DNA of 64,000 nt from Amoebophrya sp. A120 (Eukaryota; Protista; Dinoflagellata): positions 3,281,144 to 3,345,143 of the forward strand of contig CAJINV010000012.1 of the NCBI GenBank assembly GCA_905178155.1, written 5' to 3'. Of this stretch, positions 1 to 64,000 are shown piece by piece. The notes beneath the pieces are model-generated. The model was given only the letters and a program-made list of their open reading frames with translations. It was not told the DNA's origin and made no database searches. Position numbers and translations under genes: made by a program. How positions within the stretch are numbered: position 1 is the first letter of the stretch; every line of letters starts with the position of its first letter.

Positions 1-1094
1 GCATCCGCGGGCCGCTGGTGTGCTTTGGCCCGCCCGAGCACGACACATTTTACGTGTTGCACTACAATGGGTTCATTTACGAGGTCAGCATGGTCGCCAG
101 TAGCGGGGATCACGCAGTGGCAGGAGGGTCTTTTGGGGAAGACGGTAAGGGGAGTTTTTTTGGGAGAAGTAGAACTCAAGGATGTTCTTTGTATTGTCAT
201 GTTGAAGCAGCTCTTGCACAAGAAACGAGGAGTTTTGATGTCTTGCATGAAAACAGCAGGACAAGCAGCATGAAGATCCTCTACAATAATTTTTGCAAAA
301 AGAGTACTACTATCGTGCTGTCCGCTACACCAGGTGCGACTCCCAGCAGCGGTGCACTTTTGCGTGGTTCGTTCCTGACAAACCAACTGCAGGCCAGCCC
401 CAAGCTGTCAGCGACAAACACAGACACCACAAGTAGCCTCGCGGGCGGCGGCGGCACCAGTAGTTCTAGTGCAGCAGCTGCCTCCGGGCAAATATGCATT
501 GCAAAGATGACGTTTGGGTCTGGGTAAATGACATGCTGAGCAGCAGCCTTGCATGACAAATACAAGGCAATCTTTAGTGCTGCATGATTGGAACATCAGA
601 TTGTTTTCTGATCTTCGTGCGAGTTCATCTGCCATCTTTAGTATGACAGTCTGATCTTCACCGCATGAGAAAAGCATTCGCCGATAATCCTCTCCATGCA
701 ATACAGATCTGGGCGTCGCGCAACTCCCGCATCACAAGTCCAGACCCAGGCAGCTGCATATTTGCAATGCATAGAACATGATCGGACAGCACCTGAAGGA
801 GGTGATTCCGGGCGTCCACGTCCAGGCAACCACCCATTTAGTTCAGGCGCACGCGTTATGCATGGCAAAAGTATCGTACTGGTATAAATCGCATGACAAA
901 TTAGCTCAGCATGAGAAATGGAATTTGTCATGCTGATTTACCTCGGGATGGAGATTTGTAATGCATGACTGCGATTTTTACTACGAGTGCGATGCTTTTG
1001 CACAGGATACGCATGGTTCGCGTCGAGGCCTGATTTCCAGATGCACAAACAAATCGTCGGAGCGGACGATGAGGCGGATTGGCAGCTGATATAA
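1..1094 (+). CDS. 3' part of a multi-exon gene, possibly WD40/PROPPIN-like (5' end outside window)
   Basis: Removing elements 493-773 and 857-1009 (+5 nt each) gives the open frame ...SGQMIGQHLKEVIPGVHVQATTHLVQAHAWFASRPDFQMHKQIVGADDEADWQLI*. The start VCFGPPEHDTFYVLHYNGFIYE only loosely resembles a last propeller blade. Confidence 0.5.
493..773. mobile_element. Introner element, family A (diverged)
   Basis: TATGCATTGCAAA..TGGGTCTGG / CCAGACCCAG..TTTGCAATGCATA; flanks GCAAA/GAACA. Confidence 0.8.
857..1009. mobile_element. Introner element, family G (short)
   Basis: TATGCATGGCAAAAGTATCGTACT / AGTGCGATGCTTTTGCACAGGATA; TSD CGCGT/CGCAT. Confidence 0.85.
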
Positions 1095-1593
1095 TGTTGA
1101 GCATCTATCACGAACACGATGTGGAGATATTTTTTACAAGAAAGCGAAGGGAATTCAATGGGTCAAACAGCTCAAGAACAGGTCGTAGAACTAGAAGAAC
1201 AGAAACAGATTAAGAATAAGTTACAGTTTTGGATGATTTAGAAAGATAGATGGATACGAAGTAATAATAATTGCCACCACGTGTTACATCGAGAATCTCA
1301 ATCTGCAGTGGAATTTGAAGGTGCTTATCCAAAGCCATTTTGTGCGATTCGTGTAGGTTAGGTTCTTTGGAAAATGAAAATAAGCAAGCGAGACACTATG
1401 GTTGGCCGTGGCTCCACCTTCCGCCGAGTTAGAAAAAAACACGTCACTTAAGAAGATGCAAAGACCATCAGGCTTCTTTACCCACCGGGTCCGGGACCGG
1501 CCGCGAAAGATATTCGTTACTATCCCCGATGAAAAGGGAGACGAGCCAAAAATAAACGTCCATTTTGAAAAGAAGAGTGGCGCGCGACGGCGA

Positions 1594-2022
1594 TCACGCG
1601 GGATCTGTGTTCTTCCAGCAGCACGTGTTGTTCTGGGTTCTGGCACGTAGATGAAACGGTTTTCTCATTTCGAGTTGAACTTCATCGTGTAGTTGGTGTA
1701 TGGCGTCCCTGCTGCTTTCCAACACGGGCATGAGTGGAACCGTTGAGGAGCTCTGGTTTTTTTCGGAATCAGATGGAGCGGAACTAGATGAAATGTTTTC
1801 GAAGTCAAGATGATTTTGGCGTCCGAAACTCCGGTCAAGATAATATGCCGCAGCAATAGAGTTTGTCGGTGCTTTCTTTAGCTCGTAAGCGACATGCGGC
1901 GAACGTCCGTACCAGGATAAAAAAGTAGCTGTACTAGAACTAGCAATGCAAAACATGATGGCATAATCCGCATCTGAGCTGCAACGCAGTAGCTGCTTTA
2001 TCTGTGAAACTTCTAGCATCAC
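1594..2022 (-). CDS. Possible exon of a hypothetical minus-strand gene
   Basis: 142-aa ORF, no recognisable motif. Confidence 0.2.
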   Translation of the reverse strand: MMLEVSQIKQLLRCSSDADYAIMFCIASSSTATFLSWYGRSPHVAYELKKAPTNSIAAAYYLDRSFGRQNHLDFENISSSSAPSDSEKNQSSSTVPLMPVLESSRDAIHQLHDEVQLEMRKPFHLRARTQNNTCCWKNTDPA

Positions 2023-2401
2023 ATTGACTTAAAAATATCGTTGAGACCGTATTGAGTATCTACATTTCAATACATCATCACGTAGCTGCTTTAACTACAT
2101 GCGGTCGAGAAAGAGCGACTTTTACTAGCCATTCCCTTGTTCGGCGACGTCGAGCAAAACAGGCCGCATCTTCGCGGACCGCATACAAGCACATCAATTT
2201 TCCTGGCCGTATTTCTAGCAGGCAGCAATTGTAACTGCATCTTCTCGTCCCTTCTCGCGCCTCGGACGATTGACGATACTTTCACACGACTTGTTTCCGC
2301 CGTCTGAGAAAAACCCCTATGGCTGTGATGAGCGAAGTACCCAGATCGCCAACACCGGACGAAAATGCGGACGAGGAGCCGCCGAGGTACAGTAGTAGAG
2401 T

Positions 2402-2653
2402 TATGCATTGCAAATATGTCTGGGTCTGGAAGAATGCAAACTTGTGATGCGCATTTCCCAACACATAAAAATCTCTCATGCATAGGCAGCAAGAGTTGCC
2501 CACTTTCTGTCACCAAAGTGGGGCATTTGTCATGCAGATTCGGCATTGCGGAAGCTTCTCGAAACCTGTGATGCTAGAGCTTCCATGCTAGACCTTCTGT
2601 GTCATGCAAAAGCAGCGTGACTCTTGCAGACCCAGACATTTTTGCATTTGATA
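2402..2653. mobile_element. Introner element, family A
   Basis: TATGCATTGCAAATATGTCTGGGTCTG / CAGACCCAGACATTTTTGCATTTGATA; TSD AGAGT/ACAGT; interior matches copies at 24842 and 58922. Confidence 0.9.
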
Positions 2654-3090
2654 ACAGTGGAGTACTTACAATTTTCTAATTCTGAGTACACACTACACAT
2701 TTCTTTTTCTGGATGTTGTGCTGTCACGGGAAATTCATTCTTGCGGTGTGTAAAAATTTGAATTCGTCGTGCAGGTCGTGGTCGTTGTCGTACAATTGAG
2801 AATGAAAAACTTCCAGGTCACCACCTCCCACCGACGCACCAAACGGCCAGGCAAACGGCAACGGTGCTATGAAAATGGACGAAACGTCAATTTTGTGTAT
2901 GGACAAGCTGTGTCGTGTGCTGTGCTCATCTTCATTCTAAGCGTCATGGAAATTCACAGCTAAGTAGTTTCGCAGAAGAAAGATCAGGCTTTTCGGATGC
3001 TGAAAAACTTGACAAGCCAAACCACGAGCACGACACAGAGTGTTTACTTACTCGAAGTAGTGCTGTTTTTCCAAATCCATACCTCGCCAG

Positions 3091-3591
3091 CCAGCATTTC
3101 CGAGCGGGTATGGCGCCGACGGTCTGCACGACTTTGAGAAGATAAATAACGAGCTGCTCGGAGCAGAAATAGTACAGAAATTTTTTCGAAGGGATTTTTT
3201 GTCCTGCGATTGGTGTCGCTGACATTCAGACAAATTGTCTTTGTTCTGTGAGTGCGGTAGTTCTAGAATCAATACAGGGGCAGCGCATGATGGGCATGAT
3301 GTCTCAACAGACTCGAACTTGTTGCATCTAATATCAAAACCAATAAAACAGACACTGAAAGTTCCGCACCCCGAAAAAGGCGACTCGGCCTTTATACAGA
3401 TGCACATGGGTCACGATGTGGCAAGGGCGAAGCACCTTCTGGCCGCGCAGTGGGGGGTGCCGTACAGCAGTTTGAAGCTCTTCATAGACGGCAAACTGAT
3501 GATGGATCCCCTCTCACTGTGTGACATCGCAGCCGTAAGAGAAAACGAAGCCATGGGAATGGTGGAAATCAAGGCCGAGCTGACATCATAG
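3091..3591 (+). CDS. Small ubiquitin-like-domain protein (start uncertain)
   Basis: GT-AG intron 3172-3351 joins GYGADGLHDFEKINNELLGAEI to TLKVPHP..MGHDVARAKHLLAAQWGVPYSSLKLFIDGKLMMDPLSLCD, a ubiquitin-fold pattern. Confidence 0.6.
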
Positions 3592-4365
3592 AAGTGCTGT
3601 ACTTTTTGGATTGAGAATTGTCACTCTGGTTTGTTGTTGCTTGAAATGAAAGACAAGCATCGCATGGAAAACTCCAACATGAAATTCCATCTTCGCGCAG
3701 AACGATTCTAGTAGTCCATGTTTATGTTTTCTCTCAGCAGGTAGAAAAGGCTGGGCCCGACGAGTAGTTTGCTGCTCCTTTTGTCTCTCATGGGAAGAAT
3801 GTGGGTTCTTGAGTCACGCCGACGGTAGTTCCTTCGTGCTAGTAGACGCAAGCCTGTTCTTCTTTTGTACCAAAAATTATGCTGACTCTGCATACTAGGC
3901 ACATTTTTGTGATACAGCATGTGCACGAGCGCGGCGTGGAGTGGACGCGCAGCGTCGGCTACTGGCGCTAAGGACTCACAACTTTCAGCAGCAGCTGTGC
4001 GTGTGTTGAAACTTCATCTGCGAAGATGAAAGAAGTGGTGGCACCTAAGATGAATTTCTGTATTTTTCAAGAAATCTACGACGGTCTACAACTAGAGGTG
4101 AAGCAAGCACGTTCTTGCGATGACAGATCTTGAGTGAAAGTGAATAGAAGCTGGTCGTATAGGAAAAAACTCAAGCCTGGTCGTACAACAATTTCTTCGT
4201 TGCAGAATAATTGTTTCGTTGAAAATGTCCCCCGCTCCTGTTCCGTACGACCTGCTTGCACTGGGCACGACCAAACTGGTCGTCGCCGACAACAGCGAAA
4301 GCGATACAGCAAGCCAACCGCAGTCTTTCCTGCGCTTTTCCACAAAATTAGAATGGGAGGAGACG

Positions 4366-4627
4366 TATCAACTGTAAAAATGTCTGGGTCTGGAAGAATC
4401 CAACTTGTCATGCTGATTTTAGATTCTAAAAAAATCTGTATTGCATGAGCAGCAAAGAGAGCCCAAGTTTTGCTACACGGAAAGAGCATTTGTCATGCGG
4501 TATAGGCATCAGGAAGCCCTCACAAAATCTGTGATGCTAGGGCATGCATCACAGACATCAGGAGTCATGCAAAATGTGCATGACAAACCTGGCACTCTTC
4601 CAGACCCAGACATTTTTACATTTGATA
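4366..4627. mobile_element. Introner element, family A
   Basis: TIR TATCAACTGTAAAAATGTCTGGGTCTGGAAGA; perfect TSD AGACG; 262 bp. Confidence 0.95.
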
Positions 4628-4691
4628 AGACGGGCTTAGTCAGCGCCTGTTGGCTGGAGGACGAGCACAGTACTACTTACTGCTACCGGAT

Positions 4692-4862
4692 TATCCCACA
4701 GAAAAAGACCGACAGGTCATATTTGTAATGCAAAAATAAATACACAGGAAAATCTGTCATGGGCGAGGCCATAGCATCCTGTTTAGGGCATGCAATACAG
4801 ATTTTTTTGTCTATTTATTTTTGCATTACAAATATGACCTGTCGGTCTTTTTCTGGGGGATA
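4692..4862. mobile_element. Introner element, family B (long TIR)
   Basis: ~50-bp TIR TATCCCACAGAAAAAGACCGACAGGTCATATTTGTAATGCAAAAATAAATA; perfect TSD CGGAT; 171 bp. Confidence 0.95.
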
Positions 4863-4907
4863 CGGATGAATTTTATTTCTCCTCGGCTGCGGATCAGAAG
4901 CTTTTCA

Positions 4908-7900
4908 ATGTCTTATTCACGGTATAAATGTACTTGAAAAGATAGATTACCGCATATTGCGTGCAAAGAAAGGTCCTGCAGGTAGTACGATGACAAGCCG
5001 CAAACTATGCAAGAGTCCATAATCCTAACAAACAAAACAGGTCACCTCGTCGTCGCGGCCACCTCCTCGCAACTCACCGTTCTTGACGCCAAGGATCGGT
5101 CCGTAGTCACCCAGGACGCATTCGAGGACTTCCAGTTTCGGTCTCTCACCCCCTACCGAAGCGAGCAGTTTCTGACCGCCAGCGACCGGGGTCTGCATCT
5201 CTGGGAGGCGGTGGGGGAAGTAAAAAATCATGAGCACGGAAACTTTGGAAACAACCTCGACTACCTGACGGACATCTTCGAAACCACCGCAAATGGGGGC
5301 TTCGATTTGGCCTGCGTGTCGAGCAACCAAGAGAAAACCATTGCGACGAGCACGAGGAGGAACGGGAAAGTGTGGTTATCGGGTAGTAGTTCATCCGCAA
5401 CATCATCGTCGAGAGATCCCACTGGCGCCACTTTCGCTGGCGGAGGCTTTTTCCTCGAGCCTTATGGCGTAGCTGCGGGGCCTTCACAAGGTACTACTGC
5501 TTCGACCCCGGTAGTCGACACGCTGACTTTCGCGCAGAAAAAGGACTTGCTTGCGGTGGCGTGGCAGAATTGTTCCGGAAAAATGCTTGGACAGTCTTCA
5601 CAGCCTTCCTCAGCTTCTACCTCATCCACCCGCACAGCGGTTTTTGACGTCACAACGGGGAAATGTGTCTACGAAACGAGTAACGATCATCTCCAAACCA
5701 GTACAATAAACCCAAAAAGCAACTACATCAACCGGAACAACAACAGCAACAACAAAAGCACGTTTCTCTCTTTCTCCCCCCACCACTCAGATCTGCTCAT
5801 TTCCGCCCATGCGAACGGGGTGATACAGTTCACTGACATTAAGTATCGCAAGAAAAAAGTGTTACAGTTACACATTGTGTTGCAGGCCACGCAAGACAGA
5901 CAAGTTCTGTCATGCCGGATATGCCTAGGAGCCTCGTTTACTATGTATTTTCTCGTAGGATTTCTGCATTACAAGTTTTCTCTCTCATGCTGAGAAATTT
6001 GTGTTGCTTAATTCACTACAAGTGTGGATCTGTAACACTTTTTTCGTGGGATATCAAGGTCGGCAGTTCTAGTACGCAGTCCTCTTCTAATAGTAAATCT
6101 GAAATCATAAAGTCCTTGAACACGAAGCAGAAACTCACCTCGCTCTCTTACTGCAACGACGGCATCCGCTTGGCGCTCGGGACGGAAGACAAGGGATTAC
6201 TGCTTTTCGACTTGAGGAAAGCCAGCGATCCCGTGTTCCCGAAGGTTCTTATGGAGGAGCCGGTGCGGTTTGTAAAGTGGAGCGGGAGTTTTAATTTCGG
6301 TGCAGGGAAAAGTCGTAACGAGGCAGCGAGCACGTCGCAGCGGGCTCCCGCTCCTGCTCGCGATGAACAGGATGCGAGCATTGCGGGGAATTCGCCGAAT
6401 CACCGGGAACGGAATTACTATGCGCGCGGAGGACAGCATCAGCAGCCGCGACAGCAAGATTCAGATTCTACTGCAGCGGTGGTCCCCAACTCCAACAATA
6501 GAACTACCAATGCATCCCGGCCTGTGATAGCCGAAGTGGCCGCCACAGCGGCTCGGCCGCAGCAGCAGTTTTACCAGCACCACCCCCCACCGCGGACGAA
6601 CAACTTTATTCGGGACCAGGTGCTCAGTGAGGCTTTTGCCAGTCGTGGAGAGCAACACAAACAGTATCAGCAGCAGCACGCCAATGAGACAGCTGACTTT
6701 CCCGAAATCGATGAAACCTTTCCCGAGTATGAGCCGCCGAACCGACAAGATTTTCTCGACGACGACAACCCACTGCAGCAAAATTTCGACGAAGACAGCA
6801 ATTTCGCGGGCGGGCGGTCAACGAATCATTTGTTCCACAGCAACTTCCACTCCGTGAAGAGCGATGCTAGCAGCCGCCCGGGGCCGCCACCGTTTATCGG
6901 GGGAGCAGGTGCAGTAGGCTCGGGGAGCAGTAGCAGCAGTAGTACTGGCGCAGCCGCAGGACATCATTTGAACGTAAGCGCCCCGATATCCTGGACCAGC
7001 GCGAGTCGGAAGAACAGCGGGGGAGCTGGAAATATTGCGGTGGGCAGCAGTAGTGGTGGCGGTGGCACTCAACAGAGTACTTCTGGCGCTGGCGCGACAG
7101 GAATAAATGCGAGCTCTTCAACTGTCAACCAGGGCGCGGGGAGCAATACTGTCAATAAGGAAAGAACTTTTTCTGGAGGAGGTCGAGGTAGGGAACACTT
7201 GAATGATAACCACAACCGCGTCCTCTCCTGTTCCAGAGCATCTCCAAATAGCAGCAAAGTGAACATTCCACCAGGAAACGCGAATGCCGCAAGTAGTTCA
7301 TCCGGCAGTTCATCCGGCGGTGGAGCGATGAGCATTTCGCAGGAACGCCTGGAGCAGGCGTTTGCAGCCCAGCTGCAGAAGATATGGCGTTCTCAAATGT
7401 TACATTCTGAACTGTTACATGAATTTGTAATGCAAGAATGGCAAAAGTGCAAGGGGCAAGATTTCGCTTTTTGCATCACAGGTTTGACACAGATTTAGAT
7501 GCTGTGTAGCCCTTCGGAAATTTGTCATGCGAAGCACCTTGATGATGTAGATACTGATGAGAGTTTTGCATGACAAATCATGTAACAGTTGAGAATGTAA
7601 CATTTGAGAACTCCATAGAAGATGGAGGAGAGATTTGAGGAGAGGCTGACAAGACAGCAGCGTCATATCAAATGTAAAAAAGTCTGGGTCTGGAAGATTC
7701 TGACACTTGTCATGCACGTTTTGCATGAGCCATGATGTCTGTGATGCATACCCTAGCAATACAGATTTCTTGAGGGCTTCTTGATGCCTATTCCGCATGA
7801 GAAATGCCTTCTCAGTGTAGCAAAAATTGCATTCCCTTTGGTACTCATGCAATACAGATTTTTTTGGAATCCAAATGCAGCATCACAAGTTGCATTCTTC

Positions 7901-8017
7901 CAGACCCAGACATTTTTACATTTGATACGTCATTTTGACGAGCAACTGCAGCGGCTGGGGTTTGATATAGCGCGGCAATTTCACGAACTCGAGTGTGGGG
8001 TGTTGTCCAGGACATAG
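4908..8017 (+). CDS. NEDD1/GCP-WD-like WD40 protein (both ends uncertain)
   Basis: WD40 segments (LSFSPHHSDLLISAHANGVIQFTDIK; LTSLSYCNDGIRLALGTEDKGLLLFDLR), low-complexity linker, then a coiled coil ending GFDIARQFHEL after removing elements at 5844, 7383 and 7666. Confidence 0.65.
5844..6053. mobile_element. Introner element, family C
   Basis: TATCGCAAGAAAAAAGTGTTACAG / CTGTAACACTTTTTTCGTGGGATA; TSD TTAAG/TCAAG; removal joins FTDIK-VGSS. Confidence 0.9.
7383..7617. mobile_element. Introner element, family D
   Basis: ~40-bp TIR TATGGCGTTCTCAAATGTTACATTCTGAACTGTTACATGA; TSD GAAGA. Confidence 0.95.
7666..7927. mobile_element. Introner element, family A
   Basis: Family A TIR; TSD CGTCA; interior reversed relative to 4366 copy. 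Confidence 0.95.
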
Positions 8018-8185
8018 TCAGAAGTAAAAAGATGTCTGGAAGAAGAATGAATTTGAAGTGGACTTCATCGATACTAACACGTATCAGCGAAGCAGTGCCA
8101 ACAAGTCAATGAATGACTGCCCAGAGAGTGCCGTTCTTTCCTGGCTACCGCAAGGAAAAAAAGCCGCGTTTTGTGGTATCCGGGT

Positions 8186-8310
8186 AGACCAGGGCCCCTG
8201 CTCAGACCAGGGCCCCTGGGACCAGGGCCCCCAGGACCAGGGCCCCTAGGACCAGGGCCCCTAGGACCAGGGCCCCTAGGACCAGGGCCCCTACGGATTG
8301 GGGCCCCTGC
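8186..8310 (+). repeat. Left subterminal tandem array, ~16-bp unit
   Basis: GGACCAGGGCCCCTAG-like unit repeated about 6-7 times. Confidence 0.9.
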
Positions 8311-8899
8311 GGACTGAACGGCATCCCGGAATCTGGTACACGGCGCGGCGCGGCCGGAAGCGGAGATGTCTACCAGCGGATCTTCCAGTCGAAATAATCT
8401 GGGCCACCAAGTAAGTATGCATGTCATGGGACTCCTAGTATCTGGCCAGGAGGTAGAAGAAGGTAGGCCACAAGTAATATGGGACGCAGTCGGCTGACTA
8501 CCCAGAGCATTTCTCTCACTTTCTAGATTCCTCGACGCGCGTCGGCGTCACAAGTTCTCAGTTGTGCAGACCCAGATCTATTTACAATGCAACGGGCATC
8601 GTTTTTTTTTGTAGTCAGCCACGTACTTGAGCTTCTCCGTCTGTCTTTTTTGGGTGGTGTCGTTGAGGAATCTTGTGCATTTTTTTCCCTTGATGATGCT
8701 TGTCTGAACGATTATTCTGTAAATCTCCGCCGCAGCTTCGATGTAGTATGGCAATTTCATTCTCGGTATTTTTTCATAGCGGCGCCATCGGTGCGTATGT
8801 GGGGTACGGAAATGCGCATTTTTTCGCGGCACCGACGACGGGCGGCGGGTTGGTGCGCAGTTGTACTGTCGCGCGATAGATATCAAGGGGAACTGCTTC

Positions 8900-9390
8900 G
8901 CATATTTTTCCGCCTGGAAATCCAGCTGGAAACATTCGGGAAGGAGATGCAGCCGAAGAGGAAGATGCCCTTTCAATGCATTTCCCGCTGGAAATCCAGC
9001 TCGAAACATTTGGAAAAGGCATCTGCGCTGCATTTCCGCCTGGAAATGCAGCTGAAGGCGCCTTTTCAATGCATTTCTTGCTGGAAATCCAGCTGGAATT
9101 ATTTGGAAAAGACATCCGCAGCGGATTTCCACCTGGGAATGCAGCTGCAGACGCCTTGTCAGTGCATTTCTAGACGGAAATCCAGCTGGTGGAAACATTT
9201 GGAAAAGGCATCTGCAGCGCGTTCCCACCTGGAATCGCAGCTGCAGACGTCTTCTCAGTGCGTTTCTAGCGGGAAATCCAGCTGGTGAAAACATTTGGAA
9301 AAGGCAGTTGCAGCGCGTTTCCACCTGGAAACGCAACTGCAGATGCCTTTTCAACGCATTTCTAGCTGGAAATCCAGCTAGAAATGCACT
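8900..9390 (+). repeat. Internal minisatellite, 93-96 bp period
   Basis: ATTTGGAAAAG(G/A)CA recurs near 9008, 9101, 9197, 9292; CTGGAAAT(C/G)CAGCTG subunits. Confidence 0.85.
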
Positions 9391-9935
9391 CGGTAACCAA
9401 ATCAAAGCAAGCTTGCTCGTGACATCACACCAGGGAGATCTTGATCTCTTCCCCCGTCCGCACCTGCGCATCCTGGGCAAAAACATGTGGGGATGTTTTT
9501 GCCCAGGTTCTGCTGCTACACATCATGTATCTAATTATTAGGTTCTGGCTTTTATAGGAATATCAATATGCGAAGCCTTTCCATGTCATACCACGCAGAT
9601 CAACACTTATGCTTTGCCTGTGCCTGTACACGTGCCCTGCGCGCCAAGTAACGACAAGCAGCATGAAGAGCCCAACAACTTTCCGCCGAGTCATGAAGCC
9701 AAAAATAAAGAAGCACAGTGAGACGCCACGACCGACGGGCGCCGTTTGTATTCGAAATGTGTGTTTCCCTGCAAAAGCATTGCTCGAGCGGACCGGGATG
9801 CAGCTCAAACTGCTAACGAGAGAGATCACAAATTGCCACCATGACCGCCAAGCTTTCCTTCGTTTGTACGTAGAGCGACGCCCCAACTTCTCCAGATCCA
9901 GACACCAGATTCCGGGATGCCAGATTCCGAGACAC

Positions 9936-10076
9936 CGTAGGGACCCCAGTCCGTAGGGGCCCCACTCCGTAGGGGCCCCAGTCCGTAGGGGCCCCAATCT
10001 GTAGGGGCCCTGGTCCCAGGGGCCCCTATTCCAGGGGCCCTTGTCCTAGGGGCCCTGGTCCCAGGGGCCCTGGTCT
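9936..10076 (-). repeat. Right subterminal tandem array, inverted relative to left
   Basis: CCGTAGGGGCCCCAGT and CCAGGGGCCCTGGTC units. Confidence 0.9.
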
Positions 10077-10793
10077 ACACCTTTACCGCGTTTTGTGATT
10101 GCGCCTCATCCGTGTTTTTCCCGCTGTCACTTTTGCAGAGGAGCGTCGTTGTGTATGTATGCAGGAGCAACAAGTCCTGCAGGGGGCGGGGTATAGTACT
10201 CAGTCACGTCTACACGCTTCGTCTCCTCTACAATCTCGCGGCCGAAAATTAGAAAGCCAGGCTCGCTGCGTCCTGTCGTCAGCGTACAGCAAGCGGTGCT
10301 CTTAAGTATAACTAAAAGTTGAGATGAAACCGAAACTGCAAGGTGGACGAAGACAGCTTCAGAGACAAAAGTTTCGACGAGAGTTCTTCATCCAGCGTAA
10401 AAAGTCTTGTGGTTGCTTCGTTCCTCTACTTACTTACCTAGGGTGCACGCACCTCCGTGCGCCATGTTCGTCGTTGCGTCGTGTGGTAGGTAGAAAAAGT
10501 GGAGCAGTTTCAAAGAGTTTGCGTGTTTATTTGTATCATTTTCGACGACAATCACTTTCAAAACGACCATCAACTCCCACTAGGCGATCGCCCATCGCCC
10601 TACGAGATGAATCTATCATGAGGTTGCGAAGCGTGTGGTCTTACCCACAATGTAGTTGTACAACTACGAGCTGGAAGTAGTAGATCTAGCGCGACAAGAA
10701 CATCTTCAGGCCGCTCCGGCGCAGCGGAGCTAGCCGCGACAGCGGGTTGGAACAGGCGGCATTCCTTCGCCGATTGACATTGATAAAATCGTC

Positions 10794-13700
10794 ATGGTCG
10801 ACTCGCAGGATCGGGTCTTGCTCAAGGTCTCGGTCGAGCTGGCCGAGGGGGTGACAGAGCTGCTCTACGTCAAGCAAGCTGATTTAAACGCAAAGGACGG
10901 CATACGAAAGTTGGCGGAGGAGTATCCTTTGTCGCTTTTATTTGCATAGCATGATTCTATGAGTATGATCGCGCTGTTGAATAATAATCAACCACGGTGC
11001 TCACTGCTCCGTCTTCGAGGAGAAGATAAACGCGAGATACAAAATCAAAAAAGGTTTTGTCGCGCCCAGAATCTGGACCTCACCCGCGTCCGTGCACCGT
11101 TGGAGGCACACATACGCGAAAATGAAGCTCCAGGCTGGGCCTGCAAATTACAAGTGGGGCAGCCGCTCACAGTTAGGGGCCCGAGGCCGGTGCAGGAACT
11201 CACTGGCAGCCAGGCTCGAGGCGGTGCAGCGCTTTGGCTGCTTTGGGAGTTCTGCGCCCTTCTCAGGTGAGCCGGCTCCGCGGCTGCGCCGGGCGTGGCA
11301 TGCGCTTCGTCGCCGGGTGAAGTTTATATATATGCGGCGGCGCTGCTTTTGTTCTCTCTTGGCAGGCGCTAGGCCGGGGCCCTGCGTGATGGCATAGCGA
11401 ATGTTTATCGCGGTCCGTGCCTGCGCCGACTATGAGAGAGACGCCGCAGCTGCCGCGGCCGCGCAGCAAGGTGCCTCGCCGTCTTCACGTTGAAGCGTGG
11501 GCGCGAAAGTCGCGCCGCGTTCTTTCTCTTCACCAAGCTGCGTCGTGCCATCGGTGCAAATTCAGAACCGACGGCATGGCCTCCGTTGCTTGTTGCTAGT
11601 ACGTATCGGAGCCGTTTCTCCGCCGGCGCCCGTGTATTTGCTGCCCTTGGCGGCACGCAAAAGCCGGCCGTCATCGGATTTAAGTGAGCCGGGCCCCCCG
11701 GCCCGTCGATGCCGCGACGCCTTCGCGGCAGGCGGGCAAGGTCGGGGCACAGAGCTGGGCTCGCACCAGGCGGGGGATGACAGTCCAAACAAACCTGCTC
11801 TACGTTATGGCCCCGACCCTCTTCAAGCCAGCGTCGCGCTCCGGCCGAGGCAAGAGCGCTCGACGACCAAAACGCGTGGGCGCTCGTGGCCAGACGGGAA
11901 GAGTGGTTTCATGCGTCCAGCAACCATGGAAACTAAGCACCTGGGGCCCCCAAAGCGCCCGGCCATTGTCGGCCTTTCCCATCTTCAGCACTGCTCGCAT
12001 AATGTGCGCAGTGAACACTGCCACACTCTGCGAAAAGCTGCGCCATTTTTTCGGTCCGTTAAAAAAAAACCCCGTTCCGCGAGGGTGTTCTGCGATTTTT
12101 CTTTGGTAGGTGATCACTGTCGGCGATCACCGTTTTTCCTTCTATACTTTGTTTCTTTGCAGAGCATGAAGATGCTATGATCGCACTGTGGAATGAAAAG
12201 AAACCACGTGGCTCCGTCTTCGAGGAGAAAATAAACGCGGGATACGAAAATCAAAATAGGTTCTGCCGCGCCCAGAATCTGGACCTCACCCGCGTCCGTG
12301 CACCGTTGGAGGCGCACATACGCGAAAATGTCGCCGCTGCACAGTTGGAAGAAAAACAGCAGCGGGCATCGTATGAGGAGAAAAACTTGCAATATAATTT
12401 TAGAAGATTATCGGACTGTCGTTGCCAGCAAAAGTACTAAGAATTTTTTTTGGGTTTCTGACCCAAATCTTTTGTAGCCTTCACGCAAAATTGAATGTTT
12501 TCTGTATGAGCATGACTTTTCTGTAGCGAGAAGTTGATCTTAGCATGCGGATTGGCGACAAATCTGTGCAGAAAAGATCCTTCTTTTTGTTAGAGTTTTC
12601 TTCTTAAATTCATAATGCGTCGAGCTCCGGCGGAGCGGGGAACAGAAGGTCGGTTGAAAATAGCATGCAGTACCAGCCTCTGGCGGGCGGCCTGGAGCGA
12701 ATACTGGACCGGATCTCGGTCGGAGAGACGAAAAGGGTATAGGTATTTTTTGCCGGGGGATTATACTAGTTGCGGGTTACCGCAGCAGTACAACTAGGGA
12801 ATCATTCAAGATTCCTTTTTTATCTTGCATTCAAAACCGAAACCGTTTTTCAGGCAACCTCCTCCACTAATCCATCGTTCCTGGACCAGCCACCTAAATC
12901 AGCGCGCAGAAGCACCACAGGAAATTACAATACGAACCAGTACGTCGATTCCGACCCCGATCCGGGCGGCGGGGGCGACAGTACTAACAATGTTGCAACC
13001 TCCGCTTCTATGCAAGAAAAAAACTGTGTAAGCGTAAGTTTGTGATGCAGAAAATGCAAAGCCGCTACATTTGTCATGCAGGAAGTGGGTCATAGCCACA
13101 CTTCACGCGTGTTTTTACGTACTAGCTGCGCATAATGTAATGCGAAACGAATTTGTGATGCTGCTCATCCTACACAGCTACACCTACACAAAATTTTTGT
13201 TGGATAGCTTCCTCGCGGCAAAAGATGCAGCAGCAGATCCTGCAAAAGCTGAAGTCCGGGCGGTCCCGGTCCCACGTCTTCCGGAGACTGCACCAAGACG
13301 GCGCGGAGCGGGCGCTGCGGATTGACATTCAACGGAAAAACGAGCAACGCGCGCGGGAAGACCGGGCGAAGAGTCCGCGGGAGAGAAAAAAGAAAATGAA
13401 TGGCGAGTTCGCTGGGGGAACAGGAGGGGGAGCAACAACGTCTTCTAATCTCTTCCACTCCGTTGTGCGTCAAAGCGATAGAAGTATCCATCCACTCGAA
13501 AAGCTGTACCGCGACGCGCAGGACAAGCGCGCCCGACTGGAGCGGCGGGCACAGCAGAAGGAAGAGCTGCTGAATCTCGAATTGGCCCAGTACCCCTTCA
13601 AGCCACAGATTCACGCCTCGCAGAAAACGGTTGCCGGGTTGGAGAGCGGGGGGAAGGTGTCACTGAAAACGCGGGAAAAGATCGAGCAATTGCGGCAACA

Positions 13701-16514
13701 GAAAATGCTAAAGGAGCTGCAGGATTGCACTTTCAAGCCCGAGATTGACGAGAGAAGCGCGTATTTTTAGGTTTTTTTTTCGAACTACTGCTTGTGAAGA
13801 ATCTTGATGATTAGTACTCATGCGAAGACTGAATTGTTACTGTGCCCCTTAATTGTCAATCATGCAACTCACCCAGCAGCACCACTCTGCAGGTTGATGA
13901 TGAAGAGGCGAATAGAGCGGCTGAAAATTACGGGGTCACTTATCCACCGCAAATCAAAATTATCGTACTTCTGATGAACCACGTAGACATTGTTTGCAGA
14001 CGCAGATCTGCATGACAAAGAACCTCTCTGTGATGCAGTGACGCTTGTCAATATCATCCACGAAGGCGATATAATTTTTTTTGCTTTCCATACTCGTCCA
14101 TGACCATCTGTACGAGGACGCCAAGCGACGGGAAGAGCGCATGTACGAATACGCAAACCTCGTTTCGCCTGAGGTCACCTTCAAACCCGATATCGGGACG
14201 GTATAACAGTGGATACAAGTCGTTTAGCATGCACGATGATCTAAGTACATTGGTGCGTTGCTTTTGCTGTATCGTATGCGGTGTTGAATTCTGCATCACA
14301 AAAAATATCTCATGCCTAGGGACAATGATTATTCTTGATAAAGTCCACAAAGAAGAACACGATATAAAAACCCAGCAGCTCATATATTAATTCTCCCACC
14401 ACAGCACAAGGATCGGCCCCCGCCAGACGCGAATGTCGCGGACTTTTTCGATCGCATGATGAAGCAGAAGTCTAGCGGACAGCTACAAACGCGTGAATAC
14501 GCGCACCAGAAGCTCGGAATCAAGATCAAACAGGACCCCATGGAAAATTGTTCGTTCCAGCCCCAGGTCGGCCGGCCACCCCACTTCCCGCGGAACGAGG
14601 ACAAAAAACCGATTGGCCACTTCCTGTACGAAGTCGGGCAGTACGTCCGGAACTTAAAAGAGGAAATCGTCGAAGCGAAGCTGCAGGAGGAAGAAAGAAA
14701 ACGCGTGCCCGTGATGAGCGAGGTGTCGAAGCTAGTGTATGAAGAGAAGAAAAAGAAAAAGTTCAAGGTATAAAAATAGCACGCATGCTTTGATGAGAAA
14801 CTGTTGTCATACATTCACACGTCGAAGAATTTCAGTTTGTCTTGCGCCGAGCAGCACTTCCTAAACAACGAAATCTAAAAGTAAAACGAACTATCAGGAA
14901 ATCTTCGAGAAACTCTCCGACGGGAATTCGGAAATTAGTCAGGAAGTCTTCCACCTGGATATCGTAAGGAAATATCCCCCCTCCCCATATTGAAAACACA
15001 TTCGTCTGAAAATTTGTGATGCAGATTTGAGGTCACAAATCCTGTCTGTCTTGCAAGAAGGAAAAGCCAGAGAGTCCGCCGCATTATGCCGGCGGTTTGT
15101 GATGCTGTTGGGCTTACAGAGCCGACATCTGTCATGCTAGTCCCCTACGTCAAAACCTCTCGACCCAGGCTTGGCATATGCCTGCAGTCCCCTCCAGCAA
15201 GACAGACTTGATTTGTCTACGCAAATCCAGCATCAGAAACTTCGTTTCGATATGGGGAGGGGGGGTTTTTCCTTTTGATACTGGACCAGATACCCCTCGA
15301 GTTTCACGAGTTCCTTCGGCCCATACTGGCGTACTTGGAGGAGACGAATGGAAAGTTTGATTTCCATGGCTTCAGCATCACGATGGATTATGTTTTGGAA
15401 AAGACCGGCGTGCCCTGCTCGCATTTGTTTTCCGCCGTGGAAAAAAGAGAAAAGGAGGAACTGCTCGGAAACACAGCGGCTTACGGGTCGGTGATGTCGC
15501 AAAAGTATTGGGAGGAATTTGAAAGATATTATCTTGTCATGCAGGAGAGCCAGCATGGAAATGGATGTTTTCTGTTGTAGTGATGCTATGCAACTTCAGA
15601 AGTATAAAATCTAAATCATGAACTATCAGAGCGACTCCTCGTGGCCCCTACGACCCGACGGCTGCGCACACCTACACGCCCAGAATAAATCCCAACTCCA
15701 CGAAGATTTTGGAAGAGAAAGGCCGCTTACAGTCCAACGTGCCGGTGCACGAAAGGTTGTGGAGCACGCATGAGAAATACCAGCAGCGGACGGAGTTGCG
15801 AAGACAGCAGTTGTATGCATTGCAAATATGTCTGGGTCTGGAAGAGTTGGAACTTGTCATGCGGATTCTGGAGTAGGTATGAAGTTTATGTTGTATGAGC
15901 ACCAAAAGCTTTCCATTTCTTGCTACGCAAATAGGGAGTTTCTCATGCGGGATAGGCATCAGGAGGCCAGCGCAAAACCTGTAATGCTTTTCGTTCGTCA
16001 GAGAGCATTTGTGTGATCGAGAGGATGCATGGCAAACATCTGCACTCATCCAGACCCAGACATATCTGCACTTGATAAGTTGGCGGAACAGGAAATGTTG
16101 GAATGTACCTTCACGCCGAATCGGTTGAATCAGGGTACAAACTACTTTTGAGCTGTTGTCCTTGAGTTTTGAATGACAGATCTTTTTCGCATTTGGTTTT
16201 CGCATGAGAAATTCCGTGCAACAAGTTCAGTTGCGCATTTCCGTTTTGCATTACAAAGCGACGAAAGCTGCATCCCAGGTGCCAAGCAGACCCCCCGCGG
16301 CGGCCCAGTAGCGGTAGCCGGGGCAGCTAAAAATACAACTATCCCGGCAAGTACAACGAAATTCGCTCCTGCCTCCCGTACAGCCGCGCCGAAGGGTGCC
16401 ACGGCACGAAGATTGTCGGATAACGCGGAAGTCGACGCCGCACTGGAGGGTGCGGAAACGGCCGTGAAAAACGCAACAGCAGCGGTGGAGCGGGTCAAGA
16501 AGACGTCGAGCTGA
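10794..16514 (+). CDS. Multi-exon coiled-coil protein with CTF(K/Q/T)P repeats and an EF-hand-like segment
   Basis: Exons give MVDSQDRVLLKVSVELAEG.., YPFKPQI, CTFKPEI, VTFKPDI, CSFQPQV, EIFEKLSDGNSEISQEVFHLDQIP.., CTFTPNR; joined by GT-AG introns and introners. Confidence 0.7.
10923..12330 (+). repeat. ~200-bp intron+exon direct duplication flanking a ~1-kb GC-rich insert
   Basis: Copies at about 10923-11124 and 12143-12330; exon parts 11054-11124 and 12260-12330 match at 68 of 71 nt. Confidence 0.85.
12393..12614. mobile_element. Degenerate introner element
   Basis: TATAATTTTAGAAGA / TCTTCTTAAATTCATA imperfect TIR; removal +5 nt keeps frame (NLQ-SSSGG). Confidence 0.55.
13941..14092. mobile_element. 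Degenerate introner element
   Basis: TATCCACCGCAAATCAAAATTATCG / CGATATAATTTTTTTTGCTTTCCATA; removal +5 nt gives GSL-HDHLYEDAKRR. Confidence 0.6.
14960..15280. mobile_element. Introner element, family E
   Basis: TATCGTAAGGAAATATCCCCCCTCCCCATAT / ATATGGGGAGGGGGGGTTTTTCCTTTTGATA; TSD CTGGA. Confidence 0.92.
15814..16077. mobile_element. Introner element, family A
   Basis: Family A TIR; TSD AGTTG. Confidence 0.93.
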
Positions 16515-17508
16515 AGAACAGGTGTCAGCGGAATTCTGAAAACCGATGCAGGGGGCGAGAAAAGTGACGGCGCTTCAGCTACTAGTGTATCCTAACGATT
16601 CATCACATGCAACAGACTACCGTAGTTATCCATCGCGAGCACGCAAAATTAGGTTTTATCGCAAGAAGGCGAATTCAGAAAGAGTAGGTTTATCGCATTT
16701 ATGTCAAAGAGATTGACGAGACCAAACCAGTTGGCTCCACTTAAAGTTAAAACAATTACAGCCCAAGAGGCATAGTTTTCAAGAGGAATCTTCATCGCGC
16801 GGTAGGCTCAACAGTCGCTTTACAGATTAGAATGCAGAGAATAGTTGTGCCGAAAAGGTATTAAACTAGTAAACTGGGATGATTTTTTGTCAGCAATCCC
16901 AGCTAATGTACACTTCACATGAGCGCTTGTGATTTACAATTGGTGATAGAGCAGGAACTTTACTTGAAATTGAAATGCACCTTGTATCAAAACGAAAACG
17001 CGTGGACTTCTGCGTCAACAGTACTGCAAGCAGAGCATCGACCCGTTTTGCCGTCTTTTGAACAAACGAAACGAACCCGATGAACAACCCCCCTTTGAAA
17101 GGTTTTATTTGTTTCCGCGAAGCTACATCAACACTGGGCGTACATACAGGCGTCGCTTTCCGTACAAGCGTTGCTAACTTAGTAGTAGAGCAGCCCGTAG
17201 AGCGTCGATTTGCGCCTCTGCGTGTCATGACAGAATAAAACACGTGATCTGCTTCCGTGTTCTGCTTGTATTTAGCTAGTCGGTCGGACTGAAGACAGCG
17301 ACTTTGAAGATGGCCTGTGCAGCTTTAGCTTTTTTTTCCTTTGCGACCGACAGCGACAGGTTTAGGGATCGCCTGCATTGCTCTCATTGTGGCAGAATGA
17401 CGCACTGCGCTGTACTTTCCGTAGTTCCCTCCAGGCTGAGCCTGAGTATCTGTTTTTTTTCGATCGGACAGATGATGCTTCCCTTAGTCTTACGTGCACA
17501 TAAAAAAC

Positions 17509-18015
17509 ATGGTGGCGAGCGTTGCCAGTGCTACTAGAATTCGTCCTCCACGACCTCGGGCAGCGGGGCGCTCAGTTTTATTGCTCGCATTCACTTCCGA
17601 TCTACTGCCTCGACTTCTAACCGCATCCGCAACCGCGTCGCCAGAGACAGAGGCAGGACAGACCACACTTCCGCTGCCTGTCAACAAGAATCGTCCTAGC
17701 GCTACTGACGAGGACTTCGCGAAAGCGACGGAAACACTCGCTGATTGTTGGAAACAACTGTCACTCGACGAGCGTCTGGAGCACGCGGAACGACCCGACC
17801 CGGTGTTTTTCTCGTGGGCGCTCGAGTGCTTGGTGTATGGGAATAGCAGCGCGGATGCCACCTACACGGGTTTGCTGAAAAATGAGAAACGACGAAACGA
17901 GTCTGATGTCAAGAGTGCGCCATTTGTTGATGTGAAAACGAGAATCGAGGAAATAAATCACAAAACTGGAAGTGAAAGAAATGCGCACGGCCCATTGAAC
18001 ATGGCAGATCTGTAA
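17509..18015 (+). CDS. Hypothetical protein or first exon
   Basis: ATG-initiated ~168-aa ORF of protein-like composition; no motif recognised. Confidence 0.35.
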   Translation: MVASVASATRIRPPRPRAAGRSVLLLAFTSDLLPRLLTASATASPETEAGQTTLPLPVNKNRPSATDEDFAKATETLADCWKQLSLDERLEHAERPDPVFFSWALECLVYGNSSADATYTGLLKNEKRRNESDVKSAPFVDVKTRIEEINHKTGSERNAHGPLNMADL

Positions 18016-20883
18016 TGTCAAAGCTGGGCCCAGTTCTCCGAAGTGCTTACGCTTACCTAGGCTTCGAAGTAGACAAGAGAAAGTGGAAGTGTCGTTTGCA
18101 CGGATTTTGTGACGTGTTCCCATTCCTGATCCTGTTTGAAGGAGCGCGCAATATTAGTGGTTAGCGAAGCGTAAAGACAACGAGCACAGCTGCGGAGCAT
18201 ATTCTCTCTCGCAGCTTTCTCCGTCGATGTCTCTGGTCGGCCGCGCCAGGCCCCGGGGCTGTGGGCTGCCTCCCGGGCCGCGCGGGCCATTTCAGCGGCC
18301 CAGGCGCCCGCTGCCGGCCCCCACGCTCCTGGGGCGGGCCGCACCACAGAGCCCCGCGCGCTGGAGCTATGGGGTGCACAGGGCTTCCCGGGTTACCTGC
18401 TTGCGCGGCGCCGCACCCGCATCGCGGACATACTAGCTGGCTCCGGCGGGCTGGGCCAACCAAGGGCGCGCCGACCCGGGGGGGGGCGCGCGCACAGGCC
18501 CCGCGTGCCGCCCGCGGCGGGACCCACCGGGCCGCCGGCCCCCTGGCAAAGGCCGCCCCAAGTTGCGTCGAAAGCGAGCAGGCGCCCGGCAGATTCAGCC
18601 CGCGCAGGCGGCACGCCGGCCGCCGGGGGCCTTTCTGGCGCCTGGTTTCGCAGATTGATTGACTGCCGCGCGGGCCCAGGGGCCCGCCGGCTAGTTTTTA
18701 TGCTTTTGCCAAAACCGGGGTCGGTACATGCTTCCGGCAAAGCATCGGGGTTCCGATGGGTCTCAGCAGTGCTAACGCCGTCACCGTTTGTGTGTTATGC
18801 AGCCTAGAGGCCCAGCGCTTGAAAAGCTTGCGCGCCTCGGAAAGAATAAAGTAAGCACGGAGGCGCCTGCCGCGCTGTCGGCGATATTGCCTCCGGGAAT
18901 ACGGATCTCGCCCACCGGTGGAAAGAAATCTACAGGGGCACCGGATTAGCGTCGGAGACAGAAAGCGCGGCTTTATCAAAACCGGGGCCGGCGCCAAAGT
19001 AATGGGGTGGGCGGCCGGTCTTTCGGCTTTTCCCGACCGAGGCTGGTGGCCCGTCGGGCTTTGTTTCGTTGCCCGGGATTCTGGACGTTGCGACTCCGCG
19101 GACTGTTTTGCCGCGGTCTTCGCGATCCGGGAGAGCGTCGCGGGTGTAGCCCCCCAGAAAGTGGCCCCCGCGGCTGCCGAAGCGGCTTTCAGGATCTCCA
19201 AGCAGGTGCGTAGCGCCATGACTCGTCTGGTGCAGTGTTTTTGATGTTACTAGGCACTTTGTCAAGCATGGCGCAGGCAGCTCCAATCAACTCCGAAGAT
19301 TTAGGATGGCAGCAGTGGGAGAGCGGCCCCGGGCCTGCGCAGGTTGGAACGCCGCAGGCGTTGCGCAAGCTTAGCCGCAGAGCTGGCCTGGCGGTGGTTG
19401 GTAGGCGGCGCGCGAAGTAGAGCAACAGTGATGGGCGGCTTGGGCCCTGCAGCGCCAAGGCCCGCGTCTTCTTGCCCGCCCGCGCCTAAGGGCGGGGCCG
19501 CCTTTTTTTGCCCTTGCCTGCGCGCATTTATGCGCCGCCCTCCGGCGGCGAGGGGCGGGGCAGGGCCCGAAGATAGGGCGCGTGCGCTGATAATGCCGGC
19601 AAGCGAACGCAGCCGCTGGGTGCCCTGCGATCGAAGTGTGCAGGCGGACGAGAAGACGCGCACCCCGGCGACAGCCCGAGCGCCCTGATTTGGGCCCCGC
19701 GCTGTGCAGCCCCTCGCGGGGCGCGCTAGCTTCGCCGCGGCGCATACCTGCGTGCGTGGCTCCCCTGCCGCCCCGGCGCGCGCTTCTTTTGCTCGCTCCG
19801 CCCGAGCCCCCTTGGCGCCCTTCATTCGGGGCCTTTGTCCGCAGGCATGCGCGCTGTTGCCGCTCGGGTGCCGATACGTAGCTCGTTGGCGCCCGTGTTG
19901 GTGCCCCTGTGGCACTCTTCGTTCTGTGGCATTACAGATCTGGAGGCTCCCGGCGCCCTGTCCGCCGGTCTGAAGGTTGCTTCTTTTGGATGGCGGAGGC
20001 CCGTCCTTGCTTGGCGCTGGCCATGTCGCAGCCTCGATAGGTCCGTTGGTCAGGGCGCTGCCTGTCCAGGGACTGTCATTCTCCGGACGGCGGGTCGGGT
20101 GCTGAGTGAGACAAAAAGTGCCTGTCGAAATGATATACAGCCTGTCGCAGTTCAATGCTTTTCTGTGGTGATCCCGTCCTTTGCAGATGGTGTTCTTTCT
20201 ATGTTGTCATCACTTGTTTTTCACGTGTGGGTAGTGTCGCCGGCACGGGCTTTGTAGGACTAAAAGCCAGCGAGCTTGCAAGAGTGTGTGTGCCTTGTTG
20301 TTGAATGAGAGCTTCGCCAGAGAGACACGCATCCACACCGCAAAAAGAATTCAATCCACCATCGAGACCAGAAGATGTTCTAGAACTGAAACTGTGCCAG
20401 CTCTTTCTCAAAATGAAGTGAAGTCCTTTGATTCGTTGACCTCCTTACTCCGACGACGGACCCATAATTCTTTGCAGCAATGCGAGATACTACCACGGCG
20501 AAACGTCTTGTGGCGTGGAGGGGGTGTAATTGTCTCTTCCAGATGGACCGCTAGGAGGCCGCGAAGCTGTCGCTCCAGTACTAGTGCACGTTGCATGGGA
20601 CCGGCTACTAGCCACTGTGCTACCAATACATGGAATGTAAGAAAGTAAGCATTCTGGCGCGGAACCGAACCAGAAGTAGCAGAAGTACATAGGAGGTGTG
20701 CGCGAACGAAAACACTGCTGAACACTGCTTGTTTATTGCACCGCCAGCACGTGCTGGAATTCACATTCAGCAGAGGCGATCAGCAGCACTCTCACGGAAG
20801 CAAGCACCTAAAACCAACGGCACACTGCAACAACATCGGGATAAAAAAGACCATACAACACCGCCGAACTCACTACGAAAAAG

Positions 20884-23800
20884 ATGCAGCTCCGTTACGT
20901 GAAGAACCTGCAGGCGCCGGCCGACGGCATGCAGAAGATCACGGCGGCTGCGTGGAGCGCGAACTCACACAAAGTCGCGGTAGTTTCCACCGACCGGATC
21001 GTGCACCTGTACGACGAGCAGGGCGAGAAGCAGGACCGGTTCTCCACAAAACCCGGGGATAAGGAAACCAAGCTGTTTGTCGTCAAGGCGCTGGACTTCT
21101 CGCCTTGTAGCACGAAATTGGCAATCGCGCAGTCGGATAACATCGTGTTTGTTTACAAACTGGGAACAGAGTGGAAGGAGAGGAAAAGCATATGTACTGT
21201 AAACTGAAATTTGTTTTGCGACCTGGAAATAAATTTTATTGGTCTCTCTCTCTTGCATTTTTATTTTTTCATTTTTCCACTGTACAGGTTTCACTTCATA
21301 ATTCCACTCAACATCGACATTTTTATCCATAACTACGAAAGAACCGATCACTGAAAGGTAACAAATTTCCCCAAACCTCCTGCGTCACCTGTCTGACCTG
21401 GCCGTCCAAGCACCCGAATGAAATCGTGTTCGGCCTCGCGGAGGGCCGGGTGAAGGTCGGGCAGTTGAAAGCGAATAAGGCAGCGCTGCTCTACGCCACG
21501 GACTCGTTCGTAATGTGCATGACGAGCGGCCCGGACGGCAACTCCGTTTTGTCCGGACACCTAGACGGGTCGATTCACAAGTTCATGTTCGAGACGGAAA
21601 ATTCCGGGCCTATCACGCAGAAATTTTGCCGGGTGCCGAACTGCAGCATCAGTTGCATCGGCTGGGGTTCCGCGGGCATCTGTGCTGCGGGGAACGATTC
21701 CATGGTGCGGTTTTGGACGGCCGAGGGTAGGGACGCGAAGACCTTTGACTACAACAATCTGAAGGGCGTCAAGGAGTTTTCCTGTTTGAAATTCAACCCG
21801 TCCGGGGAGTCCGTCGTGCTCGGGAATTTCAACCGATACTTCGTCTACGCGTGGCATGGTATGGTTTTTAGGTCGGATTTTAATTTTTCTGGGAGTGAGC
21901 ACTCGAATGACAAGGTCGTTTCGGAAACTGATCATGGAATTAGAATACTATTGCATGGAGTAAGAGCATGACTAGGCCTTTTATGTTGTAACTCTCTTAG
22001 GCCTAATATGATGGAAATTGTATTGCATGTTGTATGAATGACATGACCATGAGCATGACCATGAAATCGCAACACAGCCCGCAATCGCGAGTGGAGCGAA
22101 GTCGCCGTGAAGGAGGTGCCGAATCTTTACACGATTACGTCGCTGTATGGAAGGGAAATCGACAAGGTTCTTCTGGTTGCGACGGGCTCTATGCATGACC
22201 ACAACCTGCATTTGCAATGCGAATTTTTGCATGATGAGAAGATTTTTTCCACCATGCGCTGAGTACAACATATTGCACTGTCTGTTGAAGATTTAGATTT
22301 TCCTCTCCACATTCCCTGCTGGCGCTCAGACGGGAGTCGCCTCGTGATGGGCACGCTGTGCGGTAGCGTCGAGCTCTTCGATGCCTGCATTAAGAGGGCA
22401 AGGTATGATAGGTGTGTTGCAACTGCTCATGCACAAGAGAAACGGCCGTAGGGAGTTGTGGAAAGATGATCGGCATTCTTACAATTGAATACTTAGCAAT
22501 TATAGGAGAGTGGAGAGTGCTGAGCACAAGCTCAAGCACTCGTCAATCCATCGACAAACAAATCTCACGACCATCAGGTATAAAGGCGAGTACGAGTTCA
22601 CCTACATCTCGTTATCCCAGGTCATCGTGAAAAACCTCACCTCCGGTTCCCGGATAGTGCTAAAATCCAACGTGGGCTTTGAGATCAAAAAGATCAACGT
22701 GTTTCAAGAACGCTATCTCGTCGCGCACACGCCGGAGTCGTTACTTTTGGGCGATCTCATCACCTGCAAGCTGTCCGAGATTCCGTGGCAGTGGAGTGGC
22801 AACATGTCGACCGGCGGGAAATCCGACGAAAAGTATTTCTTCGACAGTATGCCAAGGAAAAACGTCCCCACTCCAGAGTCAAGCTGGGGACTTTGCAACA
22901 GAAATGCTGTAGTTTTGGGAGTCACGCATGGCAAGTTGCACTCGGTTGTAGCGTAGTGCAGGTTAGCAAGGACAGTAGCATTACAAATTCATCTGCTTAT
23001 CCTGTTTACAGCATTACGAATTCCAAAAACACGAGCGCAAATTTGTCTATCATGGGGATGCTCATCACAAATGTTCCTGTCATTGGAAATCTGCATGACA
23101 AACCTGGGGTTGTTCGGACGTTTATTTTCCTTTGGATAGACAACCCGCAGGTCTGCATGATCTTCAAAGCCGGGGAGTTGTCCATCGTTGAGTACGGGCA
23201 GAACGAGGTATTGGGCTACGCCCGGACGGAGCACGTGTCGCCGCATTTGATATCCATTCAGGTGGACACGGAGAACGTGCTGAACGATCAGAGTAGTCTC
23301 ATGATCACGGAGGGAGAGGAGCAGAAAACGCCAACGCGTGTGATCGCCTATTTACTCGACGTACAGACGATACGGCTGATCAATCTGACCACCCAGCAGA
23401 TCCTTGCGACGATCAATCACGACTTGAAAATCGACTGGCTGGAGTTGAATCCGAGTGCGACGCGGGTGCTGTTCCGGGATAAACGAAGACAACTCCACTT
23501 GTACAACGTGGAGACGCAGACCAGGGTCTCTCTTCTCAACTACTGTAACTACGTGCATTGGGTCCCGGGGTCGGACGTGGTTGTGGCGCAGAACCGGAAC
23601 CAGCTTTGTGTCTGGTACTCGATTCTCGAAAATACCGACCGGGTCACCGTGCATGAAATCAAGGGGGACGTGGAGGATATTGAGCGGTCGAACGGCCGGA
23701 CCTTTGTTACGGTCGATGAAGGGGTGAACACGGTGGAGTACGAATTAGACGAGGCTTTGATTAACTTCGGGTCTTGCCTTCACAGAAAACAGTACGGCAA

Positions 23801-26800
23801 AGCGGTGGACATTTTGGAGGAATTACCTCTGACTCCAGAAACAGAAGCCATGTGGCGGTCTTTGGCAAAAGTCGCTATGGACGATCTAGACGCGTTGCCG
23901 GTGGTGGAGCAGTGCTACGCGGTGCTCGGCGACGTCGCAAAAGCGCGGTACATCCACAACTTAAACCAAATCCGGCTGGACCAGGGGGAGAATTCCGTCA
24001 TGGTGCAGGCGAAGATGGCCATGCTGAACAAGCAGTACACGCGTGCGGAAGCGATTCTGCTCGACGCGAACCAGTTAGAAGAAGCGATGGGGATGTACCA
24101 GGAGCTGCACAAGTACGACGAGTCCATTCGATATGCATTGCAAAAAGGTCTGGGTCTGGATTTGTTTTTGTAATGCAAGACTCCGAGGACAACAAAATCT
24201 GTAGTGCATGAACGCGATAATTGGCCAATGTTTTTGTCGCGCTGGAAGCCAGTCTGTCATGCTGCTCACGAATGAATTTACAGTACAAGAAACCTCGCCG
24301 AACTTGTGATGCTGTTGCGCTGTACAAGGAGCTCCTTTGCGATTCGAGTATCAGCAACACAGGTTCAATATTCCAGACCGAGACGAATTTGCACTGCATA
24401 TCCGACTCGCGGAGAAGAAGGGCCACCCGAACGTGATGCAGCTGAAAAACCACTACTTGCAGTGGCTTCTCTCCACCTATGGGGTGTTCAAACGTTACAT
24501 TCTCAACTGTTACATGATTTGTCATGCAAAAGTACCTTAAGCCGGCAGATGATCGAGCTGCTTCGCATGACAAATTTCGGAAGGGCTAGACAGCATCTAA
24601 ATCTGCACCAAACTTGTAATGCAAAAGGCGCAGTCTTCCTCCTTTCCCTTTTGCCAGTCTTGCATTACAAATTCATTTTTGAACTGTTGAGAATGTAAAA
24701 TTCGAGAACTCCATACCACCCAACAGGAGGAACGCGCCGGGGAGCTGCAGGAAAGAGAGGGGAACTACGCCCGGGCGATCGAACTGTATTTGAAGGGCGG
24801 TATGGCTGCGAAGGCGGCGAGTTTGGTGCAGCGATTTTCCATATCAAATGCAAAAATGTCTGGGTCTGGAAGAATACAAACTTGTGATGCGCATTTCAGC
24901 ACACAGAAAAATCTCTGATGCATAGGTAGCAAAAGCTGCCCACTTTCTGTCACCAAAGTGGGGGATTTGTCATGCGGATTCGGCATTGCGGAAGCTTTTC
25001 GAAACCTGTGATGCTAGAGCTTCCATGCCAAACCTTCTGTGTCATGCAAAAACAGCATGACTCTTGTCTTCCAGACCCAGACATTTTTACATTTGATTTT
25101 CCAATTTCAACTACACCCAGGAGTTACTGCAGCGGATTGCGACGGCGTTGGAGCAGAGCGGGGTAAGTCAGAAGGCGGGGGCGCTTTACGAACGAATGGG
25201 GATGATGGATAGAGCGATGGGAGCTTACATTCAAGGTATTGGAGATAGTGGATTTTGTTTATAGGTGGAGTTTGTCATGCGGAGTCGCAGATTAGAGTTT
25301 GTGTTTGTGATGCAGAAATTGAATTTTGGATTGTTAAGGTAACGCTTTCCGACAAGCTGTGGAGTTGGCGAAGCAAGTACAGCCGTCGCTGGTTATGCGG
25401 ATGAGAATGTTGTTTGTCATTCGACGTAGATTCCAAAAATACTGCTATGTGCCGCTTCAAGTTCAACTTTGGTTTGCATGACACGTTTGACAAACCGTCT
25501 TTGCCAATCTAACTTTCCATGACAAACAACTTCTCATCCTTTCCATACCCCTGATCCAATTAGAAGAGCAGTGGGGCGACTACCTGGTCTCGCAAAAACA
25601 AACCGACGCGGCCATCCACCACTACATCGAGGCGGGCTGCAGTCTCAAGGCCATCGATTCCGCGATGAACGCGCGGCAGTGGCACAAGGCGGAGCAATTA
25701 CTAGAGTCAACTCACGGCGGGGACGCGAGTGTGTGTTTGCCTTTCTACGAGAAACTCGCCGGGTTCTACGAGAAATCCAGGCAGTTTCCGGAGGCGGAGC
25801 GGAGTTACCTGAAGTCTGGGAAACCGCAGAAGGCCGTGCAGATGTTATCAAGTGCAAAAATGTCTGGGTCTGGAAGAATGCATGTTTGTCATGCTTGTAT
25901 GGCATGACTCTTAAATCTGTCATGCGCGCTACCCAAGAGCTCCATTTTTCTGTAATGCAGAAACGCGCTTTGTCATGCAGAATAGGCAACACCTAGAAGC
26001 TCAGAAACTTGTCATGCTGAGCCAGCATGTGTGGCCTCATCATGAGACGCCACCCAGCATCACAAGTTTCCAGACCCAGACATTTTTACATTTGATAGAT
26101 GTACGTGGAGCACCAAATGTTTGATAAAGCTTATCGGGTTTCTTCCAATATTGTGAGAAAAAATCCCCCCTCCCCATATCGAAAACGGAATTTGTGTTGC
26201 TGTATTTGAGTACACAAATCGACTTGTATTGATACAGGGCCACGAGACGCAGTTGCTCCCTCGTTTGTAGGCAATTTGTCATGCTGTTTCCCGTTTCCAG
26301 TTGCTTCCTGTCATGCTGAAGACGCTAGGCTTTCCTACGCCAGCGAGGACTACAGAACGCATCTCTTCCCTTCTAGCATGAAAAAAGGACTTGTGGTCAC
26401 GAATCATGCTACACAAATCTCCGGTTTGGTATGGGGAGGGGGGATTTTTCCTTTTGATATCCAAAGAGCTGTCGCAGCGGGAGAGAACGGATCTGTATCT
26501 GCAACTCGCGGAGAAACAAGAGAAGCTAAACAAGCTTTCCGACGCGGAGCAACTGTATTTGGCGGTCAACGAATCGGACCTGGCGATCAACATGTACAAG
26601 AAGCGGGATATGAAATGCAAAAGCATCGTACTAGTAGAAATCGCATGACAAATTCCCACAGCATGAAAAATGAACTTTGTGATGCGGATTGAGGTTAAGA
26701 AGGAGATTTGTAATGCATGACTGGGATTACTACGAGTACGATGCTTTGGCACAGGATACGGGAAGAGTACGAGCAAATGCTCCGGTTGGTGTCGAAGTTC

Positions 26801-29800
26801 CGGAAGGAATTGTTGATTGACACCTACTATCAAATGCAAAAGTGTCTGGGTCTGGAAGAGTGCAAACTTGTCATGCGCATTTTCGATGCCACATGAGGTC
26901 TGCAATGCAGGACCTAGCATGACAGGTTCTGCGAAGACTCTATGATGTCTATCCTGCATGACAAGCTGCCGCTAAACTTGTTTAAACGTGGAAAGCTTTT
27001 GGTAATCACGCAACACAATTTTTTGTACTATCCAGACTTAGCATGACAAGTTCCATCCTTCCAGACCCAGACATTTTTGCATTTGATACCTACAAGCACA
27101 TCGCGAGCCAGTATGAGGCGAAGGGGAACTTGAAACGCGCGGAACACTATTTTGTCGAGGCAAAGTGCTGGACCAACGCCGTGTCCATGTACCGGCAGAT
27201 TGAAAATTGGGATGACGCGAAGCGGGTGGCCAAGCAGCACGGTGGCAAGCAGGCGTTTGAAAAGGTGGTATTAGCGCAGGCACACACCGTGTTCAAAGAA
27301 TCCGGGGCGGAAGCGGGGGCGCAGCTGCTGGCGAAGCACGGGCTGACGGAAATCGCAATCGACTACGCACTATGCATTGCAAAAGTATCGTACTATTACA
27401 AATCGCATGACAAGTTTTTCCTTTAGAAAAAAAAGGAATTTGTCATGCAGATTCAGGTAAGAATAAGAAAACACATGATCTGTAATGCTAGACTCGCATT
27501 TGTACGAGTGCGATGCTTTTACACTGCATACGCAGTGGAGCACAACAACTTCGAGCACGCGTTTGAGCTCGCCACGATGGCGGGGATGGAGGGCAAGGTG
27601 ATACGGATTTGCTTTGCATAGCTGCGTTTCAGTGTGTGACAGACTACATCAGTGTAGTGTGATGCAGAAAAGTATGCACGAGAAGTAGCTTTCATCTAAC
27701 ACCACAATACAGGTCCAAGAAATCCATCTGAAACGAGCGCTGGCTTTCGAGGATGAGGAATTGTTCGAGAAGGCTGAACAGGAGTTCCTCCTAGCGAAAA
27801 AACCGAAAGAAGCCATCGACATGTACGTGCATCAAAGAGATTATGGGAGTGTCAGGATCGAAATCGTCAAAGTCGACAAATTTGGGATGCATAAAATGTA
27901 GCGCACGCAAGGCCTGTATTGGGGAGCAGGCAAATGAGACCGATTGCAGGCCTGTTTAGGGCTAAGCAATGTGCTGCCCGAGTAGCGTGACAGGAGCACT
28001 CTTCTTTGCCCAAACAGCATGAGAAACTGGATGTGGGTGCTCCCGAAATTTCTCATGCGCCACTTGAAAACTGAGGCTCTAACTGGCATCGATTTTGTGC
28101 ATCACAAATTTTTCGACTTTGTCAATTTCGATTCTGACACTTGCATAGAGATTGGGTGAATGCTATGCGGATCGCGGAGAACTACGACATATGCATTGCA
28201 AAAGCATCGTTCTAGTAAGTATTGCATTACAAATTTGCTCAGCACGCCAAGTCGAATTTGTAATGCTGTTTTAGCTTCGGAAGGCGATTTGTCATGCAGA
28301 TATGCAATTGCAGGGTGCAGCTACGAGTGCGCTACTTTTGCAATGCATACGACAAGGACGCCAGATCGGAGGTCATGATTCACCAGGCCAGGGACATTGC
28401 GTCCGAGGGCAATACAAACGTGAACGAGCAGCAACTGCGACTCGCGGAGTCGCTTTTCGTCCAGGGAAAAGAGCCAGAGTTGGCCGTTCAGATGTATAGT
28501 CAGAGAAATTATGAAATGCAAATATGTCTGGGTCTGGAAGAGTGTGTTGCTGTTTGTGCATAACACAGAAGGTCTGGCATGCAGCTCCTAGCAACACAGG
28601 TCTTGAGCACGTTAGGCGATGCCTAATCCGCATGACAAGTGCCCTCTTTGGGTGACAAGAAGTGAGCAGGTTTTCTTGCGGTCCACGCACGACAGATTTT
28701 TTTCTGATCTCAAATGCGCATCAGAAGTTTACATGTTTCCAGACCCAGACAAATTTGCAATGCATAGAAACATGATGAACGACGCCATTCGGGTGTGCAA
28801 GAAACACCGACCGCAGATGTTAGGGGTATCAACTGTAAAAATGTCTGGGTCTGGAAGAGTTCATGTTTGTCATGCTGGTCTGGCATGACTCTTAAATCTT
28901 TCATGCCCGTTACCCAAGAGCTCCGTTTTTCTGTGATGCAGTAGCGCAGTTTGTCATGCAGAATAGGCAACACCTAGGAGCTCAGAAACTTGTCATGCTG
29001 GGCCAGCATTTGTAGCCTCATCATGAGACGCCACCCAGCATCACAAGTTCCCAGACCCAGACATTTTTACTTTTGAGAAGGGGATCTAGTAGATCAAACC
29101 GGGAGTTTCTCCAGTAGCACAGCGGTGGTGGGAATGGGTGCAAAGGGCGATCGAGGAAGTTCCGCGGGGAGTTCGAGGAGAGGGGACAGCGCATATCAAA
29201 TGTAAAAGTGTCTGGGTCTGGAAGGATGCGAACTTGTGATGTGTGTTGCGGATCATACAAAAATCTGTGTTGCATGACTTGCAAAAGGTCCCCATTTCTA
29301 GCCATGCCGAGGGGGCATTTCTCATGCAGAATAAGCATCACCAAGGGGCTGCAGAACCTGTGATGCTAGTCCCTGCATTCGAGACTTGGCGAAGCTTGGA
29401 AAAACTGCATGACAAATCTCAGAATCTTCCAGACCCAGACATTTTTACATTTGATAGCGCGCAATTAGAAGAGATTTTGGATCGGGCGAAGGTATGATGT
29501 TGTACATAGAGTTGGGTAGAACTTGTACTAGAAGGTTTGTATTGCGTAAGTGGGCATGAGCAACCGTGTCTGTCATGCCAAACCTACGTACACAACCACC
29601 GATACTTGTTCCACCACAGGTCTACGAGGAGACGGGCAACTATTCGCGAGCGATCGATGCGTACTTGATGGTGACCGAGAAACTACCAAATGCAAAAATG
29701 TCTGGGTCTGGAAGGATGCAGATTTTTGTCATGCTGTTTTTCCATGACGATGACCCGGAAGGTCTGGCAAGCAAGGTGTAGCATTACAGGTTTTGAGAAG

Positions 29801-32116
29801 CTGCGTCGATGCCTAATCCGCATGACAAATCGCCATTTTTTTCGATGACAAAAGTGGGCAACTCTTGCTGTCTATGCATGAGAGATTTTTTTGTGTTGTG
29901 AGATGCGCATCACAAGTTCCGTCTTTCCAGACCCAGACATATTTGCATTTGATAGAAACTGACCTCCGACAAAAGCCGACTGGAAGAAATCTGGGAGTCC
30001 GCGGTCCGCATCGCCATGAAGCACAGCCCTGTGGATCGATATCCAGTGGTTTGTGAGGACGTCGCGAAGCGGTTGAATGCCATGGGTCGGTTCGAAGCCG
30101 CGGGACAGCTGTTCGTCGAGGCCGATATGCCCAAGCCGGCGATAGAAGCCTACATGAGCGCGCAGCAGTGGACCAAGGCACAGCAAATCGCGCAGCAGTC
30201 CATGCCACAGATGCTGTCCGTCATTGAGAGCCGATACAAGAACGGTATTAATAGTTGATCTGAAAAAATGTGGGAAGGATAGTTTGTCATGCGAACTTCT
30301 GCATGGTGCAGTACAAAACTCATGCAAAAACCACACTTTATCCTAACAGACATCGTGAAAACGGGTGACGGCGACGAGCTGATCCGCAAGACGGGTGACG
30401 TGAACACCGCTTTGGATATGTACGCCCGACAGGGAGACTGGAACAAATGCTTTGCCCTAGCGGAAAAGCAGAAAAACCCGGAGCTCATGGCGCACTACGT
30501 GCTACAGCACGTCAAGCAGTTGCTGCAGCAGCAAACCTCCGAGCGGATCCAGGAGGCGTGCAAGATTCTGAACCGGTACGGAGCGCCACCGGTGAACAAT
30601 CAGACGACCGCGTTGTATATCAAATGTAAAAATGTCTGAGTCTGGAAGGATGGAACTTGTGATGCGTCCTGTGGGTCACACAAAAATCTGTCTTGCGCGA
30701 TCACCAAAAGTTGCCCAGTTTTGACCAACCTGAGCGGGAGTTTCTCATGCAGGATAGGCTTGACAGAGACTTCGCAGAATCTGTCATGCTAGCTCCTGCA
30801 TTCCAGACCTCAGGGGGCATGGAAAATATGCATGACAAGTTTGCACTCTTCCAGACCCAGACATTCTTGCATTTGATATTGTACACGGTGATTGCGCAAA
30901 AACTGCTCACTGTGGAGACAAACGCAAAGAAGGTGGAAATGGCACGGGAGCTGCTGTTCCAGGTATACTTACTTAGTTACAAGAAGATTTTGGCAGGGGT
31001 CGGTATTTCAATTCTACGTAGTATCATGTGATTTTTCAGAGAACCAAAAGTGGCTGTGACTGCTCCCGATTGTATTCTATTCCATTGCATGACAGATCTA
31101 CTTCCAGTTTTGATGTTCCAACAAATCATTCTCTATCAGGTTGTGATGGGCCGCGATCAAACTTCTACCCCAATGTCCGTTACCGATATCATTCAATCCG
31201 ACTCCGAACTGGTCCGCTTTCTCCTCGTCGCGCACTTTATGCAGCAGAAAAACAAGAATCAAACAATCGACGCGAAATTGAGGGTATGCATTGCAAATAT
31301 GTCTGGGTTTGGAAACATGTAAACATCTGATGCGCATTTGAGACCAGAAAAAAAATCCGTCATGCACGGACCGCAAAACTTTCTCACTTCTTGTCACCCA
31401 AAGAGGGAACTTGTCATGCGGATTAGGCATCGCCTAACCTGCTCAAAACCTGTGTTGCTAGGACTTGCATGCCACACCTTCTGTGCCATGCACAAACAGC
31501 ATCACACTCTTCCACCCCCAGACAGATTTGCAATTGATAGACGGCGTCCACCTCCGAAGCCTTGCTCCGGTACACCACCCACATCCCGGTGGATAGGACG
31601 TTCTACGAAGCGGGTATGGGGTGCAAGGACGCGGATCGGGTGTCGGCCAGTTTTCTGTACTTGAACCGGTATTTAGATATAGTCGACGCGATCCAGGACG
31701 ATATGGTGCAGATTGACAACGCAGATTTCGCGAATACCGACATCCCCAACCCCCAGGACGTGGAGATACCGGAACACCCGTTTTTGTCGGATGATAAAAA
31801 CGAGGAAATCCGGGAGTTAGTGCTCGGCTGGTCCGTGTCACCGAACATCGAACAGAAATTGCCAACCCGGAACTGCGACAACTGCTCCAAACCCATGTAC
31901 GCGGCCGGTCTGAAGTGCTTTAGCTGTGGCAACAACTCCGTCCCCTGCGTCGTCACGGGGCAACCGGTGCTCCGACAGCAACAGGTGCAGTGTACGAACT
32001 GCGGGTCGTATGCAAACAGGGAGGATTGGATGAACTACATCCGGAAATACGGATCCTGCCCTTGGTGTCTGAGTCGCCAGCAGGGCAACGCGCTAGGTGG
32101 GGGGTTTAAGAGATAG
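20884..32116 (+). CDS. IFT172: Intraflagellar transport protein 172, about 27 introns (19 introners, 8 GT-AG)
   Basis: [122 protein letters not shown] are recognisable IFT172 segments in the expected order. Confidence 0.96.
22146..22311. mobile_element. Degenerate introner element
   Basis: TATGGAAGGGAAATC / GATTTTCCTCTCCACA; removal +5 nt gives [17 protein letters not shown]. Confidence 0.65.
22848..23138. mobile_element. Introner element, family F (diverged)
   Basis: Interior resembles copies at 37333 and 45546; TSD GACAG/GACAA; joins [13 protein letters not shown]. Confidence 0.88.
24132..24400. mobile_element. Introner element, family A-type TIR
   Basis: TATGCATTGCAAAAAGGTCTGGGTCTGGA / TCCAGACCGAGACGAATTTGCACTGCATA; TSD TTCGA/TCCGA. 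Confidence 0.9.
24478..24715. mobile_element. Introner element, family D
   Basis: Family D TIR; TSD CCACC; joins [14 protein letters not shown]. Confidence 0.93.
24842..25098. mobile_element. Introner element, family A
   Basis: Family A TIR (last base T instead of A); TSD TTCCA. Confidence 0.93.
25394..25547. mobile_element. Degenerate introner element
   Basis: TATGCGGATGAGAATGTTGTTTGTCAT / ATGACAAACAACTTCTCATCCTTTCCATA; removal +5 nt gives [16 protein letters not shown]. Confidence 0.75.
25846..26097. mobile_element. Introner element, family A
   Basis: Family A TIR; TSD GATGT; close to 28827 copy. Confidence 0.95.
26149..26459. mobile_element. Introner element, family E
   Basis: AAAAATCCCCCCTCCCCATA inverted repeat; TSD TCCAA. 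Confidence 0.92.
26609..26758. mobile_element. Introner element, family G
   Basis: GCAAAAGCATCGTACTAGTAG inverted repeat; TSD CGGGA; 150 bp. Confidence 0.92.
26828..27088. mobile_element. Introner element, family A
   Basis: Family A TIR; TSD CCTAC. Confidence 0.95.
27371..27530. mobile_element. Introner element, family G
   Basis: Family G TIR; TSD CGCAC/CGCAG. Confidence 0.9.
27842..28147. mobile_element. Introner element, family H
   Basis: TATGGGAGTGTCAGGATCGAAATCGTCAAAGTCGA / TCGACTTTGTCAATTTCGATTCTGACACTTGCATA; TSD GAGAT. Confidence 0.93.
28190..28349. mobile_element. Introner element, family G
   Basis: Family G TIR; TSD CGACA. Confidence 0.92.
28510..28766. mobile_element. Introner element, family A
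   Basis: Family A TIR; TSD GAAAT/GAAAC; interior is the reverse of 31285 copy. Confidence 0.93.
28827..29078. mobile_element. Introner element, family A
   Basis: Family A TIR (right end AGA); TSD AGGGG. Confidence 0.93.
29194..29456. mobile_element. Introner element, family A
   Basis: Family A TIR; TSD GCGCA/GCGCG. Confidence 0.93.
29684..29954. mobile_element. Introner element, family A
   Basis: Family A TIR (left end TAC); TSD GAAAC. Confidence 0.93.
30618..30878. mobile_element. Introner element, family A
   Basis: Family A TIR; TSD TTGTA. Confidence 0.95.
31285..31539. mobile_element. Introner element, family A
   Basis: Family A TIR; TSD GAGGG/GACGG. Confidence 0.92.
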
Positions 32117-32853
32117 GCACGAGCCGCCTGCCTTGAACAAGTTGCGGTTTTTTGAACGCCATACTACACTTAGAAACGGTATAGAACTCGTCAATTTCAT
32201 CAATCAACTTCATTTCTCGCTTTGTTAAGGATACATTTGTATGTAGGAAAAGGCTCTAGAAGGAAGCAGCAGTTTCTTCAGCCTGCTGGAGGTTTCCAAT
32301 TGATAATCGCTTTTTCAATTTACTTTTCGAGTATTGGTTTACGTAGGTAACTACAAAAGGAAGTTTTTTCTTAGCAATGGTAAACAGATAAAGTTTTTAT
32401 GTGTGAATAGTCAGGAGGGTATAGTTTCAGTTTAGCACTGTTTTCTTTTTCAAAATTGTCTTAGCACAGCTGTCGCATTGCACAGCTGCGATGGAAAGAA
32501 CGACCAGCTGCAATAGTAGATCGGCCGATTTCAATGTTGGCAAACGTTTCATGAGATGATATTCGATTTCCAATGTATAAAATGAATCCGGATCCGGAAG
32601 AACAGCATCTGAGTACATAGAAAGTGACCATCTAAGTAAAATCATCGATCCGAAACGAAAATAAGTGGTAGCCCTCGTTTCTTCTTGAAAGTGGCTTGAA
32701 TTCCCGGCATTTCAGTTTTTTGTTCGTTTTCTCGTCGTCGTTGCGCTCCTCTGTTTGGCTTTCTTATCGATCAGGTCGGCAGGCTCTACTTGTGTTGCTG
32801 CCATTGGTTCAAAAGAGACTCTGTGCCTCGACTAACAACGGAAGAAGATAAAA

Positions 32854-33609
32854 ATGAGTTCGAGCGGTAATACCGCTGCCCGTTCCGGGCCTGCTGGCAA
32901 CACGACAACTGCGTCGAAGAGACCCAGCACGAAAAGCACGTCCGCACAGCCCATGATGAGGCGAAGAAAAACCAGGGGGACGAGTGGGATTCTACGCACT
33001 AGATCGCGACCAGGTTTGTCGTCAAGAGACAAAACGTATTCGTCAACCCCTTCCCTCTCCACGACCGGCGCCCGCAAATGCTTCCCACTAGTGTACGTCG
33101 CGGATTTGATTGTCATCCTCACGGCGGGGAGAGAGCTCGCGCGACAGCGAGATGAGTCTGAGCCGGCGACCGACTACCCGATGCGGTTTCTCGCCTTTAC
33201 CCACTGCATCTCCTCGTTTGCCACCCACTGGTTCTTGAATTGGCCGGACAACCGGTCCGGGGCGAAGATTTCTTCTCTGCTACGACTCGTCTGCTTGGTC
33301 TTCGCGATCATTTTCATGACGTATTCTGCGCAGTCGAGCGCTTTGTTCTGCGGAATGCTGGCGGTGATTGTGAACGTCGTTGCGGTAGCGATGATTTGCA
33401 AACTGTATCTGCGGCCGGATGAGATGCACGAGGATTTTGATGGAAATGCGTACGGACTGGAGGATGGTGATTTCAATCGAAGAAGTAGAACCAGTCGCAG
33501 GAAGAGCGAGAAAATAAAAGGGCGAGACGAGCTAGGACAACCGGGATCGAAAATAACCGGGAAGACACGAAGAGGTGGGATAAGTAATGAAGAGTCGTCA
33601 TCGAGATAG
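32854..33609 (+). CDS. Hypothetical multi-pass membrane protein
   Basis: 251-aa ATG ORF with several hydrophobic stretches (LLRLVCLVFAIIFMTY; LFCGMLAVIVNVVAVAMICKLY). Confidence 0.6.
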   Translation: MSSSGNTAARSGPAGNTTTASKRPSTKSTSAQPMMRRRKTRGTSGILRTRSRPGLSSRDKTYSSTPSLSTTGARKCFPLVYVADLIVILTAGRELARQRDESEPATDYPMRFLAFTHCISSFATHWFLNWPDNRSGAKISSLLRLVCLVFAIIFMTYSAQSSALFCGMLAVIVNVVAVAMICKLYLRPDEMHEDFDGNAYGLEDGDFNRRSRTSRRKSEKIKGRDELGQPGSKITGKTRRGGISNEESSSR

Positions 33610-34037
33610 ATACAGATGCAACTTCATGTCGGTGTCCTCTTTTTGCGAATAGAAAATTGTCTTTGTACGGAGGAACAGATTTTTGATGATAAATATGCAA
33701 GTAGAAGCATCATGTGGCTTTTTGCGATGACGAAGCTCAGGACATCCAGATGAAAAACACTTCTTGATGTGTTTACTGCAACATACACGGAAGCGAAAAA
33801 GTGAAATGGCTTTGAGCGAAGAACGAGAGATCTCGGCTAGAATTGTACTGAATTCAATAGATTGCGATTGGGATTGCGCGCCCGCCGGCAAGTTCTTACG
33901 TAGTACATAGAGGAGTTCTTGTTGCCACAGTAGGCGGGAGGTAGAACATCAAGTAGGGATAGATAAAGCAGGACGAGCCGAGGAGTCAAGACGCTTTGTG
34001 GGTAGCTAAGTACGTCGCTATTTTCACAGCACAAAAA

Positions 34038-35644
34038 ATGAAAATCGTCATGACGGAACGGTGCCAAAGCTCGGGTGCGACGTCAGCCCCGTCTCGCACT
34101 CATTCCCAGTTCTTTCGCAGGAGAGCGTGGCGGGTTCGAAGAGGACTCTGTACCACGACCGCCACTACAACCTGCTTCCTCCTCGCCGGCAATAAAGTTT
34201 TTGCTGGTTCCTACATGCGACAAGAGCATCTTTCCAGCATCTCAGCCGACGATGAGCTCCTACACGGGAACAAAGGGCAACAAGGATCCGCACCATCAGA
34301 ACATAAGCGAGTCAACGCAACATCCTCCGCCTCCAGTCTGATAGCGGAACAGGCTGGCACTGGGGAGAAAAAGAAGAAGGCGACATGGTACGTGTACGCG
34401 GATTACGAAACAACCTATGCGGACTCGGAAGCGTATGGAGCTCTCAAATGTTACATTCTCAAGTGTTACATGAATTTGTGATGCAAGAGCGGCAAAATTG
34501 AGAAGGGGAAGATTGCGGTTTTTGCATTACAGGTCTGGCGTAGATTCTAATGCTATTTAGCGAGTCGCGAACCTGTCATGCGAAGCAGCTTGATCATGTA
34601 GATACTCATGTCAAATTTGCACGACAAATCCATGTAACAGTTGAGAGTGTAACGTTTGAGAAGCCCATAAAGCGGCCCTGGATCCGGATTTCGGGCGGAA
34701 CGCCCTCTTGGACCCGGCGTTTCTGGCGACGTTACAGGAGGAGTTGCGATATGGATTGGAAATATGTCTGGGTCTGGCAGAGTCGAACTTGTAATGCTGT
34801 CTGCGGATTCTAGAAATATCTGTGTTGCATGAGCAGCAAGAGGAGTCAGTTCTTGGCACGCGTAATTAGGGCATTTTTGGAGGGCATTTATCATGCGTAA
34901 TTAGCATCAAGAACAAGAAGTTCTCGAAAAATCAGTGATGCTAGCACCAGCATGACAGACCTCACGGGTCATGCAAAATGTGCATAGCAAGCCCCGACTC
35001 TTCCAGACCCAGACATTTTTTCACAGGATATGCGGAAGGAAACGGGGAAAACAACCATCACCGTGCCGGAAAGTAGAATAAGATGTTGTTTTTTCTTTTT
35101 GTATTGCGGTGCTTGCACGACCATGAGAACCTGAACTGGTATTGCTGCGACACGCATCACAGTCTGTATGTATATAAAAACATGAAGATCAACCCGGTGG
35201 CGTTGAGCCGATGACGGAGCTAAAGCCGCCGCCCACCCCGCAAATCAAGGTTTTCACGGCGGGGTTTGTGCTAGTCTGCATGTTTGTATGAGAGTGCACA
35301 ACTCCCCCTCCCCCTCATTTGTGTTGCATGAACAGCAACACAAGTGCGGGCAAAGATGCAGCTTTTGCATGACAAATTCCTAGAGGACTGTAGTGCTGGT
35401 TCGACTTCCGGAATCTCTCATGCATACAGTGCCACAGGGAAGCACTCGGATTTAGGCTTTTGCATTACAACAAATAAGGGGGAGGGGGAGTTGTGCACTC
35501 TCATAGTTTGCGGGGTTGCAGATTTTGCAGTTCGTTGTGCTGTATCACATGTACCAGGAGCGGAAGCTGAAGGAAATGGAGGAAGCGGACATGCTGTCTG
35601 ACAGCGACAGTGACGACGACGATGACGACGATGAGTCGGATTAA
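34038..35644 (+). CDS. Hypothetical membrane protein with acidic C-terminal tail
   Basis: Frame restored by removing elements 34434, 34750, 35287 plus one further intron; ends VFTAGFVLVCMFAGLQILQFVVLYHMYQERKLKEMEEADMLSDSDSDDDDDDDESD*. Confidence 0.65.
34434..34669. mobile_element. Introner element, family D
   Basis: Family D TIR; TSD AAGCG. Confidence 0.93.
34750..35030. mobile_element. Introner element, family A
   Basis: Family A TIR; TSD TGCGA/TGCGG; interior is the reverse of 45158 copy. Confidence 0.9.
35287..35505. mobile_element. Introner element, family I
   Basis: Perfect 29-bp TIR TATGAGAGTGCACAACTCCCCCTCCCCCT; TSD GTTTG. Confidence 0.95.
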
Positions 35645-36670
35645 TGGGTCGACGAAGTACAGGTAGCTGTGTGAAAGTGAACAGCGCAATTCATATAAAA
35701 ATTAAATGTAGAATTGAGGACTATTTTTCGTGGTTTTGTTTCGAGTTTTTTTTTCAAAAAGTCGCGGAAGGAATGACGATATTGATGATTCGCTTGATGT
35801 CGATGAATCGTTCATGTTGTGTGTTTGTTGGAAGAAGGTTGATGGTGCGCCGTAAGGGTTTTTTTGCGGTCAACCACCTTACGTCTTCAAAGACTCGCAA
35901 GTCGTAACTCACAGGAACAGTATATGATACAAGATTCGCGAAAAGAAAAATCGCAAGCGTCTCTTCCTGTTCTGGCTTGATTGATGCACGAGCCGCCCAG
36001 ATGAAACTTACCGGCTTTGACGGACATTTTACCCGCTGTGTTCGCCGTGGAAAGAAAATAAAGTGAACCATTTGCATGGCTGACTATCACGACGACAGTA
36101 CAGCGAAGCGGTGCGATGAATGCCAAGTCAGTTTTGAAGATTCCACAATGCAAAACTAACAGAAACAAAAGATGGAAATGCGCAGCGCCTGATGTCGTAC
36201 TGTGATGATAGTAGGTCGTGGGAGGTGTAACGACCCTCAGACATAGAGATAGACGCAACAACTTAATTGTGCTGCAATGAGTGTGTCTCTGTCGCTGGTG
36301 ACAACGATAGCATATCAACTCGCCTAGAAGATGAATCAAGTCGAGGACAAATAACAGGACCTCAGACAGACATTTTAGAAGTAAATGACGTTCTGCAGTA
36401 TGTACCAGTCGGGAAATATAATCATGATTAAGTTGCTCACAGTACTCTAGAATGTTGACCGAGTTGTCTTGTGAGCACCAAATTGTCTCAACATTCGCAA
36501 ATGTAGCTAGCGAAAGAAAAATAGTGCCGGGCTCCTGCGGCCGTCAAAGTAAGTGGGTAGGAGCGAGGCAGCAAAATATGGGTGCCTAGAGCTCGTGAAA
36601 GATTGTGTTGCTGCTAGACACCACGACAACGCCCTCTACTTATGACTTTTCGCCGAGGACGAGCAGAAGC

Positions 36671-39600
36671 ATGATGGGCCAGAATTCGAACCCAAATCCG
36701 CAAGACGCCTCGGCAGCTGCCAGGATAGGGATGCTACAGCAGGACTTCGGCCAGCAAGGACCCCAAGAGCAGCAGCAATATCAAGCAGGATTTGATGGCA
36801 CGAACCCACAGGAGCTGCTGCGCCAGCATCAGCAGCCTAACCCAGCTACCGCCTTGCTGACTGGCACAAGTTCATCCGCAGCCTCTAGCTCTTCGGCTGC
36901 ATTGAACATCATTCCAGGTTTGAAGCGTACCTGGTCTGATGCACATCATGCGGTCGGGGACAGCGTCAACACGTCTCGAACCGCGGGATACGAACAGAAC
37001 ACCGGCACAGGAGATCCTGCTGAGCTCAACATGGACAATTCCTTCCGCGCCGTCCGGATAGTGCCTGCCGTGACGGGTTCATCAACATCTGTTGGTAATA
37101 GGAATCACACAATAAACGGCCACCCGCCCGGCGGGATCAGCAATGCGCTTGCCCCAGCTGGAAGCAGTACCAGCAACCATATGGGTAGTTTCCAGCAACA
37201 CCAGTCACTCGGCGGTGGTTCCAGTTCCAGTTCCTCCTCCCACCAAAGCCACAAAGACGACCCAGTGTACTACTTTCGCGAAGACAAGCGGCAGCGGATT
37301 GCGACGACGAAGGAAAATTTCAATCCACAAAATATCCTGAGTAAAAACCTACCCACACCAGAGTCAGGATGGGGATTTTGCAACACAAACCTGGGAGTTT
37401 TGTGAGTCACGCATGACAAGTTGCGCTCTGCAGTGTAGTGCAGGTTAGCAAGTGCAGCCGCATCACAGATTCATCTGCTCATCCTGTTCACAGCATCGCA
37501 AATTCCAAAACACGATTGGAAATGGCTCTCATGCGGATGCGCATTACAAGTCTTCCTGTCTTTGCAAATCTGCATTACAACTCTGGTGTGGGTACGTTTT
37601 TACTCAGGATACAAAACCCCACCGCACCGCAGTACATCTCCGTGCTATCCTGTGCAAAAGTATCGTACTCGTATAAATGCCAGACTAGCATGACAAATCT
37701 GGTTTCTTAGGTAATTTAGCATGACAAATTCAATTTTTCATGCTAAGGAAATTTGTAAGTAATGCATTTATACGAGTACGATACTTTTGCAGTTCATACG
37801 TGCACAATCAGAACAACTTGCCGCTCCACCTACCGGAGATAAACAGTCGCAATTTCGTGCCCGGCGCCTGCGACGATTTGATACCTTTCGGCGGTGGAGA
37901 CCTGGCGCAGGAGGCGTCGCTGTTGGACGGCAGCGGGCTGCAATTGGGAGGTCCTGGGGCTATTTCGTCGGCGCTGAACAGTTCTGGATTTGGGAGCGCG
38001 GTACATTCGAGCGGCATGTTGTCCCCCATTCCGCACATTCCGGAACCGAATTCCTTCCACTACTACAACACGGATCCGAGCAGAAGTCGCATCTCAGGTG
38101 CTGCGGCGGGAGGTGGATCTTCAACACCCGCTGCTGTTCAGGGGGGTAGTGCAAGTAGCAGTTCGTCGCAGCAGAAAGTCTCCTCGACGACGGTAGTAGG
38201 TGCGGCCACGACAGGGGATGCTGCTCTTCACGCGCAGAGTGATGGTAGCTCTTCTCGCAGCCACGATTTCCATCCCCCCGGCCGCGTGGTGTCGAACTTC
38301 GAAAGACTCGCTGGGCCCTCCTCTTCCTCCACCGCCGCCCCGAATGTTGGTGTAGGGCAACATCTTGCAGGAACTGCATCAGCAGTTCCAGTTGCATCAA
38401 GTCAAGGAACTGCTCATGAAATAAATGTCGAGCAGAATAACTACTACAGCGACATCAACCGCACACTACACGAGTTGCACTTTGGAGCTTCATCAAGTAA
38501 CAACCCGATTGGTAATTCTAACCAGCAAGCGGGAGGCAGCAGCAGCAGTACCAGTCGCGCGAATGGGGGGACAACGATGATGAACCACTTCAGTGATATG
38601 AACAACTACTCTTCCATGCACCTCGATGCGGATGACGAGCAGTCGCCCTTTTTTTCATCAGCCTCCAACATGAACCAAAACAACCTTTCCAACCACAGTT
38701 TTTCACCCCTCGGAAGCAGCGACAACAGCAGCAGAATTTTTCAGAGAGGTGGAAGCAGGACAACTGGGATGATGAAGGGAGTGCAGGGATTCAATATGGA
38801 TGGTTCTCAAGGGCTGCAGCAGAGGACGCCGACGTCATCGGGTTATAACAATCACCCACGCGACGCCGGCCACCGCCGCATGAGCTCTGCCGGAAATTTT
38901 TACATGCCGACTGCCTCTTCTCCTTCCAATAGCACGCGCGCGAACCCAAATTACAACCTGACGAATTTCCAGCCCTCGGAAGTGGTTCAGTGTTCCCACG
39001 GGCCACTAGGCTCCTGCTTGCAGTGTATCAACTTCACGGGAGGCGGTGCAGGCACTAGAAGCTCTACTGGAAGTAGTACCCCGGCTTTATCCTCCAAAGT
39101 CGTCCAAGTTCCCTACGCTCTTTTTCTGGCGTACGGGCACGTGTTTCAGTCCCTGGCGCTCCCCCGGCCGATGAAAAACGAGTTGAATTCTAATTCCTCT
39201 TCGAGCAGTTTTCTGTCTTTCAGCAACCCGGGTGGAAATAACCAATCGTTCGGGCACTGGGCAGCTGCAGCTCCCTCCGTAGGAGGTGGTGCATCATCTT
39301 CCACCACCGTGAACCACCGCGCGCTGGTTGCGGGCGAAGTGATTTTTGCTTCCTTCGTGCAGATGTGCGCTGCGATTTTGCCGGAACGGGTCAGAGTGAC
39401 GAGCAAAAGCTTGCTGCAGCAGGGCGGAAATATTAATTTGAGTAGTACCGCCCTTCACCAAGAGCAGAATAACTACTTCTACTCCACCCAGGCGGGACAA
39501 ATTTCAGGTGGTTCGCACGGCCGCAGAAGCTCCTTGTCGGGCAACCCGATGGGCAGTACGGTACAGTCTTCAGGGATGATCGGATCATCCTCCACGGCGC

Positions 39601-40646
39601 ATCAGCAACATCCTGCCGCGAGTCGCCACGATAACGTCGCGGTCCTTGGGCTTGGCGCGGGGGTGATAATTGCAAGAGAAGGAGGAGGCACAGGCAGTTT
39701 GATTTCCCTTCCATCATCCTCTTCGACGATAATTCAGGATCACGACCAGCAGCAGCTTCATGGTCGTGTATCCACGACTTCTCCAACAAGCAACATGCTA
39801 AGTAGCCCGCACAATTTCAATTCCTCAGCAACTTCCTTCACCTTTCACAACCGCAGCGGAACTGCATTCATGGGAAATGCAAATGACAACGTGGCCTCCA
39901 GCAACACTGTTTTCCACCCTAACAGCCGAAAAGTACCGAAATTCGTCGACCTAGGATCCGGCCTTGGGAAGGCGGTGGTGATGTGGGCCCTGCTGTTCGG
40001 AAGAAACGAAAGTTTGCTGAATTCCACATCCAATTATGGGGGGAACAATGCAGGAGCCCCCGAATCCGATTCCGAGCAACCGGAGGAGGAGCCGATGGAT
40101 GTGAGTGCCGTAAACAACAACCTCATGATGGGCGGAAGTCAGCACTTCAACACCCAAGCAGGACAAGGAATACAATTGCAGCAACCACAATCGGTTGTTC
40201 ATCCCCACCACCAACCACCGCTCGAAATTTGTTCCGTCGGGATTGAAATCCGGGAGACCGCGCACCAAATTATCGAGGAGAAGGTGATCCCCCAGTTACC
40301 GAAAAAAATCCGAAACCAGTGCAAGTTTTTGAACGGAGACTTTTTCAACCTCGAAATCGGAAAGGACGCGGACGTGGTACTGGTGAACGCCACTGGATTG
40401 GATGCGGACATTTTTTCCAAGTTGGTGGAGAAACTGGCGACGGAACTCCGTCCCGGCGCGCGGGTCATGAGTTTGTCGTTGGAATTCCCGACGAACCGGT
40501 CGTTTCGTCCGTTTCACGGACAGGGCAGGAGTGGGTTCCTGTCCGGTGGTGACTCATCGTCTGGGAGTGGTGCAACATCTTCCCACAGTCGGGTGTTCCG
40601 GATGTCCTGGGGAAATTGTACCGTGTATTTTCACGAACGGATATGA
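36671..40646 (+). CDS. DOT1-like class I SAM-dependent methyltransferase with long low-complexity regions
   Basis: AGEVIF, KFVDLGSGLGKAV, VGIEIRE, FLNGDFF, ADVVLVNA, ELRPGARVMSL, MSWG motifs; two introners near the 5' end. Confidence 0.75.
37333..37611. mobile_element. Introner element, family F
   Basis: TIR TATCCTGAGTAAAAAC(C/G)TACCCACACCAGAGT; TSD CAAAA; 279 bp. Confidence 0.95.
37646..37798. mobile_element. Introner element, family G
   Basis: TGCAAAAGTATCGTACTCGTATAAATGC inverted repeat; TSD CGTGC. Confidence 0.93.
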
Positions 40647-41734
40647 AGCTAGTGAAGATGCCGGTTGATGTTGAGTATGGATGAACAAGGGCGAGATGTG
40701 ATGTATTAGTTTTCATTCACGACAGCACACCGGATTTTCATAGTAGACTGGATTTTTTTTGTATGCGGGGGTATCTATTTTCGATTTCGACGAGAACGAC
40801 CAGGGTAAAACGTATACTGAATGTCATTTCGTTTCTTTCTCCGACATGCTGAACCTTATCCGGCGCTTCAGAAATGCGTGGAACATTGGCGCAGTCTTTT
40901 TGCATACTGTTGAAGATTGTAGTTTTCCTGGTCTTACTTCATCATGGGTTAATTAATTCGCATTCACGCCCCAGTATCAGACATTTTGCGACAAGACGGT
41001 CACTTCAAGAATATGAACATCCAATGTTTTCTCAACGACACGACACTATACGCTTTAGGTGCGACGAATCACGCCACATCAAGGCGGTGGCGGGTGCGGA
41101 TGTTTCTGACCCGATCGAATTTCATCAAGCTTGATACTTGGTGAGCATGATGTGCCTACTGTTTTCCCTTCCTCGTCGTGAAGAACGCGCAGCATCATGT
41201 CACACCTTCAGAGACTCGGTCAACATGTGAGGAATGACAAGGAATCGCATAGGTCTGCAGTCCGTACATTGCTCGCTTCTGTTTGCCCATTGTCCTACTT
41301 GCGTGAAAGTGTCGTTTCGCACCTCCATTCAATCTTCGGTCTTGACAAATTGCTACTACTCTGCTCGGTTGCGCGCTTGAAATGCGTCGTGGTCTGCGTT
41401 GGCTGTAAAATGGAAATGTTTGCTCGGTTACCATTTGCTCAATTTCGGTCGCCTGGCTGTCACTCGTGTGCCTTCTTTTCGTGTGGTTTCATAAAGCAAT
41501 CTATCAGGTCGGTGCACCACAACACGAGCTACACATTCTTTCCACCTACAACTCCAGGAACAGGATTTTTGTTCGGATTCTCCGCTCTACCCAAAACTTT
41601 GTTTCCATTGCGTTTATAATCTTTTCGTTGTACTTCTACTGCGCCTCAAATCTCCATCCCCCACTTGCTTCGATCTTCGTTTGTCTTGTAAAGCATGCGC
41701 CTGTAGTACGTGTACTAGAAGCCCATTTCTGATC

Positions 41735-44700
41735 ATGACAACCGCCAGCGCGAAGCTTTTCCTGGGCTTCCCCGTCGGTCGCGACGGCCGGCGGAAGACG
41801 CGCACACCATTGGTCTCTACCAATCCAGTGAAATTTGACCCGGTGCGCGTCTCCCGCATGCGCGGCACAACTTCATCTTCTACAGGCTCCAATTCTACTA
41901 GTTCGGAAGAATACGCAGAATGCAAAGCGAATTGGCACAGAGACGGCTTTTTCGCGACGTGGTTTTTCTTCAGTCTGAATGACGAAGGGAAAAAGGAACA
42001 TCAAGGTGGGGTGGGTTCAGGCACAGGAGCTGGTCCGGCGACTACCTCCACGCTGCACAGAAATACTAAAGCACCAACCTCCCCTACCTCCGTCGCCAGT
42101 CGCATCCAGCAGTGCCTGGAGCAGAAGCACTGCATCCCCGGGGGGGCGTTGCAGACCCCAGTGTTGTTCGCGTATGAGAAATTGTTGGATCACATTACCC
42201 ACGGCCACGCCGCGAACAACGCAGGGATCATGAGTCTATCCAAGCTCTCCTTCTGGGATCTCGCGACGCACAAGAGTCTGTGGATGGCCATCTCCGCGCC
42301 GATCTTGTTGTTCTCGTCGAATGGAGAAGTAGGGGATCATGCACTCGGTGCTGGGAAGAAAAATGGTCGTGGCTGCCGTGTTGAACAAGAGGAAGACGAT
42401 GACGTACTGAATTTCTACAGCAAGAAGAGCGGGAGCATAAGCATAACTAGGAACACGGGCTCCGTTTTCGGTTTGCAGGAAGCTTGTTTCGTTATCGAAC
42501 AGCACATGACAAATGTGATGAATGAGCCGATAGACAACGCCGAGGAGGAGGAAGCACTACTGTCAAAAACAAACAACACAACCACTCTCACATCACTTGC
42601 CAAGAACTGCATCAGCAACACAAATAACAAACTTCCCTCGCTGATCGAAGGCTTAGGCACGTTGGCGTCGAGGTCAGCAACTTTGAATTCCACTGTGAAG
42701 CCTACAGTTCCGGTGGTCGTCAACCGCCTCAAAGCCGGCCTGCGCAAAGAGGCGGTGCCGCAACAGCAGGTCTTGAATAAAGGGACTGGTAGAACTTCTG
42801 ATGCCAACGCCTCGACATCGTGTGCTTGTCCCACGCACTTGACAACAACGTCGGCGACCAGTTCTTTTGGGAGTCGCAGCAACCGTTGTGGAAATAACTC
42901 TGCAGCGAACGACTCCACCTCGTGCCCTTCCTCTGATGATTATGAACTGCAAAAGCAAAAGCATCGTACTCGTTTAAATGCATTACAAATTTTCTCAGCA
43001 TGAGAAGTAAGACTTGCCATGCTGATTTACTTTAAGAAAAATATTTGTAATGCAAGACTTGCAACATTTATTATACGAATACGATACTTATACTTTTGCA
43101 CAGGATAGTGATTTTATCTGTTTCTGCTACGCCTGGTATGCCCGCACGGCGCACGTGAATTCGAAGGTGGTGTATTTCCACGCCGATGGGGTGCCCAACG
43201 ACCATGCGGGGTTGATGGACTACTGGATTGTCACACAAAAACGCCACAACCGCTCCAACAAGGAGCATTTGTGTCAATCCCTAGCACTGCAGCGGTTCTG
43301 CGAACAGGTGTTGGCGGGGGACACCACGGGGAAGAATATGACCTGCTCAAATGTTACAATCTCAAACGTTAGAATAGAGTCTGGGTTTTGTGTTGCATCA
43401 TGAGCATGACAGACGCGCACAGCGTTCCACTTTCTGCAACACAAGTTTCGCCCGATTCTAGTGCGGATTGGGGCTCCAGAACTTTTCATGCGCAATCCTG
43501 TAGCTCATCATGGGAGTAGGATAGCTCATGCACTTCTTGCATCAGAGATTTCCAGACTCTATTGTAATGCTTGAGATTGTAGTAACAGCTGAGCAGGTTA
43601 TAACGAACGTTGGTGGTTTTAGCGGGTCATCTTCGGGCTGCTCATCTTCACGCTATGACAAGCTTCTCACCGCGGAGTTCAAAATCGAGTGTATTTTAGA
43701 AGAACAATCGGACACGAACGACAAAACCCACCCGTTCCGGCGCCACCCATTTTCGCACTTGGTGGAAGCGGAAAGTGGGAAGGTGGTGTTGACCGCGAAA
43801 CAGTTCTACTTGTTGCAGAGGCTGTTGGTGTCTGATAGTACCGAAGATGCTGTAGACGAGGACTCGAACAGAGACCCCGGTGTTTTGGAGGTTTACCCCG
43901 CTGACGTGTTAAAATTAATCCACATCGCGCTGGAAAAAGGCACAGCAAGCACAGGAACGCAGTCCGTGGTGACGAAGAGCTGCTCAGCAACAAGTACAGC
44001 AGCACCCACTACAGTATCAACATGTTTGTTCACAGAAGCCTCGACCAGTCTGAGAAAACCGAAGTCTTTGGTCCACCGACTCCGTTCCGAAATGCAGACG
44101 GCAGCGGGGAAAAGCAACGTTGCTTCTAAAACATCGACAAATAGTACTAAATCCACCGTGATTCAGCAGGGGGGTGTGGCGAAAAACGAATTTCTGACTG
44201 GAACCACCAGCAATAAAGTAGACGGAGATGATCATAGCGACATGGGCAGTGACCAATCGGATGAGGACGAAGAGGAGGCATCAGAAGACGCTGCGACACC
44301 AACCTCCGGAAACATCAAGAAGGCGTCATCTCCACCGCCAGTTTCTCGTGCGCAAACGGCGTTCGCACTTTCGCATTCTTCTTCCGGTGCAAGTACAACA
44401 ACCAGCACGACAACTGGGCGTGCTTCTTCAAGAGCATCATCAACCGCAATTTCTTCGGAGCAGAAGATGAAGCAGAAGATTCGGCAGTACTTCAGTATGA
44501 ATCTCGAGTTCCTCGAGATTCTCCGCGACCACCTGAAAGCCAGTGATAATCCGGCTCTGAATGAGGTTGACCACGCAAATTTTTGGCTGCTGCACAGCCA
44601 GCACGTGAGGCATTTTCCAACCACGACGCTGGGGGTGATCCCCTTACCGGTAAACAAACTGCTCGAGGATCCGTTTCAGCCTGGGTGCTCGCTTATGGAT

Positions 44701-45856
44701 TGCAAAAGTGTCTGGGTCTGGAAGATTGCAACTTGTCATGCTAAATCCGAATCATGCAAGAATCTGTGTTGCATGAGTGCCAAAAGCTGCCCACTTTCGA
44801 CCAAATTGGGGGGGGAGTTTCTCATGCAGGATAGGCATGAAAGAGACCTCACAGACTCTGTCATGCTAGGCCCCGCATTCCAGACCTGCAGGGTCATGGA
44901 AAACCTGCATGACAAGCTCACACTCTTCCAGACCCAGACATTTTGGCACTTGATAGCGCTTTTCTCTTCCCCGAGCCCGACGCGGAACTTCCTGCCCGAT
45001 AGCCCGAAGAATCGGCGGATTTTAGAGAAGGGAGGGAATTACAATACGAATAGCGGAGCGGGAGCCACTGGTCATACAAATACTAACCAAGACAGTACAT
45101 CAACTAGCGCTGTGAAATACTTGAATGACGCACGCTCGGCTCTGGTGTTCAAAACCATATGGATTGCAAAAATGTCTGGGTCTGGAAGAGTCGGGGCTTG
45201 TCATGCACATTTTGCATGACCCGTGAGGTCTGTGATGCTGTTGCTAGCATCACAGATTTTTTGCGAGCTTTTTGATGCTAATTACGCATGAGAAATGCCT
45301 TCTCCGCGTGCCAAGAACTGACTCCTCTTGCTGCTCATACAACACAGATATTTTTAGAATCCGCAGACGGCATTACATCCAGATCCAGACATATTTGCAA
45401 TCCATAAACCATGGGCGTGTACCATTCCTCCGTGAAACTGCACAATAATTCGGACAGCGACGCAAACCTAGACCGCAGCAGCATCGACTTTCGGGTCCTG
45501 TGCGTGAAAAAGAAATCCGTGCCGAAGGTGATTGCCCATTTGGTGTATCCTGAGTAAAAACGTACCCACGCCAGAGTTAGGATGAGGATTTTGCAACACA
45601 AACCTAGGAGTTTTGTGAGTCACGCATGACAAGTTGAGCTCTGCAGTGTAGTGCAGGTTAGCAAGTGCAGCCGCATCACGAATCCAGCTGCTCATCCTGT
45701 TCACAGCATCACAAATTCCAAAACACAATTGGAAATGGCTCTCATGGGGATGCGCGTTACAAGTCTTCCTGTCTTTGCGAATCTGCATTACAACTCTGGC
45801 GTGGGTACGTTTTTACTCAGGATATGGTGCGCGTCTTGGTCACGAAGTATCTTTGA
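41735..45856 (+). CDS. Large hypothetical protein interrupted by five introners
   Basis: ORF segments join in frame after removing elements 42941, 43337, 44694, 45158, 45546 (+5 nt each); ends KVIAHLVRVLVTKYL*. Confidence 0.7.
42941..43107. mobile_element. Introner element, family G
   Basis: Family G TIR; TSD ATGAT/GTGAT. Confidence 0.9.
43337..43602. mobile_element. Introner element, family J
   Basis: TATGACCTGCTCAAATGTTACAATCTCAA / TTGAGATTGTAGTAACAGCTGAGCAGGTTATA; TSD AAGAA/ACGAA. Confidence 0.88.
44694..44955. mobile_element. Introner element, family A
   Basis: Family A TIR; TSD TCGCT/GCGCT. Confidence 0.93.
45158..45406. mobile_element. Introner element, family A
   Basis: Family A TIR; TSD AACCA. 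Confidence 0.93.
45546..45824. mobile_element. Introner element, family F
   Basis: Perfect ~32-bp TIR; TSD TGGTG; same length as and close to 37333 copy. Confidence 0.95.
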
Positions 45857-45872
45857 TACTAGCTGCATAGAA

Positions 45873-46792
45873 TATCCCACAGAAAAAGACCGACAGGTCA
45901 TATTTGTAATGCAAAAATAAATACACAGGAAAATCTGTCATGGGCGAGGCCATAACATCCTGTTTAGGGCATGTGAACCAGCACACGAAGGGAACCCTGG
46001 GACGCGAAGAGCACCTAGAAGAGACGAAAGCACACAGACCAGAGAAAAAGGCAGAGCGAACGGAGAAAAAAAGGACGGGACACTGCAGAGACGTATGTGC
46101 TCCGCGTGACATACAACTCAAATGTATGCGCGCCTGGCGTCTAGCGCGCGCGCGCGCGTTCGGGGGAGGATTTACTGATACTAGGCAGAACGCAACCGCC
46201 ACGCGGAAAGGATAGAGGACCCGAGACGTCGTGCGCGGGGCAACTTAGCCCGGAAAGGATTTTTGCAAGATTCTTGAAAAGACCGAGCGTTTTGGCACGT
46301 CTGCCATTGCTTGCAATGAGACGCTTCGCGCCTGGTGACTATTTTATTGCTTGCAGCGCGTCGCAATGCAGATTACCAAGCGACCGCTGAGTGTGCATAT
46401 TCGTCGCGAGGCCCAGCACGGCCGCGGCTAGACGACACGATCTGGCGGGACTACTAGCGGGCAACAATATAAAACGACGGCGCCGAGGCATTGTAGGTTC
46501 CGTCCCGCACGGGGGCCCCAGGAAGTCCCGGGGGCCCCTTTGCGTCCGGTAGAACCAGTTTTGCAAGGGTCCGGTGGGAAAACAGCGGACCAGTAGGCGG
46601 GCAACATAAGTATGTGCTGCATACGTCTAGGCAGGGTTTCTTCTAGGACAATTAGGGGCAGGCCCCTTCGTGTCCTGACATACAAATATAATCTGGGGGT
46701 CTTAGGAATACTGGTTCACATGCAATACAGATTTTTTTGTCTATTTATTTTTGCATTACAAATATGACCTGTCGGTCTTTTTCTGGGGGATA
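45873..46792. mobile_element. Introner element, family B, carrying a nested insertion
   Basis: Same ends as 4692-4862; TSD TAGAA; 920 bp versus 171 bp. Confidence 0.93.
45974..46718. mobile_element. 745-bp non-autonomous TIR element nested in the family B introner
   Basis: TGAACCAG / CTGGTTCA ends flanked by CATG on both sides; the 4692 copy shows the empty site GGGCATGCAATAC. Confidence 0.88.
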
Positions 46793-47906
46793 TAGAAGAC
46801 GGTTTACTTACTTCTTTTGTGACAGTAGATTTATTTTCCTCGGTGAGTGATCTCCTGTAAGTGTAACAGTAACCTGCACACTTCTTCGATTTCGCCGCCC
46901 CCTACGTTATTGTTATTTCATGTGTCGTGAAATACATGCACAGCACAGGTTCTCGTACGAAGAACCAGCTGGCAAGAGCATTTCTTCTCTGCATTTCTGC
47001 GTTTTGATTTCATGTGGTATTCTCTATGTCTATAATGCGTAAAACAGGAAGTCGTGGTTTTTGTTTTTCTTGTGTCATGAATGATGCTCTTACATAGATA
47101 AAATGTCAGCACCTGCTGTTTCAGATTCAGTAGTTTTCAATCCAAAGTGTCCCCATACACGATGGCGTTTTTCAATTGTTCTTTCTAGAGATCTTGAAGA
47201 AAATACTGGTGGAGAATGTTTATTCGATCAGCTGCAGTACACGGACCACCGGACTACTTCTAAGGCGTGTGCTTAGCCGAAGTGTTGCAGCGTCCGGAAC
47301 ATAGACAATGCTGTTCGCATCAAATTAGCGTGTGCAAATGATGTGATTGCATTCTGTTTTATTTTACCTCGTGTCGGTGCAGCAGCCTCTTGTTTGAAGT
47401 CTGTCGTGGCTCATACAAGCTGCTCGTCTATCGGTTGCAAGAAAAGTTTGGCAGAGCCTGATCTGTTGCGGATTTTTTTTACAAAATCATGATGCAACAT
47501 CCTCGGTCTGACACCAGCCTTCGTTCGGCGTTGGTAGTATTGGTATCGGTATCAGCATGTTCTAGCTCGTTCTAGACACTAGCGCGATTGGTCTGTGCGA
47601 GACTGCGTCGTGTTGTCCTGGTACTTACTATTTACAATTAGGTGTCTTCAACAGCGCCAGCTGCATATGCATGTTTCTGTCGTGATAGAGATAGTGATTG
47701 TCACTGTTTAATGTACTTAAACTTATTTCATTTACAGTTGTTTGTGTTTCCCCTCTTGCAGGAGCTCAACCCGTCACATTTTTGTTTTTGATTTCCCTTT
47801 TTGTTAACTTACTTTCCACACAACATAGCTTGTTCCTTTTGGTGGACAAGCGACCTACTACTAGCATTTTTCCATTTCGTCAAACGAAACCCGAATCAAT
47901 ATCAAA

Positions 47907-49028
47907 ATGGCGATGCCTCCTGCAGGCACCGATTTCCCCGTCACGTTGGAGGTGGTGCATGAGACCGATCTGCCGAATGGTCCCTATGGGGAATCCAGTG
48001 GCATGAGCCTGAAGCTGTACGTATCCACCTCTTTTAATATTTGGAAAAACGTACGTCGTCGCGCCACCGCCCCATAGTTGTGTGTCAAGATTTATGGCAG
48101 AAGTTTATGCATGAACATGACAGATTTGGAGCTCTCGCCCTTCTTTCTTATCTTGATTTTTTCTGACAGACACTTGAAATGAAACTGAAACTGCCTGCCC
48201 GTCTCATCATGTCGTATGGATGAGACAGCATTATCTTTTTTGTATTTGGCAGTTCGTTAGCAGTTCCTGGCTCACCTTGGCAGCTTATACAGTGCCGAAG
48301 AAGCTTGTCCCAAATTGTATTTATGCAAACAAGCAGCACGACGACAACAAGTCTGGGCCTAGAGTGCGTAGAAGTACTGCCTAAATAAACTTTTTTCCAC
48401 AGGATAGCCCGTTGCCCCCGGTACGAACTACACAACGTTCGCTAAAATTGCGATTGCCGAGTGGGAAAAGGCGCGCGGGAACATGATGCAAATGGGAAGC
48501 TACTCGGAGAAATGGGCAATCAAGTTCATCAAATACAAAGGGGGGCAAATTGGCTTCAACGGCTCTGACGCCTACAACCCCGTGCCCGAAGGCAACCACC
48601 AGGTGACGCTGTGTGTTCAACAAAATGTGAACTTTTTGGGGGGCATGGGACGAGGTGTGGGCGGAGGCGGTGCGCCGATCATGATGCGCGAGCCCCCGAA
48701 GCCGATGTATTGGCTCGTCTGCTGCGGCCTCGTCGGGTGCTGTCTGTTGATGAAGCAAATTGAGGAGCGAAACAAATGGGAACAGCAGCAAAAGGCGAGT
48801 GGAGGTGGAGGGGGCCCGGCGTTCAACAATGCATCGGGCGGCATGATGGGTGGCGTTCCACCGCGGCGTGAGGGGGAACAGTTGGAAAAGCCAGTGCAGG
48901 CACAAATGGTGGAAATGAGTGGCGTGGATGAACTGGAGAAGAAGAAAAATCCGGAAGCTGCAGCGGCCGAAGTCGTGGGTACGACGGACGCCGCGCCGGC
49001 TAGTACTGGGGACGACAATCAGGTGTGA
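47907..49028 (+). CDS. Hypothetical two-exon protein with Cys-rich hydrophobic patch
   Basis: MAMPPAGTDFPVTLEVVHETDL.. joined through intron 48021-48407 to PVAPGTNYTTFAKIAIAEWEK..MYWLVCCGLVGCCLLMK. Confidence 0.65.
48022..48406. mobile_element. Possible highly decayed introner now readable as a GT-AG intron
   Basis: G|TATCC...GGATA|G ends; flanks GTACG/GCCCG; only 5 bp of clean inverted repeat. Confidence 0.35.
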
Positions 49029-50008
49029 GTTTAAATATAGAGCACTTCCGATGTCTTGAGAAGGTTTTCTGCTCGGTCGCCTAAATACTAAATAATGCGA
49101 TCGGGAACAACTAAAATGCTTCGAGTTCGACTTCTGGAACAGTTTCTACACAAAGATACCACTACACGTACACGACTATGGGCTCTTTTGGTTTACATTT
49201 TCAACATGGTACTGATATTTTTGCGATCTTTTCTTGCATTTCAAAACCGGTAATTCGAATTGCACTTCATTACGAAAGAGACACTAACTGCGAAGAAATA
49301 CATGTTTTGTAGCTTCTGCGAGCCTGTGCGGTGATGTACCTAAGCTGGTCCGGAATAACATAAAACCTTCAGTCCTTGTGTTGATCAAACACCAAACACA
49401 GCGTTTTTTGTTTCCGGAAAATGATGACAGTGCGATGAAGAAAATAGGAAGATCCTGAATTTTTGACGCCATGCCCAGGCATGGAAAGAAAGAAAGAAGA
49501 TCCTGACATAGATCATTGACAATCGCGGAGATTCTGATCATAAGTGCTAAATAAGTTCTCTGTCCCGCGTGGTGCTGGTACAGCACACGTTCCTAGCAGC
49601 CCCACAGCATGATCAGGCTTTAGTAGGGGGAAAAAGATCACCTCGATAGGTAAATCTTCAATATGTTGCACGGAAAGGCGAGAGGATCGTGGCTCCTTCT
49701 AGGATGAAATGAGATCAATGTTTATAAAGAACTCATCGGACCACTTCTTGTTCCACTTCTGCGAATTAACTCATAGCCGACAGTTTTGGCAAACTATCTA
49801 GTAGTATCCAACAGTTTTGGCAATCACTGCTAGTCTATCAGCTCTGTTTTTTTGAGATTTTTTTTTTATCATCGTCCTTCAAGGAGTCTTTCTGTTTTCA
49901 AAAATATCACTAGTCTACTTAAAAAACCTAAGCAGAATCATCAAAAATTTCTCTTGATTTAGTACTGAAGTTTATACTAAAACCACTGAAGATAGCTGCA
50001 ACTACAAG

Positions 50009-52450
50009 ATGGACTCTCACAACCCAACCTCTTTCGCCGACCACGGTTTGACTTTCCAAAATGTCACGTACTCGGTCTCCCCGGAAAAAACCATCTTGCG
50101 TGACTGCTTCGGGCGGTTTCGCCCGGGCGAGGTCTGCGCCATCATGGGAGAATCGGGGTCGGGGAAATCCACGCTGTTGAACCTTTTGTCAGCCCGGATG
50201 AAGTGGAGCGGACGTTTGTCGAAGAAGGCGGATATTCACGCTGCGCCGCAGTTGTGTGCACGAGGAAGTATTGACTCGACGCCAAAGCCGTTTCCGCACG
50301 GAGATATTGCAAGTGCAGACGCGAAGCTTGCCGATGTTGAGCGGGACGATCAAGTCGAAGCAGGAGGTGATGACACGCATCTTTTGTTACCTGCTGCTGC
50401 TCAACGAGAGGCAGGACAACAGCTACAGCCTTTCGACCCGATTTCTCCCCGGGACCACAAGTTCACGAAGCTTTTCGGTGATTTGCAGGATGAGGTTGCG
50501 TATGTCTTTCAGGATGACCAACTTCTCGCCACCGAAACCGTTTTCGAAACCGTGATGTTCTCTGCCCAACTGTATCAAATGCAAAAATGTTTGGGTCCGG
50601 AAGGTTACCAGGTTTGTCATGCATATTTTACATGATTCGGGATGTCTGTAATGCATGATCTGGCATCACATATTTTTAGAGGCCTTCCTGATGCGTATCC
50701 CGCATGACAAATGCCCTCCCCGCGTAGCACAAAGTGGGCTCCTATTGCTGGTCATGCAATACAGATTTTTTTAGAGTCCAAAGTTAGCATCACAAGTTGC
50801 ATTCTTCCAGACCCAGACACTTTTGCAGTTGATAAACTGCGCCGCCCGGATTTGAGCAAAGAGGAACGGCTGGAAAAGGTGAACGAATTATTGGAAGTGC
50901 TCGGCCTGACCGCCTGCAAAGACGTGAAGATCGGCAGCGCGCTCTCCAAGGGCATCAGCGGCGGGCAGCGGAAGCGCACTTCCGTTGCGGTGGAGCTGGT
51001 GATGGAGCCGAAAATTCTGTTTTTGGACGAACCGACGTCTGGGCTGGACAATCCTTCCGCGGAACGGTTGACCGCGTTCTTGCAGCACTACGCAAAGGAG
51101 AAAAACGCGACCGTGGTGTGTACCATCCACCAACCGTCGGAGTACGTTTTGCAGCAGTTCGACCGGGTTTTGGTGTTGCAGAAGGGAAAGACGGCGATTT
51201 TTGGCACGCCGAAACAGAAAGCCTGCTTCTCCTTCGCCGAGGATCAAACGGGACAAATGGAGACGGAAACTTCCATCACGCAAATCATGGAAGCTGCGGG
51301 CCGGAAAATGCCAATGGAGTACGGGTCTATGCTCGGGCAGTGGCTCTCGAAAGTGATGGCGGAAATGACAGAGGACGAGATGGGAGTGATGCAACAGAAA
51401 TCCAAGGAAAGCTTCCAGCGGTTGTGTACCGCGGAAGTGATGGCTCGTGCATCTACTACTGAAGTAGATCCGAACGACACGTCGGCGAAAACAAAATCCA
51501 AATCGATCAAGAGCAAAGACCTCGGTCGCGCCAACCTGTTTGTCCAGTTGGGCTCTTTGATCGCCCGCGATTTCCGTAAATTGTACCGAGATTACAGTAC
51601 TTTGGGTCTCTCCGTCGGGTCCGCGGTGTTTATGCCGATTTTGACGTTGATGTTCTGGTGGGCGTTCCGCACCTCGCAATTGGAGGAAGACCAGGACTTC
51701 CAGACTTTTTCCGGTTACACGGACTTTGTCGCGGGCAGGACGTCGCTGCTCATCCTTGTGAATTTGTCCATCGGGTTCCTGAACGCCATGCCGGTCGTTG
51801 CCACCTTTCCGACGGAGCGCCCGATTTTCCTGCGCGAGTACAGTTCCAAGAGCTACAACGTTTTCAGCTACTTTTTTTCCAAACTGGTAATTGAGATTAT
51901 CCCTTTGGTGGTGTCGGTGTTGATTGTTCTGTCTTTGACAAAACTTTCCCTGGGTTTGTACGCGAACTTCGGATTAGTCTTCGTTGCCTCCAGTACCTTA
52001 GCCGTGACCACCAGCAGTCTGGCCTTACTGGTCAGTTCCTGTACCAGCACGGTGACCGAGGCGATTCAACTCTTGGCTTTGTTGGTCACCTTGCAGTTCA
52101 TGTCCTCCGGCGCGTTCTTTGCGGTGAAGTACATTCCGGTCGGGGTTTACGGCATGCGGTACTTGTTTGGCGTCAAATTCGCCTCGAACATCAGTCTGCG
52201 GAGCGAGTTTAAGCAACTGAGTGAAGAGAAGTTTTTGGATTTCGGCCCGCAGAACGCGATGATCGGGCTGCCGGGAAATTCCACCGCTTTGCTCGAACAA
52301 ATCCATGACGAGCAGGACATTATGATGCCGGGGGCCAACCCGCAAGCCACGGATGCAATCGACTTTGCGTATCTACTGATGCCGTTTTTTCTCTACCGCT
52401 CGCTGGCGGTGCTGATTTTGCACCTGCGCAGTCGCTACGCGGTCAAGTAA
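50009..52450 (+). CDS. ABC transporter, ABCG/White-family half transporter
   Basis: Walker A GESGSGKST, signature ISGGQRKR, Walker B ILFLDEPTSGLD, CTIHQPS, ERPIFLRE and C-terminal TM helices; one introner. Confidence 0.93.
50573..50834. mobile_element. Introner element, family A
   Basis: Family A TIR; TSD AACTG; joins FSAQL-RRPD. Confidence 0.95.
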
Positions 52451-54140
52451 GTAGGCCGGGGGCGCGGGGTTTAAGCTTGGAGAACGTCATTGTTGCGGGA
52501 CACAAATGACAGTCATACAGAGTTGAAGACGCAGTTATAACTTGTACGATGATAGACACATTGACATTCACGAGCTCTTTCTTTAACTACAGTATACTTT
52601 TTACCAGGGCAGTACATGTATGATTTTGAAACGAGACTCTGCTCGTGACTCGCTAGTAAATTAAGTAAGAAGATAAAGATTATTTTGATGAACGGGTAAG
52701 TGATAGCCCACATTGCACAAGAAAAGGACCTAAGGCAGAAGAGCAAAGCCAAAGCAGCTCTCCCAAGTAGTGCTTTTTGTTGAAATACCGCTAACCATGT
52801 GAGAAGAAAGAGCAACTTGCAACAAAACAAACAAAACATATGAAGAAAAGGATCGGAAACAAATCCAGAGAAGTGCAAGCAATGATCTAAATCTGAGATG
52901 AAAACTTGAACAAGACGAAAAGGAACAGCGCATGGATGTCCTTGTTTTACTCACACACAGACAGAGACGCTAGTACGACATTTTGGTCCGTCTACTACGT
53001 GCTTTGTTGACGTTTTGTTAGGAATGAGGCTGTGGCTCGTCATCTTCTATACTATGCTTCTGTGCGTCTGCTATTTGCTGTAGAGTTCTAGTAGTAGTCT
53101 CCTTTGTGCTAGCTGCGTGAGCAAGCTCAAGTGAACACAAAGAATAGGCACTACTTGTACTCGTTTGCTTCGTGCACGCCGCACCTCAATTTGTTAGGAA
53201 TGAGGCAGATACTAGATTGCTGCCCTGTAGCTGCTCTTAAACCGTTAAACATGGTGTATAATGAACAGAGTTTTTATGCCATAGGTGCGCTTCTATTTCT
53301 TAAAGAAATAAAGGAGTTTATCCTTATCTGGAAAAAACAGAAATCTCGTAAGTCGACTGGACACGGGGATTGGTTCGGCGAACTCATTGGAAGCAGCACG
53401 CCGGCGGTAGTTTTACGACTGTTCACAACAGCCGGAGCTGTCGCTTTCTTGTACTTTCCAGCGGATGCTTTTTTCCAATGGCTTGTAGTAGATCGGGATG
53501 TTTAGAATATGGTACCGGTGGATGCATCTTCACTCTCTGAAGATTCAGAGCCAAAATAAAGATAAAGTCTACTGATCATCTGAAATAGCTGTAAGCACCA
53601 GCAGTAACAAACACACAGACGATCAACCCGTATATCTAAAGTCACTTTAACAAAGGACGACTTTGACTTATTTCTCACTACTCAAGATAGAACGACCATC
53701 CTGATATTCTGTCAGGATGTTGTACCGGAGCGATGTGCTGACAAGATATGAGAGTGTGCAGCTGCACGAGGTACTACGAGACGAACACTGACAAAATTAT
53801 CATCTTTTCCTTCCATAAATAGAACTCCAGTCTGGAACGATAGAGGACGAGAGACGAGGGCTCATGCCTTGACTGTTTTTTGAAATAAAACAACACAAAT
53901 GAAAATCCGTAGAATTATTCATTGCTCTAGGTATAATATAGGTAAAAAAGACTCGAAGAACCTAGTAGAGTGGTGGCAGAGAGAGACGACCATTCTTGTG
54001 ACCGAAGGAGGGTTGTTCCCTTCGTTTTTATAGCACTGTGATAAATAATTCTCACAGCATTTGGTGCCATCTCCTTGTCGAGATGATGGAACAATATTGA
54101 GGCGAAATACAGCATTTTATACTCGTCGCAAGAAAAAAAA

Positions 54141-56519
54141 ATGCCACCCCGCGCCGGCAGTCAGCAGCAGCCGAGCAGGGCCTCAGCTTCGACGGCTATG
54201 AAGAAGACGACCGCGACAGCCAGCCCCGGAAAAAAGAAGCAGCAAGTTGTACTAGCTGCGGGGAAGAAACAATCCGCAGCGAAGTCTTCTTCGAATATTA
54301 AGGCGCGTAGTTTCTTGAAAAAACCGGCTTTTGCGATGAAAACTGGCACTGGAGGGGCAACGAAGAAGGCGAATGATAAGAAGAATAAAACCAGTGGGAA
54401 AAGCAAATCATCTACCGCTGCGAAGAAGAAGAAGACCAAGAAATCCCCGGTCGCAAATAGCGGTGGTCGACAAAAAAGGTTGTCAGCCTACTTCGGATAT
54501 GAAATGCAAAAATGTCTGGGTCTGGAAGAATGCAGCTTGTGATGCTGCATTTGGACTCCAAAAAAATCTGTATTGCATGAGCAGCAAAGGGAGCGCATTT
54601 TTTGCTACGCGGAGAGGGCGTTTGTCATGTCGTATAGGCATCAAGAAGCTTTCAAAAAATCTGTAATGCTAGGGCATGCATCACAGACATCAGGGCTCAT
54701 GCAACACGTGCATGACAAGTGTCAGAATCTTCCAGACCCAGACATTTTTGCAGTTGATATCGGAGCTGCAGGTTCGAACGACACACAAGATGAACGACGA
54801 AAGAAGCAGCAGTCATCAAGTGGAAAAATGATGAAAAAGACGACCACAATGGGAGGTGATGACAAACCCGATATCGAGATGAAGGACGTCGCAAATAACG
54901 GCCCGTCCCCGTCTTCCTCCAGATCCTCCATGTCCTCCTCCTCCGGCTCGGTTGCAGCTTCCTCGACCAGCGATTCCATTTTTGACCAGTCAAGAAATCC
55001 AGCGAAAACAAATATGCCAGATCTGATGTTCCCAGCGACTACGGCGGCGGCCAACGGGACAACTGGAGGCGCAGGACCATCCTCCTCCGGCAGCGCGAGC
55101 ACCAGCAGCAAACTTTTGTCGCTGAACAATCTGAACAGTAGTTCCTCGTCCACAGCAGGTTTCGGTTTATTACCCCCAGCCTTCTCCCCCTCTACCTCAT
55201 CAAGTGCTGCTAAAAAGAATAACGCCTTTCTCGCCAACCAGGCTTCCTCCATCGCGATGGAACTGCAGGAACAGAACCAGAAGGAAAACAACAATCAAAC
55301 CACCAAATCTACTTCCCTATCTCCCGCAAATAAGAAGACAATTCTGAAAGCCCGCACGGCCTACACCTGGTTTTGTAAACTGAACAAGGACTTCTTCGCG
55401 GAAAAGTACAAGCAGAACAAAGGGATAGACCCCCCGGTTGACCTTCTGGCGAAGGCACTGGAGGCGAAGTGGGACAAGATGATGAACAAGGAGGCGAAGA
55501 AGGTGTATGAGAATCATGAGAAGTTGGACGAGATAAGATACAAGTTTGAAAAACGAGACTTCAACGAAAGGGACGTGTATAACCTTTTGAAAATCGCCGC
55601 GGAGGACTGCGGAAACATCGAGTTGACCCGGGAATTCCTCAACTCCGTCCGGTCGCTAGAAAATATCAATGCGACCTCGGAGGACTGCAGACAAAGCATC
55701 GCAATTCGAGTTGGGAAGCAGGTGGCGAAGCAGGGTGGCAGTTTTCCAAGTCCATCGAGCAGCAATTGGCGAAAAATTCTCGCGCAATGGAATATCGATT
55801 TGGATGATCCGGCGAGTGGCGAGTTTTTACATCAGAATAACAACAAAAACTCCACATCATCTTCCAGCAAAACGGTGGAATTTGAAGTGTGGAAGCCGCA
55901 GGGCGAGCAGCCAAGGTCTACGCAGGAGTACCGGATGACAATCGCGGAGAAGCTACTGGCCATTTTCAACGACGATAGGAAAATCAGCCGCGACGTCGAG
56001 CAGGCGCTGTTTCAGCAGCATTTGGGGGTATAGATTGTTTTTTTTTTTTTTGTATATCATGTAAATGATTTTTTTCGTTCTGATCATGGGAGTGTCATCG
56101 ATTTTTCATGCTCGTCCAATGCCTGTGCATCGGAAGAGAAATGGAATTTCCGATGCAATCATATCCGCATGTATGATCACACAAGAACGCAACTTCCTCT
56201 TTATCAGGACATGAAGGAATACGCGGCTTCTGGTCGTTCCTTACTCTACAACCTCCGGCACAACGAGGACTTGCGCAGTCGGGTGTTGAAGAAGGAGTTG
56301 AAACCGACGCAATTGGTGAAACTGAGTCCACGCGATCTCGCAACGGACGAGCAGAAAAAGCAGCGCGAGGAGTTGGAGGCAAAGTCGCTGAAGAATTCCG
56401 TCACCGCCTCCCTGCCAAAGACGAAACAGGAACTGTACCAGCAACAGCGGGAGGAAAGAGGCGGAGTCGCTAGGATGGATTTGTCGTCCCAAAAGGAAAC
56501 CCAGTCGCAGGGGTATTGA
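54141..56519 (+). CDS. HMG-box plus TFIIS central-domain protein
   Basis: KARTAYTWFCK..LEAKWDKM..KKVYE..DEIRY (HMG-like); after a GT-AG intron, EYAASGRSLLYNLRHNEDLRSRVLKKELKPTQLVKLSPRDLATDE (TFIIS domain II-like). Confidence 0.75.
54498..54759. mobile_element. Introner element, family A
   Basis: Family A TIR; TSD TCGGA. Confidence 0.95.
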
Positions 56520-58025
56520 TAGGAGGCTTATAGAAGAAATTTCCGCGGATTCCACTTCGTATCTATACCTTGGCGCTGTACGTCTGTTGTTTTTTTCAAG
56601 AAAAATAAAAGAAGCTGCGTTGATGTTGATCTATCATCGTGATTGGTATAGAAAAGCGACTGCTCCTTCTACTTCGGACTGCTTGAGAAGAACTAAAATC
56701 AGTATCATTTTCCGACAATTTGATTTCAGCGCAGAAAAAATCATTGACGTTTTATCTGGAAGATTTTTAGGTCTCGTATTACCATAATTTCTTTGTTTCG
56801 AAATCGGTAGCGTAGTTAGTTGTAGTTAATTGGAGAATCTGAATCTCTCTACTACAAGCAACTCATGTTCTGTCATGTTGTCGTAAAAGTAAAACCGCAC
56901 AGAGTTTTACCAGACAGCCACATGATTCCGGGTCTGGTAGAATTCGGTGTCGTCAGAAACACGCACGGTTCTGTTGTTCCCGAAGAAAGCGATCAGCTAG
57001 AATTATGAAGGTACTACTCAGAAATAATCGGCTACGGCTCTACAACAAGCATATAGCGTGTTCGAGGACATCAAACCTCTCGATGGCATAAGTCGTGATT
57101 CGGTAGTCCTACTGTCTTGCAGATTAAGTATCAACGTCGGTCCATCTTCCGTGATGTCCTAGCAGAGCTAGATGCAAGATAGAAGTTTCCGCGGATTCGA
57201 CACATTCGTTGAGAATTATCGGTCAATATGTCTGCAGCACTTTCTGCATCAAGTAGTTGAGGGTTAGGTAGTAGTACAGTAAGAAAGTTCGCAATATCGG
57301 CACCAGAGAGAGAGCTAGTAGAGAAGCAGCCATGGGAGGCGGAGGACGAGGAGAATGAAGATTTTAAGGTTTGATGCCTCGTGAAAGTATAATTCGTCGT
57401 GTCGTGTTTCTCGAACTCGTTTTCATTCACCCATCTTGACTACGAGAACCATCCATCATCACAAAAAAACATCCAACCGCAAGAAAATAGTCGTGCTTTT
57501 TTTCCCCACACCGCACTACCCCATGATAGATGATGGAGCCATGCTATTTCTATCGACATATGAGGAATTATCCCCGTCACGTGGACTACCCATAATTTTG
57601 TCTTTCTGATACCATTGCAAAAGCAATTGTAGTGATAGATTTTGAGCTGAGCTTTCTCTATTCATTTCTGTGATCGAATTAATATTTTTGAACCCTACAC
57701 TTTCTCGTCACCTATCATTTTTAGCCGAGCTAGGTATGAAGAGCTGGAGCATCATCTGTGAAGACGCTTCGGCTTTATAGTTCTAAAACTTCTCACTTTC
57801 AAGAAATTTTGCGTAATGTCTGAAAGTTCTACCCCCCGCTGGAAGATGGTATTATTGAAGAGCTAGAGCTACTCCTCGTTACGACTTCTGCAGCACCCAA
57901 GGCACTTCATCTACATTTCTGCGATTTTCCAAATAACATTTCCAAAGAAGAGCACTCCTCTCATCTACCGCGACCTTTTTACTATCCCAAAATCCTAAAA
58001 CCTCCTTGCCGACTAAAGCTGCGCC

Positions 58026-61000
58026 ATGGGTGCAGGTTCTTCTTTCGCGCCGCAGACTTCGTACTGCCATGCCTGCGGTTTCCGGCAAACAACCATCGGC
58101 GGCACGTTGAACGAGTGCCAGCATTGTGGAGCGGTGGACACCTTGGAAACCAGGCCGATGTTCACGGAGATTTTGGAGCAAGGGGCAGATGGCGCGGTGA
58201 ATAGAGTAGATGGCGGGGGAACACAAGATGGACCACAAACACGGACGGGCAATGCCGCCGGGAGCGACACCACAACCACTGGTGGAACCAGCCGAAGTCC
58301 AGTCAGAACCAGAAGGAGGAGCAGCACGACAAGGAGCGAGGGAGGAGACAGGGTAAATTACGTTTCCCATTTTCATCTGCTTTCATTTTTGATGTGTGAC
58401 ACAAAATGACACGGGCGCTGAAGATGCCTCCTGTGCCTCGGATAGTACTCTTCTCGTTCTGGATGCAAAAACCACCCAAAAAACGACCAACAGCCTACTC
58501 CCACCGCTGGTGGCCCAAGAAACACAACTACGTCCGACAATTCCGCCACTCTCGGCAGCCAGGACCATTCCGCTTCGGAACAGGAGTCTTCCGGCGAGGA
58601 AGCGCATGTGGATCTTTTGTGGAAAAACCTGCACCGCATTCCGGGCGTGACCGCGACTGGAGATTGCAGCATTTGCTGTACCGAGCTCGCTGTGGATGAT
58701 GATGAAGAAATGAAGAAGAAAGCGTTGGAGCAAGCCGGAGGGGTAGTACAACTGGATGAATCAGGAGACGAAAAAAATAAAAACCTCTTTAAAATCGACG
58801 GCCCCTTCCGCGGTTTCCACTCGCCCTACCCCTTCCGTTGCGACTGGTTTTTCTACCGCGAGAACGCGTTCATGCACCCGAGTCGGGCGGCGGAGGAGAA
58901 TTATTGCATACCCGTGTCGGATATCAACTGTAAAAATGTGTGGGTCTGGACGGATGTAACCTGTGTTGCGCATTTCAGAACACACAAAAATCTCCCATGC
59001 ATAGGTAGCAAAAGCTGCTCACTTTCTGTCACCAAAGTGGGGGATTTGTCATGCGGGTTCGGCATCGCGGAAGCTTCTCGAAACCTGTGATGCTAGAGCT
59101 TCCATGCCAGACCTTCTGCGTCATGCAGAAACAGCATCACTCTTCCAGACCCAGACATTTTTGCATTTGATATCGGAGTATCGGGACGGGAGATTTGTCA
59201 ACTACGACGAAAAGACCGCAATCACCCCCTGCGCTTTGAAGTCCGCGGAAATCGCCGCGAAGCCCTACACGGTGATAAAACTCCCCTGCGGCCACCAATT
59301 CCATGAGGAGTGCTACTCGTCTTGGTTTTTCTCGGCGTCCAATTACAAGAAAACCTGCCCCACCTGCAGGTCCGCACTGCGGCCGAACGCGCGGCCGCCA
59401 GATATGGCGTTCTCAAATGTTACATTCTCAGCTGTTACATGATTTGTCATGCAAAAACACTATCACTCTTAACACGATCAAGCCTTCTCCGCATAACAAC
59501 TTCTCGACGCGCTAGGTAGCATTATACTCTGCTCCAAACCTGTAATGCAAAAGGCGCAACGTTTTCCCTTTCACTTTTGCCATTCTTGCATACAAATTTC
59601 ATGTAACAGTTGAAAATGTAACGTTTGAGAACGCCATACCAGAGGAACGCCAAGCGGCGCGGAACGCGGCAAACGGGATAAGTACCGGGACGGACAACGA
59701 GCCCCACGCGTTTCTCCGGGCGGCGCGGGAGTTTTTCGAAACTTTCAACCAAGCGACCCGAGCGGCGCACAGTTCGCTGCTGCGTGTGTTCGAGGCGCAG
59801 CGGGAACGGCATGCGCGGGAGCTGGAGGAGCGGAACAGGGGGAACAGTGAGGAATCGAGTGGGATTGACGAGGCGAATTTGGTGGTCAGTTCGGAGAGAA
59901 CCAGGATGAACAGAAGTGGTGGTGATGAAGGTGAAACCGACAACAATTTGAATTCTACGAGGAGGGGACACCAGCCGTACACAGTCCTGCAGCCACCTCG
60001 AAACAACAGCAGCTCGGCGAACCAACCGACGCGAGGAGAAACCCAGGCTGCCAGGCAAAATAGCGCGATCAGCCAGCACATTCAGATCATGCCGTTTCTG
60101 GAGCAGCAGCCCCAAGAAGGAGGTGCTAATTCGGACACGACCGTTTATCCTTTCGGGGATGGAGAAGAGCAAGATGGTAGCGTCAGCAACTCCAGCAGCC
60201 GAGCGACGCCAAATAACAGTGTCGGAGGTTCTTCTTTCTTCGGTGCTGCTACATCGGGACCAAGACAAGCCAACTCTAGTACCTCGAACAGCAACAGCAA
60301 CACAAGTACGACATCTACAAATAATCGGCGCACGCGCACATCGCACCAAATCCGGTTAACACCGCTACGATCCGAGGACCTGCCGGAGGGAAGAGGGACG
60401 GCGTTCTACTTCGAGCTAATCGAGCAGGAGGAGGAGGACGTGGATGAGGATACGGCGACTGCGGCGGAGCAAGACGGTATAATTACTCAACCACGGGTCG
60501 AAAATCCGTGGATTCGCGGTGGCGGCGGTGTGGTTCCTAGTACAACTTCTGCGCGAAATTCATCTAGAGCGACGAGTACGAGGAATAGTGTAGATAGGGG
60601 AAGTGAAGAGAGCAATGCCGCTACAACAGCTTCCACCGTAGCTAGCGCAGGTCTGACCGCGACGACAATAGGGGCGCCAGAGGTTGATGTTGAAGACGGA
60701 CGACGGTCAGCAACAGCATCGTCTTCAAGTCCGACGAACAAGAAGGCACCCCGAGCTGGTGCTGAAGCTGCGGGTGCAACGTCTACTCCGAAAGGACGGG
60801 AGAAAGAGCGCGTCGGTGGAGAGTTGATGCAGGAGAAAAGTTCAAAGAAAAGGAAAACTACACCTACTCGCTACAGTGCCGACCATGCGGCAGCAGCAAA
60901 GAAGGGAAGAGATATACGAAAACGCACTATCGGTATAAACAGCGACTCGGACGACGAGAATGACGCTGCGCTACAGGCCTTCCTCGGAGTCGGGGGTAAC

Positions 61001-63661
61001 GACGGGGGAATGTTGCAGTCATCTTCAGCTGCTGGCAGCAACAGCAACTCAAGTTCATCATCAAGCAGTAGTAGCAGCTCCGGCCGCTTGGAAGACTACC
61101 AACTTCTCCCCTCGAAGCTCGTTTCCAATGCCTACAGAAGCAAGATGCAGAGGGAGGACGATGAAGATTTCGATTTCCAGCCTCGCGGCCAGCAACAGAT
61201 GAATCACAAGAAGAAAAAAACTTCCACCGCCCTAGGTGGTGCTCGCGGCGGCCTACATCAGTTTTTACCCGGAGCTGCTCGTCCTCCAGCATCTTCCTCT
61301 TCCTCGAGTCTTGCGTTTTTTGACGCGCCGACGCCGGACTGTCAATCGACCATCGACGGCGAGGAGGACGAGCTTCTCGAAGATGTCGCTACAACCGCTG
61401 GAGGGGATCTGTACTCCTCTTCGGCAACAACGGTTTCATTATTGAAAACACCACTCTTCTCCCCGAGTCTGCAGTCCGAGCACGAAGAATATATGTTGCT
61501 GCAGGAACAGCAGAAACAGAAAACGAAGACCGCATCTTCGCCCGAAGCGGAGTTACGGAGGAAAGAACGGCAGGCGCTGATCACCGGAAGAAATATCGCT
61601 GATTTGGATGAAGACCCAGGTCGTGGTTTTTTGTCAAAGCGCGAAACACTGCAACCCTCCAGAGTGCCGTCGACCAGTCCGCAAGATAACGACCGCGGAA
61701 CAAGCGGGGTTCTGATGAACAAGCAACATCTGGCCGCTACCACGCCCGCGTCTTTGAGCTTACTCGGTGGTGGCGCGGGAAGTAGCTTGGCGACTGGACG
61801 AGGGGGAGCAACAGCAGCTGCTGTGTCGTCAAGTGGTGGAAGTGCTGGGGGCAGCAATTTTCTGAATAGCACGGGGTCAGCAGTAACTTTACCACCTTCG
61901 CGGAACAAAGCTCCGGTTGTTCTCCCTGACCGGACTCCGTCATCTTCGTCTCTCATTTCGGCCAACGGGGAAACAGCAGCGGCAGCTGCAGGGGAACAAG
62001 ATCTTCTAGTACCGAAAGAGAACAAAAAGAAGATGAAAATAGGACAAAGAGCGTTTGCGTTGCGCGAAGAGGTGACCAGTAGTCTCTCCCCGGCGGACGA
62101 AGAGCCTACGATGACGTATCGCTGTCCTCAGACGGAGGTTTTACACCAGGGTGTGGATTTCAGGCCTGATTCTTTCTGCGGCAGCACTGCTTCTGCATCA
62201 TCATCTTCTCCGAGCAAAGGTGGTGCAACACGAAGTAATTCCGGCGAACAGAGACAAGAACTGCAGTTGCTGACTTCGTGCCACGCGGCGAAGGGTTTGT
62301 TAAGGGTAAACGCGCGGGGCGGATTGAATTCTTCGACATCGAGCACAACAAGCAGCGGCACAACATCTTCAAACTGTAGTCCAGTGTGGGGGTCCGAGCA
62401 TTTTCTCGGGTCGGGCAAAGTGGATGTGCAGGGGATTGCGCGAATGACGCTGCCTCTAGAAGTAGTCGGGGAAAATGGTAAAACTAAAACTGACAGCGAA
62501 AGAAGTAGAACACACATCCCGTTCATCGTTCTCTGCCACACCAACCAGGACCGGGTCATTTTGGCGCAGGAAGATGAACCTATTACAACGTCGGCGGGGA
62601 TGAGTCAGAAGACATCCTCATCGTCATCCACTGCGTGTGCCTTCGCACTCACCGGCATCCGAAAACCGGCAGGGGTTTGCTGGAGTGAGAAGCAGAAAAC
62701 GCTCTACGTCACCGCGGCGCACGCAGTGTTCGCTTTCAAGTTTGCACTGGAGCATGCGAGACTGGACGAAGGAACAAATGCAAATAACGAGAACTATCAA
62801 CAAAAGAACATGAACGATACGACTAGTACCAACCGCCTTCTGTTCTACCCAGAGCAAAGTCTAACGCCTAACGCGACCTCGGAAGATCTGCTCAGAACTG
62901 TCAAAGACGGAGCTGTATTTTCAGCGGCCGACTTTGGCCAATCAGCAGGTAGTACATCAACCACCACCTCCGACCAGATTCTCCCCTGCCTCTGCACCTC
63001 AACAGGTCAAGTTACAGAAATAAATCAACACCAGCCAAATAAACCCTCCAGCACGACGTGGTCTCCCCACTATCAATTGAAAGTCACACGACAACTGCTG
63101 CTCGGGTCCGGGAAGCGCGGCTCGACTCTACGCTCCCTCGCTTTCCCTTCGCAGATTGTGGTAGACGAAAAGCAGTCAACGTTGTTCATAGCGGATACCT
63201 TCAACGACCGGATTCTGAAGCTGGACTTAGCCACGAACCACTGCACGATCGCGATGGGGAGGGGGTTTTTAAGGAATTTGAAAAACCCACGGGGGGTTTG
63301 TTTGTCCAAAGACAGCAGTCTACTGTTCGTCGCCGACACGGGGGGACAAAGGATTTTGCAGACGCCGATAGCTGCGAACCAGACTTCTGGAGGTGAAAGA
63401 ACCATGCAAACATCTTCTTCGACGACAGGACCATTAATATCTGCCGGTGAAACTACAACGACCACAGCCGTAACAACGACCACCAGATTTTCATCCGCAG
63501 CGACAGGAGGCGTAACTACAAACCCTGTGACGTCCATTGAGGGAGATTCCCCTTGGATCCGACCTTGCTGTTTAATGGTGGATAGCAACTTTCTCTACGT
63601 CTCGGACAAGAACCGACTGTCACGGGTTTTAGTGGAAGAAGCGTCGGAATCGGTGATATGA
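58026..63661 (+). CDS. Zinc-ribbon + RING-H2 + NHL-repeat protein (putative E3 ligase)
   Basis: CHAC..CQHC; CSIC...LPCGHQFHEECYSSW..TCPTCR; C-terminal LAFPSQIVVDEKQSTLFIADTFNDRI and LKNPRGVCLSKDSSLLFVADTGGQRI; frame continuous after removing two introners. Confidence 0.78.
58922..59172. mobile_element. Introner element, family A
   Basis: Family A TIR; TSD TCGGA. Confidence 0.95.
59403..59638. mobile_element. Introner element, family D
   Basis: Family D TIR; TSD CCAGA. Confidence 0.95.
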
Positions 63662-64000
63662 GGTTCGGATAGTGGTTTCCAGCAACAAACGTGGTTTCGA
63701 TCAACGGCAAGAACTTTTTCGGGATGATGCTACGATGTTGCGCGGTTCAGGAAAGGCACTATGTGTGAGTGGTTATTCATAAATCATATTCATCTTCACA
63801 AGAAAACTTCAACTTGATTGAATTTAGAATGTGATCTCGTTTCGGTTTCCGTTTCTGTTTCTTTTCGTCAGCCAGTTTCGGCGTCGAGACGACACATCTA
63901 AAGATTGCTGCAGATCATGACACGGGTTGTCAGGATGAACGTCGCACTTTGTGTTTCCAAACCTAACGAAAGTAGTTTTTGAAACAAGAATGGAGAACAA

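What the first reader, a model, noticed from the sequence alone, without database searches (positions are those of the whole stretch)
493..59638. Window-wide system of TIR/5-bp-TSD elements that behave as non-GT-AG introns
Seen: about 47 elements from about 10 families with unrelated interiors share TAT...ATA ends, roughly 15-50 bp TIRs and a 5-bp TSD of arbitrary sequence (AGACG, CCACC, CCTAC, TCCAA, CAAAA...). In the coding cases I translated, deleting element+5 nt restores the frame, and for TSDs such as CCACC or CCTAC no GT-AG, GC-AG or AT-AC boundary is available. Known: invasive non-canonical introner elements with inverted and direct repeats are described in Amoebophrya, so the class is probably not new; to my knowledge the splicing machinery and mobilising enzyme are unresolved. 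Inference: these are MITE-like transposons removed precisely from RNA by a structure-guided mechanism. TAT ends with a 5-bp TSD fit no superfamily I can name, and no autonomous partner is in the window.
Basis: partly seen in the sequence, partly recalled or inferred. Interest (0 to 1): 0.9.

Follow-up and report, generated by a model that had tools for sequence, protein, structure and literature searches.

The report
Transposon introns with fixed cut register
In the parasite Amoebophrya, dozens of small transposon-like inserts split genes and are missing exactly from what are likely assembled transcripts although they lack normal GT-AG ends; this oddity is already published, but here the cut likely falls one base before and four bases after each insert, which would point to an altered spliceosome.

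Summary
I find 45 TAT...ATA elements with terminal inverted repeats and a 5-bp target duplication (18% of the window). A window exon is 100% identical to a protein named Amoebophrya sp. A120, so these are the introner elements of Farhat et al. 2021, who report TAT-starting repeats and 5-bp direct repeats. All 19 elements in IFT172 are removed as element+5 nt: 11 joints seen in transcript-like contigs (10 in two samples), 8 by exact length sums. DNA contigs keep them. None of the 45 offers GT-AG. What I add: decayed duplications fix the cut. One register fits all 11 joints: intron = N-TAT...ATA-NNNN. This puts U-A-U at +2 to +4, as in the gene's ordinary GTAT donors (6 of 8), with G+1 and AG dropped. 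All 18 top splice motifs in Farhat's Table S4 also have T at +2, though the text calls the borders unknown. Interiors are not unrelated: they share a TTTGTCATGC motif. Likely mechanism (inferred): an altered spliceosome guided by the terminal stem. No transposase found; a Ginger-like candidate with 5-bp TSD and TA ends is in print. The scan noted a similar intron in another genome.

The parts
20884..32116 (+). Host gene IFT172 (1805 aa): 19 element introns and 8 GT-AG introns
493..773 (.). Element, TSD GCAAA/GAACA (decayed); annotated protein has Gln, so cut after TSD position 4 or 5
   Evidence: annotation, not RNA seen here
857..1009 (.). Element, 150-bp family, TSD CGCGT/CGCAT
   Evidence: P0121 reads across it
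2402..2653 (.). Element, main 260-bp family, TSD AGAGT/ACAGT
   Evidence: removal not tested
4366..4627 (.). Element, main family, TSD AGACG
   Evidence: removal not tested
4692..4862 (.). Element, 171 bp, TSD CGGAT; short form of 45873
   Evidence: removal not tested
5844..6053 (.). Element, TSD TTAAG/TCAAG, in a WD40-like gene
   Evidence: frame restored
7383..7617 (.). Element, 236-bp family, TSD GAAGA
7666..7927 (.). Element, main family, TSD CGTCA
13009..13206 (.). Element, TSD GCTTC
14960..15280 (.). Element, TSD CTGGA
15814..16077 (.). Element, main family, TSD AGTTG
22146..22311 (.). Decayed element, TSD CGCTG/TTCCC; unique junction 22144>22316 (GT..CC) fixes the register
   Evidence: (X3 only)
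22848..23138 (.). Element, TSD GACAG/GACAA; joint 22842>23139, cut at or before TSD position 4
24132..24400 (.). Element, TSD TTCGA/TCCGA; joint 24128>24403
24478..24715 (.). Element, TSD CCACC; joint 24472>24716
24842..25098 (.). Element, TSD TTCCA; joint 24832>25095
25394..25547 (.). Decayed element, TSD CTGGT/CCCCT; joint 25392>25552, cut at or after TSD position 4
25846..26097 (.). Element, TSD GATGT; joint 25839>26097
26149..26459 (.). Element, TSD TCCAA; joint 26143>26460
26609..26758 (.). Element, TSD CGGGA; joint 26603>26759
26828..27088 (.). Element, TSD CCTAC; joint 26821>27088
27371..27530 (.). Element, TSD CGCAC/CGCAG; joint 27363>27529, cut at or before TSD position 4
27842..28147 (.). 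Element, TSD GAGAT
   Evidence: P0001 map; contig length sums
28190..28349 (.). Element, TSD CGACA
28510..28766 (.). Element, TSD GAAAT/GAAAC; opposite orientation to its 89% relative at 31285
28827..29078 (.). Element, TSD AGGGG, right end AGA
29194..29456 (.). Element, TSD GCGCA/GCGCG
29684..29954 (.). Element, TSD GAAAC, left end TAC
   Evidence: (next piece starts at 29954)
30618..30878 (.). Element, TSD TTGTA
31285..31539 (.). Element, TSD GAGGG/GACGG; next piece starts at 31543, cut at or after TSD position 3
34434..34669 (.). Element, TSD AAGCG
   Evidence: piece ends at 34428; length sum with one 115-nt GT-AG intron
34750..35030 (.). Element, TSD TGCGA/TGCGG
   Evidence: length sum
35287..35505 (.). 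Element, TSD GTTTG
   Evidence: next piece starts at 35506
37333..37611 (.). Element, TSD CAAAA
   Evidence: piece ends at 37326; frame restored
37646..37798 (.). Element, TSD CGTGC
42941..43107 (.). Element, TSD ATGAT/GTGAT
43337..43602 (.). Element, TSD AAGAA/ACGAA
44694..44955 (.). Element, TSD TCGCT/GCGCT
45158..45406 (.). Element, TSD AACCA
45546..45824 (.). Element, TSD TGGTG; 94% identical to 37333
45873..46792 (.). 920-bp long form of 4692 with a 745-nt unique interior; no transposase domain
50573..50834 (.). Element, TSD AACTG, inside the ABC_tran domain of an ABC-2 transporter
54498..54759 (.). Element, TSD TCGGA
58922..59172 (.). Element, TSD TCGGA, in a RING-finger gene
59403..59638 (.). 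Element, TSD CCAGA

Best explanation
These are the published Amoebophrya A120 introner elements: short TAT...ATA inserts with 5-bp duplications that are missing exactly (element+5 nt) from contigs that are likely mRNA, likely cut at one fixed register (N-TAT...ATA-NNNN) and likely removed by an altered spliceosome. Shown: the anatomy; exact removal; one register compatible with all 11 joints; copies of one family removed in either orientation. Inferred: a non-autonomous DNA transposon inserts with a 5-nt stagger, probably moved by an integrase-type (Ginger-like) transposase. In pre-mRNA the TIRs pair and bring the ends together. The 5' cut falls 1 nt before the stem, so the element's own TAT supplies U+2, A+3 and U+4 of a GUAU-type donor and G+1 is not needed. 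The 3' cut falls 4 nt after the stem with no AG. One TSD copy is rebuilt from four upstream bases and one downstream base, so any insertion in either orientation leaves the coding sequence unchanged.
For: Identity: exon 23139-24128 is 100% identical to P0001, named Amoebophrya sp. A120; Farhat describes TAT + 7 nt + at least 3 A, matching the end profile. Removal: 13 of 13 joints listed for 22060-27600 match the model (11 elements, 2 GT-AG introns), at depth 75.6 in X3 and 15.7 in X4; 22144>22316 is in X3 only. Length sums 1843, 491 and 1424 nt match exactly for the other 8 IFT172 elements. DNA run X1 has contigs of depth 41-47 running through elements, e.g. 22999-24516. Register: allowed cuts are {4} at 22146, at most 4 at 22848 and 27371, at least 4 at 25394; the intersection over 11 joints is {4}. 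The register-4 residue at these four sites equals the A25 ortholog's, and L, N and V are kept in 80, 86 and 95 of 98 homologs at three of them. P0121 has Gln at element 493, which needs a cut at 4 or 5. Donor likeness: 6 of 8 GT-AG introns in IFT172 begin GTAT; all 18 predominant motifs in Farhat Table S4 have T at +2, in both strains. snRNP27 is undetected in both strains, and its loss goes with +4U donors in yeasts (PMC10581693 abstract). The shared interior motif has 61 hits in element introns, 6 in 5 of 8 GT-AG introns and 0 in 5,434 exon nt.
Against: The register rests on one unique junction (one run) and three one-sided limits in one gene, plus one annotation-based site. The unique junction begins with GT and lies in a decayed element, so it may be special. 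With six possible registers, TAT lands at +2 by chance 1 time in 6. I cannot see how Farhat placed ambiguous junctions for Table S4. The TIR stem would bury +2 to +6, the bases U6 must read. U1 snRNA was not detected in A25 or A120. No lariat, branch point or snRNA evidence was obtained. X3 and X4 are RNA by the tool's guess, and contigs drop rare variants. Raw RNA runs X9-X11 laid 20, 1 and 0 reads and gave no test. The interior motif pattern was first chosen by eye. No transposase was found.
Confidence: 0.6

Rival explanations
1. Same elements and register, but removal is by a non-spliceosomal endonuclease and ligase that reads the terminal stem and cuts 1 nt 5' and 4 nt 3' of it, as suspected for euglenid nonconventional introns.
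For: Neither G+1 nor AG is kept: at register 4 the donors are AT 19, GT 11, TT 9, CT 6 and there are 15 different 3' dinucleotides. TIRs pair in 41 of 44 short elements. U1 is undetected. Euglenid introns use fixed spacers around a paired motif (PMC12501133 abstract) and leave as circles (review).
Against: The three most decayed elements (in-register TIR pairing 0.03-0.15; 10.6-21.5 expected end-to-end pairs) still fit the register and keep TAT. The register matches the GTAT donors. Ordinary introns share the interior motif. Farhat found 83 of 89 spliceosomal proteins.
Confidence: 0.27
2. The cut floats within the duplication; register 4 only dominates at the few sites that can show it.
For: 7 of 11 joints have perfect duplications and allow any register. 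Farhat calls the sites variable relative to the hairpin. Of the six position-5 mismatches, four give the same amino acid with either letter (read), which a floating cut would favour.
Against: Four independent limits from both sides meet at one value. No other letter reached 30% at these junctions. Other registers give Pro, Ser or Leu at conserved residues.
Confidence: 0.1
3. The elements are excised from DNA at some life stage (IES-like), and the joined contigs come from DNA.
For: X3 and X4 are RNA only by guess; the DNA runs listed are one sample (S1), and only X1 was laid.
Against: The same contigs also lack the GT-AG introns and span 20380-32661 like a transcript. X1 contigs run through elements at single-copy depth, and none of its 15 top joints is a clean excision (2,158 further joints not shown).
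Confidence: 0.03

Closest known systems
Introner elements (non-canonical introns) of Amoebophrya sp. A120 (Farhat et al. 2021, PMC7789003)
   Same: Same organism by protein identity; TAT-starting inverted repeats followed by an A run; 5-bp direct repeats (Fig. S19 legend); about 240 nt; about 17% of the genome against 18% of this window; no transposase inside.
   Different: Nothing in kind. The text reports direct repeats of 3-5 nt, variable splice sites and unknown borders; here TSD is 5 and one register fits. Their figures, which I could not see, may show part of this.
A120 introner family 38, filed as Ginger-like TIR DNA element (PMC12130899, dataset row)
   Same: 5-bp TSD and TA/TA termini; intron-forming; same genome.
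   Different: 808 bp with ORFs resembling LTR-element integrase region. I could not see its sequence, so shared TIRs with the window's families are untested.
Ginger2/Tdd DNA transposons (Bao et al. 2010, PMC2836005)
   Same: [quoted passage not shown]
   Different: Ginger ends are TGTNR, these are TAT[CG]. Most Ginger2 make 4-bp TSDs with an RTATAY preference; here no target preference and no transposase.
Euglenid nonconventional introns (PMC12501133, PMC11282704)
   Same: Non-GT-AG; paired ends; fixed spacers between paired motif and cut; TSD-like repeats; suspected MITE origin.
   Different: Euglena signature N3-CDG...CH'G-N5-6|R; here N1-TAT...ATA-N4. Unrelated lineage, so convergent at most.
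Fritillaria borealis non-canonical introns (bioRxiv 2025.08.15.670264; review PMC11282704)
   Same: MITE-derived introns handled by a spliceosome with changed specificity; the model for my best explanation.
   Different: There the ends are mostly AG-AC/AG-AT; here both end dinucleotides vary except U+2.

Membership tests
Amoebophrya A120 introner elements | Occurs in A120 genes | tested here: met
   100% identity to P0001 named A120
Amoebophrya A120 introner elements | Inverted repeat starts with TAT, then about 7 nt, then an A run | tested here: met
   T/A/T in 89/88/89 of 90 ends; A at positions 11-14 in 71-85 of 90
Amoebophrya A120 introner elements | Direct repeat of 3-5 nt at the exon/intron boundary | tested here: met
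   5 nt; perfect in 29 of 45
Amoebophrya A120 introner elements | Removed from transcripts with non-GT-AG ends | tested here: met
   11 joints; none can be read GT-AG; runs are RNA by the tool's guess
Amoebophrya A120 introner elements | Repeated families | tested here: met
   5 multi-copy families hold 34 of 45; 41 of 45 have full-length relatives in metagenome loci
MITE (non-autonomous TIR DNA transposon) | Short, TIRs, fixed-length TSD, no coding capacity | tested here: met
MITE (non-autonomous TIR DNA transposon) | Cognate autonomous element with the same ends | tested here: inconclusive
   none among 45 window and 394 metagenome elements; no whole genome held
MITE (non-autonomous TIR DNA transposon) | Empty orthologous site | tested here: inconclusive
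   no orthologous locus among 145 loci; A25 protein is collinear but its DNA was not seen
Ginger superfamily | TGTNR termini | tested here: not met
   TAT[CG]; one end of 90 reads TGT
Ginger superfamily | 4-5 bp TSD | tested here: met
   5 bp
Ginger superfamily | Gypsy-integrase-like transposase | tested here: inconclusive
   no such Pfam hit in 60 of 79 interior ORFs of 8 long elements; non-autonomous copies need not carry it
U2-type spliceosomal intron | GU...AG ends | tested here: not met
   0 of 45
U2-type spliceosomal intron | Donor core U+2, R+3 and +4 like the host's introns | tested here: met
   45, 45 and 44 of 45 at register 4, by construction from TAT; 6 of 8 host introns GTAT
U2-type spliceosomal intron | Lariat with branch point; U2/U6 dependence | not testable with these tools
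   needs experiments
U12-type (AT-AC) intron | AT-AC ends and minor snRNAs | tested here: not met
   2 of 45 read AT-AC at register 4; minor snRNAs reported absent
Euglenid nonconventional intron | N3-CDG...CH'G-N5-6|R signature | tested here: not met
   N1-TAT...ATA-N4 against the abstract

The most novel reading that the evidence does not exclude
The A120 spliceosome has dropped both G+1 and the 3' AG. It reads only a U-A-U donor core supplied by the transposon's own end and measures the 3' cut four bases from an RNA stem, perhaps helped by a TTTGTCATGC intron mark shared with ordinary introns. This makes any insertion, at any site and in either orientation, a perfect intron at once. Tens of thousands of 'variable' splice sites would reduce to one rule.
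Probability: 0.4. Interest if true: 0.8.

Novelty: already known. Interest (0 to 1): 0.45.

Why it matters
The system is published, but how these introns are cut out is open, and the describing paper says the borders are unknown. A single rule (N-TAT...ATA-NNNN) would let the roughly 30,000 A120 elements be re-annotated, and it turns the mechanism into direct tests: mutate U+2, the 1-nt and 4-nt spacers, or the stem; look for lariats. It also explains why the invasion is tolerated: insertion is silent at any site and in both orientations.

Tried and rejected
No whole genome is held, so no genome-wide search for long copies. The main TIR pattern found 0 matches in viral contigs. In metagenome contigs it found 149+ stretches (the rows shown share one record prefix); 145 loci gave 394 elements, 15 of them at least 450 bp. 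Those long ones are pairings across separate elements or short elements with unique inserts. Pfam on 60 of 79 interior ORFs of 8 long elements gave three weak unrelated hits below cut-off. The masked window has no orthologous locus there, so no empty-site test. No listed holder is on record as RNA. Raw RNA runs X9, X10 and X11 did not cover the exons: no test. Rfam: 0 matches. GT-AG introns show no real similarity to elements (best E 0.007 over about 20 nt, at the shared motif), so 'ordinary introns are old elements' is not supported. No sign of selection for G at +1: among six position-5 mismatches, the intron copy has G in two and the exon copy in three. The frame test is modest outside IFT172: at least 40 open codons on both sides in 32 of 45 for +5, against 19-20 for +0, +4 and +6. 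Paper search for Ginger with '5-bp target site' gave 0. Own-genome notes: none.
Full report
Observation. A scan for TIRs flanked by k-bp direct repeats gave TAT-starting hits only at k=5 (14 TAT and 1 TAC of 15 rows). A dedicated scan gave 43 rows, 41 distinct after dropping two cross-pairings, against 0-2 rows in five Markov simulations. Adding three decayed elements found by protein mapping and 493-773 gives 45 elements, 150-321 bp plus one of 920 bp, 11,465 bp in all. They form 16 clusters; the largest has 19 members. Closest pairs are 94% and 92% identical. The duplication is 5 bp: the flanking positions match in only 16 and 10 of 45. In 379 short elements from metagenome loci the flanking positions match in 19-32% and the TSD shows no clear base preference; that scan required 4 of 5 matches, so only the drop outside the five positions is informative.

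Host. Exon 23139-24128 is 100% identical to P0001 (Amoebophrya sp. A120 by its source's name) and 78% to the A25 protein; named homologs are IFT172. P0001 maps onto 20884-32113 with 27 gaps and no missing residue: 19 gaps equal element+5 nt and 8 are GT-AG introns. P0001 is an annotation and may share data with the runs below, so it is not independent support. Other host ORFs include an ABC-2 transporter, a DOT1-like, a TFIIS and a RING protein.

Removal. In 22060-27600, contigs of X3 and X4 (two samples, RNA by the tool's guess) show 13 joints, all matching the model: 11 elements and 2 GT-AG introns. 22144>22316 is in X3 only, because the X4 contig starts at 22316. For the 8 remaining IFT172 elements the contig lengths between pieces (1843, 491, 1424 nt) equal the model exactly; these are sums, not seen joints. 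Three elements at 34434-35505 fit by length with one 115-nt GT-AG intron, and a piece ends at the expected place before 37333. So 23 of 45 have contig support and 22 were not tested. The same contigs lack the GT-AG introns, which argues for mRNA. DNA run X1 (possibly the window's own source) keeps elements in unbroken contigs at depth 41-47. Family members in opposite orientations are both removed (28510 and 31285, 89% identical; 26828 and 30618, 83%).

Register. With a perfect duplication the cut cannot be placed. Where the two copies have diverged it can. Call k the number of upstream TSD bases kept. The joints allow k = 4 only (22146), 0-4 (22848), -2 to 4 (27371), 4-5 (25394) and 2-5 (24132). 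The only value common to all 11 is 4. 31285 needs k of at least 3. In another gene the annotated protein P0121 needs k = 4 or 5 at element 493. The k = 4 residues at the four limiting sites match A25; other registers give Pro for a Leu kept in 80 of 98 homologs, Ser for an Asn kept in 86, or Leu for a Val kept in 95; the site at 27371 is variable (Val in 27 of 98). The intron is therefore N-TAT...ATA-NNNN. At this register no element reads GT-AG, two read AT-AC, and the first base is A 19, G 11, T 9, C 6. Limits: one unique junction, one gene, and the unique one starts GT in a decayed element.

Mechanism. The register puts TAT at +2 to +4. Six of the gene's eight GT-AG introns start GTAT. In Farhat's Table S4 all nine predominant A25 motifs are TT-NN and all nine A120 motifs are NT-NN, though the text says no clear signature was seen and borders remain unknown. 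snRNP27 is undetected in both strains; its loss goes with +4U donors in Saccharomycotina (abstract). I infer an altered spliceosome that keeps the U-A-U donor core, uses the TIR stem to bring the ends together, and measures the 3' cut. The TIRs pair in register in 41 of 44 short elements; end-to-end pairing has a median of 22.9 pairs against 0-13.1 for the GT-AG introns. That U6 reads +4 to +6 is recalled knowledge. Against this reading: the stem would hide the donor, U1 is undetected, and no lariat data exist here. A stem-reading endonuclease-ligase remains a serious rival.

Interiors. A motif of the form TTTGTCATGC recurs in both orientations: 151 hits in 11,465 element bp against 21 in 52,535 bp outside, 2.2 per shuffled set. 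The pattern was first picked by eye, but an unbiased 6-mer count puts CATGAC and GCATGA in 15 of 16 cluster representatives. In the metagenome elements it peaks about 30, 40, 125 and 165 nt from the end. It may be a transposase-binding site or an intron mark; its six hits in GT-AG introns and none in exons leave both open.

Mobiliser. None was found in the window or in 145 metagenome loci. Farhat found no transposase in A120. PMC12130899 describes A120 family 38 with TIRs and LTR-integrase-like homology and files it as 'Ginger, 5-bp TSD, TA/TA Termini'. Ginger ends are TGTNR, so these elements fail that membership feature, but an integrase-type enzyme is the best lead.

Literature seen. PMC7789003: passages, sections 10, 11, 12 and 16, supplement passages and part 3 of 5; figures 3 and S19-S25 not visible and may show the register. 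PMC12130899: passages and 41 of 58 A120 rows of one dataset; two supplementary files not searched. PMC9860276, PMC11282704, PMC12005148 and PMC2836005: passages. PMC10581693, PMC12501133 and bioRxiv 2025.08.15.670264: abstracts. Roy et al. 2023: citation only. I did not find a fixed register stated in the text I read, from searches; subscription papers are outside the library. PMC12005148 reports that strains Kv and AT5 use GT-AG, so the system is confined to part of the genus.

Verdict. Real, and already known. The added value is a concrete cut rule and a shared interior motif, both easy to test with existing data. Interest 0.45.

Noticed in passing
window 8175-10087: A different 1.9-kb element: GGTA...TACC ends, a perfect 9-bp duplication GCGTTTTGT (8166-8174, 10088-10096), long inverted arms built of 15-16-nt tandem repeats and four internal 96-nt repeats. 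Mutator/Foldback-like by anatomy (recalled); its ORFs have no Pfam hit.
   Followed up: partly
window 11006-11124 and 12211-12330: About 120-bp direct repeat (87-95%) 1.2 kb apart around a GC-rich interior; LTR-like or a local duplication.
   Followed up: no
window 18160-20260: GC-rich (66%) stretch with no recognised gene; possibly another insertion.
   Followed up: no
window 45873-46792; L055:8001-8972, L035:3862-4492, L062:6779-7926, L034:571-1051, L018:8314-8770: Long forms of short elements that carry unique inserts of 170-870 nt with no Pfam domain; captured DNA or nested unknown repeats.
   Followed up: partly
L001-L145: Metagenome contigs hold the same element families at up to 97% identity, so a close relative in the wild carries them; 394 elements in 776 kb of overlapping loci.
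   Followed up: partly
runs X9, X3, X6 at element ends (e.g. 27088, 29456, 37611): Reads and contigs join element ends to other sequence, so some transcripts from other loci keep elements (unspliced or in untranslated parts).
   Followed up: no
window 1-1070: 3' end of a WD40 gene (P0121, 673 aa) with two elements and a GT-AG intron starting GTAAGG, so ordinary donors are not all GTAT.
   Followed up: partly
window 48406 and 55506: Single unpaired TIR-like ends; possibly remnants.
   Followed up: no
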